NCBI GenBank assembly: GCA_963668645.2
Contig: CAXXWC010000018.1
Location: 160,001-224,000, forward strand
Length of the DNA stretch: 64,000 nt
Direction: 5' to 3'
Source of the DNA: Desulfobacterales bacterium
GTDB lineage: Bacteria; Desulfobacterota; Desulfobacteria; Desulfobacterales; UBA2174
The notes below the pieces were generated by a model. It worked only from the letters and a program-made list of their open reading frames with translations. It had not been told where the DNA came from and did not search any database. Both the position numbers and the translations under genes were made by a program. Below, in pieces: positions 1 through 64,000 of this stretch. The number at the start of each line of letters is the position of its first letter. The stretch's first letter is position 1.

Positions 1-1690
1 TGTTTGAATTGCTGTCTGTTTCACAATAGTCATACCGATAAATGACAGAATTCCCTTGAATTTGAAATTTTCCATTTTTTGGTGGCATAAAAAATCCGCT
101 ACTCGCCACGGGGTTGCTTAACACTAAAGTAGCGGCTGATCCGGGTGTAATGTTTTGCTGGCTGGAAGGATTTGCGATAACGGTAACGGATGTCCATTCT
201 GGTATTTCTGTGGTAATTGGATTAGACGGCAATAGTGTAAACATGTTACTACTGAAACTTGTATATTGATATTGCTTGGTGATAGTTGTATAAGCAGCTG
301 AGGCATTTGGACGAGTCTGTGTACGAATCTGGAGCTTGCCTGTTGAAGGCACTGAAAATCCATTGGGTGCTGCACCAGGGAATCGTACGTTTAAGGTGGT
401 TGCCCCAACAGCCTGATCTGATGAAGAAACCAGATAAAACGGTATTACTTCTAATTGTATGGCTCCTTCTGTCATATTGAGTGTGCGTCCGTCGAGAGTA
501 TTTGCCATTGCATTTTGGTCATCGTTACGACCATTATTGCTGCTATCCGTTGAATGAAGAAACTGGCTGGCGGCGTAACGGAACCCTGATTCTGCAAGAT
601 AGTAAGAATTCTTAGATACCTTATCGACCGTTTGACGCATGCTTGATGTATCGACCATAGAGAACATTACAACGCCCAATACAGATATAATTAAAATAGA
701 AAAAATTATTCCGATGAGGACGGACCCATGGTCGCTAAAAAATATAGAATTTTTCAGTGATATTCTTTTTGCTGTTTTTGTACCGGATCTTCTGTTTGCT
801 TTCTTAAATCTTATAAAAGCCCAAAAAGAAATAGCTGTTATCAGTAAGACAAGAGGAATGGCTCCTTTTGCATAAATTATTAAAAATGATATTGAAACAA
901 TGGGAAGCAACAAAATTCTTACGATAATTTTTAAACAAGAATTGGTTTCGATTATACCAGAAATACGAGGGCTATAGGTATAGTATAGATTGATAAAACG
1001 TCGGCCTATAGACCAGGTATTAAGATAGCGGTCTCTGAATTGCCTCAATATCACCACCATGGGATGAGAAGAATTCCCATAAGCCGAAGTAGCAATGAAG
1101 CAGGATTGAGTGAAAGCTGGTGGATTATCAGGGGTTGGAATGGGGGCGCCACCAGCGTTTCCGTTGTTTCTAGGATTGACCACTGTGCTAAAAGTAAAAT
1201 TACTTCCCCCTCCTGCATTGCTCATTGATAAATTGATGACAATATGCGATAGATCCCTGATGTCATCAGCGGCGGGATTCCAATTATTACTACTTTTTTT
1301 ATAATCGAAGCTTAAACCATTGACTTGGTCGACAAGGATGTCGCCGCTACTAAAAGAAGGATTCGAACCAGCCGTACCGGTTGCGATCAAAATCTCAGAA
1401 TTCCCATTGCCGCCAAGACCTATCGATGTCGCTCCGGAAACCTTGTCGAACGTTATTGAAGTGGTTGCGGCATTTGATGTCGGGGAAGGGATCGAATGAA
1501 GATCGATTAATTCTCTCGTAATCCTTGCTAGTGCAACTTGAGCTTTTCCTGCAACTATGGAATTGTCCTTTACAAAAAGGTAGCCTTCAACAAAAGAGAC
1601 TATTCCAAGGCCTGCAACAGCAGAAACAATACCGACTAAAATAAGGGTTATAATAATCTCAAATAGTGTAAAACCGCTTTGTTTTTTCAT
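1..1690 (-). CDS. Partial (>=563 aa, runs off left edge) minor-pilin fusion: PilW-like prepilin + CFI-box-CTERM/TM domain + PilX-like pilin
   Basis: Manually translated, no stop from ATG 1690 to base 1; AGGAG RBS upstream. N-term MKKQSG|FTLFEIIITL; internal CFIATSAYG...LRQFRDRYL...GRRFINLYYTYSP; hydrophobic stretch and basic linker; then DHG|SVLIGIIFSILIISVLG...SYYLAESGFRYA. Absent from the ORF track. Confidence 0.85.
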   Translation of the reverse strand, partial: MKKQSGFTLFEIIITLILVGIVSAVAGLGIVSFVEGYLFVKDNSIVAGKAQVALARITRELIDLHSIPSPTSNAATTSITFDKVSGATSIGLGGNGNSEILIATGTAGSNPSFSSGDILVDQVNGLSFDYKKSSNNWNPAADDIRDLSHIVINLSMSNAGGGSNFTFSTVVNPRNNGNAGGAPIPTPDNPPAFTQSCFIATSAYGNSSHPMVVILRQFRDRYLNTWSIGRRFINLYYTYSPRISGIIETNSCLKIIVRILLLPIVSISFLIIYAKGAIPLVLLITAISFWAFIRFKKANRRSGTKTAKRISLKNSIFFSDHGSVLIGIIFSILIISVLGVVMFSMVDTSSMRQTVDKVSKNSYYLAESGFRYAASQFLHSTDSSNNGRNDDQNAMANTLDGRTLNMTEGAIQLEVIPFYLVSSSDQAVGATTLNVRFPGAAPNGFSVPSTGKLQIRTQTRPNASAAYTTITKQYQYTSFSSNMFTLLPSNPITTEIPEWTSVTVIANPSSQQNITPGSAATLVLSNPVASSGFFMPPKNGKFQIQGNSVIYRYDYCETDSNSN

Positions 1691-1722
1691 GATAGACTCC
1701 TGCTGATTAGCCGATACGCTCT

Positions 1723-2190
1723 TCATTCGGTAAAAAAAGCTGTCAATTTCTGTTCGTTTGCAGGATCGGTAATAGTCACTTTAAGAATTTCAGTACCGCT
1801 TGTCTCGTTACAGTTCTTGCCGCTACAGTTGAAAGAGATATACCCATTGTAGCTTAGAGTATACTTTCCATAATCATTATCGTATGAATTGCCCGCTGTG
1901 CCGAGACTGTTTCGAAAAGTATTAAGAGGGTTGGCGTCATCCGTGGAAGCCATTGATTCTTTATAAAATGCGGTCATGTTTTCCATTACTTCACTTAAAT
2001 CATAAGTGTTTCTGACACGAATTAAATTCATGGAGCTTTGGGAAAGGCTATTTTTCATGAAAACAGTTAGTATCGTACCAAATATAGCGATCAATACCAA
2101 AGAAACAATCACTTCGATTAAAGTAAAAGCCCGGCTTTCAAAATTATTTTTCAGTTTAAAGATTTTGTTTGTAAAATTAGAACCAATCAT
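1723..2190 (-). CDS. Type IV minor pilin (PilV/MshD-like)
   Basis: Prepilin motif RA|FTLIEVIVSLVL; in operon with other pilins. Confidence 0.85.
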   Translation of the reverse strand: MIGSNFTNKIFKLKNNFESRAFTLIEVIVSLVLIAIFGTILTVFMKNSLSQSSMNLIRVRNTYDLSEVMENMTAFYKESMASTDDANPLNTFRNSLGTAGNSYDNDYGKYTLSYNGYISFNCSGKNCNETSGTEILKVTITDPANEQKLTAFFTE

Positions 2191-2222
2191 ATTATACCTC
2201 GTACGAAAAGAGATAAAAGTAA

Positions 2223-2678
2223 TTAAGGAATAAATCCTGTATTACGAGTAATTGTAATGTTTCCACCGTTAGTCGCGACAACGATTGTCGTTGCGCCAGG
2301 ACTTCCATATTCGTCAAACGTTACACGGTTTCCAGTTGGTGGTGATATTGTCAAACCTGAATTTTTTGCAGTCAGGTCAACCGTTGAAGAAGACTCTCCG
2401 GGAATGATGACATGGGTTGTAGAACCTGTTCCCTGAAACAAATAGTAAGAGGTCGTGTTGAAATATATACCCCATGCGTTGTCGGTATTGATGGCTTTTA
2501 TCTGCGCGTAACGCAAATGATTCTTTACGGTTTCAACCTGGGAAGGTAGATAGAACTGATCAACGTTAGGCATACGAGAGAGCGCTATTGCGCTTAAAAT
2601 GCCAAGGATCAACAGCACAGCCACGACCTCGATAATAGTAAAACCGGCATAATGCCCGGTACGTTTTTCGTTTCTCAT
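2223..2678 (-). CDS. Type IV minor pilin (FimT/MshC-like)
   Basis: AG|FTIIEVVAVLLILGILSAIA; HLRYAQIKA; C-terminal VTFDEYGSP...ITRNTGFIP. Confidence 0.85.
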   Translation of the reverse strand: MRNEKRTGHYAGFTIIEVVAVLLILGILSAIALSRMPNVDQFYLPSQVETVKNHLRYAQIKAINTDNAWGIYFNTTSYYLFQGTGSTTHVIIPGESSSTVDLTAKNSGLTISPPTGNRVTFDEYGSPGATTIVVATNGGNITITRNTGFIP

Positions 2679-3065
2679 GAAAGTATCTCCTCAAAATTAA
2701 TTCTGTGCAATCAAATGTTTTCGGACTCCATATAGTGGATGGAGATAATTTCTGACCGTTCATCGCTTTCAAGAGAAACGGGCATTGAAAGTATCATATT
2801 ATACAACATGGAAACAAAATTAGTCACTACTGTTAAAATTTTTTTTAAAAATTGAAATTTCGCGCTGCTATTCCATAGTATCTTCTCCTAATCGCTTTTG
2901 ATCGGTTCCCTGAATTTTGGAGGCCACGTGGCTACAGAGGGGAAAACCATCAAACATCAGAGGATTGGGAGATTTGTTTGGCCTAAAAATCTTCAATTTA
3001 TGTCGGATTGTGTCTGTATAAGAAAAATAAATAAGAAAATCAGTATATTAAGATCGTTTAAGGGC

Positions 3066-3081
3066 TGGCACGAAAATGGCA
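3066..3081 (+). promoter_or_regulatory. Putative sigma54 (-24/-12) promoter of the major pilin
   Basis: TGGCACGAAAATGGCA with GG-N10-GC spacing, ~160 nt upstream of the pilin ATG. Confidence 0.6.
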
Positions 3082-3241
3082 AAGTATCCACTAGGCTTGA
3101 TTGACACTCATTGACAATGAGCAGGCATTAGGGTAAATAGTCTTATTGTGGGAAAAATTTTGGGGAAAAATACATTCCATCATTCGGGGATTGACTCGAA
3201 ATTAACTTCAATGCACAGATTGTTTTGAAAGGAGAAGGAAA

Positions 3242-3640
3242 ATGCTGAGAAAAGACATAAAGAAGGCCCAAGGCGGTTTCACCTTGATTGAAATTATTGC
3301 GGTGTTGGTTATTCTGGGGATTTTGGCGGCGGTGGCCATTCCGAGGTTTATCGACTTGCAGGCGGATGCTAAGGATAAAGCACTTGATGGTGCCTGCGCG
3401 GCATATGCCTCAAATATCAACCTGCAATTTTCCAAACAGTTGCTGAATGGTAGCAATGTCAGCAATTCTCTAACTGAAGCTTTTACCGCTGCACCAACAG
3501 ATTTGGGTGATTTTAATGCAAGTGGTGCAACAGCCCCAGCACCAACAGAGGAAACCTATACATTTACCGTTGCACATGAGACAGATACAGATTGGAACAA
3601 ATCGTGTACAGCTCCAAATCCTGGTTATGCCGGTAGCTGA
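3242..3640 (+). CDS. Type IV major pilin, MshA/PilA-like
   Basis: QGG|FTLIEIIAVLVILGILAAVAIPRFIDLQ; strong RBS; own promoter and terminator. Confidence 0.88.
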   Translation: MLRKDIKKAQGGFTLIEIIAVLVILGILAAVAIPRFIDLQADAKDKALDGACAAYASNINLQFSKQLLNGSNVSNSLTEAFTAAPTDLGDFNASGATAPAPTEETYTFTVAHETDTDWNKSCTAPNPGYAGS

Positions 3641-3661
3641 TAGTCTTTTGTATAGAGCGAT

Positions 3662-3703
3662 AAAATCCAAGGGATTCTCCAGGTGGGGAATCCCTTGGAT
3701 TTT
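3662..3703. terminator. Bidirectional intrinsic terminator
   Basis: AAAATCCAAGGGATTC...GAATCCCTTGGATTTT inverted repeat between convergent genes. Confidence 0.8.
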
Positions 3704-3770
3704 CTATGAGGACGGTAGAGCTAAAAGATCAAATCGATATAAACATACGGCAAGAATGATTTTAAAACCG

Positions 3771-5885
3771 TTACTTTGATCTCGAAAGAGCTTCAATCTC
3801 TAATCTTAGCCCTTCACAGATAGTATGCCTTAAACTATTGTTGTAAACAACCTCACCATTTTGCTCCAAATTGGCGATACGGTTTTTAATATTCCGGAAA
3901 CCAATCCTTTTTTTCAGAAGCAAAAGATCGATCACCGACTTGCGTAATGATAAATCATCACTCATTACATTGGCCAATCGTATTAAAGCCAATAAGGGTT
4001 CGATATCTTCTTGATCGACTTTCTGATATGAGGTCCAATATATTTTTGATAGTCTGTATTCTTTCAGTTTAAAAAAAGATTCTCCCAAGACTTTTAAAGC
4101 CGTTTTTTCATCATTTTTGAGCAGTAGCGTTTTATAAGCCATTTTTATTGCACCGGAATAATTATCTTGCCGAAGTAGTATCAAACTTTTTAACCCTAAT
4201 ATTTTCGGCTCTTCAGGATGCCTATTTATTAGTTCCTCTGCTACTTTGTCTGCTTCATCATACTTTTTTTGTTCAATGTATGCATGTACAAGGTTGAATA
4301 TAGACTTTTCATAAGAAGGATCAATTGATAATGCCCGCTTGTAGAATTCGATGGCTTTTGCGGGCTCCTTCTCTAATAAATAAATATTGCCAAGATTGTT
4401 AAATGGCACTGCTTGTAAATCAAGGCGATCATATCGAGAGATTTCTATATCTTTTAAAAACGAATTTTTGGCCTTTTCAAAAAGTCCCATATCATAATAT
4501 GTTTTGCCCAAGTTTAAATGCACGCGACTTAAATTTGGCGACTTTTCTATATTATCCTGCCAGATATATATCGGGTGTTTAAATAGATAATTTCTTTTTA
4601 TAACCGAATACCCTTGTCCGGCAATGGTTACACAAATTATACAAGCAACAGCTGTCTTGAATATGTTTTTCTTACCGAAATTGTAGTAGAAATTGATAGT
4701 TGCCATGCTCAGTAGTAAAAATATGGTGACAGAAGGCAGGTAATTACGGTGTTCATACATGATTTCCAGGGGTATGAAAGAGCTTTCAATCAGGTTATTT
4801 ATGATAAAGAATAGCATGCAAAAGGAAATAATGCGATTTTTTCTGAACAAAAATAACCCTAATAATACCCATGCTATCCAAAATAGAATGGCCGGCATAG
4901 TACTCCATGGGGTCAGAAGAGAAGTTGATATAGGGACGTCATAAATTAAAGTAAAGCGGTCAGTCATCGGGTAAAGAATAAGAGAGAGATAATTCAGAAG
5001 AACCCGCGGCTCTGTAAGAACCCGCTCTGTTAAGCTGAAACTTCTATAATCATATCCAGACAAAATATCTAAAGGATTTGCCACTAAAAACGAGATTGAA
5101 GCAATTAGCGAAATCAATAATACACCGACTATGAATTTGACTTGAATTCCAGCCGTTTGCATTTTTTTAAAAAACAAAAATTCGTATAATAAAAGAACAA
5201 GGGGTAGTAAGAAGACATTCTCCTTGCTTGCCATCGATGATATCGCAAAAATTGCACCCAATACATAATATGTTGTTCTTTTTAATTTTTGTCTGGCTAT
5301 CCGACCCTGAAGATAAAAAAATATTGTCATGATATAGAACATGCCTGCCATACTGGTCATGCGTTGGACGATGTAAGTCACTGAGGTAACCAGGATAGGA
5401 TGGGTGGCCCAAAGGGCGGTGGCCAGCAAGGCAATGGAACCGGCACGATTGTCGTATTTTCCCCGTAGTATGGGAAGATGGAGTGTTTCGTAGATAAAGA
5501 GGTAGAGAAAAATTGTCGCAATACTGTGAATAATTACATTGACCAGGTGATAGCCCCAGGGACTCAGACCACCAAAATAATAGTTAAGTGCAAAACTGAT
5601 ATAGGATAGTGGTCGGTCGACACGTTTGCCTCCCAAGCCGCACGCCGCATCTTTAATCCCCTCCCAATCGAGAACCTTCATATGAATACGGGGATTGGCG
5701 ACGATATTTTGTTCGTCATCGAAGATCCAGGTCCCATTGAAACTGTTGGCATAAATTATCCAGATCAGCGCCAAGATCAGCAGCAAGGGAACGGCGTGAG
5801 CGCGCCAACACAGAGTCTGGTCCGGGGTGCAGCAGGCTTCGGAGGGCATTTTATTGGTTGCGGCTGGTAAATAAGCGTCATTCAT
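3771..5885 (-). CDS. TMTC-family GT-C membrane glycosyltransferase with C-terminal TPRs
   Basis: WIFDD, RPLSYISFALNY, HLVNVIIH, HP...VTYIVQR, SKE, EHRNYLP motifs plus TPRs; start uncertain (5885 ATG or 5942 TTG). Confidence 0.85.
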   Translation of the reverse strand: MNDAYLPAATNKMPSEACCTPDQTLCWRAHAVPLLLILALIWIIYANSFNGTWIFDDEQNIVANPRIHMKVLDWEGIKDAACGLGGKRVDRPLSYISFALNYYFGGLSPWGYHLVNVIIHSIATIFLYLFIYETLHLPILRGKYDNRAGSIALLATALWATHPILVTSVTYIVQRMTSMAGMFYIMTIFFYLQGRIARQKLKRTTYYVLGAIFAISSMASKENVFLLPLVLLLYEFLFFKKMQTAGIQVKFIVGVLLISLIASISFLVANPLDILSGYDYRSFSLTERVLTEPRVLLNYLSLILYPMTDRFTLIYDVPISTSLLTPWSTMPAILFWIAWVLLGLFLFRKNRIISFCMLFFIINNLIESSFIPLEIMYEHRNYLPSVTIFLLLSMATINFYYNFGKKNIFKTAVACIICVTIAGQGYSVIKRNYLFKHPIYIWQDNIEKSPNLSRVHLNLGKTYYDMGLFEKAKNSFLKDIEISRYDRLDLQAVPFNNLGNIYLLEKEPAKAIEFYKRALSIDPSYEKSIFNLVHAYIEQKKYDEADKVAEELINRHPEEPKILGLKSLILLRQDNYSGAIKMAYKTLLLKNDEKTALKVLGESFFKLKEYRLSKIYWTSYQKVDQEDIEPLLALIRLANVMSDDLSLRKSVIDLLLLKKRIGFRNIKNRIANLEQNGEVVYNNSLRHTICEGLRLEIEALSRSK

Positions 5886-6811
5886 GGAAATCCCCCGGTG
5901 TCTGTGAAAGTTGATTTCGTCTTTTTTCGAAAAAATTTTCAAGGATGGAAGCCATGTCCCGCATCATCTGCGCTGTAGGCTGCCAGCCTCGGCAATGTCA
6001 AGACATGAACCGCCTCTTTACGTTTAGGTGAACATCGCATGCATTTGCCTCCTGCACCCCTTTTATAGAGTATCTCGGTTCATGCGACAACTATCCCGGC
6101 ACGGGGAAAGAGCGAGCGTCCCGGCCGTTTAATAGCGTTCATCGCGCAGATCCCGGATCACCATTGCACTGGATGACGATTTGCACCGTGCACTCAAGGA
6201 GACGGCCGCTCGGCAGGGGCGCAGCATCGGCCAGATCATCGAAGAGAGCCTTGGTGCTCGGTCATCTCACCCACCACTTCGGCCGAACACTTCAAGAAAC
6301 GGTGATGACGCGGTTTCAACTTGATACCTGGCCTTGTGGGATCGGTTTTTAACCGCGATAAGGCATAGTGGGCGGACGCTCGGTCGCGGATAACTTCCGC
6401 TCCTGTCAGGAATACACCTTTACATGCTTTTGCTCTCCGCGTCTCAGCGTCTCCGCGCGAAACCGGCAGTTTTCCGCCCTTTTCCCGCCTTTTGGATCAA
6501 CTTCAGATTCCTCGATGCAGGCTTTTCGGAATGATCCGGGGAAGGGATGGCTGAGTCTCTCCGTGTGAGGCACCTCTACAGGACTGCGCGCCTCCGCGCG
6601 AGGCCGTCCTTTTTCAGACGTTTCCCAGCTTGATTGCGCGGTATTTTCCCATGTGGTAAAGAAACCTCCGGACGGTGCGCCGGTTTTCACCTTCATCGAT
6701 GTACAAGCGGCGCCTTGCCCTATTGCGATAGTGAGCCTCGCGGCCGGTGGCTGCCGCCGGTGGCGTTCGGAATCATGAACCGATCCGGGAAAGCGGAATT
6801 TCAGACAGATC

Positions 6812-8245
6812 ATGAAAAGAGATAACAACAGACAGCGCGCCTTGATCGCGCTCGGGACGATGGGCCTGCTCGTGGCTGTTTTGGCCTCCGCCGAACCATA
6901 TTTAGCCGCCCTGGCCGATCTTTGCGGCTTTGTCGGCGGCAGTTGCCGGGACACGGCGGCCTATTCGCTTTTCGGGCAGCCCGTGGCACTTTGGGGCATC
7001 GCCTACTATGTGGTGCTGCTCGGGTGCATTCTCAAAGCACCCACATGGACTTTTCGTCTGGTCATGGCCGGCGTCGGGGTGGAGGCCACTTTCTTTTACG
7101 CCCTGGTCGCCCATCGTATTTTTTGCCCCATCTGCATGCTGAATCTGGTGGTGGTGGTGGCCCTGGCGGTCCTGGTATTTCGCCCCTCGCGTGCCTGGGA
7201 AGCCTTGGCCCTGGGCCTCCTTTTCATGGTCCTTTCCCTGGCGCCTTTTACCTCCGAAAACCTGCCGCAGCGCAATCCTTCCCGTGCGGATGCGCAGCCG
7301 GCCGTCGTCGCCCGGGTCGACGGCAAACCGATCACGGCAGCGGATCTGGAACGCACCATGGCGGGCCGGATCTACGATGCGCGCATGGGCCTATACAAGG
7401 ATAAGGTCAAGCAGCTCGACCAGATCATTCAGGAGCGTCTTCTTGAACTGGAAGCCCAGCGACTCGATACCACGGTGGAGAAGCTGCGCGTAGCGGCCGT
7501 CAAGGACGTGGCACCTGTTTCGGACGGGGATATCGATGCCTATCTGGCGGCCAATCCGGGTATCGTTTCCAATTGGCAAGGACCGAAGGCCGAATTGCGG
7601 AAGCGGATCAGCGAGCATCTGGGCCGCAACAGGATCACCACAGCGTTGAACACCTTTGTGGACGGTCTGCGAAGCGGCCGGAAAGTCGAGATCCTTCTAA
7701 GCGAACCGCCCCTTCCCCTGACCCAGGTGCCTCTGGGCGCCAGTCCGAGCCAGGGACCCGCCGATGCCCGGGTCACGGTGGTGGAATTTTCCGATTATCT
7801 TTGCCCGGCCTGCCGCAAGGCCCACGATGTCGTCTCCGGCCTGCGCCGGACCTACGAGGGCCGGATTCGATGGGTCTTCAAGGACCTGCCTCTCGAGCGC
7901 CACCAGGCCTCCTTCCAGATGGCCGAGGCGGCCCGCTGCGCCCATGATCAGGGAGACTTCTGGCAATACCAGGATCTGCTGTTCCAGGCGCCGAAAGACC
8001 TCGACCAGGCCGGGTTGGTCGAACTGGCGCAAACCCTGGGAATGGACGGCGGGCAATTTGAACAGTGCATCCGGGATGAAAAGCACCGTGCCGATGTGCT
8101 GGAAGATATGCTGGCGGCCCGTGAAGCTGGGGTGGACGCCACACCGACCTTCATCGTCAACGGCAGACTGCGGCCCGGCCTCGGGCGCAACAACAACCTG
8201 CACGCCCTGATCGAAGCCGAGTTGAGCACCCCGGTCCCGCACTGA
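6812..8245 (+). CDS. VKOR-family membrane domain fused to SurA-N-like linker and DsbA-family thioredoxin
   Basis: N-terminal TMs with C-x6-C and CPIC; VARVDGKPIT; EFSDYLCPAC and GVDATPTFIVNG. Confidence 0.85.
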   Translation: MKRDNNRQRALIALGTMGLLVAVLASAEPYLAALADLCGFVGGSCRDTAAYSLFGQPVALWGIAYYVVLLGCILKAPTWTFRLVMAGVGVEATFFYALVAHRIFCPICMLNLVVVVALAVLVFRPSRAWEALALGLLFMVLSLAPFTSENLPQRNPSRADAQPAVVARVDGKPITAADLERTMAGRIYDARMGLYKDKVKQLDQIIQERLLELEAQRLDTTVEKLRVAAVKDVAPVSDGDIDAYLAANPGIVSNWQGPKAELRKRISEHLGRNRITTALNTFVDGLRSGRKVEILLSEPPLPLTQVPLGASPSQGPADARVTVVEFSDYLCPACRKAHDVVSGLRRTYEGRIRWVFKDLPLERHQASFQMAEAARCAHDQGDFWQYQDLLFQAPKDLDQAGLVELAQTLGMDGGQFEQCIRDEKHRADVLEDMLAAREAGVDATPTFIVNGRLRPGLGRNNNLHALIEAELSTPVPH

Positions 8246-8394
8246 AAGATTTCTTAAGCGCCTGAAGGTTCTTTTCATTTTTTCCCGTTTACAGCCTGTA
8301 AAGATAGTGGACACTCCTTTTGCCGGCGATGGCCGGTAAGTATTTTTTGTCACTTGATTTAAGCCTGTTATGCGCCTTGCTGGGCTTGCGTTGA

Positions 8395-8410
8395 TGGCAC
8401 AAGGCTTGCA
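8395..8410 (+). promoter_or_regulatory. sigma54 promoter of the usp-acuB operon
   Basis: TGGCACAAGGCTTGCA, near-consensus -24/-12. Confidence 0.75.
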
Positions 8411-8466
8411 ATGAAATCAGTGGCAATAAAGGTCGATCGGTCCCACCAAAAGCTATTGGACAAAGG

Positions 8467-8940
8467 ATGGCGGCTATGAATTTTTACAAGCGCATCATGG
8501 TGGCAGTCGATTTTTCGGAATTTTCCTCAAACGCCGTGGCCCACGCCGCAGCTCTGGCACGGCGTCTCAGCGCAAGCCTGATTCTGGTCAATGTGCTGAA
8601 CCGGCGTGATGTGGAGACGGTCGAAAGGGTTCTGGTAGGACAGACGGAGTTTACCGCCGAACAGTACATCGAAAGCCAAAATCAGGAGCGCTTGAGACGC
8701 CTGCGCGCGCTTCTATCCGAAGCCAATGCCGAGGATATCCCCTCCAAAGTCGTGGTAGAGACGGGGGTGCCGTACCAGGTTCTGCTTGAACAGATCAGGG
8801 TCGAAAATGCCGATTTGCTGGTGATGAGCACCAAAGGCCGCGGGAACCTGGCGGATACCGTGGTCGGCTCCTGTGCCCAGAAGATGTACCGCCGCTGCCC
8901 GGTGCCGCTGCTCAGCCTGCGGCCAGAAAAAAGGAGGTAG
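8467..8940 (+). CDS. Universal stress protein (single Usp domain)
   Basis: IMVAVDFSEFS...DLLVMSTKGRGNLADTVVGS. Confidence 0.92.
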   Translation: MAAMNFYKRIMVAVDFSEFSSNAVAHAAALARRLSASLILVNVLNRRDVETVERVLVGQTEFTAEQYIESQNQERLRRLRALLSEANAEDIPSKVVVETGVPYQVLLEQIRVENADLLVMSTKGRGNLADTVVGSCAQKMYRRCPVPLLSLRPEKRR

Positions 8941-8943
8941 CCG

Positions 8944-9627
8944 ATGCTGGTCAAAAATTGGATGCAAACCGAGGTGGTCACCATTGAAGATCAGGACTCG
9001 ATGGAAAAGGCCATCAAGGTCATGAAGCAAAACGACGTGCGCATGCTGCCGGTGCTGCACAAGGGACGTCTGGTGGGCGTGTTGACGGACCGTGATTTGA
9101 AGCGGGCCTCGGCCTCGGAGGCCACCGCCCTGGAAGTCCACGAGCTGTTTTACCTCATCTCCCAGATCAAAGTGGCCTCGATCATGAGTGCCCCGGCCAT
9201 CAGCGTTCCGCCGGATTTTACCATTGAAGAAACGGCCGAATTGCTGCTGCGTCACCGGATCTCGGGAGCCCCGGTGGTGGACGGCCAGAACCGCATCGTG
9301 GGCATTATCACCCAGGTCGAAATCAACAAGTTGATTATCGCCCTGACCGGCTTGGGACAGCGAGGGATACAGTTGGCTTTTCTGCTGACCGACCAGCCGG
9401 GATCGATCAAGGCGGTGGCTGACGTGATTCGAAACTATCAGGGCCGGCTGTTGAGCATCCTGACCTCCTACGACCAGGTGCCGGAGGGCTACCGCAAGGT
9501 CTATATCCGCTGCTTCGGCCTGGAACGTTCACGGGTGCCGGCGTTGCTCGAGGCTCTGCGTGAAAAGGGCAAGCTGCTTTACATGGTGGACCACAAAGAG
9601 AACCTGCGCGAGATTTTCGACACCTGA
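8944..9627 (+). CDS. acuB: CBS-pair + ACT domain protein (AcuB-like)
   Basis: MLVKNWM, two CBS domains, ACT motif DQPGSI. Confidence 0.85.
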   Translation: MLVKNWMQTEVVTIEDQDSMEKAIKVMKQNDVRMLPVLHKGRLVGVLTDRDLKRASASEATALEVHELFYLISQIKVASIMSAPAISVPPDFTIEETAELLLRHRISGAPVVDGQNRIVGIITQVEINKLIIALTGLGQRGIQLAFLLTDQPGSIKAVADVIRNYQGRLLSILTSYDQVPEGYRKVYIRCFGLERSRVPALLEALREKGKLLYMVDHKENLREIFDT

Positions 9628-9670
9628 TCGATGCTGGATGCCGTTCGGACCGGTACGACAGGAAATGGTT

Positions 9671-10588
9671 ATGAATCAAAATGCTTGCGGGACAGCCGGT
9701 CCGACCCAACCCTTCGGCTGGCATGCACTGGACGCGGGGTCGGTATTGGACAAGCTCGGCGGAGACGGCCGCAAAGGGCTGAGCGCTGTCCAGGTCCGAA
9801 GACGCTTGCGCCGTTACGGTGCCAATCTGCCAGCGCCCCTGGAAGCCAAGCCGGCCTTTGGGTGGCGCAATTTCAATGCGCCCATGCTGATCCTGCTCCT
9901 GGCGGCGGGAGCGGGCCTTTTTCTGCTTCGCGACTGGACCGGGGGAACGGTTCTGCTGGCTCTGCCCCTGGTCAACCTGGTGGTTCATTGGCTCTATTCC
10001 CTGAAAAGCGAGAGACACCGGCGGCGGTTGCGCCGCCGGCTGGTCAGTTCCGGCATGGCCGTGCGTGAGGGCCGGGCCACCGCAGTGGACCCGGCCCAAC
10101 TGGTTCCAGGCGATCTGCTGGCTTTCGAGCCGGGCGCCCGCATCTGGGCCGATGCCCGTCTTATCGAGGGTGAGGGGGTTATGGCGGACGAGTCTTTTTT
10201 CGACGGTCCGCTGGAGGTCGCCAAAAGCGCGGCCCCCATCGCCATCGAAACCGACCGGTCATCCCAGTCTTCAATGCTCTGGTGCGGCACCACCATCGTC
10301 GTCGGCAGCGGCCGGGCGGTGGTGGTGGCCACGGGCCCGGGCACCTTCTGGAGCCGCACCTTGTCACCGGCGCCATTGCGCCCCCGGTCCGCCGGGTTGA
10401 CCGGGGCTCTGGCGTTGCTTCTGGGGCTGTGGTGGGTACGCGGATGGCTGCCGGCGACCGTGGCGGCCTTCGTTCCTGTTTTGATGGTGTTTGCGATGGG
10501 CGTGGACCGTTGGATCTACCACCGGGCCGAGAACCGGCGCTTGAATGAGCTGGAGCGCCGATTCGATAAAGGTGCTTCGATCCGGTGA
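9671..10588 (+). CDS. Truncated P-type ATPase-like protein (N-terminal and actuator domains only)
   Basis: WHAL...GLSAVQVRRRLRRYGAN, QLVPGDL, ADARLI, GRAVVVATG; no DKTGT phosphorylation motif. Confidence 0.7.
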   Translation: MNQNACGTAGPTQPFGWHALDAGSVLDKLGGDGRKGLSAVQVRRRLRRYGANLPAPLEAKPAFGWRNFNAPMLILLLAAGAGLFLLRDWTGGTVLLALPLVNLVVHWLYSLKSERHRRRLRRRLVSSGMAVREGRATAVDPAQLVPGDLLAFEPGARIWADARLIEGEGVMADESFFDGPLEVAKSAAPIAIETDRSSQSSMLWCGTTIVVGSGRAVVVATGPGTFWSRTLSPAPLRPRSAGLTGALALLLGLWWVRGWLPATVAAFVPVLMVFAMGVDRWIYHRAENRRLNELERRFDKGASIR

Positions 10589-10810
10589 ACCGAAGACAGA
10601 TCCTCTCTTCCACGGTTGGCCAATCCTTCATCCGCCCCAGTCAAATCCACTCCTTGCTGCTGCGCCATTGCCAGGCAGGCGGCATCATATGCGCAAGATC
10701 CAATCGAACCGATTTACACCCTGTAAAAGAATCGGACAGCCGATGTTGCAGAGGCCCGAGCCTCGACCGCCTGAGCCTTGACTGTCCAGGTTCTTGTCCT
10801 TTTGCATGGT

Positions 10811-10826
10811 TGGTACGGCCATTGCT
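10811..10826 (+). promoter_or_regulatory. Putative sigma54 promoter upstream of the tandem Usp gene
   Basis: TGGTACGGCCATTGCT, GG-N10-GC. Confidence 0.65.
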
Positions 10827-10913
10827 TTACCTTACTGTAACAACAACCGGGCCGGCCCGGCGGCCGTCATGCCGCCGGTAACAAACCGGGCGGATCAACC
10901 AAGGAGGAATGTC

Positions 10914-11850
10914 ATGCCAAGAACACGTCCACAACGCATCCTGATGGCCCTGGACGGCTCGGAACGCAGTCTCGAAACGGTACGTTATATCGCCCGTTTC
11001 AAGCCCTTCCAAAAGATGGACACCGTGCTGCTGCATGTCCTCAACAGCGTGCCGGAGTGTTACTACGACCTGGAAAAAGTTCAAAAGGCGGTCAAGGTCG
11101 CCGCGCCGATGCGCGCCTGGGAGGCCGAGCAAAAGAAGATGATCCAGGCCTACATGCAGCACGCCAGGGAGATCTTGCAGAACCACGGCTATGATGCGGA
11201 TCGCATCCAGATCATGATCCGCAAGCGCAAACAGGGCATTGCGCGCGACATCATCCGCGAGGCGGGCAGCGGCTACGACGCGGTGATCATCCGCCGCCGC
11301 GGGCTGGGTGCCATGAGACCGGTGGTCGTGGGCAGCGTGGCGGCCAAGCTCATCGAAAAATTGACCTTTCTGCCGGTGCTCATCGCCGGCCGACGGGCGC
11401 CCAACGACCGGGTCCTGGTGGGCCTGGACGGGTCCGAGTGCGCCATGCATGCCCTGGATTTCGTGGCGCAGAGGCTGGGTGGGCGCGACTTTCACGTGCA
11501 TCTGTTGAACGCGATTCGCGGCCGCGCCACCGCTGAGTTGACATCCCGGCGTTTTGCCGCCTCGGCCGAATGTCTGGCCGAGGCAGAAGCCCAGATCGAT
11601 AAGGTCTTCGCCGAAGCGCGGCGGCGTCTCGAGGCCCAGGGATTCGCCCCGGACCATATCAGCACCCAGGTGATCAAAGGGGGTTGTGAGCCGGGCCGCC
11701 ACCATCGCTGAAGAGGCCAAAAGCGGCAACTTCGGCACCATCGTCCTGGGCCGCCGGGGCCAGTCCAGCGTGAAGGACTTTTTCATCGGCCGGGTGACGA
11801 ACAAGGTGATCGTCGCCGCACGCCAGCACAGCGTGTGGGTGGTGACCTGA
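10914..11850 (+). pseudogene. Tandem-domain universal stress protein with +1 frameshift at G5 (11679-11683); possibly a sequencing error
   Basis: AAGGAGG RBS; two LDGS Usp starts; removing one G restores SRAATIAEEAKSGNFGTIVLGRRGQSSVKDFFIGRVTNKV...VWVVT* (TGA 11850). Confidence 0.8.
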
Positions 11851-11953
11851 GAAAATTGCGGACCAGGGTCTCATCGGGGTTATCGAAACGGATGGCTTCA
11901 GGACCCATGGAAGCCAAGGCCCATTGCCTGACTTGAATGATGACTGGGATGCG

Positions 11954-14441
11954 ATGAGCGCCGAAAATCTAGATCGAATTCTCAGCCCCCGGTCGGTGGC
12001 GGTCATCGGTGCCGGGTGCGACAACAACGGCCTCGGCACCTTTCTGCTGGCCAACCTGAAAGGTAGCGGTTTTCGAGGGGATATTTACCCCGTCGGGTTC
12101 GAGGCGGCCCCGAAAACGGGCGGGTGCTCCCGTTTTGAGTTGTCCGCCTTGCCGCGCGACGTCGATCTGGCCGTTATCGCCGGACCCATCGGAGACGCTC
12201 CGGCCCGCATAGCCGAGTGCGCCGCCATGGGAATGGCCGGGGCCCTGATCGTCTCTCCGGAGGGCCGCGAAACGGCCAACGGGGGCCGGGGCATCCTGGC
12301 CGCCATCCGAGAGGCCGCCGGTGCGGGTTTTCGCATCATCGGTCCCAACAGCGCCGGACTGGTCAACACCCGCGCCGGTTTAAAACGCCGGTTTTTGCGA
12401 TTCGATTCCCGCGACCGGTCGCATCGCCCTGATTTCCCAGAGCGGGGCCATTCTCACCGCGGTTCTCGATCTGGCCCAGCGCGAGGGGATCGGTTTCAGC
12501 TATTGTGTGGGCGTCGGGTCGATGCTGGATGTGGATTTTGCCGACCTGATCGATGTGCTGGGCAGCGACAGCCAGGTTTCGGCCATCGTGATCTACGTGG
12601 AGCGGTTGCAGCGCATCCGCCAGTTCATGAGCGCGGCCCGTTCAGTGTCGCGCGTCAAGCCGATCATCGCCCTCAAGGCCGGCCGCAACCAGGCCCAGGC
12701 GCAAACCGTGGCCTGGCATACCGGTGCCCCGGGCAGCCACGACGACGTTTACGAGGCCGCCTTCAGGCGCGCCGGAATCTTAAGGGTCAAGACCTTCGAA
12801 GAGCTGTTCGACTGTGCCGAACTGCTCGCCAAGCAGCCGCGCACCGTGGGGCAGGGGCTGGCCATCGTCACCAACGCCTGCGGCCCGGCCATCATGGCCG
12901 CCGATGTCCTCTGCGACCGCGGGCTGGATCCGGTCACCCTGACCGCCGGGACCCTCGAGAGCCTGGACGCCGTACTTGCGGCCGGCTGGAACCGGGCCAA
13001 TCCGATCAATGTGCCGGGAAGCGTGGCGGCCGAGATCTACTGCCAGATAGTGGAAATCTGCCTGGCGGCACGGGAGATCGACGCCCTGCTGCTGATCTTC
13101 GCGCCGGTGGGGCCGGTCGATCCGGTCCAGCTGGCCCAGCGTCTGACCGCACTGCTGGCCGGCCGGCCCAATCCGGTCTTCACCGTCTGGATGGGCGGCA
13201 GTCGGGTGGACCCGGCCCGCCAGCTGCTCAACCAGGCCGGGGTCATTACCTTCGATACCCCCGAACGGGCCGTGCGCGCGTATACCGACCTGGTCCACCA
13301 CGGGCGCAACATCGAAATGCTCCAGGCGGTTCCCTCACGTATTGCTCGGCAACTGACCTATGACCGCACCGCTGCCGAGGCGGTTCTGCCAAAATCTTTG
13401 ACGGGCGAATACCGGTTGAGCAGCGGCCAGGCTCGTGCCCTGATCGGGGCCTACGGGATTCCCCCCGTTATTCCCGCATCGCCGGGTGCCGAACCGTTGC
13501 CACCGGGCGGCCTGTCTTCAGCAGCCGAATGCCACCTCTTTCTGGGGGCCCGGCGCGATGCGGATTTTGGTTCCCTTCTGGTTTTCGGCGGGGCCGGCCC
13601 TTATGCGTCCGTGATGGCCGACCGGGCCATGGCCTTTCCGCCCCTCAACCGTCTTCTGGCCCGGCGTTTGATGGAAGAGACCCGCGTCTACCAGCTTCTG
13701 GCCGGGAAGGATGGCCCGGACGGGGGAAACCTCTTTCTGATCGAGGAAATATTGATCCGGCTGGGACAGTTGGTGAGCGATTTTCCCCAGATCAAGGATT
13801 TGAAAATCGACCCCCTATGCCTGTCGGCCGGTTCGGCGTGGGCGGTAGACGTGGACGTGACCCTGGCCCCAGCGGCCCTCGGCGCGCCGCACCACATGGC
13901 CATCAGCGCCTATCCCTGGCAGTATGAGACCCACACCGTGTGCAAAGGGGGGCTGGAGGTTTTTATCCGGCCGATCCGCCCCGAGGATGCCCCCATGCTG
14001 CTGGAGGTCTTCGAAGCTTTGTCCCAGCGCAGCGTTTATTTGCGCTTTTTTTCGCCGATCAAGCACCTGTCGCCATCCATGCTGGTGCGCCTGACCCAGA
14101 TCGACTACGACCGGGAAATCGCCCTGGTGGCCATCCGGCCGGATCCGGAAAAAGAACGGATGGTCGGCGTGGGAAGGGTGATTGCCACCCGCAACCCGAG
14201 GCTGGCGGAATTTTCCATCCTGGTAAGTGATGCCTGGCAGGGGCTGGGGATCGGCGCCACATTGCTCCAGCGTTGCCTGGCCATCGCCCGGGATCATGGG
14301 ATCGAGAAGGTCTGGGGCGTGGTTCTGGCGGAAAACGGCGAAATGTTGGCGCTGGGCCGCAAACTCGGCTTTTCCGTGAAGCGGGCCGGCGGCGCGGAGT
14401 ACGAAATGACCATTGATCTGACCGCGGAAAGGACCGCCTGA
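11954..14441 (+). pseudogene. pat: Pat/PatZ-like bifunctional acetate-CoA ligase family / GNAT acetyltransferase with +1 frameshift at A4 (12382-12385)
   Basis: SPRSVAVIGA and IIGPNS in the first frame; removing one A gives LNAGF...IALISQSGA, joining ORF 12507-14441 (KPIIALKAGR, IRPIRPED, LTQIDYDREIAL GNAT). Confidence 0.85.
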
Positions 14442-14442
14442 G

Positions 14443-14823
14443 GTGATCCCACGCTTTCAAATCCTCGTGGCGGACCGCAATCCCAATGTACGCCGTTTTC
14501 TGAGTCGTGAACTTGCGGCCGCCGGTTTCGAGGTGCAAGCCTTTGAAAGCGCCCGCGGACTGATCCAGAGCCTCGAACAGAAACCCAAGCCCGATCTGGT
14601 GGTCCTGGATCCGGACCTGCCGGATGCGGACGGCCCGTCGCTGATCGAGGCCTTTCAGCGCCAGGCGCCCAGTGTTCCCCTGGTGATTCATACTTTTCTG
14701 TCGGACTGGAACGGCTCGGCCCAGCAGATGACCCGGGCTGCGGCCTTTGTTGAAAAGGGCGCCAACAGCATCGAAAACCTCATCCGTGAAGTGCGGCGTC
14801 TCTGTTTACGGCCGGATTCGTAA
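14443..14823 (+). CDS. Single-domain response regulator (atypical receiver)
   Basis: ILVADRN, PDLVVLDPDLPDADG, FVEK. Confidence 0.8.
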   Translation: MIPRFQILVADRNPNVRRFLSRELAAAGFEVQAFESARGLIQSLEQKPKPDLVVLDPDLPDADGPSLIEAFQRQAPSVPLVIHTFLSDWNGSAQQMTRAAAFVEKGANSIENLIREVRRLCLRPDS

Positions 14824-14909
14824 AAACCGGTCTGGCCAGTCGGGAAAAAATGGTTTTTCATGTGGCGCCGGCCACGATTCGATTTCAATAAAACATCAAG
14901 AGAGGACGC

Positions 14910-16400
14910 ATGCCTTCCATCAACGGTTTTCCCATCCTGACGCCCGAAGAGGCAGTGGCCGAAATGAAGCACGGTGAAACTGTCTCTTTTAGTGGATTTA
15001 CACCGGCCGGGGCCGCCAAGGTGGTGCCCCAGGCCCTGGCGGCCCGTGCCCGCAATGAACACGAGGCCGGGCGCCCGTTCAAGGTCCGGGTGCTGACCGG
15101 GGCTTCGAGCGGCCATGTCATCGATGACGAACTGGCCCGGGCCGATTCGGTGGCCTGGCGCGCCCCATACCAGAGCGGCGCCGCCATGCGCCGGCAGATC
15201 AACGACGGCAGCGTCGAATACGTGGACATGCATCTGTCCCACGTCCCCCAGACGGTCCAGTTCGGTTTTTTCGGCCGCATCGACATGGCGGTGGTCGAAG
15301 CCACCGAGGTTACGGCGGACGGGCGGGTATTTCTGACCACTTCCATCGGGGCCTCGCCCACCTATCTGCAGTGTGCCGAACGGGTGGTGATCGAAATCAA
15401 CCGGCGCCACTCGCCGCGATTGCGGGAGATGGCCGATATCCTGACCCTGCCCCTTCCGCCGCACCGGACGCCGATTCAGATCTACGACCCGCTGGGCCGG
15501 ATCGGGTTCCCCTACGCCGTGGTCGACCCGCGCAAGATCGTCGGGGTGGTGGAAAACGACGCCTTCGACGACGTGGCCGCCTTCAGCGCCCCGGATGAAA
15601 ACGGGCGGCGCATCGCCGAACATGTGGTGGAGTTTTTGATCAACGAGATGCGCTGCGGGCGGATCCCGGCCGATTTTCTGCCGCTGCAGGCCGGGGTGGG
15701 CAACGTGGCCAACGGGGTCCTGGCGGCCCTGGGGAACCACCCGCAGATTCCGCCCTTCAAGATGTACAGCGAGGTCTACCAGGACGCCATGATCGATCTG
15801 ATGCTCGAGGGCAAGCTGCTCGGGGCCAGCGCCACGGCCCTGACGATCACCACCGAAAAACTGGCCGAGGTGGTGGACAAGATCGATTTTTTCTCACGGC
15901 GCATCGTGCTGCGCTCCCAGGAAATTTCCAACCATCCAGGGATTATCCGGCGCCTGGGGGTGGTGGCGATGAATACGGCACTGGAAGCGGACATCTACGG
16001 CAACGTGAACAGTTCGCACCTTTGCGGCAGTCATATCGTCAACGGAATCGGCGGCAGCGGCGAGTTCACCCGCAACAGCTACCTGTCGATTTTCATGGCC
16101 CCTTCCATCGCCAAGGGCGGCCGCATTTCGACCATCGTGCCCATGGTGCCCCACGTGGACAGCAACGAGCACTCGGTCCAGGTTCTGGTCACCGAACAGG
16201 GCCTGGCCGACCTGCGCGGCCTGGGGCCCATGCAGCGGGCCCGGACCATCATCGACAACTGTGCCCATCCCAGCTATCGCGACTATCTCAACGATTATCT
16301 GGCCTGTGCTCCGCCGGGGCATATCCGCCATGACCTGAACCGCTGCTTCGAGCTGCACCGCAACCTGATGGAGACCGGCGCCATGCTGCCGGCAAAGTAA
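14910..16400 (+). CDS. Acetyl-CoA hydrolase / succinyl-CoA:acetate CoA-transferase family
   Basis: SGFTPAG, YVDMHLSH, PLQAGVGNVAN, NGIGGSGEF, VTEQGLADLRG. Confidence 0.93.
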   Translation: MPSINGFPILTPEEAVAEMKHGETVSFSGFTPAGAAKVVPQALAARARNEHEAGRPFKVRVLTGASSGHVIDDELARADSVAWRAPYQSGAAMRRQINDGSVEYVDMHLSHVPQTVQFGFFGRIDMAVVEATEVTADGRVFLTTSIGASPTYLQCAERVVIEINRRHSPRLREMADILTLPLPPHRTPIQIYDPLGRIGFPYAVVDPRKIVGVVENDAFDDVAAFSAPDENGRRIAEHVVEFLINEMRCGRIPADFLPLQAGVGNVANGVLAALGNHPQIPPFKMYSEVYQDAMIDLMLEGKLLGASATALTITTEKLAEVVDKIDFFSRRIVLRSQEISNHPGIIRRLGVVAMNTALEADIYGNVNSSHLCGSHIVNGIGGSGEFTRNSYLSIFMAPSIAKGGRISTIVPMVPHVDSNEHSVQVLVTEQGLADLRGLGPMQRARTIIDNCAHPSYRDYLNDYLACAPPGHIRHDLNRCFELHRNLMETGAMLPAK

Positions 16401-16467
16401 ACCTGACCGCCGGGGATTTTTTTGTGCGGCGGCGTCCGGGCGGTTGCCGCGGAGAAAAGAGCGAGCG

Positions 16468-18135
16468 ATGAAAACCAAACTGTACCGCAGCCTGCAGCAT
16501 CGCATGGCGGCCATCACCCTGGTGGTTTCCATCGCGCCCCTGGTGATTCTCGGCGCCGTGATCTACTTTCAGTACGTCAAGGTCTTCGAGGCCCGCATTC
16601 AGGACCAGGTGCGTCACCTGGCCAGCTCCCAGAGCAATGCGGTGGATGTCTTTCTGCACGAACGGGCCACCATCCTTTCGATTATCGTGGACACCCACAG
16701 CTTCGAGGAACTGCGGGAAACCGAGGCCCTCAACCGGCTTTTCGAGATGATCAACCGCCGCTCCGACGGTCTGGGGCTGGTGGATCTGGGGGTCATCGAC
16801 GGCCAGGGCCGCCATCTGGCCTATGCCGGCCCTTACAATCTGAGCGGGCTGCGCTACGACCAGCAGCCCTGGTTCGGCGAAGTGATGAGCCGGGGCAAGT
16901 ACATCAGCGATGTCTACACCGGGTTTCGCCAACTGCCCCATTTTATCATCGCCATCAGGGGCCACAGTCCGAACGGTCCATGGATTCTGCGGGCGACCAT
17001 CGATTCGAACATCTTCAACCGCCTGGTGCGCAGCGCCCAGGCCGGCCAGTCGGGAGACGCCTATATCATCAACGCCGAGGGGATCTACCAGAGCGAGCCG
17101 CGCTTCGGGGGCCAGGTGCTGGACCAGGCCCCGCTACAACCCCGCAGCTTCGGTGAGGGGGCCAACGTGCTGCGCCGCGAGAACGCGGATGGGTCGGTGG
17201 AGTTCGTGGCCGGGGCCTGGCTCAAGAGCAAGGATTGGCTGCTGGTGGTCAGCCAGGGGGGCAACGAACAGATGGGCGGCCTGATCCAGACCCGGGAGAC
17301 AGAGATCGTCATCATTCTCTTCGGCTGTGTGGCCATCATGATCGCCACCATGATCACTACCCGCCAGATCGTGGCCCGGCTGGAGACTTCGGACCGGGAC
17401 CTGAACGAACTCAACGCGCAGCTGCTGCAGCGCGACAAGATGGCCGCCCTGGGTAAGATGGCGGCCGGCATCGCCCACGAGATCAACAACCCCCTGGCCG
17501 TCATCGGCGAAAAGGCCGGCTGGATGCGCGATCTGCTCGACGATGAGGAATTTCAGCAAAGCCCCAATCTAACCGAGTATCGCAGCTCGCTGGAAAAGAT
17601 CGAGCACCATGTGGAGCGGGCCCGTAAGATCACCCACAACATGCTCGGGTTCGCCCGCCGCATGGAACCCCATCTCGACGATGTGGATGTCAACGAGATC
17701 CTGATGCAGACGCTGGACTTGCTGCAAAATCACGCGCGCATCAACAACATCCGCATCGCCTCGGACCTGGCGTCCGATCTGCCGGTTATCGCCAGCGATC
17801 AGAGCCAGTTGCAGCAAGTCTTCCTCAACCTGCTCAACAACGCCATCGACGCCATCGGCAAGGACGGCGTCATCCAGTGTGCCACCACGCGCACCAGGGA
17901 CGAGATCGTGGTTTCGATCGCCGACGACGGGCCGGGGATTTCTCCCGAGCATCGTCACCGGGTCTTCGATCCCTTCTTTACCACCAAGGATCCGGGAAAA
18001 GGCACCGGCCTCGGTCTGGCCATCAGCTATCAGATCATCGAGAAGATGAGGGGCCGGATCCTGATGGAAAACGTGGAACCCCACGGCACCCGGGTGGCGG
18101 TGCACCTGCCGATCGTTCTGCCGGAAAAAAAGTGA
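16468..18135 (+). CDS. Membrane sensor histidine kinase (Cache-type sensor, NtrB-like)
   Basis: AHEINNPL H-box, NLLNNA N-box, DDGPG, FDPFFTTK, GTGLGL. Confidence 0.93.
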   Translation: MKTKLYRSLQHRMAAITLVVSIAPLVILGAVIYFQYVKVFEARIQDQVRHLASSQSNAVDVFLHERATILSIIVDTHSFEELRETEALNRLFEMINRRSDGLGLVDLGVIDGQGRHLAYAGPYNLSGLRYDQQPWFGEVMSRGKYISDVYTGFRQLPHFIIAIRGHSPNGPWILRATIDSNIFNRLVRSAQAGQSGDAYIINAEGIYQSEPRFGGQVLDQAPLQPRSFGEGANVLRRENADGSVEFVAGAWLKSKDWLLVVSQGGNEQMGGLIQTRETEIVIILFGCVAIMIATMITTRQIVARLETSDRDLNELNAQLLQRDKMAALGKMAAGIAHEINNPLAVIGEKAGWMRDLLDDEEFQQSPNLTEYRSSLEKIEHHVERARKITHNMLGFARRMEPHLDDVDVNEILMQTLDLLQNHARINNIRIASDLASDLPVIASDQSQLQQVFLNLLNNAIDAIGKDGVIQCATTRTRDEIVVSIADDGPGISPEHRHRVFDPFFTTKDPGKGTGLGLAISYQIIEKMRGRILMENVEPHGTRVAVHLPIVLPEKK

Positions 18136-18145
18136 GGAGAGGGCC

Positions 18146-18529
18146 ATGGAAGAGCGCAAGATTCTGGTGGTGGACGATGAGGTCGATTTTCTCGAAACCC
18201 TCGTCAATCGCCTACGCAAACGCAACATGACGGCCCGCGGGGTCAGCAGCGGCGAGGACGCCCTCAGGATGCTGGATCAGGAGCCTTTCGATGTCGTGAT
18301 TCTCGACATCAAGATGCCCGGCGGGATGGACGGCATCGAGGTGCTGCGGGCCATCAAGAAGCGCCAGCCCACGGTCGAGGTTCTCCTGCTCACCGGCCAT
18401 GCATCGGTGGAAACCAGCATCGAGGGAATGAAGCTGGGTGCCTTCGACTATCTGCTGAAACCGATGCGCCTGGAAGATCTGCTTAAAAAATTGGCCGTAG
18501 CGTTTGAAAAAAAGGATGCCTTGGGGTAA
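18146..18529 (+). CDS. Single-domain response regulator
   Basis: ILVVDDE, LDIKMPG, LTGH, YLLKP. Confidence 0.93.
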   Translation: MEERKILVVDDEVDFLETLVNRLRKRNMTARGVSSGEDALRMLDQEPFDVVILDIKMPGGMDGIEVLRAIKKRQPTVEVLLLTGHASVETSIEGMKLGAFDYLLKPMRLEDLLKKLAVAFEKKDALG

Positions 18530-18643
18530 TGTCGCCGGGGTTTGACGCCGTTCGGGCCGATCTTTTGGAGGGCCGCCCGGCGATTTTGTAAACGAATCGA
18601 CACCGAGGATATCCTTCAGCGGATAGGACCCGTCGCCAGGCGG

Positions 18644-19640
18644 ATGCAAAACAACCCTTTACCACAACCATTCCATCCCCCCCCCCGGGATCCGTTCAAG
18701 CGCCGTTCAGACCGTTCTGGCCAGTCTGCGCCTGCGCGCCCGGGGCAGCGAGCACGTTCTGAAACGGTCCCGGCGGCTGATCCTGCATGTTGCCGGCGGT
18801 ATCCGGCTGCTGGCCTTTCATACGGCCCATCCTTCCCCCCGGGCCCGGGTGATTTTGATCCACGGCTGGGAGGGCAGCAGCGATTCGACCTACGTGCGCA
18901 CCACGGCCTGTACCCTGTGGCGGGCCGGGTGCGATATCCTGCGGTTGAACCTGCGCGACCACGGGCCGAGCCATCATCTGAACCCGGGAGTCTTTCTGGC
19001 CGTTTACCTCGACGAGGTGGTCGAAGCCGCGGCCCAGGCCGCCGCTGCCACGCCCCATCTGCCGGTCTGGATCTGCGGTTTTTCCCTGGGGGGCAACTTC
19101 GCCCTGCGCATCGCGGCGCGCTGGGCCGCAGCGGCGCCGTCGAATCTCAGCCACGTGGTGGCCGTCAGTCCGGCCATCGATCCGCTTGGTACCACCGTTT
19201 GCATCGACCGCCATCCGGCCCTGCGCTGGTACTTCCGGCGCAAGTGGCAGCGCAGCCTGCGGCGCAAGCAGGCCCTTTTCCCGGGGCGCTACGATTTTTC
19301 CGGCCTCGATCCGCACATGAGCCTGATGCAGATGACGGATCATCTCATCCCCCGGGTCAGCACCTATCCGGACGCCGACACGTATCTGGCCGCCTACGCC
19401 GTCACCCCGGCCGTCTATCAACGCATCCGGGTGGCCACGACGATCGTTTCGGCGGCAGACGATCCGGTGATTCCGGTGGCCGATCTGCTCTCCTTGCCGG
19501 ACAATCCCCATGTCAGGCGCGTCATCCATGCCCATGGCGGCCACAACGGGTTTGTCGAAGCCGGCCTGCGCACCACCTGGTATGAACGCTGGATGGTGCG
19601 GGAGTTGGCAAGGAACGCCTCCGGTCCTCCTGCCCGTTGA
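18644..19640 (+). pseudogene. yheT: YheT-family alpha/beta hydrolase with +1 frameshift in a C10 tract (18677-18686)
   Basis: C9 restores FHPPPG...VQTVLAS leading into HGWEGSS, GFSLGG, DDPVI, GGHNGF. Confidence 0.8.
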
Positions 19641-19703
19641 ATTTTCGGCCCGCCGGCACTATGCTGCATGCCGCGGACCAACTGCCAGCCGGGATCGAAA
19701 ACC

Positions 19704-21350
19704 ATGTACCAGCACCATTTCGGACTCAAGGAACGCCCCTTCCGTCTCGTTCCGGATCCGGCTTACCTTTTCATGGGGGGCAGCCAGCGCGAAGCCATGG
19801 CGCACCTGGCCTACGCCGTGCAATCCGGGGACGGGTTCGCCACCCTGATCGGAGAGGTGGGGTGCGGCAAGACCACCTTGTGCCGGGCGTTTCTCGAACA
19901 GTTGGACCCCGGCGTCAACTCGGCTTACATCTTCAACCCCCCGGCCGATCCGCTGGATCTGATGCGCTCGGTCAACCGCGACTTCGGTCTGGAAAAGGGC
20001 GGCGAGCGGCTCCAGGATCTGGTCGAGGAACTCAACCGCTTTCTGATTGGGGAAAAGGCCGCCGGGCGCACCGCACTGCTGATGATCGACGAGGCCCAGC
20101 GCCTCGACCGGGCGGTGCTGGAACAGATCCGCCTGCTTTCCAACCTGGAAACCACCCGCAGTAAGCTGCTGCTCATCATCCTGGCCGGACAGCCGGAGCT
20201 CGAAGCGACCCTGGCGGCCCACGAGCTGCGCCAGTTGCGCCAGCGCATCACGGTCAGTTGCCGCTTGAAACCCCTGACCGCGGCCGAGACCGGCGCTTAT
20301 ATCCGCCACCGTTTAGCCCTGGCCGCCGCCGGAGTGCCGGTGGCATTTACCGCCGCGGCGCTACGGGTGATCTTCGCCTTTTCCAAGGGGATTCCCCGCC
20401 GGATCAACCTGGGATGCGACCGGGCCCTGATATGCGCCTATGCCTCCGGTGCCGGGCGTGTCGACCGCGCTATGGCCCGCCGGGCCGTCAGAGAACTGCA
20501 AACAGACGCCCCGGTGCGCAGCTCCCGCCCATGGCCCTCACCGGTTCTGCTCACGGCGCTGCTGGCGGCGCTGCTGGCCCTGGGGCTCAACCTGAAGGTG
20601 AACCGGCCGGCCGAGCGGAATCTCGCCCGCCTTTCGGTGGCGTCCCGGACGCCCGCAGCGGCCCCGGCCACCTTGCAGGAGACCGCCGCGGCCGCAAGCG
20701 TGATCCATCAGGACCCCTGGGCCTTGGACCGCCGCCAGGCCCTGGAAGCCCTTTTGGCGCTCTGGAATCTGGCCGCCGTGGTGCCGGACCGGTCCCCGGC
20801 CGATGATCCTTCCTTTCTCGAAGCGTATTGTGAACCGCTGGGATTGGCGGTCTATCCGGTGGACGACCTGCCAATGGTGGAACGGCTCAACCTGCCGGCG
20901 ATCCTGGTCTTGGACAGGAGCGAGGACCGTTACGGCGTGCTTTGCAGCGTACAGGCGGATCGCTATCTGCTGGCCGGTGCCCGGGGGGAGCGTCATCCAC
21001 TGACTCATGATGGGCTTCAATCCACCTGGACCGGCAAGGCCTATGTGCTGTGGCGCGATTATTACGCCCTGAGCGGGCGGATTCCGGGCGAGGCCGGGGC
21101 CGCTGCGGTCCTCAACCTCAAGACGATGCTGCGCGAACTGGGCTACACGGACATCGACAGGCGTGCGGGCTTCGACGATGCCACCCGGCGCGCCGTGGTC
21201 GATTTCCAGACCCGCGTGGGGCTGCCGGCCGACGGGGTGGTGGGCCCCCAGACCAAGATCGCCCTCTACAATACCCGGCCCGAGCTGGCCATCCCTCTTT
21301 TGCGCCCCTTGGCGCCGATTCAGCGGGCCGTGCCGCGGGAGGCCACTTGA
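19704..21350 (+). CDS. exeA: T2SS assembly ATPase ExeA/GspA with peptidoglycan-binding domain
   Basis: MYQHHFGL...PF, GEVGCGKTT, IDEAQ, GQPEL; C-terminal FQ...GL.ADGVVGPQT. Confidence 0.92.
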   Translation: MYQHHFGLKERPFRLVPDPAYLFMGGSQREAMAHLAYAVQSGDGFATLIGEVGCGKTTLCRAFLEQLDPGVNSAYIFNPPADPLDLMRSVNRDFGLEKGGERLQDLVEELNRFLIGEKAAGRTALLMIDEAQRLDRAVLEQIRLLSNLETTRSKLLLIILAGQPELEATLAAHELRQLRQRITVSCRLKPLTAAETGAYIRHRLALAAAGVPVAFTAAALRVIFAFSKGIPRRINLGCDRALICAYASGAGRVDRAMARRAVRELQTDAPVRSSRPWPSPVLLTALLAALLALGLNLKVNRPAERNLARLSVASRTPAAAPATLQETAAAASVIHQDPWALDRRQALEALLALWNLAAVVPDRSPADDPSFLEAYCEPLGLAVYPVDDLPMVERLNLPAILVLDRSEDRYGVLCSVQADRYLLAGARGERHPLTHDGLQSTWTGKAYVLWRDYYALSGRIPGEAGAAAVLNLKTMLRELGYTDIDRRAGFDDATRRAVVDFQTRVGLPADGVVGPQTKIALYNTRPELAIPLLRPLAPIQRAVPREAT

Positions 21351-22018
21351 GCAGTATCCTGACCGCCCTCAAGCGCCTGGAGACCGAAGCCGAGCCGGCT
21401 GCCGGAAGCACCCTGCCGGACTGGCTGAACCAGCCCGAGGCAGTGCCGGGCCGGCTGGCTCGGATCCAGGCCTTTTTCAATGTTACCGGCCGCTGGTGGT
21501 TGGTGGCCGCCATGGTGCTGGCCGCGGCGGCGGCGCTGGCGGCCGTCTGGATCACGCAGCCGGTTCCCGAGCCGTTGCGGGCCGGGGCCGGACCGAAGGC
21601 TGTATCCCCGGTCAGGCCGGCGCCGGCTAAGGCTCCGGTCCAGCCCCCGGCCCATTCCGCCCTCCCGGCAGTAGTCCCCCCGCAGTCCAGGCCGGTTCCA
21701 ACCGGCACTTCCCCACCGGTGATGCCCTGGGCCCAAACCGCTCCTCCCCCGGTGCAGGCGACCTCCAAGGCCGTTCCAGCCGGGCCTGCTGCACCGGCAT
21801 CGCCCGTCCTTGCACCGCCGCCGGCCCCTGCCGGCCTGACCCTCCAGGCGATTTCCTGGGCCCCCGGGGCGGAAAGCCGCATCGCTGTGGTCAACGGTCA
21901 GATTTTACATCTGGGTGGCGAGATCGACGGGTACCGGGTCAAGGCGATCGAACCCGATGCGGTCACTGTCTGCCGCGGGGGGGAGTGTTTTGGTCTGGCC
22001 TTCGACGTGGCGCGGTGA
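21347..22018 (+). CDS. gspB: T2SS protein GspB/ExeB
   Basis: TTG start MSSILTALKRLE overlapping the exeA stop; TM, Pro-rich linker, IAVVNGQ C-terminal domain. Confidence 0.8.
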   Translation: MSSILTALKRLETEAEPAAGSTLPDWLNQPEAVPGRLARIQAFFNVTGRWWLVAAMVLAAAAALAAVWITQPVPEPLRAGAGPKAVSPVRPAPAKAPVQPPAHSALPAVVPPQSRPVPTGTSPPVMPWAQTAPPPVQATSKAVPAGPAAPASPVLAPPPAPAGLTLQAISWAPGAESRIAVVNGQILHLGGEIDGYRVKAIEPDAVTVCRGGECFGLAFDVAR

Positions 22019-22084
22019 GCGGCGGTCTTCGATCAGGGTTCGTCCTTTGCGGGGGCTGATGGCATTCCCGATCCGAAACCCGTA

Positions 22085-23830
22085 TCAACGCTGGGTGACG
22101 CGCAGTACCTCGGCCAGGGCCGTCACCCCGTCGAGCACCTTGGCGATCCCGTCCCGGCGCAGGGTGATCAGACCGTCGGCTATGGCCTGGGCCTTGATCT
22201 GGTTGGCATCGAAAGTCTGGAGCAGCAGCGATTTCATCGCCGCGGTCATCTCGAGGATTTCGAAAATCGCGATGCGCCCCTTATATCCGGTCTGGAAGCA
22301 GTGGGGGCAGCCCAGGGGGCGGTAAAAAACCTGGCCGTTCAGGCGGGCCGGGTCGATGTCGAGTTGGCGCATGGCTTCCGGCGCGGGGCGGTAGGATTGC
22401 CGGCACTGGGGGCAGAGCTGGCGCACCAGGCGCTGGGCGATCACGGCCAGGACCGCCGAGGAGATCAGAAAGGGTTCGACGCCGATGTCCACCAGGCGGG
22501 TCATGGCCCCGGCCGAGTCGTTGGTGTGGAGGGTGGAAAAGACCATGTGGCCGGTCAAGGCGCTCTGAACGGCGATGTCGGCCGTTTCGCGGTCGCGGAT
22601 TTCGCCCACCAGGATGACGTCCGGGTCCTGGCGCACGATGGAGCGCAACCCCCGGGCAAAGGTCAGATCGATTTTGGGATTGACCTGGATCTGGCTGATT
22701 CCGGCGATCTGGTATTCCACCGGATCTTCGATGGTGATGATGTTGATCTCCGGGGTCCTGATCGACTGGAGCACGGCGTAGAGGGTGGTGGTCTTGCCGC
22801 TGCCGGTGGGCCCGGTGACCAGGAGTATCCCGTTGGGCGAAGCGATCAGCTCTTGCAGCTGCTCCAGACGCTGGTCCGAGAGCCCCAGTTCGGAAAGACC
22901 GATGAGCGACTTGGACTTGTTGAGCAGCCGCAGCACCACCCGTTCGCCGAAGGTGGTGGGCAGCGTCGAGACGCGCACGTCGATTTCCTGATTGCCGATT
23001 TTGATCTCGATGCGCCCATCCTGGGGCAGGCGCCGTTCGGCGATGTTCAAACGGGCCATGACCTTGATGCGCGAGATCAGTGAGGCATGGATCCAGCGCG
23101 GCGGGCTGAGCATGTCGTAGAGGATCCCGTCGATGCGGTAGCGCACCTTGAGCTGGTCCTGGTAGGCCTCGATGTGGATGTCGCTGGCCCCGGCTTTGAC
23201 CGAGCGGGAGATGATATGGTTGACGAGCTTGATGATCGGCGCCTCGCTGGCGTCTTCGAGCAGATCCGGGGCGTCTTGCAGCTCGTGGATGACGATCTGC
23301 CCGTCTTCTTCCATGTCCTGCACGAGCTGTTCGGCGCTGTCCGGGGAAAACTCGTAGCAGATGTTGATGGCCGACAGGATCGTGGGGCCGGGGGCCACCA
23401 CGATGTGGTAGGCCGAGATTGCCAGCCGGCGGACCAGCTCGTCGATGGGCTGAAACTGGCCCGGGTCCTTGACGGCGATGACCCAGTCCATGTCCCGGGC
23501 TCCGTCCAGGGGCGGGGAGAAGGCGGCGGCCTTGAGCGGCACCATGATATGGTATTTGAGAAACTGGATCGGCACCCGGCGGGCGACTTCCTCGTCGATT
23601 TCACCAGGGGCCAGTTCGGCGTAAAACGGCAGATCGTAGTACCGTGCCAGGGCCTCCTGGAACTGGTTTTCCGAAAGCAGTTTGCGCCCGGCCAGAATCC
23701 TGGAGACGGGTTCGCCCTTTTCGGCCGCCGCCGCGCCCGCCTCGGCAAGGGCCTCGGGGTTCAGGCCGAAGTCCTCGCTGAGGATCCGCGCCATCCCGGC
23801 GGGCAGGGTGGTGATGGGATCAGCGTTCAT
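22085..23830 (-). CDS. gspE: T2SS ATPase GspE
   Basis: ASDIHIE, RLPQDGR, GPTGSGKTTT, RQDPDVILVGEIRD, CxxC zinc motifs. Confidence 0.95.
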   Translation of the reverse strand: MNADPITTLPAGMARILSEDFGLNPEALAEAGAAAAEKGEPVSRILAGRKLLSENQFQEALARYYDLPFYAELAPGEIDEEVARRVPIQFLKYHIMVPLKAAAFSPPLDGARDMDWVIAVKDPGQFQPIDELVRRLAISAYHIVVAPGPTILSAINICYEFSPDSAEQLVQDMEEDGQIVIHELQDAPDLLEDASEAPIIKLVNHIISRSVKAGASDIHIEAYQDQLKVRYRIDGILYDMLSPPRWIHASLISRIKVMARLNIAERRLPQDGRIEIKIGNQEIDVRVSTLPTTFGERVVLRLLNKSKSLIGLSELGLSDQRLEQLQELIASPNGILLVTGPTGSGKTTTLYAVLQSIRTPEINIITIEDPVEYQIAGISQIQVNPKIDLTFARGLRSIVRQDPDVILVGEIRDRETADIAVQSALTGHMVFSTLHTNDSAGAMTRLVDIGVEPFLISSAVLAVIAQRLVRQLCPQCRQSYRPAPEAMRQLDIDPARLNGQVFYRPLGCPHCFQTGYKGRIAIFEILEMTAAMKSLLLQTFDANQIKAQAIADGLITLRRDGIAKVLDGVTALAEVLRVTQR

Positions 23831-25817
23831 TTTGCTGGCCCTGGGGCCCTGGATAGAGCCGGATGCTGTCGCTGGCAGCCGGAGGGAGCGGGGCTGCCCC
23901 GGTCTGCCCGGAACCGATGGGCGATTTCTGGCCAAGCGGACTTTCCGCCTCGATGCGGTCGATTATCGCCTTTTTGCGTGCGTAGACCCCGTCGGCCTCG
24001 CCGGGGCTGCGGATCACCCGGGGGGTGATGAACACGAACAGGTTGGTCTTTTCATTGCCGCGGCCCCGGGTCTTGAAGAGCCACCCCAGGACCGGGATGT
24101 CGCCCAGCAGCGGCACCTTCTTTTCCGTCAGGGATGTGTTTTCGTCGATCAGGCCGCCAATCACCACCGTCTGCCCGTCGTTGACGATGACGCTGGTCTC
24201 GATGGAGCGTTTGAGCGTGGTGGGCCGGTAATCGACGTTGGATTCCAGCTTGGTGACCTCCTGGGAGATATCCAGGCGTACCAGGCGTTCCTGGTTGATG
24301 CGCGGGGTGATCTTCAAGGTGGTGCCCACGTCCTTGTATTCGTACGAGCTGTAGTCGATGTTGGTGGTCGAGGTGGTTTCCTGGCGGGTCTGGAACGGCA
24401 CGTTCTTGCCGATGTAGATCGTGGCCTCCTGGTTGTCGGTGGTCAGGATCTGGGGGGTCGAGAGGATATGGACATCCTTGTCCTGCTTGTAGGCCTCGAT
24501 CATGGCCCCTATGCTCGGGAAGGTCTGGCCGCCGACGGTGAGCGTCTCGCCGAAGATGCCGAAGGCGCCGCTGGCGTCCAGGCTGGTCAGGTCGGTGGCA
24601 TCCGGACTGCCGAATCCGCCGCCGAAGGCTGATGATTTGCCGTCGATGTCGGTCTTGCCGAAGGCGCTCCATTTCACGCCCAGGCTGAAGTCCTTGTTGA
24701 CGTTGACTTCCATGATCAGACATTCGATGTAGACCATGGAGCGGGGGATATCGAGCTTGGCGATGATCTGTTCGATCACCTCGTAGTCTTCCTTGGCGGC
24801 GATGATGATCAGGCTGTTGGTGGCCGGGTCGGCCGTGATCTGGATCTCGCCCGAGAGGGCCGGCGCCTCGGCGGCCTTGCCCTGGGGTGTTTTTTTCTCC
24901 TCCTTGACCGGCACATCCTTGAGCACCTTGGCCAGGTCTTCGGCCACGGCGTTTTCCAGGTAGTAAACCCGGATTTTGCCCTGGCCGCGGGGCGTTTCCC
25001 GGTCCAGCAGGCCGATCAGGTCCCGCAACCGCTTGATCTCGTCCTCCTTGGCCAGCACGATCAGGCTGTTGGTCCGTTCGTCCGAGACCACTTGAACCGG
25101 ACTGGCGGCCGCCGATCCTTTCTGGGCTTTGGCTGCCGGGGGATTGAAGACCGCCGAGGCGATCTTTTCCATCTTTACCGCCTCGGCGTATTTGAGTTCG
25201 ATGACGGCGATCTCCATTCCGACCCCGGTGATATCGATGGCCTTGATGATGCGCATCAGCCGCTGGATATTGGACTGGACGTCGGTCAGAATCAGCATGC
25301 CGGTGGGCGCGTAGGCCAGCAGTACACTGTTTTTGGAGACCAGCGGCGCCAGCAGCTTGCGCACCTCTTCGGGCTCGGCGTACGCCAGGGGCACGATCTG
25401 GGTCACCACCCGGTCGGCGACGGTGCCGGTTTCCTCGTAAAGGCGGGTCTCGATGCTTTTGCCCCGGGCTTCGGGCGCCGGTACGATCTTGGTCACCGTG
25501 CCGGAGGGAACCGTTGTGAAACCGTGCACTTCGAGAACCGACTCGAACACCTTGAACGCCTCGTCCACCGAGATGCGCGACGGCGAGATCACCGTAACCT
25601 TGCCGCGGACCCGTTCGTCGACGATGAAGTTGCGTCCGGTCAACTCGCTGATAAATTTGACGAAGACCGCGATGTCGACGTTGTTGAAGTCGATGCTGAC
25701 AAAGCGGCCTTTGCCCGCCGGCGGATTCTGATCCGCGGCGGCGGCCGTCGCCGGACAAAAGGACAAAGCGAGGCAAAGTCCCACCAGAAACACTCGGATG
25801 GCCATGCGTGGCAGCAT
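23820..25817 (-). CDS. gspD: T2SS secretin GspD
   Basis: IDFNNVDI N0 domain, N repeats (DERTNSL), ILSTPQI, KVPLLGDIPVLGWLF. Confidence 0.95.
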   Translation of the reverse strand: MLPRMAIRVFLVGLCLALSFCPATAAAADQNPPAGKGRFVSIDFNNVDIAVFVKFISELTGRNFIVDERVRGKVTVISPSRISVDEAFKVFESVLEVHGFTTVPSGTVTKIVPAPEARGKSIETRLYEETGTVADRVVTQIVPLAYAEPEEVRKLLAPLVSKNSVLLAYAPTGMLILTDVQSNIQRLMRIIKAIDITGVGMEIAVIELKYAEAVKMEKIASAVFNPPAAKAQKGSAAASPVQVVSDERTNSLIVLAKEDEIKRLRDLIGLLDRETPRGQGKIRVYYLENAVAEDLAKVLKDVPVKEEKKTPQGKAAEAPALSGEIQITADPATNSLIIIAAKEDYEVIEQIIAKLDIPRSMVYIECLIMEVNVNKDFSLGVKWSAFGKTDIDGKSSAFGGGFGSPDATDLTSLDASGAFGIFGETLTVGGQTFPSIGAMIEAYKQDKDVHILSTPQILTTDNQEATIYIGKNVPFQTRQETTSTTNIDYSSYEYKDVGTTLKITPRINQERLVRLDISQEVTKLESNVDYRPTTLKRSIETSVIVNDGQTVVIGGLIDENTSLTEKKVPLLGDIPVLGWLFKTRGRGNEKTNLFVFITPRVIRSPGEADGVYARKKAIIDRIEAESPLGQKSPIGSGQTGAAPLPPAASDSIRLYPGPQGQQNER

Positions 25818-25834
25818 CGGTTGATAGGTTCCTT

Positions 25835-26362
25835 TCAAAGCTCGAAGGTTTCCACCTGAAGAACGGCCTCGATCCATTTTTCCTCTTTGCCGGTCTGGGT
25901 GATGCTCAGGCGCTTGACCGTGATCGCCTCGGCGGCGGTTTCCACCCTGTGCAAGAAGGCGACCAGCTCGGGCAGGCTCACGTCCTGGATCTTCATCTCC
26001 ACCCGCGACAGGCGATAGGGGGTATCCTTGATCGGATCGGCCGAGGGCTTCATATAGGCGATACGATCCTTGAGCTGGGTCTGGCCGGCGGCGCCGTCAA
26101 GAAACGAAAAGAGGGTGAAGCCCGCCTGGCGCCGGCCGAGGCGCTGCTGCTGGGTTTGGGCCTCGGCCTGGAGCTGGTCGTACTGCGCTTTGAGGCGGTG
26201 CATCTGCTCCAGGGCGACCGTTTCGGCCGCCAGGGTGCGGTCGATGCGCCGGACCCTGGCCGCCAGCGGCGAAATCACCAGTTCGATCAATGCCACCGCC
26301 AGCAGGACCAGGGCCGCGGCTGTAATGCCGATCCTTTCACGGCGGTTCAGTTGGATGGCCAT
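25835..26362 (-). CDS. gspM: T2SS protein GspM
   Basis: LNRRER + TM + coiled coil; follows gspL. Confidence 0.85.
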   Translation of the reverse strand: MAIQLNRRERIGITAAALVLLAVALIELVISPLAARVRRIDRTLAAETVALEQMHRLKAQYDQLQAEAQTQQQRLGRRQAGFTLFSFLDGAAGQTQLKDRIAYMKPSADPIKDTPYRLSRVEMKIQDVSLPELVAFLHRVETAAEAITVKRLSITQTGKEEKWIEAVLQVETFEL

Positions 26363-27837
26363 GGGACCACCTCCAATCGGCCGATGTTGAGGGTAAAGCG
26401 CACCCTGTTGCTGCGGTTGTCGATGTTGGCCGCGGCAATGGTCACTTCCCGGAACATCGGATTTTTTTCCAAGCGCGTCTTGACCTCGTCCACCGCGTTG
26501 AAGGTGGCGGTATGCCCGGTGAGGGTCAGATTGTCCGGACCGATCACCAGCCGGGTGATCTCCACATCCAGCCCGGCTGGAATTTCCCTGCTCAGTGCGG
26601 CCAGGATGTCGATGGCCCGGGGCCGGGCCCCCTCACTGCCCGGGATCTTGGTGGTGCTTTCCAGCTCCTTGATGACGGCGCGCATCTGGCTGACCGGATC
26701 GACCACCCGCGTGGCGTCCGGCCGGGTAGCCCGGAAAAGGGCGGTGGTTTCCCGGGTGATCGCCTCGATACGCCGCTGCTTGAGATAGACCCCGTGGGCC
26801 AGTTGGGCCGCGCCGAGCACCAAAACCACGGCTGCCAGGACGGCCGTGCGCTGGAACTGCCTGCGGTGGCGGGTCCAGAATTTTTTTACGGCAAAGTCAC
26901 CCTGGCGCAGGTTGAAGCCGGTATCGGCGCGGCGGGCAGCCAACGCCAGGGCCAGGGCCCCGTTCATTGCTCCCGGTTCCCAGTCGCGCAGGGCCTTGGC
27001 CGTAAGATGGCCGCTGCGGCTCAAATCGACTCGCTCGACCGCCAGATCGAGGCGCTCGGTGGCCAGGGCTTCGAAGGCTTCGCTGTAAGGCCCGTAGCCG
27101 GTCAGCCGGAGTTGCCCGGGGCGAAACGGGTTCCCGTCCGCATCGGCCAAGGCCCGGCAGGTCTGCTGGAGCATGCTGATCAGTGTTTGACGGCCCGCTT
27201 CGGTATGCAGGGGGGCGCAGATGTCGCGCACGGCGAGCAGCCGGCCGTCGGCCACCGGCACCAGCGTGGCCCCATGGGGCCGCAGGGCCGCGGCGATAAA
27301 CCGCTCGGCTCCGCCCTGTCCGTTCATCAGGCACAGCGCCGGGCAGATCCCGTCCGCCGTGACCCACTCCGGATCGAGTCGTAGCGCGCCCAGGGATTCC
27401 AGCAGGCCGGCCAACCGGCTCTTTTCAATGGCGGCGGCCAGAATCCGCGGCGGCGGCCCGCTGTCCAAACGCCGGTGGTCGAAGACCATTTCGTCGGCCG
27501 CGGCCACCAGGGACGGTTCCAGTTCGAAGGGCAGAACCTGGCGCAGCTTGCGGTCATCATCGAAAGGGGCCGTCAGCGGGCGGAAGATGAATTGTCCCGC
27601 AGGCAGGGCCACCGCGCAGGTTGCGGTCAAAGCGGCATCATGGGCCCCCACCGGTCCCAGAACGGCCGCCAGGGATTCGGCCTCCGTGTCCTGGGCGGAG
27701 CGCTCCACCCGGTGGGCCGCAACGATCTGCGCTTCGCCCCGCTGGATCTGGCAAAGGACGGCGCTGGCGGTCTCGGGGCCGATCTCGATGCCGAGGAACG
27801 ATTTTTTCAGGACGGTTGCCACATCAATATCCTGCAT
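26347..27837 (-). CDS. gspL: T2SS protein GspL
   Basis: LGIEIG actin-like domain, LPFELE, FNLRQGDF, TM, PilN-like C-terminus. Confidence 0.88.
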   Translation of the reverse strand: MQDIDVATVLKKSFLGIEIGPETASAVLCQIQRGEAQIVAAHRVERSAQDTEAESLAAVLGPVGAHDAALTATCAVALPAGQFIFRPLTAPFDDDRKLRQVLPFELEPSLVAAADEMVFDHRRLDSGPPPRILAAAIEKSRLAGLLESLGALRLDPEWVTADGICPALCLMNGQGGAERFIAAALRPHGATLVPVADGRLLAVRDICAPLHTEAGRQTLISMLQQTCRALADADGNPFRPGQLRLTGYGPYSEAFEALATERLDLAVERVDLSRSGHLTAKALRDWEPGAMNGALALALAARRADTGFNLRQGDFAVKKFWTRHRRQFQRTAVLAAVVLVLGAAQLAHGVYLKQRRIEAITRETTALFRATRPDATRVVDPVSQMRAVIKELESTTKIPGSEGARPRAIDILAALSREIPAGLDVEITRLVIGPDNLTLTGHTATFNAVDEVKTRLEKNPMFREVTIAAANIDNRSNRVRFTLNIGRLEVVPWPSN

Positions 27838-28889
27838 ACGGTTTTGCCGCTGGCCGCATCGCTTTGGCGCAGGACCACGGCCGTCAGGGCCGCGCGCGCG
27901 CCGCTGTATTCGGCCACGGCCTGGATACGGAAATGATCACTGGCCGTGGTGATCAACTCGGCTTCGATGGTCAGCTCCTGGCACCCCGGCGCGTTGCGGT
28001 ACCAGAGCGGATCGGCCAGCAGGTCGGAAGTGTCGTTGGCGATCACTTCCTGGCGAAATTCCAGGATGGACTGGGCCAGATCCTCATATTCCTCGGGCAG
28101 CAGGGCCGCCAGCAGGGGCAGGGGGGCCGTGTTGATGTTGATCCGGCCGTCGTAGGCGGCCTGGTCCCCGCGCACTTCGTTCATCCCGTAAACCGTCAAC
28201 AAAGGGCCGATGCCCGGTTGTTGCCCGTCGCCGTCGATCAGGCCGGGGATAATGCCGCGCACCAGACGCAATTCCTCCACTTCGGGCACGGGGCCATTGC
28301 GGCAGGTGTAAGGCACTGGCAAAGACGCATAGTAGGGAGCCTCGGCGCCTCCCAGGCCGGTGACGGCGTCGTCGTCACCGCGGTCGAGCCAGTCCTTGAC
28401 GGCGGCCACGATCATTCCGGGGGTGGTGTCCGGCGTGCGCAGATCGTCAAAGGCCGGCAGGGACAACAGCCGCTCCCAGAGACGCTGCTGGGCCGCAACC
28501 ACCTGCTGGCCCTGGGGAAAGTCGACCAGGGCGTTGACCTGAAGGCGGGCCCTCGCGTCGTCGATGCGCAGCGCTAAGCCGATCCCCTCGGGAGCACCGG
28601 CAGCGGCCAGGGCGGTGATCTTTTCCGTATCGGCCCACAACTCGGCCAGGCTGTCGGCCCGGCTGGTGCGCTTGTCCTCGACCAGGACCGCCATGGCGGT
28701 ATGCACGGCACCCTCGGCCGCCGCCGCCGCCACGGCATGCGCCGCCTGGCGCTGGCCCTCATCCAGGGCTTGGCGCACCTTGAGGTGGATGGCCAGCGCA
28801 ACGGAGACCAGTACCACGGTCACCGCCAGGGCCACGAGCAGGGCGGTGCCGCGTTCAGCCCCGGCGGCCTTGAAGGCCCGGCCGGCCAT
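27807..28889 (-). CDS. gspK: T2SS minor pseudopilin GspK
   Basis: ERG|TALLVAL, DWLDRGDD, RININTAP. Confidence 0.92.
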   Translation of the reverse strand: MAGRAFKAAGAERGTALLVALAVTVVLVSVALAIHLKVRQALDEGQRQAAHAVAAAAAEGAVHTAMAVLVEDKRTSRADSLAELWADTEKITALAAAGAPEGIGLALRIDDARARLQVNALVDFPQGQQVVAAQQRLWERLLSLPAFDDLRTPDTTPGMIVAAVKDWLDRGDDDAVTGLGGAEAPYYASLPVPYTCRNGPVPEVEELRLVRGIIPGLIDGDGQQPGIGPLLTVYGMNEVRGDQAAYDGRININTAPLPLLAALLPEEYEDLAQSILEFRQEVIANDTSDLLADPLWYRNAPGCQELTIEAELITTASDHFRIQAVAEYSGARAALTAVVLRQSDAASGKTVCRILMWQPS

Positions 28890-29620
28890 CAGCGGCGCGC
28901 CTCCCGCACCACCGCCGGTGCGATTCGGGGCCGGTAGATCCTGCCGACCCCCTCTTCACCGACCTCGATCATCAATTCCACGGCCCGGGGGGTGGCCCAG
29001 TGCCACTTTTCGTCGTCCGAGTCCCACTCCTCGTGCGTATCGCCCTGGTCGTCGACAAATGTCCAGCGCAGGCGCAGAACATTTTCGCAGACTATGGCGG
29101 CGGGTACCGGCAGGTCCGGGTCGGCCTGTAGATCGAAAACATCGGTGCGCATTAGCACAAATCGATCATTCATGCGACGGACAAAATAGCTCACCCGCGC
29201 CAGAGCCCCCGGGGCGATCTGCAAGGCCGAGGGGGCCAGGGGGCGGTGGGCGCGGGCGGCAAACTCCAGGCGCTTGAAATCGGACGGATCTTCGGGTCCG
29301 GCGTAACACCGGAACCGGTAGGGATCTGGGTCTTTGCCCATCTCCGGCGGCCGGTAAACCGGGGTTGCCGTGATATGAAGCGCCCCCAGGTCGGCCTCGA
29401 TCCATTGGATCGCCTCGGCAGCGGCACCGGCCGCTCCCAAGGTTTGTTCGATGCGCGCAGCGGTGCGGTTGACCGCCGAAAGCGCGCTCAAGGCGGTAAG
29501 CAGCACGATGCCTAGTATGGCCACGGCGACCAGAATCTCCAGCAGGGTAAAACCGCTGGTAAATATCCGGCCCCTACGAAGGCGCCAGCCGCTGGGTGCG
29601 CAGGTGAAATACACGTTCAT
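28889..29620 (-). CDS. gspJ: T2SS minor pseudopilin GspJ
   Basis: SG|FTLLEILVA; C-terminal PRAVEL. Confidence 0.88.
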   Translation of the reverse strand: MNVYFTCAPSGWRLRRGRIFTSGFTLLEILVAVAILGIVLLTALSALSAVNRTAARIEQTLGAAGAAAEAIQWIEADLGALHITATPVYRPPEMGKDPDPYRFRCYAGPEDPSDFKRLEFAARAHRPLAPSALQIAPGALARVSYFVRRMNDRFVLMRTDVFDLQADPDLPVPAAIVCENVLRLRWTFVDDQGDTHEEWDSDDEKWHWATPRAVELMIEVGEEGVGRIYRPRIAPAVVREARR

Positions 29621-30026
29621 CCTGGTTCAGATCGATTCGGATGTCGATAAGGTAAAGACTCCGGGCCGTTTCTCCCAGAAGTTCGTCGTCCCGTGCCCTT
29701 GCCGTGATCTGCCAACCGTAGCCCAAGGCGTCTTCGCCGAAATCTCCCCGCTCATCGAGGTCTTTGTCCAGGCCGCGGGAATCGACGGTGGCCAGCACGG
29801 CCTGGGCCAGCATGGCGGCACGGCTGTTGAAATCCAGACGTTCGACAACACCCAGATTCCCGGCCTGCATGCGAAACACACTGACCAGCACCACCGCCAG
29901 CACCGCCAGGGCAACGACGACTTCCATGAGGGTAAAGCCCCTGACCGAAGGGCCGGCCGGCCGAAACGCGCGCCGCGGGGATCTGGTGCACGGTGCCGCG
30001 CATCTACCGTTGAAGATCGGTTCCAT
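29574..30026 (-). CDS. gspI: T2SS minor pseudopilin GspI
   Basis: RG|FTLMEVVVALAVLA. Confidence 0.88.
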   Translation of the reverse strand: MEPIFNGRCAAPCTRSPRRAFRPAGPSVRGFTLMEVVVALAVLAVVLVSVFRMQAGNLGVVERLDFNSRAAMLAQAVLATVDSRGLDKDLDERGDFGEDALGYGWQITARARDDELLGETARSLYLIDIRIDLNQDERVFHLRTQRLAPS

Positions 30027-30633
30027 CTTCTCTGATTACCCGTGCCGCGGCAAGAAACGGTTCGATGCGCAAGGTCAACCGGCGCCCGCCGAGTTCGGCC
30101 ATATCGATGTCGACCATGAAGCTGTGGCCGTCGGGGAAATATTGCACCGCGTAACTGCCGGTATTGATTTCACGCTCATCGGGCAGGCGCAATTGTTCGA
30201 GGCGCACCCGGCTCGGCAGGCGGTATCCTTCGTCTGCCGCGGCCGCCATTTGATCCTCGTCCATGGACGCATCGGAAACCCAGATGCGCTGCCGATCGAG
30301 ATCCAGATGCATGCTGTAGCGCAATTGCCGGCCGGCGGCTTCGGCCTTGAGCTTCCGGTGGGCCTGGATCACCTGGCGGGCCGCGGCCGAAAGATCGTCA
30401 TGCAGCCCGGGCAGATCGATGCGCGGTACGGTGAGCACCAGCACCGTGCCGATGACGGCCACCACGACCATCAGTTCGAGGAGGGTAAAGCCGGCTCCGG
30501 AGCGGTAGCGGCGGCCCCGGCCGCTTCGGGTTGGCCAAGGCTGGCGATCCGCATCTGGATGCGGCCTGCACGGCCGGTTGCGGGGCGAGCACGGATGGCC
30601 CGAGCCCCGGCGATCAGATAGCTGTCCTGGCAT
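30004..30633 (-). CDS. gspH: T2SS minor pseudopilin GspH
   Basis: AG|FTLLELMVVV; FPDG; start uncertain. Confidence 0.85.
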   Translation of the reverse strand: MPGQLSDRRGSGHPCSPRNRPCRPHPDADRQPWPTRSGRGRRYRSGAGFTLLELMVVVAVIGTVLVLTVPRIDLPGLHDDLSAAARQVIQAHRKLKAEAAGRQLRYSMHLDLDRQRIWVSDASMDEDQMAAAADEGYRLPSRVRLEQLRLPDEREINTGSYAVQYFPDGHSFMVDIDMAELGGRRLTLRIEPFLAAARVIREDGTDLQR

Positions 30634-30654
30634 GGCCCGCTGGTAACCTTTGTA

Positions 30655-31113
30655 TCACTCGATTTCCCAGTTGTTGATGTCTTTGTCCTTGCCCTCACCG
30701 CCGGCAACACCGTCCGCGCCGTACGAGGTGATATCGAAATCTCCGTGGTTGCCCGGGCTCAGATAGACGAACTCGTTGCCCCAGGGATCTTTGGGAACCT
30801 GGTTTTTTTCAAGATATCCGCCCTCTTTCCAGCGTTTGGGAATCTGGCCGCTCTGGGGTATCTGCACCAGGGCCGCCAGGCCCTGCTCGGTGGACGGATA
30901 AAATCCGTTGTCGAGCCGGAAGAGCTTGATGGCCGTCTCCAGGCTGGCGATGTCCATGCGCGCCTTGACCTGCTTGGCCTCGTCCGGGCGGCCCATAATC
31001 TTGGGGGCCACATAGAGCGCCAGGATTCCCAGGATGACGATCACCACCATCAGCTCGATCAGGGTAAAGCCCTGCGGGCTGCTTCTGAAACGCCATGAAC
31101 GTTTCTGGTTCAT
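30655..31113 (-). CDS. gspG: T2SS major pseudopilin GspG
   Basis: [36 protein letters not shown]. Confidence 0.96.
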
Positions 31114-31321
31114 GCTTTTGACTCCTTGAAATTCCATTTAAGCGTTGAAATTTCTCCGCACTCGTTCCGTATCGCGGTTCAAGATCCCCGCCCGGTCCGG
31201 TGCCGCATTCTCCGGCGGCGCTCAACACAACGTTGCCAACCGCGCTCGGCCGGCGGTGGCGCAACCTGGATCGCGGGACCAGCCCCTTCTCTCTTCCAGG
31301 GGCCGTTACTGCCCCTGAAGT

Positions 31322-32551
31322 TTACCGTATAAGCTGATTCATTTCGAAGATCGGCAAACAAACCGCCAGCACGACGAAGGCCACCGCCGCACCCATGATC
31401 AGGATCATGAGCGGTTCGAGCAAAGCGGTCAAGGCGCTGATGGTCGATTCCACCTCATTGTCATACATGTCGGCGATTTTCCCCAGCATCGGTTCGAGCC
31501 TGCCGCTTTGCTCGCCGACATCGATCATCTGGATGGCCAGCGGCGGAAAAGCCCGTGGGGTGGCCGCCAGTGCCCGGGACAGCGATTTGCCCTGGCCCAC
31601 ATCGCGGCTTGCGTCCTGCAACGCCTCGGCCACGATGGTGTTGCCGGCGATATTGCGCACGATTTCCAGGGCCGCGAGCATGGCCACGCCGTTTTCCAGC
31701 AGGGAGCCGAAGGTACGCATGATGCGGGCCACATTCAGCCGCTGGACCAAAGAACCGACCAGTGGGATTTTCAGGATCGTGCGGTCCGTGGCCAGCCGGC
31801 CCCGAGCGGTGCGCCGAACGGTGCGCAGGACCTGGAAGAGCGCCGCCAGGCCCAGCGGCAGGCTCCACCAGTAGGTGCGCATCCAATGGCTGAAACCGAG
31901 CAGCAAGCGGGTGGGCAGGGGCAGCACCTGCTTGACCTCGGCAAAGATTCCGGAAATGGTCGGCACGATGTAGGTGAGCAAAAAGATGAGGACTGCCGAT
32001 CCGATCACCAGCATCAGGACCGGATAGGTCATCGCATTGCGGATGCGGGCCCGCACGGCCTGCTGTTTCTCGGTGACGTCGGCCAGCCGTTCGAGAACGA
32101 TTTCCAGGGTTCCCGATGCTTCGCCGGAACGTACCATGTTGACATAGACCGGTGGGAAGGTGTCGCCGGCGCGGCCCAGGGCGTCTGCGAAGCTGCTGCC
32201 GCCCACCACGGCGTCCTTAATCTGAGTGAGCTTTTTTTGCAGCCCGGCCGACGGGGTCTGGGGGATCAGCGCGTCCAGGGCCTGCACCAGGGGAAAACCC
32301 GCCCCCAGCAGGGTGGCGAGCTGGCGTGTGACCAGGGAGACCTCCGCCGGCTTGACCCGATTGCCCATCAGGCGCTGGCGTATTGCCCCCTGCTCCGGAC
32401 CCGCGGCAGCGGCGGTGACCTCCTTGAGGCTTACCGGATAGATCCCCCCGGCGCGCAGCCGACTGCGCGCCCCGGCCAGCCCGTCGGCGTCCAGAACCCC
32501 GCTGACCTTCCTGCCTCGTCGATCAAGAGCGCTGTATTCGAATACCGACAT
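31322..32551 (-). CDS. gspF: T2SS inner-membrane platform GspF
   Basis: TRQLATLL, GEASGTL, GEQSGRL, LLEPLMI. Confidence 0.95.
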   Translation of the reverse strand: MSVFEYSALDRRGRKVSGVLDADGLAGARSRLRAGGIYPVSLKEVTAAAAGPEQGAIRQRLMGNRVKPAEVSLVTRQLATLLGAGFPLVQALDALIPQTPSAGLQKKLTQIKDAVVGGSSFADALGRAGDTFPPVYVNMVRSGEASGTLEIVLERLADVTEKQQAVRARIRNAMTYPVLMLVIGSAVLIFLLTYIVPTISGIFAEVKQVLPLPTRLLLGFSHWMRTYWWSLPLGLAALFQVLRTVRRTARGRLATDRTILKIPLVGSLVQRLNVARIMRTFGSLLENGVAMLAALEIVRNIAGNTIVAEALQDASRDVGQGKSLSRALAATPRAFPPLAIQMIDVGEQSGRLEPMLGKIADMYDNEVESTISALTALLEPLMILIMGAAVAFVVLAVCLPIFEMNQLIR

Positions 32552-32633
32552 GCGTGCCTGCCAAGTCTGTCATGGGTTGAAAAATTGTCCTGAACAGCAA
32601 AGAGATGCCGTCCTGTTGAAGATGAATTTTTAC

Positions 32634-32664
32634 TCCGGCTTGGCGCAGCGGGTCAAGTCGGATG
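32634..32664 (+). repeat. Left island-boundary repeat (attL-like)
   Basis: TCCGGCTTG-GCGCAG-CGGGTCAAGTCGGATG; 16 bp (32649-32664) identical to 56683-56698. Confidence 0.75.
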
Positions 32665-32703
32665 TGGAAAATCTATGGACCGCGCATGACGAGGCATTTT
32701 CCC

Positions 32704-32730
32704 TTGACATCAATGGCGCACTTTTATAAT
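32704..32730 (+). promoter_or_regulatory. sigma70 promoter for the riboswitch leader
   Basis: TTGACA (32704) and TATAAT (32725); the 15-nt spacer is short; directly precedes the riboswitch. Confidence 0.6.
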
Positions 32731-32740
32731 ACAGACTTAA

Positions 32741-32903
32741 AAAATTTGTTCAGGCGCTCATAATGGAGCTTAATAGGGAACCCCGTGAAAATCGGGGACG
32801 GGCCCGCCGCTGTAATCGGGGACGAAAGCCGTAGCATGCCACTGACCTTGGGTCGGGAAGGCACGGCCGGTAGGACGATCCGTCAGTCAGAAGACCTGCC
32901 TGG
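32741..32903 (+). ncRNA. Cobalamin (AdoCbl) riboswitch
   Basis: Motifs in canonical order: AATAGGGAA-CCCCGTGAAAATCGGGG, CCCGCCGCTGT, GCCACTG...GGGAAGG, B12 box GTCAGAAGACCTGCC. Confidence 0.95.
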
Positions 32904-32956
32904 GCATATGGTCACCACCGCGCGGACGGCGTGGCGGCCACGATTTATCTGTGGAT

Positions 32957-33005
32957 AAAAAAGGGAAATCCCGGATCGCAAAAGATCCGGGATTTCCTTT
33001 TTTTT
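32957..33005 (+). terminator. Intrinsic terminator (riboswitch expression platform)
   Basis: GGAAATCCCGGATC-GCAAAA-GATCCGGGATTTCC followed by T8. Confidence 0.9.
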
Positions 33006-33190
33006 GTGGGCCCTGCCGGCCCGGATTCCGGGTCAACGAAACGGTCAATACATCGGGCTTTGGGTTTTCAACCATCGGCATCGTTCGAGAACGAAGAAAG
33101 GCGCTGATGCGATACGCTAAAAGCGGGCTCAATACTGTCCTGTTAAAAGGTGTTCAATATGAAATAACTATCTAAAGATACTTAAAGGCG

Positions 33191-33313
33191 ATGGACTTTT
33201 TTGCCCATACGTCAGTTCCGCCGGTGCGCTGCTCGGTATCCTGGAAGCTACCGGGTTTGCTCTTTTACATGCCACGACCAGTACCTGTGTATGGCTTTTG
33301 CCCAGCTGATCTA
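33191..33313 (+). mobile_element. IS4-family (DUF4372-like N-terminus) transposase remnant
   Basis: Removing one T gives MDFLPIRQFRRC..RYPG.Y.V.SFTCHDQYLCMAFAQL*, the recognisable N-terminus of this IS4 group. Confidence 0.7.
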
Positions 33314-33558
33314 GCGGTACTACGATGACCGGCAACAACGGGCACTGGTTTTTTGACCAACAACTTTTACCCACCTGCCTTGACCATAGCGGATTTTGCC
33401 GCTGGCGATGGCAGGTGAAACTCTTTTTCAATTCGAAAAAGTGACTCTTTTTCAGCTACTTGATGTTGCCGGCGACAACAAAGCAGATAGGGTGCCTTGT
33501 CTCCAATTGAAATTATGCGATTCTTGAACGGACACTGCTGAAAAAATGCTTGTAATGA

Positions 33559-34345
33559 TTGCCATTTGCGATAGATGGCTATCCTCTTCTTCTTCTTTGT
33601 CAAATCGTCCATGCCAGTCCGGCCGGGATGACCGCCGAAGCGCTTGGCAAAAAGCTGCGCTGCCGTTGTCATTCGGTTCTGGTCGGGTTGTACCGTCGCG
33701 GTCTTGTCCAACGCCAGCACCAGGGACGCGCGAACGTTTACCTGGCCAGCAATGCCAGGACCGACGAGGCGCAACGTCGTGTCCTGGCAGCGCCCGTGAC
33801 GGCGGTGCTGCCAGCCGAGATCGCGGTGATGGTGCTGGCCGGATTCATCCGCCAACCATCGGCCGGGCCAGCCGAGCTGGCCCGCCGGGTGTCGGCCAGG
33901 GCCACCGTGCGTATCGAGGCCGAACAGATCCGGGCGCTGTTCGCGCATCACGGTTTAAAAAAACTGTTGCCGTTGCGGCCATCGGCCTCCTGAGTCGCCT
34001 CAGCGAACAACTGCAACAGGAGGTGCGCCCGTCGGTACTGTCCCCGCAGCCACCGGCGGTCGATTTCGAGGCCTGCCACAGTGTCGGGCAGATTCGCAAT
34101 GAGCCGCTGGCCCGCGATGTGGTGCTGTCCGATTCTCAAATCACCAAACTCGGCCGCAAGTTTATCCTCTTGCTGGCCCATCGCCGCGCCATCCCGCGCA
34201 TCAATCAGGCGATGGTCAGAAGCGGCAGCTATATCCTCCATCTGGATGCCGTGCACCAAGAAGATGTGCCCGCCCTGATGTCAGACAACGACGGTCTGAG
34301 CGGCCTGGTGTTGTCCAACGTCAAGGTCCCCAGTGAACACGCCGC
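33559..34345 (+). mobile_element. Degenerate two-ORF IS-like transposase remnant with -1 slippery site
   Basis: orfA ...SPAGMTAEALG...HHGLKK; T_TTA_AAA_AAA at 33954-33963 shifts -1 into orfB carrying YILHLDA...GLSGLVLSNVKVPSE (DDE-like); truncated. Confidence 0.55.
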
Positions 34346-34634
34346 GTTGGTAAAAAATTTTTCCAACCCCGACTACATGAAAACCCTGCTCGACGGTCGG
34401 CCCAATATCGAAGCCGTGTTTGCTGATTTGAATTGGGCTGCGGCTTCCGAGGATCTGACAACGGCTACGGAAGCCGAATGTGTTCTGCCTGGTTTTAAAG
34501 CACTGACAAAAATGCCGGATCTACCCGTTCGAATCTCAGAACGCGCTTCTGCGGCTTTATCCAGGGTAAAATCCAACCAAATTGTGTGGTTATGGAAGAT
34601 AACGTTACAGCTTTTTTGTCAAAGGAGGAAAAAC

Positions 34635-37600
34635 ATGCAGGCTGATCCACGCAACAGGTTTTTGAATTTTGCAGGCGCCGTACTGCTGGCCGTGCCTTTG
34701 GTCGCTATCGGCCTGGCCGCCGGACCGTCTATGGCCGACGCGGCCGGAATTACGGTCCAAGAGGGCGGAAGCATTCAGGCGGCCATTGACGCGGCCACGT
34801 CCGGGGACACGGTAACCGTGGAAAGCGGCACCTATGCCGGGGGCCTTACAATAGCTGAAAAATCACTGATCCTGCTCGGGGTGGACACGGGCGCCGGAAA
34901 GCCGGTAATCGACGGCGAGGGCGGCTCGGAACCGGTTGTTTCGCTGCAAAACAGCAGCGGCTGTACCGTCGAAGGGTTTGCGATCCAGAATTCGGGTTCT
35001 TTCGGCCTGAAGATACTGGGTTCGCCCAACGCGATCGTCCGGAGCAATGAACTCACCAATACCAACGGTATCGATGTAGAAGAAGGGTCGGACGCGGTCA
35101 CGATTGCACAAAACACCTGTGAGAGCAATGGTAACGCCCTTTATGTGTATAACTCACCCGGCCCCACCATCACCGGCAATACCTTTCAAAATGTCAGCAG
35201 CATTGGGTTGTACATAAGAAATTCCGGCGATGCCGCCATCAGAGACAATACCTTTGAAAACGTGGGCAACCGCGGAATTTACGCAAGAGATTCGATCAAT
35301 CCTGTCATCACCGGAAATACCTTAAACACCGATAGGGACGCAATTAACGTGAGGGGGTCGGACAATGCGGTCATCACCAAAAATACCTCTAAGAACGCAA
35401 TCAATGTACAGCAGTCCAACAACGCTGTTATTTCCGAAAATAGCTCTGCAGATTCATCGGGCTACGGAATATATGTAAGTAATTTAAGCGATCTGGTCCT
35501 TTCCCAGAATACCGTCAGCAGCGCCGGCAGCGATGGCATCTACCTGAACCAGATCACAACTGGCCTGGTGGAACACAACGCCGTCACCGGGGTAGGTGGT
35601 ACGGCGTGTCTCGTCGTCGAAAGTTGCAGCGATGCGATCGTCCGATACAATACGCTCAATGAGTCGGTCTACTATCTTGGTCTCGCCATTTGGGGGGGCA
35701 GCCAGGGGTGCAGCTTTTATGGCAATACCGTGGCCAACAACAACGGTGACCAGGGATGGAGCGGCGGTCTTTACCTGGAGGATGCCGATGCCGGGAACAC
35801 TTTTTACCTCAACGATTTTGAAAACGATGTCAATGTCGTCGAAACGGCAGGCGGCAGCGACTACCATTCGCCTGTTTTGTTGCGATACCAATACGGAGGC
35901 GAGACCCGTGATGGGTATTTGGGAAACCGCTGGTCCGACTACACCGGCACGGATGCAAACGGCGACGGCGTCGGGGATACCCCTTATGTGATAAGCGGCG
36001 ATATTCAGGACCCTTATCCCCTGGTAGGGACCCTGGACGCGTATACGGACATTATTGAAATAGCGCCCGATATCGCCATCAGCAACCTGACGCCGCCGTA
36101 TGTTGTCGGCGTCAGCCTGAACAACGTGATAACGGTCACCCTGCGCAACAACGGACTGGGCGCTGCCGGGACCTTCAACGTCTACCTTTACGCCGACGGC
36201 GAACTGGTCGACACGGTGACGGTGGAGGGCTTGGCCGCCGGCGAAGAGATTCAGGTGGCATTCACCTGGACGCCGCTGGAACGGATGACGGGCGTGGTTC
36301 TTACCGCTGAAACCGATCCGGACTACGCCGGACAGGGCATTAATCTCGATGACAATCAAACCGTGGCCGAGGCAGCGGTGGACGTTCTTGCCTCCGATTT
36401 GACCGTGACCGCGGTGGCCGTGGCGGCCGAGGTGGACAAAGACGAGGCCCGGACGGTGACTGTAACCGTTGCCAACACCGGATCCGCGCCGGCCATGGAC
36501 TTCACCGTGGGGCTCTACTGCGACATGTCGCCGGTGGTTCCCTGGGCCATGGCGCACCCGGCCGAAGCGGCCCTGCAGCCCGGCCTTTTCAACACCGTGG
36601 GAGCCGCCGGTCTGGTGGCCCGGGCGGTGGTGGACAATCTAGGGGCCGGAGAGTCAACGGATGTGGAGATTTCCTGGACCCCGGCCGACCCCGGGGTGCA
36701 TTTTGTCAGCGCCTGGGTGGATATGACGGCCGGTACCGTTGAGATGGACGATGCCAACAATATGCTGGCAACCCCGGTGCAAACCCTGGTTACGCCCTAC
36801 GCCGGCACGGTGACCACCCTGAATCAGGGGGATTCCCTGCAAACTGCGGTGGACGCCGCAGCCACGGGCGACACCATCCTGCTCAACCCGGGAACCTATC
36901 TGCTGGAGCCGGACGGCCAGGGCCTGCGGCTCAACATTCCGAAGGGGGGCTTGACTTTCAAGAGCGCAGGCGGGGCCGTGATCGACGGCAGCGTCAATGT
37001 GCTGCAGGACCCGGCCATTGCCTGGACGTCGGACGCGCCGGATACGGTCTTTGACGGTATTGCCTTTGTAAATTTCGCCATGGCCGCCGGCACGGCGGAC
37101 AAGTCCGGCCTGATGCTGAAAAACTGTACGTTCCAGGGCGGCCTGCGCGCCTTTTTCGGCGCCGAAGACGCCCTGGCCAATACCGACGGACTGACGGTCA
37201 GCGGCTGCCTGTTCGAGGCTGCCGACGTCAACGCCTTTGACGCAACGGCCGCGGACGTGACCATTGAAAATACGGTGTTCGACGGCAGTGCGTTTGCCGT
37301 GCGCAACCCGTCCGCTTTCAGCGGCTTTATTTTCCGCAACAACATGGTTGCCGGCGCTACGGTGCCCGAGGGCGCCAACAGCGCCTTTGTGCGCATCGAA
37401 GGGCCGGACGGCCTGGTGGCGGGCAACGTGTTCGAAGCCATGTCCCCCGGCGCGGGAAAGCTGGCCCTGACCCTGGTGGGCAGCAATGCGACGGTGCAAG
37501 GCAACCGCTTCGGCGCACTTTCCGGCGACGGCCATATCCTGCTGGAAAACGGTTCGAACAACCGGATTTATCTGAACGATTTTCCGGGCGAGGCGCCTCT

Positions 37601-39740
37601 TCTGTACGGCAATCCCGTGCTGCAGTCGCCGGAAGCCTATACCTATACCTATCAGGAACAAAGCTACACCTCGGTGCTCGGCAACCGCTACGCTTCTTAC
37701 GGGGGCGCTGATGCGGACGGCAACGGCGTGGGCGACACCTCCATGGATTTCACCGGGGCAAGCGACACGTTCCCGCTGATGGATTCCTTTGCCGCCTATA
37801 CGGATCTGGCCGCCGAAAAGGCCAATCTGACTGTGGGCGCGGTTACCGGGCCGGCAACGGCCCATGTGGGCATCTCCGCCGAGGTGACCGCCGAGGTGAG
37901 CAACACGGGCGGACCGGCCCATGATTTCACGGTGGCCCTCTACGCCGATGGAACCTTGGTGGAAACCCTGACCGTCGATACCCTCGGATTCGGGGAGACC
38001 GAAACCCTGACCTTCACCTGGACACCGGCGGCGGAAGCCCAGGCAGTGGTCCTTTCGGTGATCGCGGATGACGGCAATACGGTGGCCGAAAGCAACGAGG
38101 ATGACAATACCGTTGCGGCCGACACCGGTGTGGGCGTCACGCTGGCGGTGGACATGAGCATCGATCCGGCAACCGTTGAGACTGAAAACGGATCGGCCTT
38201 TGACGTGGCCATCCGCCTGGCGCCAAACGCTTACCGGGTGGCCGGGGTACAGTTCGACCTGACCTTCAATCCCGCCATCCTGGAGGTGACCGGCGTAACC
38301 GAAAGCACGCTTCTGAATCAGGACGGCGCCGGCACCTATTTTAACGGCGGTGCGGTGGACAACACGGCCGGCACCCTCACCGGGGTCGTGGGCGCCATCA
38401 CCACCCCGGGGGCGGACGTGGGCACGGCCGGCGTTTTCGCCGTTGTGAGTTTTCTGGCCAAGGGGGACGGCGTTTCGGTCCTGACCCTGTCCAATGCCAT
38501 TGTGGGTGACATGGATGCCCAGCCGCTGACCGTCGCCTTGACCGGAGGCTTTGTGCAAACCGCCTTTACCTATACGGCCACGGGCCAGGCGGCCTACGGC
38601 GGGGGGCAAACCGGCCCGCTGTATGTGGGCGTATACCTGGATGAAGACCTGAACCAGCCGCTGGTGCTGCCGGTTGCCGCCGACCTTGGAACGGACGTGA
38701 CCGTGTCCGACCTGGGGCCGGGGACCGGATACTACTTCGGCGGGTTTATCGACAGCAACGAAAACAACCTGCGGGATCCGGCCGAGGCTTTCGGCGCGGT
38801 GATGTTCGACATCGTGGACGACGACGTGACCGGGCTCGACGCTATTCTGTCGGACCCGGACGCGGACACCGACAACCTGCCCGACTACTGGCAGACCCTG
38901 TATGCCGGTTACAACTGCGGCCAGGGCATCGGGGGGGGCGACGACGACGCGGACCACGACGGCTACAGCAATGCCTGGGAATGGGCCAACGGCACCGATC
39001 CCACGGTGGTGGATGATCCGGACGGTCAGGGGTACGATCCCCAGACCGACCAGCGGGTGGTGCCGGCTGGCTGGTCCGTGACCCGCAGCCACGGCGACTA
39101 CCGGCCCGGTCAGTCCTTTACGGTAACCGTCACGGTTGCATACTCAGGGGACGTAACCGCCCTGGGCATCACCGAGGCCTTGCCCGAAGGCTGGACCTAC
39201 GTATCGGCTGAAAGCGCCGGCGGTATGAACGTGTTTGCGACCGGCGACGGCCGCCTCGAGTTCGCCTGGCTCAGCCTGCCGACCGACGGCCAGGGCCAGT
39301 CGGTCAATCCTTTTACCTTCAGTTACACCCTCCAGGTGCCGGAAACGGCCGGTGGCGACGCGGTTTTCGATGGGCAGGTGATCATGCGCATCGGCGGCGA
39401 GGCCGAAACCGCCTTTGACATGGCCCGGACCGTAGCCCGGCGCTTTGCCTTCCACACAGCGGACTTTTACCCGGCGGACTGGAGCATCAACCTGTCCGAG
39501 CTGCTGCGGGTCATTCAGCTTTACAACGTGGGCGCCTACCACTGTGATGGCCTGGGTGAAGACGGCTTCAACCCGGGTGCGGGTGAATACATGGACCCTG
39601 CGCCCCACAGCGCGGACTACAACCCGACAGACGGCGTTATCAGCGTATCCGAGCTGCTGCGGGTCGTGCAGATCTACAACGTGGGCGGGTACTGCCAGGA
39701 TGCCCTGGGTGAGGACGGGTACCGGCCAAGCGTCCAGTAG
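34635..39740 (+). CDS. Giant secreted scaffold protein 1 (1701 aa): NosD-like beta-helices, CARDB domains, cohesin, Ca-binding repeats, LPxGW module, duplicated dockerin-like C-terminus
   Basis: AAGGAGG RBS before ATG 34635; signal peptide; SIQAAIDAA..GDT; GNRWSDY.G.D.NGDGVGD; AESNEDDN; AGVQFDLTFNP; HSADY...LSELLRVIQ x2. Confidence 0.88.
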   Translation: MQADPRNRFLNFAGAVLLAVPLVAIGLAAGPSMADAAGITVQEGGSIQAAIDAATSGDTVTVESGTYAGGLTIAEKSLILLGVDTGAGKPVIDGEGGSEPVVSLQNSSGCTVEGFAIQNSGSFGLKILGSPNAIVRSNELTNTNGIDVEEGSDAVTIAQNTCESNGNALYVYNSPGPTITGNTFQNVSSIGLYIRNSGDAAIRDNTFENVGNRGIYARDSINPVITGNTLNTDRDAINVRGSDNAVITKNTSKNAINVQQSNNAVISENSSADSSGYGIYVSNLSDLVLSQNTVSSAGSDGIYLNQITTGLVEHNAVTGVGGTACLVVESCSDAIVRYNTLNESVYYLGLAIWGGSQGCSFYGNTVANNNGDQGWSGGLYLEDADAGNTFYLNDFENDVNVVETAGGSDYHSPVLLRYQYGGETRDGYLGNRWSDYTGTDANGDGVGDTPYVISGDIQDPYPLVGTLDAYTDIIEIAPDIAISNLTPPYVVGVSLNNVITVTLRNNGLGAAGTFNVYLYADGELVDTVTVEGLAAGEEIQVAFTWTPLERMTGVVLTAETDPDYAGQGINLDDNQTVAEAAVDVLASDLTVTAVAVAAEVDKDEARTVTVTVANTGSAPAMDFTVGLYCDMSPVVPWAMAHPAEAALQPGLFNTVGAAGLVARAVVDNLGAGESTDVEISWTPADPGVHFVSAWVDMTAGTVEMDDANNMLATPVQTLVTPYAGTVTTLNQGDSLQTAVDAAATGDTILLNPGTYLLEPDGQGLRLNIPKGGLTFKSAGGAVIDGSVNVLQDPAIAWTSDAPDTVFDGIAFVNFAMAAGTADKSGLMLKNCTFQGGLRAFFGAEDALANTDGLTVSGCLFEAADVNAFDATAADVTIENTVFDGSAFAVRNPSAFSGFIFRNNMVAGATVPEGANSAFVRIEGPDGLVAGNVFEAMSPGAGKLALTLVGSNATVQGNRFGALSGDGHILLENGSNNRIYLNDFPGEAPLLYGNPVLQSPEAYTYTYQEQSYTSVLGNRYASYGGADADGNGVGDTSMDFTGASDTFPLMDSFAAYTDLAAEKANLTVGAVTGPATAHVGISAEVTAEVSNTGGPAHDFTVALYADGTLVETLTVDTLGFGETETLTFTWTPAAEAQAVVLSVIADDGNTVAESNEDDNTVAADTGVGVTLAVDMSIDPATVETENGSAFDVAIRLAPNAYRVAGVQFDLTFNPAILEVTGVTESTLLNQDGAGTYFNGGAVDNTAGTLTGVVGAITTPGADVGTAGVFAVVSFLAKGDGVSVLTLSNAIVGDMDAQPLTVALTGGFVQTAFTYTATGQAAYGGGQTGPLYVGVYLDEDLNQPLVLPVAADLGTDVTVSDLGPGTGYYFGGFIDSNENNLRDPAEAFGAVMFDIVDDDVTGLDAILSDPDADTDNLPDYWQTLYAGYNCGQGIGGGDDDADHDGYSNAWEWANGTDPTVVDDPDGQGYDPQTDQRVVPAGWSVTRSHGDYRPGQSFTVTVTVAYSGDVTALGITEALPEGWTYVSAESAGGMNVFATGDGRLEFAWLSLPTDGQGQSVNPFTFSYTLQVPETAGGDAVFDGQVIMRIGGEAETAFDMARTVARRFAFHTADFYPADWSINLSELLRVIQLYNVGAYHCDGLGEDGFNPGAGEYMDPAPHSADYNPTDGVISVSELLRVVQIYNVGGYCQDALGEDGYRPSVQ

Positions 39741-39753
39741 GAATGAAAAAAGA

Positions 39754-39788
39754 GCCGCGGGGGTGGGCTTTCGATCTGCTCCCGCGGC
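39754..39788 (+). other. GC-rich stem-loop without U-tract after scaffold gene 1
   Basis: GCCGCGGG...CTCCCGCGGC; paralogous hairpin at 45124-45158. Confidence 0.6.
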
Positions 39789-39876
39789 GCCGAATATATT
39801 GCCTCATGCAGAGTGCCGAGAGCATCGCGCGGGAGGCATCATCTGACAGGATGAACCGGATTAAAAGGAGAAAGAA

Positions 39877-40290
39877 ATGAAACGAAAAGTGGCGATAAGA
39901 ACGCTGTCGGTTCTGGCCCTGGCGGCCGTGGTGCTGTGGTCCGCAACGGCCTTTGCGTTGACCGCCTCCCAGCAGGTTATCGGTGCGGGCGGCGAGATAA
40001 CGGTCATTACCACCATTGAATACAACGAGGCGCTCACGGCCCTGGGCGTAAGGGTGAAGCTGCCGGCTGGCTGGACCTTCAAGACCGTGGGCGGCAGCGA
40101 TGTGCCTGCAGTGGCGCCGGCTGAGGGTGCAAGCGGTGAAATCGACTTTGCCTGGATCGCGGCACCGGCTGGACCGGCGATGTTTGCATATACCCTGGCG
40201 GCGCCGCAAGGGGGTACGGCTCAGGATCTGGCTGCCGAGGTGGTCTACCGCGTGGGCGCCGGTGAGGAGCAGGTGGTTGTTGTCGAGTGA
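39877..40290 (+). CDS. Small secreted single LPxGW (cohesin-like) module protein, copy 1
   Basis: AAGGAG RBS; signal peptide AFA|; TALGVRVKLPAGWTF...IDFAWI...FAYTL. Confidence 0.85.
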   Translation: MKRKVAIRTLSVLALAAVVLWSATAFALTASQQVIGAGGEITVITTIEYNEALTALGVRVKLPAGWTFKTVGGSDVPAVAPAEGASGEIDFAWIAAPAGPAMFAYTLAAPQGGTAQDLAAEVVYRVGAGEEQVVVVE

Positions 40291-40299
40291 TTTGATGGG
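39905..40299 (+). repeat. ~390-bp near-identical direct repeat, copy 1 (copy 2 at 45250-45644)
   Basis: Visual alignment shows only a handful of substitutions, one non-synonymous (Q/R). Confidence 0.9.
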
Positions 40300-40366
40300 T
40301 TCTGCTTCGCTCCACCGATACGATATCAAAAGAACGTTTCAGTCTTATTGCCATAGGAGGAAAACC

Positions 40367-43300
40367 ATGCAGACCGATCCACGCAACAGGTTTTTGAACC
40401 ATGCAGGCGCCGTGGTGCTGACCGTGTTGATGGTCATGGGCGGCCTGGCGGCCGGCCCGTCGGCGGCCTATGCCGCCGAACATGTGGTCCAGGACGGCGA
40501 AAGCATCGTCATGGCCATCCAAAATGCCGCCGGCGGCGACACGATTCTGGTGGAAAGTGGCACCTACAACGACGTCCTGTGGATAGACAAAACCCTGACC
40601 CTGCGCGGGGTGGACACCGGCGGCGGCAGACCGGTGATCGACGGCGGCGGTGTAAGCGACGCCATCACGCTGATGGCCGGGGGGATCGTCATCGAGGGGC
40701 TTATCATCCAAAACAATAACGCCAATTACGGTATTCAGGACTACCGCGGCAGCGCCACCATCCACGACAATGTGATCCGCAACTGCAATATCGCCCTTCG
40801 GTTGAAGAGTTCCGCGATTGTCACGCAAAACACGATCCAGGACATGAGTAGCTACTGGATATACCTCTCCAGTTGCTCCAGTATCCTGATTCAGGGAAAT
40901 ACCATTTCGAACTGCAAGAACGGGGAATTCATCAGCACTTCGCGCGATGTTATCGAACACAACACGTTTTCAAACATGGATTATGCCATCCGTTTCAGTA
41001 CGGCCAGCCAAAATATCATCCGGTACAACACCTTCTCCGATTTCACCGGAAATGGAATCTATTTCAACAATATGCCCAACACTGGGTATTGGAACGAGGT
41101 CTACGGCAACACGTTCAGCAACATCGGCGGGAAGGCCATGGCAATCAACGGCAACGCCAAATACCAGCGGATCTTCTTCAACGACTTCGAGAACGTCGGG
41201 GGCGTGGTCGGCACGACCGGAGGGATCGACAACAGGTATCACTCCCTCGGCGTGTGGCAGTACGACTACAACGGCCAGACCTATCAGAGCTATCTTGGCA
41301 ACCGCTACCCGGGCTACGCGGGATCGGATGCGGACGGCGACGGCATCGGCGACACGCCCTATGCGGTCACCGCCGAGCTCAACGACGAATATCCCCTGGC
41401 GGCGTCCCTGGATGCCTACACCAACGTGGTGCCGGTGCTGCCGGACCTGACTGTGACCGATATCACGCTGCCGGCTGTCATCGGCGTTGACCTGTCGTCA
41501 TCCGTGGCGGTGACCGTGGCCAACACCGGCCTGGCCGATGCGGAAAGCTTCCAGGTGAAGCTGTACGCCGACGGCGAGGTCGTGGAGACCCTGACCGTGG
41601 ACGGCCTGGCCATGGGCGCCGAAATCGTGGTGATCTTTACCTGGACCCCCGAAGAGATCGCCCAGGGCGTGGAACTGGAGGTCAAAGTCGATTCGGGCAA
41701 CAGCCTGGATGAAATTTCCGAAGACGACAACACGGTGCCGGCGGGTGCGCCGGTGGATGTACAGTCTTCCGATTTGTCAGTCACCGCGGTCACCCTGGCG
41801 GACAACGTCAACCGGGATGAAAGCCAGACCGTCACCGTGACGGTGGCCAACACCGGCGCGGCCGATGCGGGGAGTTTTATCGTGGGGCTTTACTGCGACA
41901 TGTCGCCGGCGGTGACCTGGGCCGCGGCCCATGCGGATGAAGCCGCCCTGCATCCCGGCCTTTTCAACACCATCGGCAAAGCCGGGCTGGTGGCGGCCGC
42001 TACGGTGGATTCACTGGCGGCCGGTGCAACGGTGAACCTGGATATCCCCTGGACGCCGGAAAAGGCCGGCGTACGGACCCTCAGCGCCTGGGCCGACATG
42101 ACCTGTACGGTGGATGAACAGGACAATGCCAACAATCTGCTGGATACGGCTGCCCTGCGGGTGGTGCAGCCTTACACCGGGACGGTGGCCACCCTGGATC
42201 CCGGTGACTCGCTCCAGGCGGCAATGGATGCCGCGGCCGCGGGTGACACCATCGTTTTGAATCCCGGGACCTACGAACTGGAAGAAACCGGCGGCACTCG
42301 TACCCTGGCCATTACCGGGCCGGACCTGACCGTCAAGGCTGCCGGCGCGGTCGTTATCGACGGGGTGGACCCGCTGCAGTATCCGGCCCTGGTGTGGGGG
42401 CCTGAAGACGCATCCCGGACCCTTTTCGACGGCATCACGTTTGTCAAGGTGGCCATGGCATCCGGCGAAGCAGGCCGGTCCGGACTGACCTTTAAAAACT
42501 GTACCTTCGGAGGCGGCCAAAAAAACCTGTTCGGCGACGGGGAAGCGCTGGCCGGGGTCGGCAATGTGACGGTTGACAGCTGCCTGTGGCAGTCCGGCAA
42601 CGACCAGCCGTTTTCCGCAACCGCCGAAGGTTTTACCATCCAAAACAGCGTTTTTGACGGCTGCACCCTGACCATCCGCAATCCTTCGGCCTTTGGCGGC
42701 TTTGTTTTCCAAAACAACATGGCCGTGGGGGTGACGGTACCTGAAAGCGACTATAACGCCTTTCTGCGTATCGAAGGGCCAAACAGCCTGGTGGCGGGCA
42801 ATGTATTCGAAGCCATGACGCCGGGAGAGGGTAATCTGGTCGTGAACCTGGTGGCCGACGGCGGCACGGTGCGGGACAACCGCTTCGGCGTCCTGGCCGG
42901 CAGCGGGTGGACCTTCATGGAAGCCGGAACCAGCAACCGCATTTTCCGCAACGACTTTCTGGGCGATACGCCCATGTTTTTCGGCAATCCCTCCCTGCAA
43001 ACCCCGGTGACCACCGCCTGGGTCTACCAGGAGCATACCTGTACCGGATTGATGGGAAACCATTACGCGAATTATTCAGGCGGCGACAGCGACGGCGACG
43101 GTATCCGCGACAGCGCCGCCAACATTGACGGGGTCATGGACGACTATCCGCTGGCAGCTTCGATTTCCGCTTACGGGGTCGTGCCGGCCAATCTCACGGT
43201 GAACGCGCTGACCTTGCCGGGCGGTATTTACGAGGGACTGCCGGCGGAGATCACTGCCGTTTTGGCCAACACCGGCGCCAGCGATGCCGGTCCCTTTACG

Positions 43301-45109
43301 GCTGCGCTCCATGTGAACGATCAAATCGTGGATTCTCTTACGGTGGGCGGCCTCGCGGCCGGTGCGGATATCGGGGTGACCTTTACCTGGACCGCGCCGG
43401 GAGCTGCCGAGGGGGTGGTCCTGACGGTTGTGGTGGACGTGGACGACGCCGTTATGGAAGCAGACGAAACCGACAACACCGGCGCCGCGGAAGCGCCGGT
43501 GGACGTGGTGCTGCCGGTGCGGCTCTATACGGAACCGATGCCGGCCAACGCTCCCGTCGGGGCCTCCTTTGACGTGGCGGTGCGGGTGGATCCGGGCGCA
43601 TTCGGCATTGCCGGCGTGCAGTTCGACCTGTCTTTCGATCCGGCGGTCCTGGAAATTACCGGGGTGGCCCAAGGCGCCTTGCTGAACCAGGACGGCGCGG
43701 GCACCTATTTTGCCGGCGGTACGATCGACAACACGGCCGGGACCCTCAGCGGCGTGGCCGGCGCCATTACCACGCCGGGTGCCGATGTGAACACTTCCGG
43801 CGTGTTCGCCGTGATCAGCTTTACGGCCAAGGCATATGGTGTTTCGAACCTGGCCTTTTCCAACGCCATCGTGGGGGACATTAACGCCGACCCGGTGAGC
43901 CTGATGGTGGAAAACGGGTCCGCGGCAGTGGTGGTCACCTATTCGGCCACCGGCCAGGCGGCTTATGCCGTCGGCCAGACCGGAGATCTGATCGTAGGTG
44001 TCTATAGCGACGATGACCTGACCCAGCCGTTGGCCGTACCGGTGATTGCCAGCCTGGGGGCTGACGCGACCGTGACCGGCCTGGTGGCAGGGACCGGATA
44101 CCGTTTCGGGGCCTTTATCGACAGCAACGGCAATGGCGCAAGGGATGGGGCCGAAGCCTGGGGCGCGACCGTCTTCGATATCGTGGACAGCGACGCAACC
44201 GGCCTGAAGGTGCTCCTGATGGATCCGGATCTTGATGCCGACAACCTCCCCGATTATTGGCAGGCCCTTTACGCCGGGTATAACGGCGGCGCCGGCATCG
44301 GGGATGGAGACGGCGACGCGGACCACGACGGTTACAGCAATTTCTGGGAGCTGATCAACGGCACCGACCCTACGGTGCAGGACGATCCGGACGGGGAGGG
44401 CTACGATTCGGCCACCGATCAGCGGGTGGCGCCGGCCGGCTGGAACGTGTCCCGCAGCCACGGGGATTACCGGCCCGGGCAGTCTTTTGAGGTGACTCTG
44501 ACTGTACAGTACAGCGGCGACGTGACGGCCATGGCAATCATCGAAACCCTGCCCGAGGGCTGGACCTACGTATCGGCGAACAGTGCCGGCAACATGTTTG
44601 CCCAGGAAGGACCCGACAATACGCTGGAGTTCGTTTTGATCAGCTTGCCTGTGGACGTGCAGGGCCAGGCGGTCAATCCTTTCACTTTCAGCTACGTTGT
44701 GCAGGTACCGGAGACGGCCGACGGTGCGGCGGTTTTCGACGGCGACATCCTGGCGCGCATCGATGACGGCATCGAAAAGACCTTTACGATCCCGCAAACC
44801 ACGGCAAACCGCTACGCTTTTCACAGTGCGGATTACCGGCCGGCGGACTGGACGATCAATCTCTCGGAATTGTTGCGGGTGATCCAGCTTTACAACATGG
44901 GGGCCTATCACTGCGATCCTTTGGGTGAAGAGGGCTTCAACCCAGGTGTGGGTGATTACACCGATCCGGCGCCTCACAGTGCGGACTACAACCCGGCCGA
45001 CGGCAGCATCGGCCTTTCCGAGCTGCTGCGGGTGATACAGATCTACAATGTAGGCGGATACCGATTGGATCCTGCCGGCGAGGACGGGTACCAGCCGGGT
45101 TTGGAGTAA
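40367..45109 (+). CDS. Giant secreted scaffold protein 2 (1580 aa), paralog of 34635-39740
   Basis: AGGAGG RBS; MQTDPRNRFLN; same domain order including cohesin AGVQFDLSFDP and HSADY...LSELLRVIQ x2. Confidence 0.88.
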   Translation: MQTDPRNRFLNHAGAVVLTVLMVMGGLAAGPSAAYAAEHVVQDGESIVMAIQNAAGGDTILVESGTYNDVLWIDKTLTLRGVDTGGGRPVIDGGGVSDAITLMAGGIVIEGLIIQNNNANYGIQDYRGSATIHDNVIRNCNIALRLKSSAIVTQNTIQDMSSYWIYLSSCSSILIQGNTISNCKNGEFISTSRDVIEHNTFSNMDYAIRFSTASQNIIRYNTFSDFTGNGIYFNNMPNTGYWNEVYGNTFSNIGGKAMAINGNAKYQRIFFNDFENVGGVVGTTGGIDNRYHSLGVWQYDYNGQTYQSYLGNRYPGYAGSDADGDGIGDTPYAVTAELNDEYPLAASLDAYTNVVPVLPDLTVTDITLPAVIGVDLSSSVAVTVANTGLADAESFQVKLYADGEVVETLTVDGLAMGAEIVVIFTWTPEEIAQGVELEVKVDSGNSLDEISEDDNTVPAGAPVDVQSSDLSVTAVTLADNVNRDESQTVTVTVANTGAADAGSFIVGLYCDMSPAVTWAAAHADEAALHPGLFNTIGKAGLVAAATVDSLAAGATVNLDIPWTPEKAGVRTLSAWADMTCTVDEQDNANNLLDTAALRVVQPYTGTVATLDPGDSLQAAMDAAAAGDTIVLNPGTYELEETGGTRTLAITGPDLTVKAAGAVVIDGVDPLQYPALVWGPEDASRTLFDGITFVKVAMASGEAGRSGLTFKNCTFGGGQKNLFGDGEALAGVGNVTVDSCLWQSGNDQPFSATAEGFTIQNSVFDGCTLTIRNPSAFGGFVFQNNMAVGVTVPESDYNAFLRIEGPNSLVAGNVFEAMTPGEGNLVVNLVADGGTVRDNRFGVLAGSGWTFMEAGTSNRIFRNDFLGDTPMFFGNPSLQTPVTTAWVYQEHTCTGLMGNHYANYSGGDSDGDGIRDSAANIDGVMDDYPLAASISAYGVVPANLTVNALTLPGGIYEGLPAEITAVLANTGASDAGPFTAALHVNDQIVDSLTVGGLAAGADIGVTFTWTAPGAAEGVVLTVVVDVDDAVMEADETDNTGAAEAPVDVVLPVRLYTEPMPANAPVGASFDVAVRVDPGAFGIAGVQFDLSFDPAVLEITGVAQGALLNQDGAGTYFAGGTIDNTAGTLSGVAGAITTPGADVNTSGVFAVISFTAKAYGVSNLAFSNAIVGDINADPVSLMVENGSAAVVVTYSATGQAAYAVGQTGDLIVGVYSDDDLTQPLAVPVIASLGADATVTGLVAGTGYRFGAFIDSNGNGARDGAEAWGATVFDIVDSDATGLKVLLMDPDLDADNLPDYWQALYAGYNGGAGIGDGDGDADHDGYSNFWELINGTDPTVQDDPDGEGYDSATDQRVAPAGWNVSRSHGDYRPGQSFEVTLTVQYSGDVTAMAIIETLPEGWTYVSANSAGNMFAQEGPDNTLEFVLISLPVDVQGQAVNPFTFSYVVQVPETADGAAVFDGDILARIDDGIEKTFTIPQTTANRYAFHSADYRPADWTINLSELLRVIQLYNMGAYHCDPLGEEGFNPGVGDYTDPAPHSADYNPADGSIGLSELLRVIQIYNVGGYRLDPAGEDGYQPGLE

Positions 45110-45123
45110 AAGAGGATATGATT

Positions 45124-45158
45124 GCCGCGGGTGCGGTCTCGGGGACTGCTCCCGCGGC
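45124..45158 (+). other. GC-rich stem-loop without U-tract after scaffold gene 2
   Basis: GCCGCGGG...CTCCCGCGGC. Confidence 0.6.
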
Positions 45159-45221
45159 GGCCCAGAAAAGCGCAGAGGGTTAACGGCCCTGGCGTACGGG
45201 AAAATTGCATAAGGAGGAAAA

Positions 45222-45635
45222 ATGAAGCGAAAATGGACGACTTCAATGATGTCGGTTCTGGCCCTGGCGGCCGTGGTGCTGTGGTCCGCAACGGCCTTTG
45301 CGTTGACCGCCTCCCAGCAGGTTATCGGTGCGGGCGGCGAGATAACGGTCATTACCACCATTGAATACAACGAGGCGCTCACGGCCCTGGGCGTAAGGGT
45401 GAAGCTGCCGGCTGGCTGGACCTTCAAGACCGTGGGCGGCAGCGATGTGCCTGCAGTGGCGCCGGCTGAGGGTGCGAGCGGTGAAATCGATTTTGCCTGG
45501 ATCGCGGCGCCGGCTGGACCGGCGATGTTTGCATATACCCTGGCGGCGCCGCAAGGGGGTACGGCCCGGGATCTGGCTGCCGAGGTGGTCTACCGCGTGG
45601 GCGCCGGTGAGGAGCAGGTGGTTGTCGTCGAGTGA
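45222..45635 (+). CDS. Small secreted single LPxGW module protein, copy 2
   Basis: Mature sequence identical to 39877-40290 except one residue. Confidence 0.85.
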   Translation: MKRKWTTSMMSVLALAAVVLWSATAFALTASQQVIGAGGEITVITTIEYNEALTALGVRVKLPAGWTFKTVGGSDVPAVAPAEGASGEIDFAWIAAPAGPAMFAYTLAAPQGGTARDLAAEVVYRVGAGEEQVVVVE

Positions 45636-45644
45636 TTCGATGGG
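45250..45644 (+). repeat. ~390-bp near-identical direct repeat, copy 2
   Basis: Matches 39905-40299. Confidence 0.9.
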
Positions 45645-45730
45645 CTTGCCAGCATAACGATCCATAGTGGATAGGGAAAACCTGACAGGATGAACAGGAT
45701 CGTAATGATAATAGCATCTGCGGAAGTTTT

Positions 45731-47140
45731 ATGAGGAATAACGAGATGATGAAATGCCTGATTCAGAAAAAAAACGCATATCTCTGGATGGCCGTCATCG
45801 CGCTCTTCTGCTTGGTCCTGCCCATCACAGCCAGCGCCGGGCTGGATGACGGGACGAGCTGGGAGCAGTTCGGCGGGGACGTTACCCACGTGGGATTCAC
45901 CCAGTCCACTGTTCCCCACGTCAAGCAGCTTGCCTGGTTCAGTCAGATTATCTATGCCAGCGGCTCGTCGTCCCTGGCGGTGGCGGACGGAAAAATATTC
46001 GTTTATTCCGCCCCCAGCGGGATGGATGCCAGCGGTCCCACAAGCGTTGTCTGCCTGGACGCCGCAGGCGGCACGAAGCTATGGGAAACGGCAGTGGAAG
46101 AGGCCGAGTGGGGCTCATGGTCGTCACCGGCCTATCACGACGGCAAGGTGTTTATCTCTTCGGGCAAGGAAACCTGGTGCATGAACGCTGAAGACGGGGC
46201 CAAGATCTGGGCGTTTCGCAACCCTTCGGAAGAGGCGTCCTGTAACGGGGGGCCGACCGTGGCCGACGGCAAGGTCTTTTGCAGCGACTGGCAGGGGGGG
46301 CACTATTACTGCCTGAACGAGTCGGACGGCAGCCTGGTGTGGACCTTTGACGTGCCCGGCTACGCTCAGGGAACGCCGGCCTATCGTGACGGCAAGGTCT
46401 ACCTGACAAGCTGGGTCTATGTTGGCGGACATATCTATTCCGTAAACGTCGCCGACAAGAGCGTGAACTGGCATCAGACAAATCTCCTTGATACTTGCGG
46501 CTCGGCAACCCTCTACAATGACACAGTTTTCGTGACCACGTATAATTTTGCCGGGGACGGAGAACTCATCGCCCTGAACGAAGCGGACGGCAGCTATAAA
46601 TGGACGCGTGTCGTTCAGCGCACGGACAATACGCCGGCAGTGGCCTATGGCAAAGTCTATGTCGGGGGCGGGTGTGCCGGCTATTCCGCTTCAATGGTAC
46701 ACTGCTTTGACGCCGAAACCGGAGACATGGCCTGGGAAGTGAGCAACTACGGCAACTGGACCGGCAACGTGGCCGTAGCCGACGGACTGGTAATTGTGGG
46801 CCGGGGCGGCGGCAGTTACTTCGGCTATGCCGGCACCTATGCCCTGGATGCGGAAACCGGTGCGGAAATCTGGGGCCATAATAGGGGGGGATCTTCCCCG
46901 GTGGTGGCCAACGGATTCATCTACACCATCGGCGACGATGGCCGCGTTTATGCCTATGGATCGTCTTTCCCGGCCTGGGATATCAATACCGACGGAGCCA
47001 CCAACGTGCTGGACCTGATCCGCGTGGGCCAGCATTTCGGGGAAACCGGGGCAGCAGGCTGGATTCCGGAAGATGTCAACATGGACGGCAGGATCAACGT
47101 TCTGGATATGATTCTTATCGGACAGCATTGGAGCTTTTAA
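45731..47140 (+). CDS. Secreted PQQ-like (BamB-type) beta-propeller with C-terminal dockerin, no. 1
   Basis: Signal peptide; WEQFGGD; SSPAY/ADGKV/AETG..W repeats; DINTDGATNVLDL...EDVNMDGRINVLDM. Confidence 0.88.
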   Translation: MRNNEMMKCLIQKKNAYLWMAVIALFCLVLPITASAGLDDGTSWEQFGGDVTHVGFTQSTVPHVKQLAWFSQIIYASGSSSLAVADGKIFVYSAPSGMDASGPTSVVCLDAAGGTKLWETAVEEAEWGSWSSPAYHDGKVFISSGKETWCMNAEDGAKIWAFRNPSEEASCNGGPTVADGKVFCSDWQGGHYYCLNESDGSLVWTFDVPGYAQGTPAYRDGKVYLTSWVYVGGHIYSVNVADKSVNWHQTNLLDTCGSATLYNDTVFVTTYNFAGDGELIALNEADGSYKWTRVVQRTDNTPAVAYGKVYVGGGCAGYSASMVHCFDAETGDMAWEVSNYGNWTGNVAVADGLVIVGRGGGSYFGYAGTYALDAETGAEIWGHNRGGSSPVVANGFIYTIGDDGRVYAYGSSFPAWDINTDGATNVLDLIRVGQHFGETGAAGWIPEDVNMDGRINVLDMILIGQHWSF

Positions 47141-47766
47141 CCCATAAATTCGTGCGGTGGATTATTTTTATCGCAGTTTTTCTCAGCCTGGCAGGTGTTT
47201 TTACACCTGTTCAGGCCGAATTGCGGACGGCTTTGACAACGGTGGCGGCCCACCATTCGAGCGCCGGCTACATCGCCGGTGAAACGCTGGCCGTTTCGGT
47301 ATCCATTGAGTATCCGGAGTCCTTAACGGCCCTGGGGTATCAGATGGCCCTGCCGGCCGGATGGTCCTTTGTAGCTGCGGCCGGTTCAAGGGTCCCGCCC
47401 ATCAAGCCTGATGTCGGGCATACAGGCGTCCTCGATTTTGCCTGGATCCTGCCGCCCGCCGGTCCGTCGGTATTTACGATCACCCTGGCCGTGCCGGAAG
47501 GGTGTGCCGGCATACAGACCCTTCAAGGGACCGTTCTGTTCCATGTCGGCAACGACAATCAACAAAAGACCGCGGCCTTGCCGGATCCATTGAGGGTCTA
47601 TCCGTTGGGCGCAGGCGATCTCGACGGCAGCGGCGTCGTAGACCTGGCCGATGCCGTTGCGGGGCTGAGGGGGCTTTGCGGCCTGCCGGCACAATTGGGG
47701 GAACTGGAAGGCGGACGGGTCAGAATGGCAGATGTGCTGCTCGTGCTGCGGCGGATCTCGGAATGA
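47128..47766 (+). CDS. Secreted adaptor: LPxGW module + dockerin-like tail
   Basis: Signal peptide; TALGYQMALPAGWSF...LDFAWI; GDLDGSGVVDLADAV...MADVLLVL. Confidence 0.8.
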   Translation: MELLTHKFVRWIIFIAVFLSLAGVFTPVQAELRTALTTVAAHHSSAGYIAGETLAVSVSIEYPESLTALGYQMALPAGWSFVAAAGSRVPPIKPDVGHTGVLDFAWILPPAGPSVFTITLAVPEGCAGIQTLQGTVLFHVGNDNQQKTAALPDPLRVYPLGAGDLDGSGVVDLADAVAGLRGLCGLPAQLGELEGGRVRMADVLLVLRRISE

Positions 47767-47882
47767 AGGGCGTTTACGCATAGCGCAGAGGGCAAGGGGC
47801 ATGGCCCGTCGCGCAGAGAGAAAAAAACGGACAGGATGAATCGCAGGGTTAACTTTTGTTGCAGGATAAATGGAGGAACTAA

Positions 47883-50066
47883 TTGAAGTCCCTTAAAAAC
47901 AACACAAATGGGGGGGAAAGCCCGGGACACACCGCGGCAACCCTTGTTTTGCTGCTTTTAGCGATTTTTGCTGCACCGGCGGCGGCAGCCGTGGACCTGA
48001 CGGCTCACCATGCAGCCGCTCCTTACATACCGGGAAGTCCGTTGGTCGTAACCGTGACGCTGGACTACGATACGGGCCTGAGTGCCCTGGGCATGCGCGT
48101 GGTGCTGCCCACGGACTGGACTTACCTTTACTGCTGCGGGACCGGCCGGCCCGACAGCGTCCGGGTCGTCGCCCCCGGCGAGCTGGAATTGGTGTGGATC
48201 AACGCACCGGAACCCGGCGCCGGGGAGGATCCTGCACTGTCTTTTACCTATCTGCTGGGCGTTCCGGCATCCGAAGCCGAAACCCGAACGCTCCAGGCTG
48301 AAATTTTTTACCGCGTCGGCAGTGGGGCCGAGAATACAGCGGCCGTTTTGCCGGACCCCTTGGACGTGTCCGCTGATCCCGCACCGGAAAGTTTCGTGGA
48401 GCCGACGCACCAGGCAGCGCGTTTTTTGGCCGGCAGCCTTGCAGCGGTGGAGACGTCCGTACGGTATTCGGGCGAGTTGAGTGCATTGGCCCTGGTTATG
48501 GAACTGCCTGAAGGCTGGTCGTATGCCTCCGCCGACGGAGAGGTGCCGGACATTGAACCAACACCCGGTACAGAAGGAACATTAGAATTTACATGGATTA
48601 CGCCGCCGCCAAGTCCGGCCGTCTTTACCTGCCGGCTGCAGACACCGGTGGATGCCGGCAATGCCGCCGAGATCCGCTCCGAAATTGTATATCGGCGCCT
48701 GGCCGAAGAGCTTCGCAAGGAGGTGCAGCCGGACCCGCTCATGCTCCGTTGGGTGACTCCGGAAGTTTTGCAGGCAGCGCCGTCCGCCATCGTGGACAGT
48801 CCGGAAGCAAAGGAACTGGTGGTTACCGGCCGCTATTTTGTTCCGGGTGAAAACCACATCGTGCGTTTCGTCAATTCGCAAAACGTTTTCGATCTGAAAA
48901 GCCTGCCGTCGGATGAAAGCAGTCTGACGGTCGCTATCCCGCCCGGTGTTCCGCCGGGGACCTACCGGCTGCGGGTCATCAATGCATGCGGCATTTCGGC
49001 TCTCAGCGAAGCCACCGTGGAGGTGACCGCGCCGGCGACGCCGATACCCAACGTAACCGACGTCCGGCCCTCTACCGGCGCCGTTCAAAAATCGACCCGG
49101 ATCACCCTATACGGGGCGCATTTCAACGACGTATCGTCCGTTTGCCTCTGCGAAGACGGCCTTCAGATAGCGCTATTGGACGTTACTTTGGTGGATGAAT
49201 CCACTGTTCAGGCGACAGTGCCGTCGACTTGTCCCGAGGGCATCTATGATGTGCAGGTGACGGCCGGCGGGCTAAAAAACAACATCAGCACGGTAAAGTT
49301 TTTCGTATTTGTACCGAGGGCCATTAACTCCGAGACTTCCGATGAATTGGTGGCCGATGGGTTGGTGGACCTTGACGAAAATTTAAACGGTACCCTGCCG
49401 GTCAACCTGACCCTGAAAACCTGGTCCGACGGATACCGGATGGTGATCGACGACGATCCCCTGGAAATCGAGGCGGTCATCGAGGCCGGTACCCGCATGA
49501 CCCGCAGTGACGGGAGCGCCTATGCGGGCGCCCTGATGATGCCGGTGCAGGTCAAGGTAACCGAGGATCTCGCAGAGGATTTCAGTTGGGATGACGTGGC
49601 GCTATTCCAGATGGGCAGCGCCGAAGAATCCATCATTTTGTCCGAACCCATGGTAATCGCCTTGACCGTCAGCCGCAGCGCCGCGAAGGGCGCCCCCCTG
49701 ATCTACTACCTTGATGCAGACGGCGGGACCACACCGGCCGGCGTGGCCGGTGTAAAGGACGGCCGGGAATATGAAGCCGGCGGAACCGTACTGGAAGTTA
49801 GGGCGGATGAACCCGAGGCCGGCAAGAACACATACCGTATCGGCCTGCTGCTAGACCATATGTCCACCTTCGTCGTGGGAAACAAGGGCGCCGCTTCGGG
49901 GCAGCCCCCGTCTGGCGGCGGCGGAAAGTGCTTTATCGATGTGGCCGACGGGGAAATAGGTAATTTTAACGGCGGCTGTCAAGTGATTTGGGGCGTGATG
50001 GTCCTTCTGGCGATGGGACTGTGCCTGGTGAAACGGATGGAGGATCAAAAGCCGCAGGATAGGTGA
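47883..50066 (+). CDS. Putative membrane-anchored scaffoldin: two LPxGW modules, IPT/TIG-like domains, C-terminal GGGG-CFI + TM + basic tail
   Basis: GGAGG RBS with TTG start; LPTDW and LPEGW modules; PPGTYRLRV / PEGIYDVQV; SGGGGKCFI...VIWGVMVLLAMGLCLVKR. Confidence 0.82.
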   Translation: MKSLKNNTNGGESPGHTAATLVLLLLAIFAAPAAAAVDLTAHHAAAPYIPGSPLVVTVTLDYDTGLSALGMRVVLPTDWTYLYCCGTGRPDSVRVVAPGELELVWINAPEPGAGEDPALSFTYLLGVPASEAETRTLQAEIFYRVGSGAENTAAVLPDPLDVSADPAPESFVEPTHQAARFLAGSLAAVETSVRYSGELSALALVMELPEGWSYASADGEVPDIEPTPGTEGTLEFTWITPPPSPAVFTCRLQTPVDAGNAAEIRSEIVYRRLAEELRKEVQPDPLMLRWVTPEVLQAAPSAIVDSPEAKELVVTGRYFVPGENHIVRFVNSQNVFDLKSLPSDESSLTVAIPPGVPPGTYRLRVINACGISALSEATVEVTAPATPIPNVTDVRPSTGAVQKSTRITLYGAHFNDVSSVCLCEDGLQIALLDVTLVDESTVQATVPSTCPEGIYDVQVTAGGLKNNISTVKFFVFVPRAINSETSDELVADGLVDLDENLNGTLPVNLTLKTWSDGYRMVIDDDPLEIEAVIEAGTRMTRSDGSAYAGALMMPVQVKVTEDLAEDFSWDDVALFQMGSAEESIILSEPMVIALTVSRSAAKGAPLIYYLDADGGTTPAGVAGVKDGREYEAGGTVLEVRADEPEAGKNTYRIGLLLDHMSTFVVGNKGAASGQPPSGGGGKCFIDVADGEIGNFNGGCQVIWGVMVLLAMGLCLVKRMEDQKPQDR

Positions 50067-50108
50067 ATTCCAGCGAAAACCATCGTTTCGTCCGTCGAAA
50101 GGGAAAAT

Positions 50109-51182
50109 ATGATCCGACATGTTTTTGGCGTTCTACGCCGGAGGTGGATTTTTTGGGGCATACTCTTTTTGCCATGCCTGGCATCCGCGGCCGTTGCCGA
50201 GGAAACGCGTGTTTTTTTTACAGGCGGCCCCCATTTTGTCGAAGAAGGTGGCAACTGTACCGTTGCGCTGCAGGCGGTGCCGGCCGTTCCCGTCGCCGGT
50301 ATTCAGGTGGACGTGGTTTTCGATCCGACCCATGTTGAAATCACCGGAGTTCAGGAAGGGGATTTTTTCAAAGGGCAGGGCTACAGCACCTATTTCGTGC
50401 CGGGCACCATCGACAACGATCAGGGGCGGCTGTCCCAGATGGTGGGGGTGATCACGACCCCCGGCGGTGAAACCGGGCAGGCGGGCGTGATCGCCGAGAT
50501 CGCCTTTATGGGCAAAACCGCCGGAACGGCTGCCCTGACAATCGCAGAGCTCGTCATCGGCAACAAAGACGGGGCGGCCGTGGCGGCTTCGGCGGAGGCG
50601 GGAGAAATTCGGATAACGGCTGCGGACGCCGATGACGACGGTATCCCGGACGTGTGGGAAGAGACCCATGGACTGAACAGCGCTTTTGGAGACGACGCCC
50701 TTGAGGACCGTAACGCCGACGGCGAAAGCAACATCAACGAATATAAACGCGAGTTTCTGTCCTGGATCAGCGGCGCTGATCCAGAGTTGGAACGGGCGAA
50801 ATGGGATGTTGGCGGGGACGGGCGGTTGACGCTCGCCGAGGCAGTATGCGCTCTGCAGGCGGCGGCCGGATTGCGGCAGGCAGTGCTTTCCGACGCTGAT
50901 TCGGAAAGCAGCGCGGCCCTGGATGCCGAGGACGCCGATAATGACGGCATGCCGGACGCCTGGGAGACGGACCGTGGTTTGAATCCGCAAAACGCCCAGG
51001 ACGCCCTTGCGGACAGGGATGCGGACGGCGTCAGCAACATCCAGGAGTGCCTGCGGGAAGCCTGGCTGGCCAAGGAAACGACGGGGGCACTTGAGGCCCG
51101 AACGCCATGGGACGTCGGCGGTGATGGTATTATGGGGTTGGCCGAAGCGGTTCAGGCCCTGCAGGTGGCGGTGGCGAACTAG
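50109..51182 (+). CDS. Secreted adaptor: cohesin + two (TSP3-like Ca-binding + dockerin-like) repeats
   Basis: AGIQVDVVFDP...TYFVPGTIDN; D.D.DG.PD.WE...GLN and WDVGGDG..LAEAV.ALQ, twice. Confidence 0.82.
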   Translation: MIRHVFGVLRRRWIFWGILFLPCLASAAVAEETRVFFTGGPHFVEEGGNCTVALQAVPAVPVAGIQVDVVFDPTHVEITGVQEGDFFKGQGYSTYFVPGTIDNDQGRLSQMVGVITTPGGETGQAGVIAEIAFMGKTAGTAALTIAELVIGNKDGAAVAASAEAGEIRITAADADDDGIPDVWEETHGLNSAFGDDALEDRNADGESNINEYKREFLSWISGADPELERAKWDVGGDGRLTLAEAVCALQAAAGLRQAVLSDADSESSAALDAEDADNDGMPDAWETDRGLNPQNAQDALADRDADGVSNIQECLREAWLAKETTGALEARTPWDVGGDGIMGLAEAVQALQVAVAN

Positions 51183-51375
51183 GGAGTTTCCATCCAGAAA
51201 TGGCCCTTTTCCGCAATCTCGGTCTCAGACCGCGGAGTTTCTTGTGCGGCGTACTACCCGTACGCCTCCGCGCAACTCCTTGTCTTCCTTGATCTTGCGA
51301 AAAATTGCTCATTTCTGAATCGGAAACTCACCGGTGCCCGGTTCCCATTTCTGGATGGGCACTAGGGAGGACAAC

Positions 51376-52809
51376 GTGAAGCGATGCTTTTCAAAATCAA
51401 AAACAACGGCCTGGAGCGTAGCAATCCTTTTCGGGCTGTTGGCTGCCGGGGGGGCCGTTGCCGCTGACTGGCCCCAGTTTCAAAACGGTGCCACAAGACC
51501 CGGCATCACCTACGATGCCGCCCCTGTTACGGCGCCGGCAGTACGCTGGAAAACCTTTACCCATTACCACTATACCCACGGCATCGACGTGCCGGCGGTC
51601 ATCGCCAACGGCCGGGCCTTTGTCATTGATGTGGACGAATACGCCTGGGCCTTCAATGCGGACAACGGGGCCATGATGTGGTCCGTGCCGCTGACCGAAG
51701 GGAACCGCTTCACCCTGGCCACGCCGGCTTACGGCGACGGCAAGATTTTTTTCGCCACCTCCACCGGCTGGATCTACGCCCTGGCGGAAGAGGATGGCAC
51801 GGTGCTGTGGAGCGGCAAGCTGACTCAAGGGGCGTATCAGGAAGAGGAGCTTTCCACGCAGATCGCTTATGACGACGGGCGGGTTTACGTCGGCAGTTGG
51901 GAAGGCGTTTACTACGCCCTGGACGCCATGGGAGACGGCGGCGGCCAGCCGAAGATTTTGTTTTCTTACGAAATCTCGGAGGGCGGCTACGATTGGTGGT
52001 CCGGCCCTACCGTGGTCGGTCCATATCTGCTGTTCGGCGACACCCGGTCGCATATGGTCTGCCTGGACAAGGTGACCGGTGAGAAGACGGCGGAATTCGA
52101 CGCCGGGCAGTATTTCGGAGTGGATGCAGGCTCCATCCGCTCGGCAGCGACCTACGACGCGGGCAACGGCCGCATCTATTTCACCTCCAAAAACGGCTAT
52201 CTTTTTGCCGTCGGCTTCGATCGGGGCGTTGGGCAGTTCGACGGGGCCAGCGGCTGGGTCGTCCCGGCGGGAAGTTACAGCGCTTCGACGCCAACTTTCC
52301 ACGACGGGCGGATCTATGTCTGCACCGGGAGTTTTCAAAAAACCGGCGGTTTGAGCTGCCACGGGGCGGCCGATGGCGGGGTGATCTGGCAGCACGCCTT
52401 CGACGGTTACGGCTCCGAAGGCGCACCGGCCATATCCGTGCAAAACGGGGAGGCCTACATCTTCATTTCCACGGATACGGGCGCGGGAACTTTTTACTGC
52501 TTCGACAAAGACGGCAACATCCGATGGTCCCACGTGCCGGACCATCCTGAATACATACTCCAGGGGGCCGCCATCTGGGACGGCAAGGTCTACTTCACCA
52601 ACGATGCGGGCTATATCTACTGTATGGGGGATCCCCTGGAAGCCGACGTGAATCGGGACGGGGCGGTGAACGTGCTCGACATGATCCGCCTCGGACAGCA
52701 TTGGAACCAAACCGGTGTGCCGGGATGGATCACCGAGGACGTCAACGCCGACGGCGTCGTTAATATCCTCGATATGATTGTGGTGGGGCAGAACTGGTCA
52801 GGGAGCTGA
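51376..52809 (+). CDS. Secreted PQQ-like beta-propeller with C-terminal dockerin, no. 2
   Basis: GGAGG RBS with GTG start; ADWPQFQ; DVNRDGAVNVLDM...EDVNADGVVNILDM. Confidence 0.88.
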   Translation: MKRCFSKSKTTAWSVAILFGLLAAGGAVAADWPQFQNGATRPGITYDAAPVTAPAVRWKTFTHYHYTHGIDVPAVIANGRAFVIDVDEYAWAFNADNGAMMWSVPLTEGNRFTLATPAYGDGKIFFATSTGWIYALAEEDGTVLWSGKLTQGAYQEEELSTQIAYDDGRVYVGSWEGVYYALDAMGDGGGQPKILFSYEISEGGYDWWSGPTVVGPYLLFGDTRSHMVCLDKVTGEKTAEFDAGQYFGVDAGSIRSAATYDAGNGRIYFTSKNGYLFAVGFDRGVGQFDGASGWVVPAGSYSASTPTFHDGRIYVCTGSFQKTGGLSCHGAADGGVIWQHAFDGYGSEGAPAISVQNGEAYIFISTDTGAGTFYCFDKDGNIRWSHVPDHPEYILQGAAIWDGKVYFTNDAGYIYCMGDPLEADVNRDGAVNVLDMIRLGQHWNQTGVPGWITEDVNADGVVNILDMIVVGQNWSGS

Positions 52810-52864
52810 AACAATCTCAAAACCGAAAGCCCAGTGAAGAATCGATGATTTTAATGTTGCGACG

Positions 52865-54268
52865 ATGAAAAAAATAAAAACGATTTGGATCTGTCGGGCC
52901 GTTGTGCTGCTGGCCGGGCTATTGGCCGCCGGCGCCGCCGGCGCGGAAGACTGGCCCCAGTTCCAGTGCACGGCGGCGCGAAAGGGATGGACGACGGATT
53001 CGGCGCCCGTATTACGCCCGGTCCTCAAATGGCGGCGCTATGTAGACGGGTGCGGCGTCGGCATTGAATCGCCGCCGGTGGTCTGGAACGATCGGGTGTA
53101 TGTGATCGCCTGCAGCACCATCCTGGCTCTTAACGCGGCCACCGGACAGGAGGTGTGGCGGGCCGACATCTCCGGTCACGGCAGCCTGCAGTCGGGCACG
53201 CCGGCAGTGGGCGGCGGCATGCTGTTTGTCGTGACCTTCGACGGGTATGTCATGGCCTTGGATGCTGCCGGTGGAGATTTGCGCTGGTCCCGCAAGGTGG
53301 CCGCGCTGAATTTTCAATGTCCTTTGACCTATCACCAGGGGCGTCTGTATGTCGGGGAGGGCGGCACCGGCGGGACTCTCAACCGCTACTTCTGCCTGGA
53401 TGCAGCCGACGGCGACACGCTATGGGAATATGCGGCTCAAACCGCCGGGTACCTCTGGTGCGGCGCCTCCGTTGCCGGTGATTTTCTGGTGTTCGGCAAT
53501 GTCAACGGGGTGCTTACCGCCTTGCACCTGGCCGACGGCACGGCGGCCGACGTCCTCGACTTCCACGACCTTGGCATCGAGCCCGGGCGGATCCGGGCTT
53601 CGGTAAGCTTCTTCGACGGTTTTGTATACACAACCTCCGAAGCCGGCGCCGCGGCCGGCTATGTCTACAAGGTCCCCTTCGACACCGTAAGCGGGACGTT
53701 CGGCGATCCGACCTGGATGACGCCTTTCGGCTTCAGCACGTCCACGCCGGTCAAATACGGGGACCGGATCTACGTAGGGCAGGGCGAACACGGCTTCCCG
53801 GGACGACTGGTCTGCCTGAATGATGCCGACGGGTCGATTCTCTGGGACTATGCCGTTTACAGGGGGGTGAAGTCGTCGCCCGCCCTTTCGGCGACGCCGG
53901 CAGGGCTTCACATCTACTTTGTGCCGGCACAAGACGACGGAGCGATGACCTGCTTAACGGAAAACGGGAATTTGGCCTGGTCCTGGAACCCACCGGAAGA
54001 CGACGGCTATATTCTGCAAGGGGCGGCCCTGTCCGAAGGCCGGCTTTTTTTCGGCACAGGCAGCGGGAATCTCTTCTGCCTGGTCGAAGCTGCAACGGCC
54101 GACATCAACGGCGATGGCGGCGTGGACGTGCTCGACATGATTCGCCTTGGACAGCAATGGAACCAAACCGGTGCACCGGGGTGGATTGCTGAAGACATCA
54201 ACACGGACGGCATCGTGAATATCCTGGATATGATCATCGTGGGGCAGAACTGGTCGGGGCGCTTATGA
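52865..54268 (+). CDS. Secreted PQQ-like beta-propeller with C-terminal dockerin, no. 3
   Basis: EDWPQFQ; STSTPV, SSPAL; DINGDGGVDVLDM...EDINTDGIVNILDM. Confidence 0.88.
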   Translation: MKKIKTIWICRAVVLLAGLLAAGAAGAEDWPQFQCTAARKGWTTDSAPVLRPVLKWRRYVDGCGVGIESPPVVWNDRVYVIACSTILALNAATGQEVWRADISGHGSLQSGTPAVGGGMLFVVTFDGYVMALDAAGGDLRWSRKVAALNFQCPLTYHQGRLYVGEGGTGGTLNRYFCLDAADGDTLWEYAAQTAGYLWCGASVAGDFLVFGNVNGVLTALHLADGTAADVLDFHDLGIEPGRIRASVSFFDGFVYTTSEAGAAAGYVYKVPFDTVSGTFGDPTWMTPFGFSTSTPVKYGDRIYVGQGEHGFPGRLVCLNDADGSILWDYAVYRGVKSSPALSATPAGLHIYFVPAQDDGAMTCLTENGNLAWSWNPPEDDGYILQGAALSEGRLFFGTGSGNLFCLVEAATADINGDGGVDVLDMIRLGQQWNQTGAPGWIAEDINTDGIVNILDMIIVGQNWSGRL

Positions 54269-54305
54269 CCAAAGGACGGAGTCCGGAGTACGGAGGGCAG
54301 AGGAT

Positions 54306-54348
54306 AAGATGGCGGCGCCGGCCGGCGCAGAGCGCATCTTTTTTTTTT
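54306..54348 (+). terminator. Putative terminator/attenuator between propeller 3 and the TonB-dependent receptor
   Basis: AAGATG...GCGCCG-GC-CGGCGC...CATCTT followed by a T-run. Confidence 0.5.
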
Positions 54349-54357
54349 CATACATTC

Positions 54358-56415
54358 ATGACCCAATATCCCTGTAAAACGCAGAATTCAATTGCGGCGA
54401 TGTTGCGGCTCGTGCTGCTGGCAGCCCTGCTGCTGGCGATCGGTGTCCCCATCAGCCATGCTGAGAACGGGCAGGAAAGGGGCGGCTCATATTCGGATGC
54501 CGCGGATAGCTCCACGAAAGAATCCACCGATGACCCGATAGTCCTCGACGAAGTCGTCGTCAAGGGCGTCAAGATCAAAGAGTCCACCGGGGTAAGCGTC
54601 ATCAGCCGCGAGGACATCGAAAACAAGCAGAAAAACACCGTTATCGAGCTATTGCGGGACATTCCCGGCATCGACGTGGTGCAGACCGGCGGGCCCGGTA
54701 AATCCGCCCACGTCTATATCCGCGGCGCCAATCCCGAGCACACCCTGGTGTTGATCGACGGCGTGGAAGTCAGCGACCCCATGTCGCCGGCAAGATCGTT
54801 CGACTTCGGCTATCTGGGTACCGACGGCATTGACACCATCGAGATCCTGCGAGGAGCGCAGTCTCCGCTTTATGGGGCAAACGCCATGGGCGGCGTTATC
54901 AACATCACCACCCGAAAAAACAAGGGGCCTATCTCCGGGTTCGTTTCCAGCGAGGGCGGCTCGCTCGATAGCCGCAAGATCGCCGGCGCCGTCGGTGGAC
55001 GCATAGGATGGTTCAACGTCTCCGTAAACGGTTCCCACGCGGGTAGCGACGGTGTGTCGGCCGCCAACCGGGAAAGGCAGCAAAAAGGCGGAGGGCACGG
55101 CTTCATGGGCGAGGGCAGTACGGAAACCGAAATCCCCGAGCCGGACGGCTTCACCGACAACTCCTATTCGGCGAGGGTGGAATTCATGCCGATGGAGATG
55201 TGGAAGATCGAAGGCTTTTATCTGTGCAACGACTACGCCGGCGATCTGGACGACCATGCCGGCGCCGGTGGTGAAGATCCCAATTACGACATGGATATGA
55301 ATCACCGGCTATACAAGCTGGCCGGATCGCTACGCCTGTTCGGCGACCGCTGGGAGCAGACGCTGTCCCACGGGGTCTCCGAGACGGTGCGCACTTACGA
55401 AAACAAGGCCGATCCCCTGCATCACCTGAGCGAGGACTACGGCAGCGTCTATGATGGAAGCATCAGCCAGGACAAGTGGCACCATCACTTTGAGATTTTC
55501 CGGTGGGCCGAAGTTGATGTCGGTATCGAGGAGAAAAAAGAGCTTGGCGACTACAGCTACTACTCGGACAGCCACTGGGGACGATATAACTATCAATTCC
55601 CGCTTCGCACGGCGAGCACCACCAGCTACTACGGCAGTGCAAGGATCGAGTTCGGCGAGCGGTTTTCCGTCACCGGCGGCCTTCGCCGGGACGATCACAG
55701 CATGTTCGATTCCGAAACCACCGGACGTATTGAGACGCTCTGGATATGTCCCGGCGTCGAGACTTTTTTAAAGGCTTCCTACGGGACAGCATGGAAGATC
55801 CCATCGCTTTTTCAGCTCTATTCCCTGTGGGGCAACGAAGACTTGAAGCCCGAAGAGAGCACTAGTTGGGATATCGGCGTCGAGCAGGCCCTGTTCGAAG
55901 GCCGGCTCCGGGCGGGCGTGACCTGGTTCCGGAACGACTTTGTCGATCTGATTGACTACAACTATTGGAAGGGATACGTCAATGTGGAAGGCGCCCGGAC
56001 GGAAGGTGCCGAGATTTTCCTGCGGCTGGAATTATTGGATGATTTGACGCTCAGCGTAAATTACACTCACACCGAGACCGAGGACAAAACCACGGGGGAA
56101 AAGCTGCTGCGGCGTCCCCGGACCAAATACAGCGCCAATCTCAACTACGCTTTCACTCCCGGCCGTTTTTTTCACCAGGCGAACTTTAACCTAAATTACC
56201 GGTATGTGGGGGAACGGGAGGACTGGGTCCCATGGCCCCGGCGGGGCGTGGTGGAATCCTACTCGGTCGTGGACGTGGCACTGCATGTGGACATCAACGA
56301 CCGACTGCGGCTGTTCGGCCGCATCGAAAACCTGTTGGATGATGAATACCAGGAGGTCTGGGGTTTCGGTGTGCAAAGGCGGTTTTTCGCTGCTGGCCTG
56401 CGGGTCAGCTTCTAA
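54358..56415 (+). CDS. btuB: TonB-dependent outer-membrane receptor, BtuB-like
   Basis: TonB box LDEVVV; YIRGANPEHTLVLIDGV; IEILRGAQSPLYGANAMGGVINI; ENLLDDEY; terminal F; downstream of a B12 riboswitch. Start 54358 or 54400. Confidence 0.85.
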   Translation: MTQYPCKTQNSIAAMLRLVLLAALLLAIGVPISHAENGQERGGSYSDAADSSTKESTDDPIVLDEVVVKGVKIKESTGVSVISREDIENKQKNTVIELLRDIPGIDVVQTGGPGKSAHVYIRGANPEHTLVLIDGVEVSDPMSPARSFDFGYLGTDGIDTIEILRGAQSPLYGANAMGGVINITTRKNKGPISGFVSSEGGSLDSRKIAGAVGGRIGWFNVSVNGSHAGSDGVSAANRERQQKGGGHGFMGEGSTETEIPEPDGFTDNSYSARVEFMPMEMWKIEGFYLCNDYAGDLDDHAGAGGEDPNYDMDMNHRLYKLAGSLRLFGDRWEQTLSHGVSETVRTYENKADPLHHLSEDYGSVYDGSISQDKWHHHFEIFRWAEVDVGIEEKKELGDYSYYSDSHWGRYNYQFPLRTASTTSYYGSARIEFGERFSVTGGLRRDDHSMFDSETTGRIETLWICPGVETFLKASYGTAWKIPSLFQLYSLWGNEDLKPEESTSWDIGVEQALFEGRLRAGVTWFRNDFVDLIDYNYWKGYVNVEGARTEGAEIFLRLELLDDLTLSVNYTHTETEDKTTGEKLLRRPRTKYSANLNYAFTPGRFFHQANFNLNYRYVGEREDWVPWPRRGVVESYSVVDVALHVDINDRLRLFGRIENLLDDEYQEVWGFGVQRRFFAAGLRVSF

Positions 56416-56439
56416 CTTGGGGATCTTTTTTTGACAACA

Positions 56440-56672
56440 ACGAACAGCAAAGATTGGAAAAGGCGCTGGAACTCAACAAGCCGCTGGCGACGGCCTACTA
56501 TATGAAAGAAGACTTGAGGCGGCTTTGGAGTCAGAGCGACAAGAAAGCCGCCTACCACTTTCTCATCGACTGGATCTGGCGTGCAGGCACCTCCGGGATC
56601 GATATGCTTTTTCGTTTTGCTCGTACCCTGGCAACCCATATGGACGGCATCCTTGCCTACTACGATTATCCG
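56440..56672 (+). mobile_element. ISL3-family transposase fragment
   Basis: LELNKPLATAYYMKEDLRRLW.Q...W...A..SGI..L.RFARTL..H.DGILAYYDYP; ends at the boundary repeat. Confidence 0.8.
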
Positions 56673-56698
56673 GCTTGCCTATCGGGTCAAGTCGGATG
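56669..56698 (+). repeat. Right island-boundary repeat (attR-like)
   Basis: TCCGGCTTG-CCTAT-CGGGTCAAGTCGGATG; matches 32634-32664. Confidence 0.75.
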
Positions 56699-56850
56699 AT
56701 AGGGGCTTTACCCGGGCAAAATTCAGTAGTAAGGATAAAATTTCCGGACGGGGCCAGGCATGGGCGAATTTCTGAATGCCGCTTGCGGGGCTGCCTTGGG
56801 CGGATCAATTCCCTGTTTCACACTTCTTGGTGGTTTTGCAGGCAATCGAC

Positions 56851-57381
56851 GTGACAGCGGTTTATTCAAAACCCCATCGGTTTAAATTTCGGCCTCTGCT
56901 CTGGGGCACTATCCTGGCATCCATTCTCTGGTCGGGCTCGGCCTTGGTTCCGGCGTTGGGCGCTGCGACCGAAATCCACATCGATGCACAGACGGTATCG
57001 CCCGGCCAGACGATCAAGGTTCCCATCGTGATCGACAGGGTCGAAGACCTGGCGGGGGTTAAGATCGTGTTGCAGTATGATCCCGGCCAGCTCCGGTATC
57101 GCGCCACGGCCCGGGCCGCGGCGGCTTCGCAGATGATGCACGTGGTCAACGACAAGCGGCCCGGCACCCTGATCATCGTGATGGCCGGGGCGACTGGCAT
57201 CCGAGGCGAGAACCTGGCGCTGTTTTCCATCACTTTCAATGTGGCCGCCGAGCTGCCCGCGAAGACCCAGATCACCCTGCGCATTGCCGAAAGCCAGTTG
57301 ATGAGTGCGCAGCTCAAGGACATTGCCCATGCGGTGGCGGTATCACCGTTCAGGGTCAAAAAGACGGCCCAGCCGCAATGA
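56851..57381 (+). CDS. Secreted single cohesin-domain protein upstream of gspN
   Basis: Signal peptide; PGQTIKVPIVI...LAGVKIVLQYDP...PGTLIIVMAG; start uncertain (56776 or 56851). Confidence 0.75.
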   Translation: MTAVYSKPHRFKFRPLLWGTILASILWSGSALVPALGAATEIHIDAQTVSPGQTIKVPIVIDRVEDLAGVKIVLQYDPGQLRYRATARAAAASQMMHVVNDKRPGTLIIVMAGATGIRGENLALFSITFNVAAELPAKTQITLRIAESQLMSAQLKDIAHAVAVSPFRVKKTAQPQ

Positions 57382-57460
57382 ACCCCTTGCGGAAAATGCG
57401 TTCACAAGGAACCGTCGCTTTACGGCGGTTGCTGATTATCCGGACCTTCCCCTTGCCGCG

Positions 57461-58315
57461 ATGAAGCAACGGTCTTTATATTTTCTCTACCTGGTGGCGG
57501 TAACGGTCGTCTGGCTCTACGTGCAGTTTCCGGCCCGTGCCATCCAGGCCTATGTCGTTCAAAAGGCCGCGGCCCTGACACCCGGCCTGAGCATGGCGGT
57601 GGAGGCGGTCAACCTCAGTTTTCCGCTGGGGGTTCGTTTCGATGAGGTCGCCTTGAGTTATCAGGGGGCCCCGGCCCTGAATCTTGACTGGCTGGAACTG
57701 CACCCGGGATGGAAAAGCCTGATGCCCGGCCAGGCCGCCTTCGCCTTTCAAAGCGCCCTTGGGGAAGGCAAGGTCCTGGGGCGTATCGAAATGGTCCGGG
57801 GGCCGGATTGGAAGCCGAAATTTTTGCACTTCGACCTTGAGGCGGTTTCAGTGGCCGATCTGCCGATTCTGGCGCAGCAGACCGGCCGGAAAATCACCGG
57901 GATATGCAGCGGGGAGATAGTCTGCGGACCGGATGATGCCGCCGCTGAGGCCAAAGCCCATCTGGTGCTGGAGAACGGCCGCGTCGAGATTCGCCAGCCG
58001 GTGATCAAGCGCGAGAGCCTGGAGTTTGCCAGAGTCGATGCGCAGATTGAAGTGCAAAGATGGTCCGTGGCCCTGCGGCGTATCGTCTGGCAGGGACCCG
58101 AGATCGACGGGGAGTTTTCCGGCACCATCGAGATCAAGTCGCCCCTGGAGACCAGCCGGATCGAGATCCGCGGCGATCTGCGGCCCCATGCGGGATTTTT
58201 GACCGAACTGGGCCAGACCATTCCGGAACGGCTGCTCCCCAAACCCGGTCCGGGCGGCCGCTACGCGGTGCAACTGGCCGGAACCGTGGCCAAACCCCAC
58301 TATCGATGGCGTTAA
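57461..58315 (+). CDS. gspN: T2SS protein GspN
   Basis: N-terminal TM + LYVQFP; beta-rich body; C-terminal LAGTVAKP; precedes gspC. Confidence 0.8.
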   Translation: MKQRSLYFLYLVAVTVVWLYVQFPARAIQAYVVQKAAALTPGLSMAVEAVNLSFPLGVRFDEVALSYQGAPALNLDWLELHPGWKSLMPGQAAFAFQSALGEGKVLGRIEMVRGPDWKPKFLHFDLEAVSVADLPILAQQTGRKITGICSGEIVCGPDDAAAEAKAHLVLENGRVEIRQPVIKRESLEFARVDAQIEVQRWSVALRRIVWQGPEIDGEFSGTIEIKSPLETSRIEIRGDLRPHAGFLTELGQTIPERLLPKPGPGGRYAVQLAGTVAKPHYRWR

Positions 58316-58319
58316 AGCG

Positions 58320-59207
58320 ATGAAGACCATTTTTTTTACCACCGCCCAACTCCTGCTGCTGACCCTGGCGAGTTATTTCGGGGTTGGGCTTTTTTACCAG
58401 GTCATGAGCGCCGGCCTCGATCCGGCCATTTCCCCGGCAGTTTCGGCCCGCGCCGCCTCCCGGCCGGCGGGCCCGGAAACGGTCCGGCCGCTGGCCGCAT
58501 ACAGCGCCATCGCGGGGCGCAACCTGTTTCGTACCGCCGATCCGAACAAGGCGCCCGAGACGCCCAAGGCGGTCGATCTGGCCGCCTTGCAGGAGACCAA
58601 ACTGGATCTCAAGCTGTGGGGAACCCTGATCCTGAACGACGGGCGCGGCAGCCGCGCCGTCATCGAGGACAAACAGGCCGGCGGGCAGAACCTTTACCGG
58701 GTGGGCGACAAGGTCAAGGAGGCGCTGGTCAAGATGATCCTCAGAGAGCGGGTGGTGCTGGACGTGGGAGGCAAGGACGAGATCCTGCAGATCGAGGATC
58801 TGGCCGCCGTCTCCGGTGCGGTTCGCACGCCGCCCGGCGCAACGGCAGCACCGGCCGGTCCCCCGCCGGCCGAACCGGAACCGGTGGCCCGGGATGTGAA
58901 TCTGAGCCGCCAAACCATCGAGGAGGCCATGGGCAACGTGGCCGAATTGATGAAGCAGGTGCGCATCCGCCCCTTTTTCGAGGGAGGCAAACCGGCCGGC
59001 CTGAGCCTGGCCGGAGTCACCGCAGGCTCGATCTTCGAAAAGATGGGAATCCGCAACGGCGATGTGCTCCAGGCCGTCGACGGCCAGCCGATCCAGACGG
59101 TGGATGACGTGGTCAACCTCTACCAGAGCCTGAGCAACGCCGAGAACATCGCCATCCAGGTGCGCCGCGGCGGGCGGATCGAGGATATCCAGTACAAGAT
59201 CGAGTAA
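58320..59207 (+). CDS. gspC: T2SS protein GspC with PDZ domain
   Basis: TM; IAGRNLF; LKLWGT..AVIED; YRVGD; PDZ SIFEKMGIRNGDV. Confidence 0.9.
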   Translation: MKTIFFTTAQLLLLTLASYFGVGLFYQVMSAGLDPAISPAVSARAASRPAGPETVRPLAAYSAIAGRNLFRTADPNKAPETPKAVDLAALQETKLDLKLWGTLILNDGRGSRAVIEDKQAGGQNLYRVGDKVKEALVKMILRERVVLDVGGKDEILQIEDLAAVSGAVRTPPGATAAPAGPPPAEPEPVARDVNLSRQTIEEAMGNVAELMKQVRIRPFFEGGKPAGLSLAGVTAGSIFEKMGIRNGDVLQAVDGQPIQTVDDVVNLYQSLSNAENIAIQVRRGGRIEDIQYKIE

Positions 59208-59361
59208 GGGGCCCAGGCTCGCAAGTTATCCAGACAGCCTGCAGCCAGTTTCCCACCACCTGTTGAAAATGTCCGGCACCGAAAACCGGTTCTCCCAACG
59301 TCACGGCGGAAATGCCCAAAGTTTATCCTCCGCGTCTCCGCGCGATACCCAAAGCTGCTTG

Positions 59362-62300
59362 TTAACGCCAGCCGGCCACCTCCTGCAAGGCAGACATCGC
59401 CTCGGCGGCCCCGATGCGCCGATTTGCATCCACGTCGCCTGCCAGGGCCGCATGCACCGCCGTATCGCCGGCCAGTACCCGCAGCGCCAGGATAGCATCG
59501 GAAAGATCGACAGCCCCGTCGCTGTTCATGTCGCCGGGGGTCCCGGTATAGAATCGATAGTTGTCGCTGTTGCTGGCCGGCACCTTGGAGATGTTGTCCG
59601 GGTCGGAACCGGCGCTGTCCCAGGCCTCGACGCGGTAGCGGTAGTACGCGTTGGGCCGCAGCACCCCGGGGGGGACCGTGTAGGTGGTCGTCTGGCCGTC
59701 GACAGGCCCGCGATGGAGGGTGCGGCTGCTGTCGTTGTTGTAGATGCGCACCCGGTATTTTTCGGCCCCTTCAATGGGGTTCCAGCGGAAGGTCGGCGTG
59801 ACCGAGGTCACCAAATTGATGCGAACCTGGAGCTGCTTTTCCGGATAACGGGCCGCCAGGACCGTTCCGGTCGGGGTATAGGTGTAGGTGGCCTCATCGG
59901 CTTTGAACACCATGCTGGTTCCGTTCCAGGAAATTCCCACGGTTACGGTTTCACCGGCCTCGACGGTTTTGAGGGTCCCGTTGGCGATGTCCTGCCAGTG
60001 CATCGTCTCGTCCACCAGGTCGGTGGAGATCGAATAGGCCACCCGCATCGGGGTGACGCTGATCGTCGCCCACACATCGAGCCCGTCCTGGTTGAACCAG
60101 TAGCCGCTGATTCTCGCTTGCGGACCGGTTTCCGAACTGGCTTCGGAAACGGTGACGGCCGCCTCCACGGCGTCGACCGATTCGGGGTTTTTCAATGAGA
60201 TGCTCGTATCGGCCCGTCCCACAGAGTTCAGGGTCGACAGGTGCAAGGCCCCCTGGTCGATCTGGATGCCGCCATTGTCCCAATAATTCCATCGATCGGT
60301 GTCCGGCAGGGCGCCTAGGTCGAAAGCATCGTACAGGACGCCGTTGACCTTCACATCGTCGAAAACGGCGTGGATGTATTCCTGTACCGGGTTGTAGAGG
60401 CTAGGCCGGAGCTGGGCCGGATCCACCGGCGCCAGGGGGTTGGCGATCAGCGTATCGGTGGTGGTTGCAGATCGGTTCTCCAGGTCGGTGACGGTGAAGG
60501 TGTAGATGCCGTCCGGGCTTTCCGGCACGGGACCGCTGCCCCAGTAATAGGCGGTCTGGTTGTCGCTGGAACTATCGAAATTGAGGTCCACCGATGACCC
60601 GTCGGGCAGGCTCACCGATACCTGGTGCGAAGACCCGTCTGCCGCGATTCCGTCCGCATCGTAAACCGTCACGCTGCCGGCCAGGAATGTGCCGTTGGGG
60701 GTGGTATAGGTCAGGGCGTTCCAGTCCTCCAGGAACTGGGGTGTACTGGCATGATCGAGGCTGGCGGCCATGGAAAAGGGGATCCAGGCCGATTGGGAGC
60801 GATTCTGCACGTCGAGCCAGTCGCTGCTGTCGGTGGCCCGCACGCGGTATTCGTAGTTAGTGCCGGCGCTCAGTTTTCCGGCCGGAACGGTAAAGTGGGT
60901 CATCGAGTAGGTGCGCGGGGTGCTGACCACCTGCTCGCCGGTGGTGCGGTCCCGGATCTGGAGCCGGTAGGCGATGCGCGCTCCGGCGATGCCCGATGAG
61001 GCCGGGTCGGTGATCGCGGCCCAGGAGAACATGGGGGTCTTGGAGCTGAGCACCGTGTCCGGCTGCACCGCAAAGCCGGTGGCGTCCGGCAGCGGCAAGT
61101 CTCGGTTGATGTGATGGATGCCGGTATAGGTCCGGGTCTGGCCGGCGATGGTGAGGCGGAATGTGTAGGTGCCGACCTGGGGGGAACCTGGGGTTATTGC
61201 ATAGACTTCATTCCACGCCGGATCGAACTGGACTCCGTCGACGCCGGCGGCGATCTGGGCGCCGGTATAGGAAAGATCGATGCCCGGGCCGGTGACGGCC
61301 CACTCGTCGATGTCCTGGGGCAGGGAGCCGCTGTAGTCGTATATGTCGGTGATAAAAAGGGCGCGGACGCCTTGTGCATCGTGGGTATTCATCACCCTGG
61401 AATCGTGACTGAAAGGCGGCTCCACCGTCAGCTGAAGCTGGCGCGGTTGGCTCTCGTCCACAGTGTCATCCGGCATTTCGAGCAGCATAAAACCCGGCCA
61501 GTCGCTGCTGATCGCCACCTGGCCATCCGGCGGTCCGATGAAATTGGTCGGTTCCTGACTGCCATCGTCACCGGGGTTGGAAAGGCCCGCGGTGATCCAG
61601 CCGCCTGCGGCTGGATTGCCGTTTTGATTCACTCGGAACGCCGTTCCGGCAGTCAGGTCCTGGATGGCGTCGAAGGAAAAGATGCGGTCTCCGTGCCACA
61701 GGATGAGAATATACTTGTAGAACTTTGACGCCGGGATGGTGGCGGTTTCCGAAGATTCACCCAGGAAAACCATCTCGGCACCGCTCCAGTCGATGTCATT
61801 GGGGTTCCAGGGCCCGTAAAAAGGCTGGGCCAGCGGGTTGGTGTCGGACCCGAAAACCCGGTAGACCCCCGCTTTGGTCATCACGTAATCGTCGTTGATC
61901 GGTGTGTCGGCCTCCGAGTCGATGAGATTCTCGCCGGCGCTGATCGCCACCGGTCCGCTCACCCCTGTGGTGTCGCCGAAATCGAGGATGCCGTTGTCGT
62001 TCGCATCGTAGATCACGTGCAGGTAGACCGTGGCGCCGATGGGGATGCCGGTCAGGGTGTAGCTGCCTGAATTTTCGAGAAAGACCGCATCGCCGATGGC
62101 ATCGCCGCAGCGGTAGGCCGGTTCGGCGCAGGGCAGGGCGGCGACGAAAAACTTGCCATCTCCGGTGCAGTCGGCACAGGAAACCGTTCCGGACAGGGTC
62201 GCGGTTTCGATCCGGATCTGGGTCGGGTTGTCGTCGCTGAGGATATGCCCGCTGGTCTGGTGGGAATAAACTCTCAGCCATCGGCCCGAGAACAGGTCCC

Positions 62301-63999
62301 CGATTTCGGCAAGCGGGGCTCGCCATTCGATGAAACCGGTTCCCGCGGCCACATCGCCGTTGGCACCGGTCCATAGCACGTTAGGCTCCGCCCACGGATC
62401 CGCCGTTTTCGTGCCGAACCCGGCAACCCACTGCCCGTCCGCGCGATAGGCGTAACAGGCCGGGTTGCCCGCCTGATTGCCGTTTTCATAATCGTTCATG
62501 GCCTCCCAGACATAGGCCATGCCCGTTTCGGCCAACGGATTTCCGTCCGCCAGTTGGATCCCGACATAGAAGTAATTGCTGTCCTTGGCGGCGTAAACCG
62601 CCTGAATGTCGCCACCGGCAAGGTCCGCCCCTTCATTCTCGTCGCCGCTAAAGTCGGTGAAGACCAGGCTGGCGGCGGGCCATCCGCTCTGATTGCCGTC
62701 CAGGACAATGGCGCCGTCAGAGACCGTGGGGATATTGAAAAACGGCCCTCCACTGCCGTCCAGGTGGGTTTCGTGGCGCAGTTCCCATTGGGCCGCAAGC
62801 GCTTTGTTGGTGGCCGCACCGGGCCAGATCCCGTTGAGAACGTGGCCGTTCGTATTGGCGGGAAAGGTGCCGGCCACCGCATCGTCCTGGATGCCGAACT
62901 TGGGCAGTGCGGCGCGGATGTCGAGCGGATTCTGGCCCGTATTGCCGAACACGGCGTTGGGGTTGAGGGATTTCGTCCCGGTTTCCATCGCGTTGCGGAT
63001 GCCGGCAAAGTTGTAAGGCCCCTCGGTACCGGAATTGGTTGTGCGGGTGTAGTTCCCCGCGATGGTATCCCCGTTGACGGTGCCGTTAATCGTGGCCGTA
63101 AAAGGCTCCGATCCGCCGGTGGTCAAATTCCAGGTCACTTGGTTGCCGCTGCGCTGGATGCTTTCCAGGTAGCCCCCGCAGGTGAAAAAGTTGCAACTGT
63201 CTATCCCGTAGAAATTCGTATCCGCCAGGATCAGTTCATCCAAGGTGCCGGCCGGCGGGGTGGTGATGTATTCGAAACTGACGGCCAACCGGGAGCCGTC
63301 GGCAATGTTTGTCAGGGTCCAGCTTTCGTAAGTTTGCGAAAAGTCCGCCGCACGGTTTTCAGCCAAGGCGCTGTTGATTTCTTCCAGTTGGATCAGGTCG
63401 CCCAGGGCATCGCGCCGGGTTTGGTCCGAATCGAAATAGAAAAGGTCGTCGTCCTGGAGATCGCCTTCAAGGCTGATCGCGTCGTAAGCGGCCCGGGCAT
63501 TGTCGATGCCGGCCATCAGGCTGGCGCGGGCCTCCGTGAGGCTTTCGATCCCGTCCGCCGAGCGCAGCTTGAGCAGATCCGGATTTTCATCCAAAAGTTC
63601 CTGGAGGCGCAAAACCCCAGCATTGCCCAGAACCATCAGTTCGCGCAGATCGATGTCCAGGTCGTAGGCCGTCACGATCAAAAGGGACGCCTTGAGCAGC
63701 TGGAGGGTGGATTTGAACAGCAGGATGTCGCCGGCGTCGATTTCCACCTGCTGGTCGCCTGTTTCTGCCGCGCTCAAGGTCAGGGCGAATCCGCTTCCCA
63801 CGGCTTCCAGGTTGGCCAGGGCCCCGTCGATTTCCGTGATGAACGGTCCTTGAAGAAAGGCGTGAAAGGTTGCCCCGTCGGGGACGGTGGCCGGCGGGTC
63901 ATACTGGTCGTAAGACAGGGGCGGTTCGTCGAACGGCTCCTGGCCAAGGGGCCGGGTCGGATGGACGTTCAACCCGAAGAGGCTTGCCAGGTCGGCGGC
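59362..63999 (-). CDS. Partial (5' end outside window) giant acidic surface protein with Ig/FN3-like repeats and C-terminal dockerin-like domain
   Basis: Frame open to the right edge; YEYRVRA / YRYRVEA repeats; PGDMNSDGAVDLSDAILALRVLAG...GDVDANRRIGAAEAMSALQ. Confidence 0.85.
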   Translation of the reverse strand, partial: AADLASLFGLNVHPTRPLGQEPFDEPPLSYDQYDPPATVPDGATFHAFLQGPFITEIDGALANLEAVGSGFALTLSAAETGDQQVEIDAGDILLFKSTLQLLKASLLIVTAYDLDIDLRELMVLGNAGVLRLQELLDENPDLLKLRSADGIESLTEARASLMAGIDNARAAYDAISLEGDLQDDDLFYFDSDQTRRDALGDLIQLEEINSALAENRAADFSQTYESWTLTNIADGSRLAVSFEYITTPPAGTLDELILADTNFYGIDSCNFFTCGGYLESIQRSGNQVTWNLTTGGSEPFTATINGTVNGDTIAGNYTRTTNSGTEGPYNFAGIRNAMETGTKSLNPNAVFGNTGQNPLDIRAALPKFGIQDDAVAGTFPANTNGHVLNGIWPGAATNKALAAQWELRHETHLDGSGGPFFNIPTVSDGAIVLDGNQSGWPAASLVFTDFSGDENEGADLAGGDIQAVYAAKDSNYFYVGIQLADGNPLAETGMAYVWEAMNDYENGNQAGNPACYAYRADGQWVAGFGTKTADPWAEPNVLWTGANGDVAAGTGFIEWRAPLAEIGDLFSGRWLRVYSHQTSGHILSDDNPTQIRIETATLSGTVSCADCTGDGKFFVAALPCAEPAYRCGDAIGDAVFLENSGSYTLTGIPIGATVYLHVIYDANDNGILDFGDTTGVSGPVAISAGENLIDSEADTPINDDYVMTKAGVYRVFGSDTNPLAQPFYGPWNPNDIDWSGAEMVFLGESSETATIPASKFYKYILILWHGDRIFSFDAIQDLTAGTAFRVNQNGNPAAGGWITAGLSNPGDDGSQEPTNFIGPPDGQVAISSDWPGFMLLEMPDDTVDESQPRQLQLTVEPPFSHDSRVMNTHDAQGVRALFITDIYDYSGSLPQDIDEWAVTGPGIDLSYTGAQIAAGVDGVQFDPAWNEVYAITPGSPQVGTYTFRLTIAGQTRTYTGIHHINRDLPLPDATGFAVQPDTVLSSKTPMFSWAAITDPASSGIAGARIAYRLQIRDRTTGEQVVSTPRTYSMTHFTVPAGKLSAGTNYEYRVRATDSSDWLDVQNRSQSAWIPFSMAASLDHASTPQFLEDWNALTYTTPNGTFLAGSVTVYDADGIAADGSSHQVSVSLPDGSSVDLNFDSSSDNQTAYYWGSGPVPESPDGIYTFTVTDLENRSATTTDTLIANPLAPVDPAQLRPSLYNPVQEYIHAVFDDVKVNGVLYDAFDLGALPDTDRWNYWDNGGIQIDQGALHLSTLNSVGRADTSISLKNPESVDAVEAAVTVSEASSETGPQARISGYWFNQDGLDVWATISVTPMRVAYSISTDLVDETMHWQDIANGTLKTVEAGETVTVGISWNGTSMVFKADEATYTYTPTGTVLAARYPEKQLQVRINLVTSVTPTFRWNPIEGAEKYRVRIYNNDSSRTLHRGPVDGQTTTYTVPPGVLRPNAYYRYRVEAWDSAGSDPDNISKVPASNSDNYRFYTGTPGDMNSDGAVDLSDAILALRVLAGDTAVHAALAGDVDANRRIGAAEAMSALQEVAGWR

Positions 64000-64000
64000 G

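Follow-up and report, generated by a model that had tools for sequence, protein, structure and literature searches.

A GspJ/PilW-like and a GspK/PilX-like pilin fused through an internal CFI-box in a Desulfobacterales bacterium, a candidate pilin polyprotein

At one edge of the stretch of DNA analysed here (the window, 64,000 nucleotides of contig CAXXWC010000018.1 from the Desulfobacterales assembly GCA_963668645.2), a single minus-strand frame appears to encode a PilW-like pilin, a CFI-box-CTERM domain and a PilX-like pilin in a row, as an earlier note made from the sequence alone had pointed out. This raises the question of whether such a gene is real and, if so, how two pilin subunits (J and K in the following) could be obtained from one chain. 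The parts of the gene and of the pilin cassette around it are as follows:

2..1690, minus strand: fused pilin gene, 5' 563 of 1164 codons, an open frame that runs on to C18:158196
1670..1690, minus strand: leader and first class III site QSG|F with Glu5 (PF07963 and TIGR02532 above cut-off)
1166..1672, minus strand: pilin 1 (J), GspJ/PilW-like, residues 7-175 (helix 9-62 and sheet; 5bw0_A alignment)
1103..1165, minus strand: Gly/Pro-rich spacer, residues 176-196 (low pLDDT at 178-196)
896..1102, minus strand: full CFI-box-CTERM domain, residues 197-265, with the invariant Cys197-Phe198 (NF041770, 84.4 bits)
797..940, minus strand: two predicted hydrophobic helices, residues 251-273 and 277-298, probably with one net crossing
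728..808, minus strand: basic linker, residues 295-321, CTERM tail and putative leader of pilin 2 (charge; lowest conservation)
722..727, minus strand: internal class III site G322|S323, no Glu5 (Gly in 120 of 120)
2..724, minus strand: N-terminal part of pilin 2 (K), GspK/PilX-like, residues 323 on (helix 323-379; 3ci0_K match)
outside the window, minus strand: lectin-fold region of pilin 2, residues 621-1148 (jelly-roll matches)
1723..2190, minus strand: upstream minor pilin in the GspI/PilV position (N-methyl motif; gene order kept in relatives)
2223..2678, minus strand: upstream minor pilin, GspH/FimU-like (PF12019 and TIGR01708 weak, below cut-off; gene order kept)
3242..3640, plus strand: probable major pilin, divergently transcribed (N-methyl motif)

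The frame contains no stop from the ATG at 1690 to the window edge, with a further in-frame ATG upstream at 1726, and it is absent from the list of open reading frames because it is open-ended in the window; in the genome it extends past the window edge and encodes 1164 residues. The landmarks lie where the earlier note had placed them, with G6|F7 at 1675-1670, C197 at 1102, G322|S323 at 727-722 and YYLAESG from 604, and the N-terminal prepilin site is matched by the N-methyl motif over residues 1-26. Assembled contigs from three runs of one sample cover positions 1-2300 without a break or gap, although 31 differences are present, and none of the contigs carries at the junction the stop or indel that, according to the note, would have separated the parts. 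These contigs come from a second strain in which the frame is likewise open; the 19 listed substitutions inside it lead to 11 amino-acid changes and no stop. One database protein from one contig, P0163, is this gene frameshifted near residue 104, upstream of the junction, through either an assembly error or an allele. The pilin cassette forms a low-GC island (∼0.40 vs ∼0.59), and a scan for its promoters and terminators stayed at chance level.

Homologs were collected with residues 1-420 of the fused protein, a query that favours fused forms. It matched 177 proteins, the best 120 of which are 756-1379 residues long and nearly all span most of the region; at least 120 homologs, all among the matches listed, are fused and repeat the three-part architecture. 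Their sources include Syntrophales, Smithellaceae and Syntrophobacteraceae, their median identity over residues 1-420 is 43%, and the frame is open through the junction in proteins down to 33% identity. Homologs are not always separate genes, the outcome that would have spoken against the note: the 20 loci fetched among 60 relatives comprise 8 fused ones, 10 split into adjacent genes and 2 truncated by a contig end (three further weak matches to J were left out of this count), and in a 400-genome sample of the phylum 41 genomes match the J profile, with 8 fused cases, one of them shared with the 60-relative set. At the 17 fused loci for which we have DNA, this gene included, a C[FM][ILV] motif always lies between both pilins. 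The fused architecture is a conserved family and not an artefact. An assembly error, or a recent loss of a stop codon in one strain, might have been suspected from the frameshift in P0163 and from the many split orthologs (10 of the 20 fetched loci), but it is refuted by the fused homologs, by the 17 fused loci from several families and by the second strain.

In a quick tree of 79 J domains the fused forms cluster more than shuffled labels do; with 35 of its 75 inner forks open, this tree is compatible with one origin of the fusion or with several. Scanning genome contigs for the J domain left 80 loci, 3 of which are strong full-length relatives and the others mainly leader matches. Read-through of selenocysteine or stop codons was considered for the long frames of two genomes, G019 and G051, and rejected, as both are ordinary split genes, interrupted by several stops of different kinds. 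In G019, a short tandem repeat of ∼21 bases is found between the split J and K genes (L039:7219-7332), and in another genome, G044, the K part of the fused gene contains a frameshift together with a short duplication, probably an assembly fault (L033:1341-1522).

Profile matches and fold comparisons support the reading of the parts as pilin, CFI-box and pilin. Pilin 1 combines a J-type fold with a gene position between I and K, as expected for GspJ/PilW; structural comparison places its residues 40-177 on chain 5bw0_A from the XcpV-XcpW complex (Z 11.3, rmsd 2.9, 123 aligned), which we take as XcpW (GspJ) because of its length. Pilin 2 resembles GspK/PilX in that it has no Glu5, carries a large insert in its pilin core and is the last of the set. 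Its residues 323-622, folded alone (pLDDT 91), have GspK 3ci0_K as their best pilin match (Z 8.5, rmsd 2.9, 92 aligned), at middling Z values that are tied with those of ComZ (8.0) and S. sanguinis PilA (7.7), and in the same model the insert resembles phage tail domains. PilX_N/GspK sequence models have no match in the fused protein or in 26 homologs, and atlas scores are all below 0.8, with GspK/PilX leading at 0.77. The C-terminal residues 621-1148 match ConA/laminin-G-like jelly rolls, whereas Foldseek returned only generic β-rich matches for both models. A toxin reading of this region was rejected, as the neurotoxin binding domains that appear among the generic jelly-roll matches (Z ≤8.9, 10-17% identity) rank below a phage protein and tie with a sialidase. 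In a complex prediction of J, I and K, a control scored too close for the result to count either way.

The two genes upstream encode further minor pilins in H-I order, and this order is conserved in relatives. There, the pilin cassette adjoins orthologs of the PilQ/PilB/PilC/PilT cluster found on another contig of this genome, C8 (50-65% identity for PilB and PilC), and it is this C8-type cluster, not the type II secretion type of the window, that lies beside it. The C8 cluster (L232:3932-16080) is a pilin-less type IV pilus machine with PilQ, a PilB with c-di-GMP motif, PilC, PilM and a PilT-like protein, in which a sigma-54 activator is also encoded; it is the likely user of this cassette. 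The type II secretion cluster of the window (22088-32551, minus strand) has its own GspD, GspE, GspF, GspK and pseudopilins. Two other neighbours are 1) a 723-residue multi-pass membrane protein with C-terminal TPRs (3771-5942, minus strand), beside the cassette in 5 of 23 related loci, which has profile matches to TPR only and whose layout presumably recalls that of TMTC-type glycosyltransferases, and 2) a UbiA-family prenyltransferase whose gene follows the fused one directly (L001:14296-15153, minus strand), with a homolog nearby in 1 of 23 related loci, whose tie to a modification of the CFI cysteine would be speculation.

The CFI-box is complete, as the note had read it: NF041770 (CFI_box_CTERM) covers residues 197-265 with its whole model, at 84.4 bits for a cut-off of 40, and Cys197-Phe198 is invariant in the 120 listed homologs. 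With 870 residues after it, it is internal in the fused protein, while it is C-terminal in the unfused homolog P0127. The AlphaFold2 model (120 rows, mean pLDDT 82) opens with a long helix (9-62) and a sheet. After a loose spacer come the CFI module, which is helical (199-249), and helices 251-273 and 277-298; beyond these the linker is disordered, and another long helix (323-379) leads into a large β region. The Cys-Phe of the box presumably resembles that of Hint/intein domains; self-cleavage of this kind was set aside, as the box is predicted to be all-helical. No fixed disulfide partner for C197 is seen, there being one other Cys column only, in 12 of 33 representatives.

A hydrophobic segment precedes the linker in 120 of 120 homologs, as the note had noticed, but where it had seen a single stretch there are two helices: proteins of the full-box class have a hydrophobic span of 38-51 residues. 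Both helices are of marginal hydrophobicity (median ∼+1.5 kcal/mol each), and the first has an Arg/Lys conserved in 26 of 30 proteins and a Pro in 30 of 30. Fused variants with a short CFI motif have one helix and the same internal site. This bears on the note's proposal that the segment returns the chain to the cytoplasm. The basic linker, with a net charge of at least +2 in 117 of 120 homologs, supports a cytoplasmic leader for the second site; one net crossing by the CFI helices is what we infer, because with two crossings the basic linker would end up outside and the lectin region would lie inside, and the short variants and the charge argue for the same count in the full box, although two marginal helices leave its parity unproven.

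The internal prepilin-type site recognised in the note is among the most conserved points of the protein. The alignment of 120 proteins has 11 invariant columns, G322 among them: each of the 120 rows carries Gly there, as do 33 of 33 representatives at 70% identity. The Gly of site 1 is found in all 118 rows that reach that position, and the internal Gly recurs in 22 of 22 stand-alone K genes. All four Gly codons are in use at the internal site across the 17 fused loci. Its flanks are variable: positions -4 to -15 mostly drift, and the linker, which varies widely in length, is the least conserved segment (0.16 vs 0.66 for the pilin 2 helix). Position -2 is K/R in 110 of 120 and +5 is never Glu, so that the pattern at -3/-2/-1 (Q, K/R, G) resembles the N-terminal site; this gene has a His at -2, found in 2 of 120. 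Site 1 has a hydrophilic leader ending in Gly, a hydrophobic tract and Glu5. Site 2 shares with prepilins the Gly, the ∼21 hydrophobic residues and the long helix that follow, but at residue 322 it is not an N-terminal signal with a short soluble leader. Known leaders are soluble and 6-30 residues long (PMC4471445, in part); they end in Gly or Ala, with Gly as the critical residue, and are cut on the cytoplasmic side, after which pilins are extracted from the membrane (PMC10191384 and PMC4471445, both in part).

Could K instead be made from an internal translation start, the fusion being a read-through of little function? Two fused loci, L040 and L085, do have an ATG with a Shine-Dalgarno match 4-6 codons ahead of the site, and a Met is present in the linker of 28 of 120 homologs. 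The remaining 15 of the 17 fused loci have no such start, and this gene, in whose linker the note had already found no in-frame ATG, has neither ATG nor GTG nor TTG in residues 262-322, where only ATA and CTG codons occur in an A/T-rich context. When a start codon with a 4-base Shine-Dalgarno match was required within 40 codons, 2 of 17 fused loci qualified and 16 of 22 split ones; as the loci are kin, these counts are not independent. Together with the frame remaining open at 33% identity, this makes an internal start improbable. Little weight, too, falls to a cut at G6 only, which would leave one polytopic J-K unit with G322 in a structural role: a Gly may cap a helix, and PilJ of C. difficile is a dual-fold pilin kept as one chain (PMC4471445, in part), but in the least conserved and length-variable linker it is the Gly at the prepilin register alone that is fixed, and an uncut K helix should not be extractable from the membrane (by extension from PMC10191384, in part).

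We consider a prepilin peptidase cut at G322 likely, given the invariant Gly amid drifting flanks, the basic linker, the scarcity of starts, the unfused intermediates described below and the gene for a two-domain prepilin peptidase in this genome. Counted against this cut and the maturation scheme around it are that cleavage of a membrane-tethered leader, so far a prediction, lies outside the known soluble leaders, the His at -2, the marginal helices of the full box, the lack of an enzyme that tracks it and the two fused loci with a plausible start.

In the maturation that we propose, the gene product would be the common precursor from which the tip complex of a type IVa pilus receives its J and K subunits. 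The chain would make three net crossings (pilin helix 1 from inside to outside, the CFI helices back and pilin helix 2 out again), prepilin peptidase would cut after G6 and G322, both at the cytoplasmic face, and the basic tail of the sorting signal would also serve as the leader of the second pilin. Here the note's reading of two pilins released by prepilin peptidase falls short, as it lacks a second cut: the cut at G322 would free K only, and J would stay anchored by its C-terminal helices. An event on the periplasmic side, at or just after Cys197, would remove the CFI membrane segment so that J can leave the membrane, with its Cys possibly modified. Once G322 is cut, this second cut is likely, and the full scheme of a J-K polyprotein cut at G322 and again at the CFI-box is the one towards which we lean, albeit not strongly; the two subunits would then be produced 1:1, presumably for the C8 machine.

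The second cut can be judged against unfused J pilins. Among 48 short J homologs, 44 are without CFI, 3 have at their end a CFI tail that lacks the helix, and one, P0127, has the full box. P0128, P0130, P0133 and two loci are J with a short CFI tail, likewise unfused, and P0127, whose J is 58% identical to the one here, continues through full box, helices and basic tail to a stop, so that fusion from such a form requires only the loss of that stop. Judged by this natural series, the Cys motif seems to belong to J in its own right, and a tailed J may have preceded the fusion. It also bears on the possibility that only G6 and G322 are cut and J keeps box and helices, as an inner-membrane scaffold or extracted with its anchor. 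A lasting folded module of this kind would be in line with the fixed spacing between C197 and G322 (114-116 residues in 100 of 120) and the conservation of the box (0.62 in the 120-row alignment), no sorting enzyme tracks the full box, and uncleaved MYXO-CTERM proteins are partly extractable (PMC11980579, in part). Yet homologous J pilins have no tail or a helix-less one, which indicates that J can do without the anchor, with the Cys motif retained, and the tip subunit of an extending pilus should not remain tethered. We therefore regard a permanently anchored J as unlikely, and cutting at both G322 and the box as the better account.

Comparison with known systems shows where this gene departs from them. 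It shares with the HIJK tip complex (GspJ-GspK, PilW-PilX; 3CI0, 5BW0) the H-I-J-K order, the J and K folds and a K without Glu5, the subunit that caps the tip (PMC9934059, in part), but here J and K form one polypeptide through CFI-box and membrane helices, and K, at ∼840 residues, contains inserted β domains and a lectin-like fold. PilC of S. sanguinis likewise presents at the tip a ConA-like lectin module grafted onto a pilin, but in contrast to K it has Glu5 and its own N-terminal leader (PMC9934059, in part), and C. difficile PilJ also has two pilin folds in one gene, but as one dual-fold pilin for which the source, in the part available, names no internal leader or cut (PMC4471445). The match to NF041770 is full-length, with the hydrophobic helices and basic cluster expected after it; the box is internal here, however, and its basic tail runs into a prepilin site. 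A bacterial membrane polyprotein with an internal signal sequence is known in the cytochrome b-c1 precursor FbcH of Bradyrhizobium, an unrelated protein that signal peptidase I cleaves at the periplasmic face.

No pilin of this fused arrangement is described, and no paper on the term CFI-box-CTERM was found, in the literature searched, which lay mostly outside subscription journals and excluded supplements. The pilin precursor is probably matured by internal cutting, which is not known as a maturation route of pili. Both the definition of class III signals and the searches for them presuppose an N-terminal position. Should an internal one be kept across the phylum, prepilin peptidase would accept a membrane-tethered leader, and N-terminal predictors would miss real pilins. 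The fused pilin would also offer a direct test of the unstudied CFI-box: the protein should work only with a box that brings the chain back into the cytoplasm and, probably, is itself removed, and piliation would thus be a read-out of CFI processing.

The closest parallel to CFI processing is MYXO-CTERM, whose Cys-bearing signals are cut by CPBP proteases (PMC11980579, in part). Like the box, the signals recognised by the myxosortase MrtX combine an invariant Cys, a membrane helix and a basic tail, and the internal tag of MXAN_5598, which arose by gene fusion and is proposed to be processed, recalls the fused pilin; the CFI motif differs, adds a 50-residue helical insert and has as its downstream partner a pilin that needs prepilin peptidase (PMC11980579, in part). 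The available parts of the myxosortase prediction paper (10.1101/2023.06.07.544157) do not mention CFI, although the supplements of the two myxosortase papers may list CFI-type tags.

A CPBP protease adjacent to a membrane/HEAT protein in 13 of 16 loci is a fair candidate for the enzyme of short CFI tails. Within the 60 relatives the protease is present in 31, a GGGCF[IV] pattern in 36 and both in 24. Thirty loci were taken as first matches and 6 of them, with fewer than 100 open codons upstream, dropped as chance; the 24 kept comprise 16 short tails and no full box in protease-positive genomes, against 6 full boxes and 2 short tails in protease-negative ones. Fusions follow the same division, with the protease in 7 of 7 genomes with short-CFI fusions and 4 of 9 with full-box fusions, as well as in 7 of 15 relatives with a full box and in none of 5 further full-box fused genomes (in a search that ran without a positive control). 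As the protease does not track full boxes, we do not tie it to this gene. The Mrt family models match none of the four CPBP proteins of this genome. One segment of the membrane/HEAT partner resembles the CFI-box in its helical portion (hhalign probability 70, E 4e-5, 33 columns). A wider scheme, which we put forward tentatively and consider doubtful, would have two membrane proteases act on opposite faces of the inner membrane, prepilin peptidase at the internal class III site and a so far undescribed CFI sorting system that would both modify and cut at the Cys, leaving a lipid-bearing J at the tip; protease and helical-module partner would serve short tails in trans, and the full box would carry the module in cis.

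Three other proteins of this genome end in GGGG-CFI, a helix and a basic tail, and NF041763 (short CFI motif) has no match in the genome despite these visible tails. They are 1) a 727-residue exported protein in the window (47883-50063, plus strand), with a TIG/choice-of-anchor Z repeat and the end GGGGK-CFI, helix and tail, to which the CFI models have no match, 2) a 1617-residue exported protein on contig C18 with a short CFI tail and no NCBIfam match (L170:2687-7537), and 3) a 4281-residue surface protein on contig C10 with a short CFI tail, which is followed by a 500-residue membrane/HEAT protein and a CPBP protease (L169:1712-16698).

What the first reader, a model, noticed from the sequence alone, without database searches (positions are those of the whole stretch)
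32704..56415. Cobalamin-riboswitch-led cellulosome-like system ending in BtuB: candidate extracellular corrinoid-capture complex
Seen: a canonical B12 riboswitch and terminator head 11 co-oriented genes, all with signal peptides. They are two 1.6-1.7k-aa cohesin-bearing scaffolds, two small module proteins, three dockerin-tagged beta-propellers, two adaptors, a C-terminally anchored scaffoldin-like protein and a BtuB-like receptor. I recognised no glycoside-hydrolase catalytic domain. Known: cohesin-dockerin pairs assemble cellulosomes; B12 riboswitches control corrinoid uptake genes; Bacteroides BtuG is a surface beta-propeller (a different family) that hands B12 to BtuB. Inference: a surface-tethered multivalent lattice displays propellers that harvest corrinoids for BtuB. 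I know of no described system with this architecture.
Basis: partly seen in the sequence, partly recalled or inferred. Interest (0 to 1): 0.92.

Follow-up and report, generated by a model that had tools for sequence, protein, structure and literature searches.

The report
B12-switched snap-together surface capture array
A sulfate-reducing bacterium has acquired a 24-kb gene block, headed by a vitamin-B12-sensing RNA switch, that uses cellulosome-style snap-together modules to display three untested propeller proteins beside a B12-type importer, most likely to scavenge B12-family cofactors.

Summary
Observation largely confirmed: a cobalamin riboswitch (125 bits), a terminator and 11 intact co-oriented secreted-protein genes ending in a BtuB-like receptor.

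Corrections: a decayed IS fills most of the 1.6 kb before the first gene, and each large protein has only one Pfam cohesin, so this is not a cellulosome.

New: the block is an island inside a type II secretion locus (empty site in one same-genus genome). The three 8-bladed propellers are three old subfamilies that co-occur in methanogens, ANME and an SLH-bearing bacterium. A transcobalamin-like DUF4430 or CobN-type gene lies within 10 kb in 12 of 18 archaeal genomes. A second genome of the order has the same propellers, cohesins and receptor plus DUF4430; a B12 riboswitch ends the contig that probably precedes its cohesin operon.

Best reading (0.55): a surface-tethered corrinoid-scavenging array, working like Bacteroides BtuG/BtuJ but unrelated to them. 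Binding, assembly and regulation are untested, and this genome lacks DUF4430.

The scan saw related systems before on other DNA (e1-4696676, e1-4527372, e1-1210178). Verdict: new variant of a known kind.

The parts
32634..32664 (+). Left copy of a ~31-bp imperfect direct repeat (itself a hairpin) at the island edge
   Evidence: Pattern and its 16-nt core occur only twice in the 6.35-Mb genome, here and at 56669-56698; both fold as hairpins
32704..32730 (+). Promoter-like site: consensus -35 and -10 hexamers with a short 15-bp spacer
   Evidence: Read from the sequence; not reported by the scanner, which needs a 16-18 bp spacer
32735..32917 (+). Cobalamin riboswitch aptamer (RF00174)
   Evidence: 125.4 bits, E 4.4e-31, full model; top-scoring of 15 above cut-off in the genome
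32964..33005 (+). Intrinsic terminator of the expression platform (14-bp stem, 8 T)
   Evidence: a competing aptamer/5'-arm pairing of -17.7 kcal/mol is possible but not proven
33543..34589 (+). Decayed, internally deleted insertion sequence between switch and first gene
   Evidence: 87-91% identical pieces to an element found at 11 other places in the genome; that element's ORF has only weak transposase hits (IS256 E 4.5e-4)
34635..39740 (+). Large surface protein A, 1701 aa: beta-helix, CARDB x2, beta-helix, CARDB, one cohesin, TSP3-like repeat, cohesin-like module, C-terminal dockerin-like tag
39877..40290 (+). Small secreted protein 1, 137 aa: a lone cohesin-like module
   Evidence: relatives carry the module in arrays of up to 9; the paralogous module folds like a cohesin or pilin domain
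40367..45109 (+). Large surface protein B, 1580 aa, paralog of A (54% over ~1460 aa)
   Evidence: cohesin 54% identical to an SLH-anchored cohesin in L043; C-terminal 222 aa modelled at pLDDT 94
45222..45635 (+). Small secreted protein 2, 137 aa, near-copy of protein 1
45746..47140 (+). Propeller 1: 8-bladed PQQ_2-type propeller plus dockerin (ORF open from 45731)
47128..47766 (+). Adaptor 1, 212 aa: cohesin-like module plus host-type dockerin-like tail
   Evidence: Dockerin_1 only E 0.15
47883..50066 (+). Anchor, 727 aa: two cohesin-like modules, TIG domain(s), Gly-rich linker, hydrophobic segment and basic tail
   Evidence: one of 3 genome proteins with this tail; a rhombosortase above cut-off is in the genome
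50109..51182 (+). Adaptor 2, 357 aa: cohesin plus two TSP3-like/host-type dockerin-like units
51376..52809 (+). Propeller 2 plus dockerin (ORF open from 51334)
   Evidence: 58% identical to a G435 protein
52865..54268 (+). Propeller 3 plus dockerin; carries a His conserved in its clade
   Evidence: His in 15 of 15 clade members
54305..54350 (+). Hairpin plus ten T before the likely receptor start; possible attenuator
   Evidence: not listed by the terminator scanner
54400..56415 (+). BtuB-like TonB-dependent receptor (ORF open from 54265)
   Evidence: 46% identical to the receptor beside the G435 propellers, at most about 33% in local stretches to 6 other receptors of this genome
56433..56672 (+). 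ISL3 transposase fragment at the right edge
   Evidence: PF01610 E 3e-16; NF033550 E 1e-13
56669..56698 (+). Right copy of the direct repeat
22085..32551 (-). Context, not part of the island: host type II secretion genes gspF, G, H, I, J, K, L, M, D, E
56776..59207 (+). Context, not part of the island: host lone-cohesin gene, gspN, gspC
   Evidence: adjacent to gspF (278 bp between hits) in same-genus G532

Best explanation
A horizontally acquired, B12-repressed corrinoid-scavenging array. When cellular cobalamin is low the terminator does not form and the block is transcribed (switch shown; read-through across the IS remnant inferred). The proteins are exported by Sec and probably by the surrounding T2SS (inferred). 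They assemble through three orthogonal tag/module pairs. (1) The propellers' dockerins bind the single cohesins of proteins A, B and adaptor 2. (2) The C-terminal tags of A and B bind the cohesin-like modules of the membrane anchor, adaptor 1 or each other. (3) The adaptors' host-type dockerins plug into the host's own cohesins. All three pairings are inferred from domain content, not shown. The long beta-helix/CARDB arms hold three distinct propellers away from the cell. These bind cobamides or cobinamide, free or released from dead cells or partners, and raise the local concentration at the co-encoded BtuB-like receptor. Periplasmic BtuF-type proteins and CbiZ encoded elsewhere finish import and remodelling (genes shown, role inferred).
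For: Regulation and receptor: RF00174 plus terminator. The receptor's best PDB match is BtuB and its ortholog co-travels with propellers 2 and 3 in G435. In G435 a B12 riboswitch runs off the end of contig C168, and C169 begins with what looks like a terminator 3' arm and T-run, followed by propeller-dockerin, DUF4430-dockerin, cohesin, propeller-1 and more cohesin genes.

Genomic company: of 201 genomes of the phylum of Methanolobus profundi, 18 have the propeller-1 family; DUF4430 lies within 10 kb in 11 of 18, CobN-type in 4 of 18, either in 12 of 18. Propeller-DUF4430 fusions occur (P0042, P0047, P0060; L043, L045). The L048 and L062 loci hold a propeller-CobN fusion next to the family, L048 also BtuF, FecCD and CbiK. 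Markers were found in 14 of 36 close loci and 0 of 43 distant-propeller loci (biased test). DUF4430 is the C-terminal domain type of transcobalamin (PMC4350170, passage), and its prokaryotic forms, one fused to a propeller, were predicted to scavenge B12 (PMC1796856, passages).

Protein features and demand: the three subfamilies are kept apart across domains, all are acidic, and there is a clade-invariant His. The host has 15 B12 switches and 25 B12-binding-domain hits above cut-off. Precedent: the seven-bladed BtuG (PMC6143338, passages).
Against: No binding data exist for any component. G000 has no DUF4430, by Pfam or by my own profile, so the domain with real B12-binding credentials is absent here and the propellers could be accessory. 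The closest solved folds are generic 8-bladed propellers: YxaL, Rv3035, tetrathionate hydrolase, BamB. The IS remnant may uncouple the switch, and the internal hairpin-T10 may split off the receptor. No RF00174 was found in 40 homologous loci (40 of 79 given, mostly archaeal-looking or truncated, but including the 20-kb SLH-bearing L043). The G435 link crosses a contig break. In 6 of 18 archaeal genomes neither marker is near. The genome has CbiD, CbiK and CobN-type genes, so it is probably not an auxotroph. CobN-like proteins also de-chelate heme (PMC12583661, passages), and PMC1796856 itself suggests the archaeal DUF4430-type proteins may scavenge another metabolite.
Confidence: 0.55

Rival explanations
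1. Cobalt or metallotetrapyrrole harvesting rather than intact-corrinoid capture: the switch reports cobalt/corrinoid shortage, and the Cys/His-bearing propellers bind Co(II), cobalt-sulfide clusters or other tetrapyrroles (heme, F430), or process them enzymatically, together with extracellular CobN-type (de)chelatases.
For: CobN-type neighbours and fusions. CbiK and a ZnuA-type protein lie near homologs. Conserved Cys in 30 of 46 propeller-1 sequences and His in 15 of 15 propeller-3 sequences. Tetrathionate hydrolase is a near structural neighbour, Z 36.4. The function of archaeal CobN/HmuS homologs is stated to be unclear (PMC12583661, passages). That B12 switches also control cobalt uptake fits CbiK behind a switch in this genome.
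Against: The co-travelling receptor is BtuB-like, not heme- or siderophore-like. DUF4430 is the commoner neighbour (11 against 4 of 18). No CobN gene is in this island.
Confidence: 0.18
2. A B12-regulated adhesin: under corrinoid shortage the cell builds a cohesin-dockerin surface lattice whose propellers and beta-helices bind partner cells, biofilm matrix or corrinoid-proteins. Only the receptor handles the vitamin.
For: Cohesin/dockerin and CARDB proteins of ANME and partner sulfate reducers are read as adhesins and are highly expressed (PMC10553843, passages). PMC1796856 proposed that propellers fused to the B12-binding domain are tethers. Nine of the 11 proteins look structural, and BamB- and Rv3035-like propellers are protein-binding platforms. 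DUF4430 is missing here.
Against: Three separately conserved subfamilies with invariant polar and aromatic loop residues, repeatedly fused in tandem, fit small-ligand binding better than generic adhesion. The family also occurs in Methanosarcina, Methanolobus and Methanothrix, which are not obligate consortium members (general knowledge).
Confidence: 0.17
3. An uncoupled or incomplete island: the IS separated the switch from the genes and the DUF4430 binder was lost, so the block is now unregulated, silent or does something unrelated to B12.
For: IS remnant ends about 45 bp before the first start codon, and an ISL3 fragment lies at the other end. The propeller-1 family was found in 0 of 4 same-genus genomes and 2 of 401 genomes of the order. 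No DUF4430.
Against: All 11 ORFs are intact while the IS is decayed. No strong hairpin-T terminator and no consensus promoter were found in the gap. The switch is the best-scoring in the genome. Near-identical pieces of the first gene are in a run from a second study.
Confidence: 0.1

Closest known systems
Bacteroides BtuG/BtuH/BtuJ/BtuK-BtuB extracellular cobamide relay (PMC6143338 passages; PMC13616437 abstract, section 6 part 2 and section 26)
   Same: B12-riboswitch locus; surface beta-propeller genes next to a BtuB; several paralogs; acidic propellers; proposed capture outside the outer membrane
   Different: BtuG is a seven-bladed lipoprotein confined to Bacteroidetes and caps BtuB directly. 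These are eight-bladed PQQ_2-type proteins with signal-peptidase-I-like leaders and dockerins, tethered by cohesins, and their binding is untested.
Prokaryotic transcobalamin-like SLBB (DUF4430) surface proteins, with alpha/alpha toroid or propeller fusions (Burroughs et al. 2007, PMC1796856, passages)
   Same: Predicted extracellular B12 scavenging complexes; DUF4430 and toroid proteins are the commonest neighbours and fusion partners of this propeller family
   Different: This island and genome have no DUF4430. Import is by a TonB receptor rather than CbiO/CbiQ-type transporters. The passages searched do not mention cohesin or dockerin.
Non-cellulosomal cohesin-dockerin systems of ANME and syntrophic sulfate reducers (Chadwick 2022, PMC9012536 section 32; Murali 2023, PMC10553843 passages)
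   Same: Cohesin, dockerin and CARDB surface proteins without glycoside hydrolases; dockerins on substrate-binding proteins (NikA/OppA, TroA); horizontal transfer among anaerobes
   Different: Those papers read them as adhesins or of unknown function. The passages seen do not link them to a riboswitch, BtuB or a propeller trio ('propeller' has 0 hits in PMC9012536).
Cellulosome (Clostridium, Acetivibrio, Ruminococcus)
   Same: Cohesin and dockerin modules, adaptor and anchor tiers; SLH-cohesin anchor in the L043 homolog
   Different: No multi-cohesin scaffoldin, no glycoside hydrolase and no cellulose-binding module; diderm host with T2SS
BamB / YxaL / PQQ-dehydrogenase 8-bladed propellers
   Same: Fold: YxaL Z 39.5, rmsd 2.4, 334 aligned; BamB Z 33-34; PedH Z 33.4
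   Different: 17-23% identity; far below BamB and PQQ-dehydrogenase cut-offs; ~370-aa domain without the dehydrogenases' extra ~200 residues; not a lipoprotein

Membership tests
Cobalamin riboswitch (RF00174) | Covariance-model score above gathering threshold over the whole model | tested here: met
   125.4 against 31.5 bits, positions 1-189 of 189
Cobalamin riboswitch (RF00174) | B12-dependent repression of the downstream genes | not testable with these tools
   Terminator present; 1.63-kb gap with IS remnant; needs expression data
Cellulosome | Scaffoldin with multiple tandem cohesins | tested here: not met
   One PF00963 per large protein, none in the anchor; at most two cohesin or cohesin-like modules per protein
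Cellulosome | Dockerin-bearing glycoside hydrolases and a cellulose-binding module | tested here: not met
   No such Pfam family at E<=0.01 in the 11 proteins; the first beta-helix has no solved enzyme relative by sequence
Non-cellulosomal cohesin-dockerin system | Cohesin and dockerin domains above curated cut-offs in co-encoded secreted proteins | tested here: met
   PF00963 in 3 proteins and PF00404 in 3 proteins, all above cut-off
Non-cellulosomal cohesin-dockerin system | Specific cohesin-dockerin binding | not tested
   The Pfam cohesin/dockerin pair was not modelled; needs pull-down or ITC
Cohesin (for the unnamed ~110-aa module) | Cohesin beta-sandwich fold | tested here: inconclusive
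   Top hits are C. perfringens cohesins (Z 13.8, rmsd 2.4, 121 aligned), tied with pilin SpaD (Z 13.3); no PF00963 hit
Dockerin (for the C-terminal tag of proteins A and B) | Duplicated Ca-loop-helix and a Dockerin_1 match | tested here: inconclusive
   Duplicated D-rich loop plus helix in alignment and model; no PF00404 hit; atlas gives unnamed Hydrogenedentota clusters at 0.97 and a weak Dockerin_1 lead at 0.84
BtuB | Plug plus TonB barrel with BtuB as nearest characterised relative | tested here: met
BtuB | Score above the curated equivalog cut-off (TIGR01779) | tested here: not met
   256.7 of 599.7 bits
BtuB | Corrinoid transport | not testable with these tools
   needs uptake assay
BtuG | Seven-bladed propeller | tested here: not met
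   Model of propeller 1 (pLDDT 90) has eight four-stranded blades; BtuG2 has seven (PMC6143338)
BtuG | Surface lipoprotein | tested here: not met
   By inspection no lipobox Cys; AxA-type sites and C-terminal dockerins instead (heuristic only)
BtuG | High-affinity corrinoid binding | not testable with these tools
   needs binding assay
Transcobalamin-like SLBB (DUF4430) surface proteins | A DUF4430 domain | tested here: not met
   0 matches in G000 by PF14478 and by a six-sequence profile on window proteins and genome ORFs; present in the G435 cluster
PQQ-dependent dehydrogenase / BamB | Family score above cut-off | tested here: not met
   At most 74 bits against cut-offs of 285-480

The most novel reading that the evidence does not exclude
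The three propeller subfamilies are a new class of corrinoid-binding proteins, unrelated to BtuG and transcobalamin, shared by methanogens, ANME, Gram-positive anaerobes and sulfate reducers. They form a portable capture module whose anchor is swapped to fit each envelope (membrane tail in archaea, SLH in monoderms, rhombosortase/T2SS tail here). In this genome they are assembled into a multi-tier 'cobamide-some' that uses a still unnamed cohesin-like/dockerin-like pair able to chain the 1.6-kDa-residue arms head to tail. This would assign a nutrient-capture function to part of the cohesin-dockerin 'adhesins' of syntrophic consortia.
Probability: 0.3. Interest if true: 0.88.

Novelty: new variant of a known kind. 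Interest (0 to 1): 0.72.

Why it matters
How anaerobic consortia share and compete for cobamides is an open question: some sulfate-reducing partners of ANME lack corrin synthesis, and their highly expressed cohesin-dockerin proteins have no assigned function (PMC10553843, passages). Archaea carry no B12 riboswitch to label such genes (none found in the archaeal-looking loci scanned here). This bacterial copy supplies that label for a propeller trio that is widespread in methanogens and ANME. It gives a cheap, direct test: three soluble ~40-kDa domains and a coloured ligand. A positive result would add a new B12-binding protein family, a first nutrient-scavenging use of a cellulosome-type assembly in a diderm, and probably a new orthogonal cohesin-dockerin pair useful for protein assembly.

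Tried and rejected
Complex prediction of the 137-aa module with the C-terminal tag of protein B gave no verdict (score 0.30, mark 0.32, controls not run). It is not used as evidence either way.

Sequencing runs: no RNA holder listed. Contigs of four runs (at most two samples, two studies) were laid on 31500-51400. X1/X2 pieces match with no differences but may be the source sample, and no piece spans the whole stretch.

BtuG and other B12-binding structures were not among the listed fold-search rows, which does not exclude them. The C-terminal tag was barely tested by the fold search because the cohesin-like domain filled the list.

The single genome-contig scan was made with one protein and returned 1 locus. 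Viral contigs: 0 of 29 candidates. Plasmids: only distant propellers, at most 30% identity in the 15 of 49 records listed. The family of G435 holds only G435. The 9 other phylum hits at E 1e-42 to 1e-50 were dropped as generic propellers (BLAST <=104 bits).

Rv3035-FecB was considered as a nutrient-binding precedent and rejected: the abstracts describe an envelope-biogenesis complex. The weak Binary_toxB Ca-binding hit in adaptor 2 (19.4 bits, cut-off 25) is read as an Asp-rich TSP3-like repeat, not a toxin. The 2064-aa ORF from 33546 is rejected as a chance in-frame extension through the IS; the RBS and signal peptide are at 34635.

An L043 DUF4430 protein found no solved relative by sequence, and adaptor 2 matched a solved cohesin only at E 0.11. 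The name 'CFI-box-CTERM' for the anchor tail is recalled; it was not confirmed by NCBIfam or papers (0 hits). Two same-genus genomes (G573, G405) have other genes upstream of gspN and short contigs, so only 1 of 3 shows the empty site.

Paper searches without a description of this system: (0 papers). Subscription journals are mostly not covered, Peer et al. 2009 (PMC3035643) was not held, and the supplementary cohesin/dockerin tables of PMC9012536 (S4 Data) and PMC10553843 (S10 Table) were not opened and may list homologs.

Full report
OBSERVATION. Three points need correcting. The switch is 1.63 kb from the first gene, and most of the gap is a decayed copy of an IS found at 11 other places in the genome. 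Each large protein has one Pfam cohesin and the anchored protein has none. A hairpin with ten T precedes the likely receptor start. I found no strong terminator and no consensus promoter inside the gap, so read-through is plausible but unproven.

HOST AND ORIGIN. The host is a sulfate reducer (dsrA above cut-off). It has 15 B12 switches above cut-off. These head TonB receptors, BtuF-type and CbiZ proteins, CobN-type and CbiK chelatases, a diol dehydratase locus and a RACo protein. It also has 25 B12-binding-domain hits above cut-off and CbiD. Demand is high but the cell is probably not an auxotroph. The block interrupts a complete T2SS locus, with gspF-E on the left and cohesin-gspN-gspC on the right. 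In same-genus G532 those two halves are 278 bp apart; two other same-genus genomes were uninformative. A ~31-bp repeat found only twice in the genome marks both edges, and an ISL3 fragment lies at the right edge. The propeller-1 family was found in 2 of 401 genomes of the order, 0 of 4 of the genus, and 1 of 401 in a class sample. This is an acquired island.

THE PROPELLERS. Propeller 1 models confidently (pLDDT 90) as an eight-bladed propeller. Its nearest solved folds are YxaL (Z 39.5), Rv3035, tetrathionate hydrolase and BamB, at 17-23% identity; it is neither BamB nor a PQQ dehydrogenase by family score. Named homologs are in Peptococcaceae, Dehalococcoidales, Nitrospiraceae, Methanophagales, Methanothrix, Methanococcoides and Methanosarcina. 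The three window paralogs are 25-38% identical to each other and fall in three clades, each containing other genomes' proteins; the propeller 1 and 3 clades include archaeal-looking loci (midpoint-rooted FastTree of hits at >=150 bits and >=280 aa; no direction of transfer is claimed). Types 1 and 3, often with 2, recur side by side or fused. Propeller 3 has a His in 15 of 15 clade members against 1 of 13 other type-2/3-like sequences, and propeller 1 has a Cys in the same loop in 30 of 46. These are candidate cobalt ligands (inference).

GENOMIC COMPANY. Of 201 genomes in the phylum of Methanolobus profundi, 18 carry the family. DUF4430 lies within 10 kb in 11 of the 18, a CobN-type gene in 4, either in 12, neither in 6. 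With only a few such loci per 1.4-3.3 Mb this is far above chance, though related genomes are not independent. Among fetched loci, corrinoid or tetrapyrrole markers were present in 14 of 36 close and 0 of 43 distant-propeller loci (9 of 14 against 0 of 19 for loci of 7 kb or more). That test is biased because the seeds came from the close loci and self-hits count. Fusions of family propellers with DUF4430 are seen, and propeller-CobN fusions sit next to them. L043, an SLH-bearing locus, has all three types with the same dockerin, DUF4430, and an SLH-anchored cohesin 54% identical to that of protein B. G435, from another family of the same order, has propeller 3, propeller 2 and an orthologous receptor (46%) on contig C168. 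That contig ends inside a B12 riboswitch, and C169 starts with a probable terminator half followed by propeller, DUF4430-dockerin, propeller 1 and five cohesin-like genes. The join is inferred. Against: no riboswitch in 40 loci scanned, and G000 itself has no DUF4430.

ASSEMBLY LOGIC. Profiles built from the island's own modules find the propeller-type dockerin (3), its cohesin type (3), the A/B C-terminal tag (2) and the unnamed module (7 copies in 6 proteins) only inside the island. The adaptors' dockerin-like tails, by contrast, match about a dozen proteins genome-wide (small profiles, limited sensitivity). The unnamed module folds like a cohesin, tied with pilin domains (Z 13.8 against 13.3), and occurs in arrays of up to nine in other proteins. 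The A/B tag is a duplicated loop-helix found at the end of very diverse secreted proteins of Hydrogenedentes, Deferrisomatales and Desulfobacterales, the usage pattern of a dockerin. The anchor ends in a Gly-rich linker, hydrophobic segment and basic tail shared by 3 genome proteins, and a rhombosortase is present. The simplest wiring is three tiers: propeller to cohesin on A, B or adaptor 2; A/B tag to unnamed module on anchor, adaptor 1 or another arm; adaptor to host cohesin. Every pairing is inferred.

MECHANISM AND RIVALS. Best explanation (0.55): a B12-repressed, surface-tethered array whose propellers capture corrinoids for the BtuB-like receptor (best solved relative E. coli BtuB; below the equivalog cut-off). 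Rivals: cobalt or other-tetrapyrrole harvesting or processing (0.18); a B12-regulated adhesin (0.17); an uncoupled or incomplete island (0.10). Shown: switch, genes, domains, folds, island status and gene neighbourhoods. Inferred: co-transcription, export route, pairings, ligand and hand-over.

COMPARISON WITH THE KNOWN. It works like the Bacteroides relay (PMC6143338, passages; PMC13616437, abstract and two sections) but fails BtuG membership on blade number and lipoprotein type. It is not a cellulosome. It is a non-cellulosomal cohesin-dockerin system of the sort noted in ANME and partner sulfate reducers, where dockerins were seen on ABC substrate-binding proteins (PMC9012536, section 32) or read as adhesins (PMC10553843, passages). 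Extracellular B12-scavenging complexes with a propeller fusion were predicted in 2007 (PMC1796856, passages; lead taken from earlier notes). PMC4350170, PMC12583661, PMC10846266 and PMC12246660 were seen as passages only. None of the searches returned a paper describing a B12-riboswitch-led cohesin-dockerin propeller cluster; coverage limits apply. The scan itself had noted what appears to be the G435 cluster without its switch (e1-4696676), an ANME-1 relative (e1-4527372) and clostridial propeller-DUF4430 proteins (e1-1210178).

VERDICT. Real, acquired and unusual. It is a new variant of known kinds, and its value is that it ties an uncharacterised cross-domain propeller trio and the unexplained cohesin-dockerin systems of anaerobic consortia to corrinoid supply in a directly testable way. 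Interest 0.72.

Noticed in passing
L011:11759-16577 (G000:C21:141758-146842, minus): A second, very similar B12 riboswitch (125.3 bits) heads an AraC-like/cyclic-nucleotide-binding-like regulator ORF (read by eye) and two secreted proteins of 659 and 604 aa ending in host-type dockerin-like tails, with no other Pfam domain. A second B12-controlled dockerin locus.
   Followed up: partly
window 22085-32551 and 56776-59207: The host T2SS locus is rearranged: gspN-gspC with a lone cohesin gene diverge from gspF-M, D, E. In five more distant genomes of the order gspK-L-N-C-D are colinear.
   Followed up: partly
L024:3985-11540 (G000:C18:225984-233539): Just beyond the window: a cohesin protein with a duplicated C-terminal tag of yet another type, a 170-aa single-module protein and a 1617-aa Ig-rich protein with the same Gly-rich anchor tail; probably the host's own scaffold system.
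   Followed up: partly
window 59362-63972 (minus): 1536-aa ORF (longer open frame) with Fn3/Ig domains and a host-type dockerin-like tail, conserved next to gspC in three same-genus genomes.
   Followed up: no
G000:C3:~235000-238400: An open frame of 15,496 codons containing cohesin matches; a giant surface protein.
   Followed up: no
L014 (G000:C18:255402-255882): Tandem B12 riboswitches before a TonB receptor, a BtuF-CbiZ fusion and a second periplasmic binding protein; a similar BtuF-CbiZ fusion precedes a signal-peptide-bearing CobN-type gene in L018.
   Followed up: partly
L016:1164-9506 (G000:C13): A B12 riboswitch heads a TonB receptor, ABC transporter and NifH-like plus nitrogenase-component-1-like genes; a nitrogenase-like reductase under B12 control.
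   Followed up: no
P0121-P0240; window 44819-45106: The ~95-aa C-terminal tag of proteins A and B has no Pfam or NCBIfam model yet ends hundreds of diverse secreted proteins, mostly Hydrogenedentes; with the unnamed cohesin-like module it may be an undescribed cohesin-dockerin class.
   Followed up: partly
L048:11264-18395; L062:2438-7984; L059: Archaeal-looking loci join propeller-CobN fusions to DUF2162, MotA/ExbB and DUF2149 genes; G000 has a CobN-type gene behind a B12 switch followed by similar-looking small genes (L018, not scanned).
   Followed up: partly
window 11924-14441 and 9560-10588: An acetate-CoA ligase/acetyltransferase gene appears split over two overlapping frames, and a P-type ATPase ORF is only a 342-aa fragment; possible frameshifts.
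   Followed up: no
window 1-6000: Low-GC (0.39-0.40) stretch with pilin-like genes and a TPR protein, against about 0.6 elsewhere.
   Followed up: no
G000:C22:125819 and C17:3538: Two near-identical-scoring dsrA loci on different contigs; duplication or assembly redundancy.
   Followed up: no
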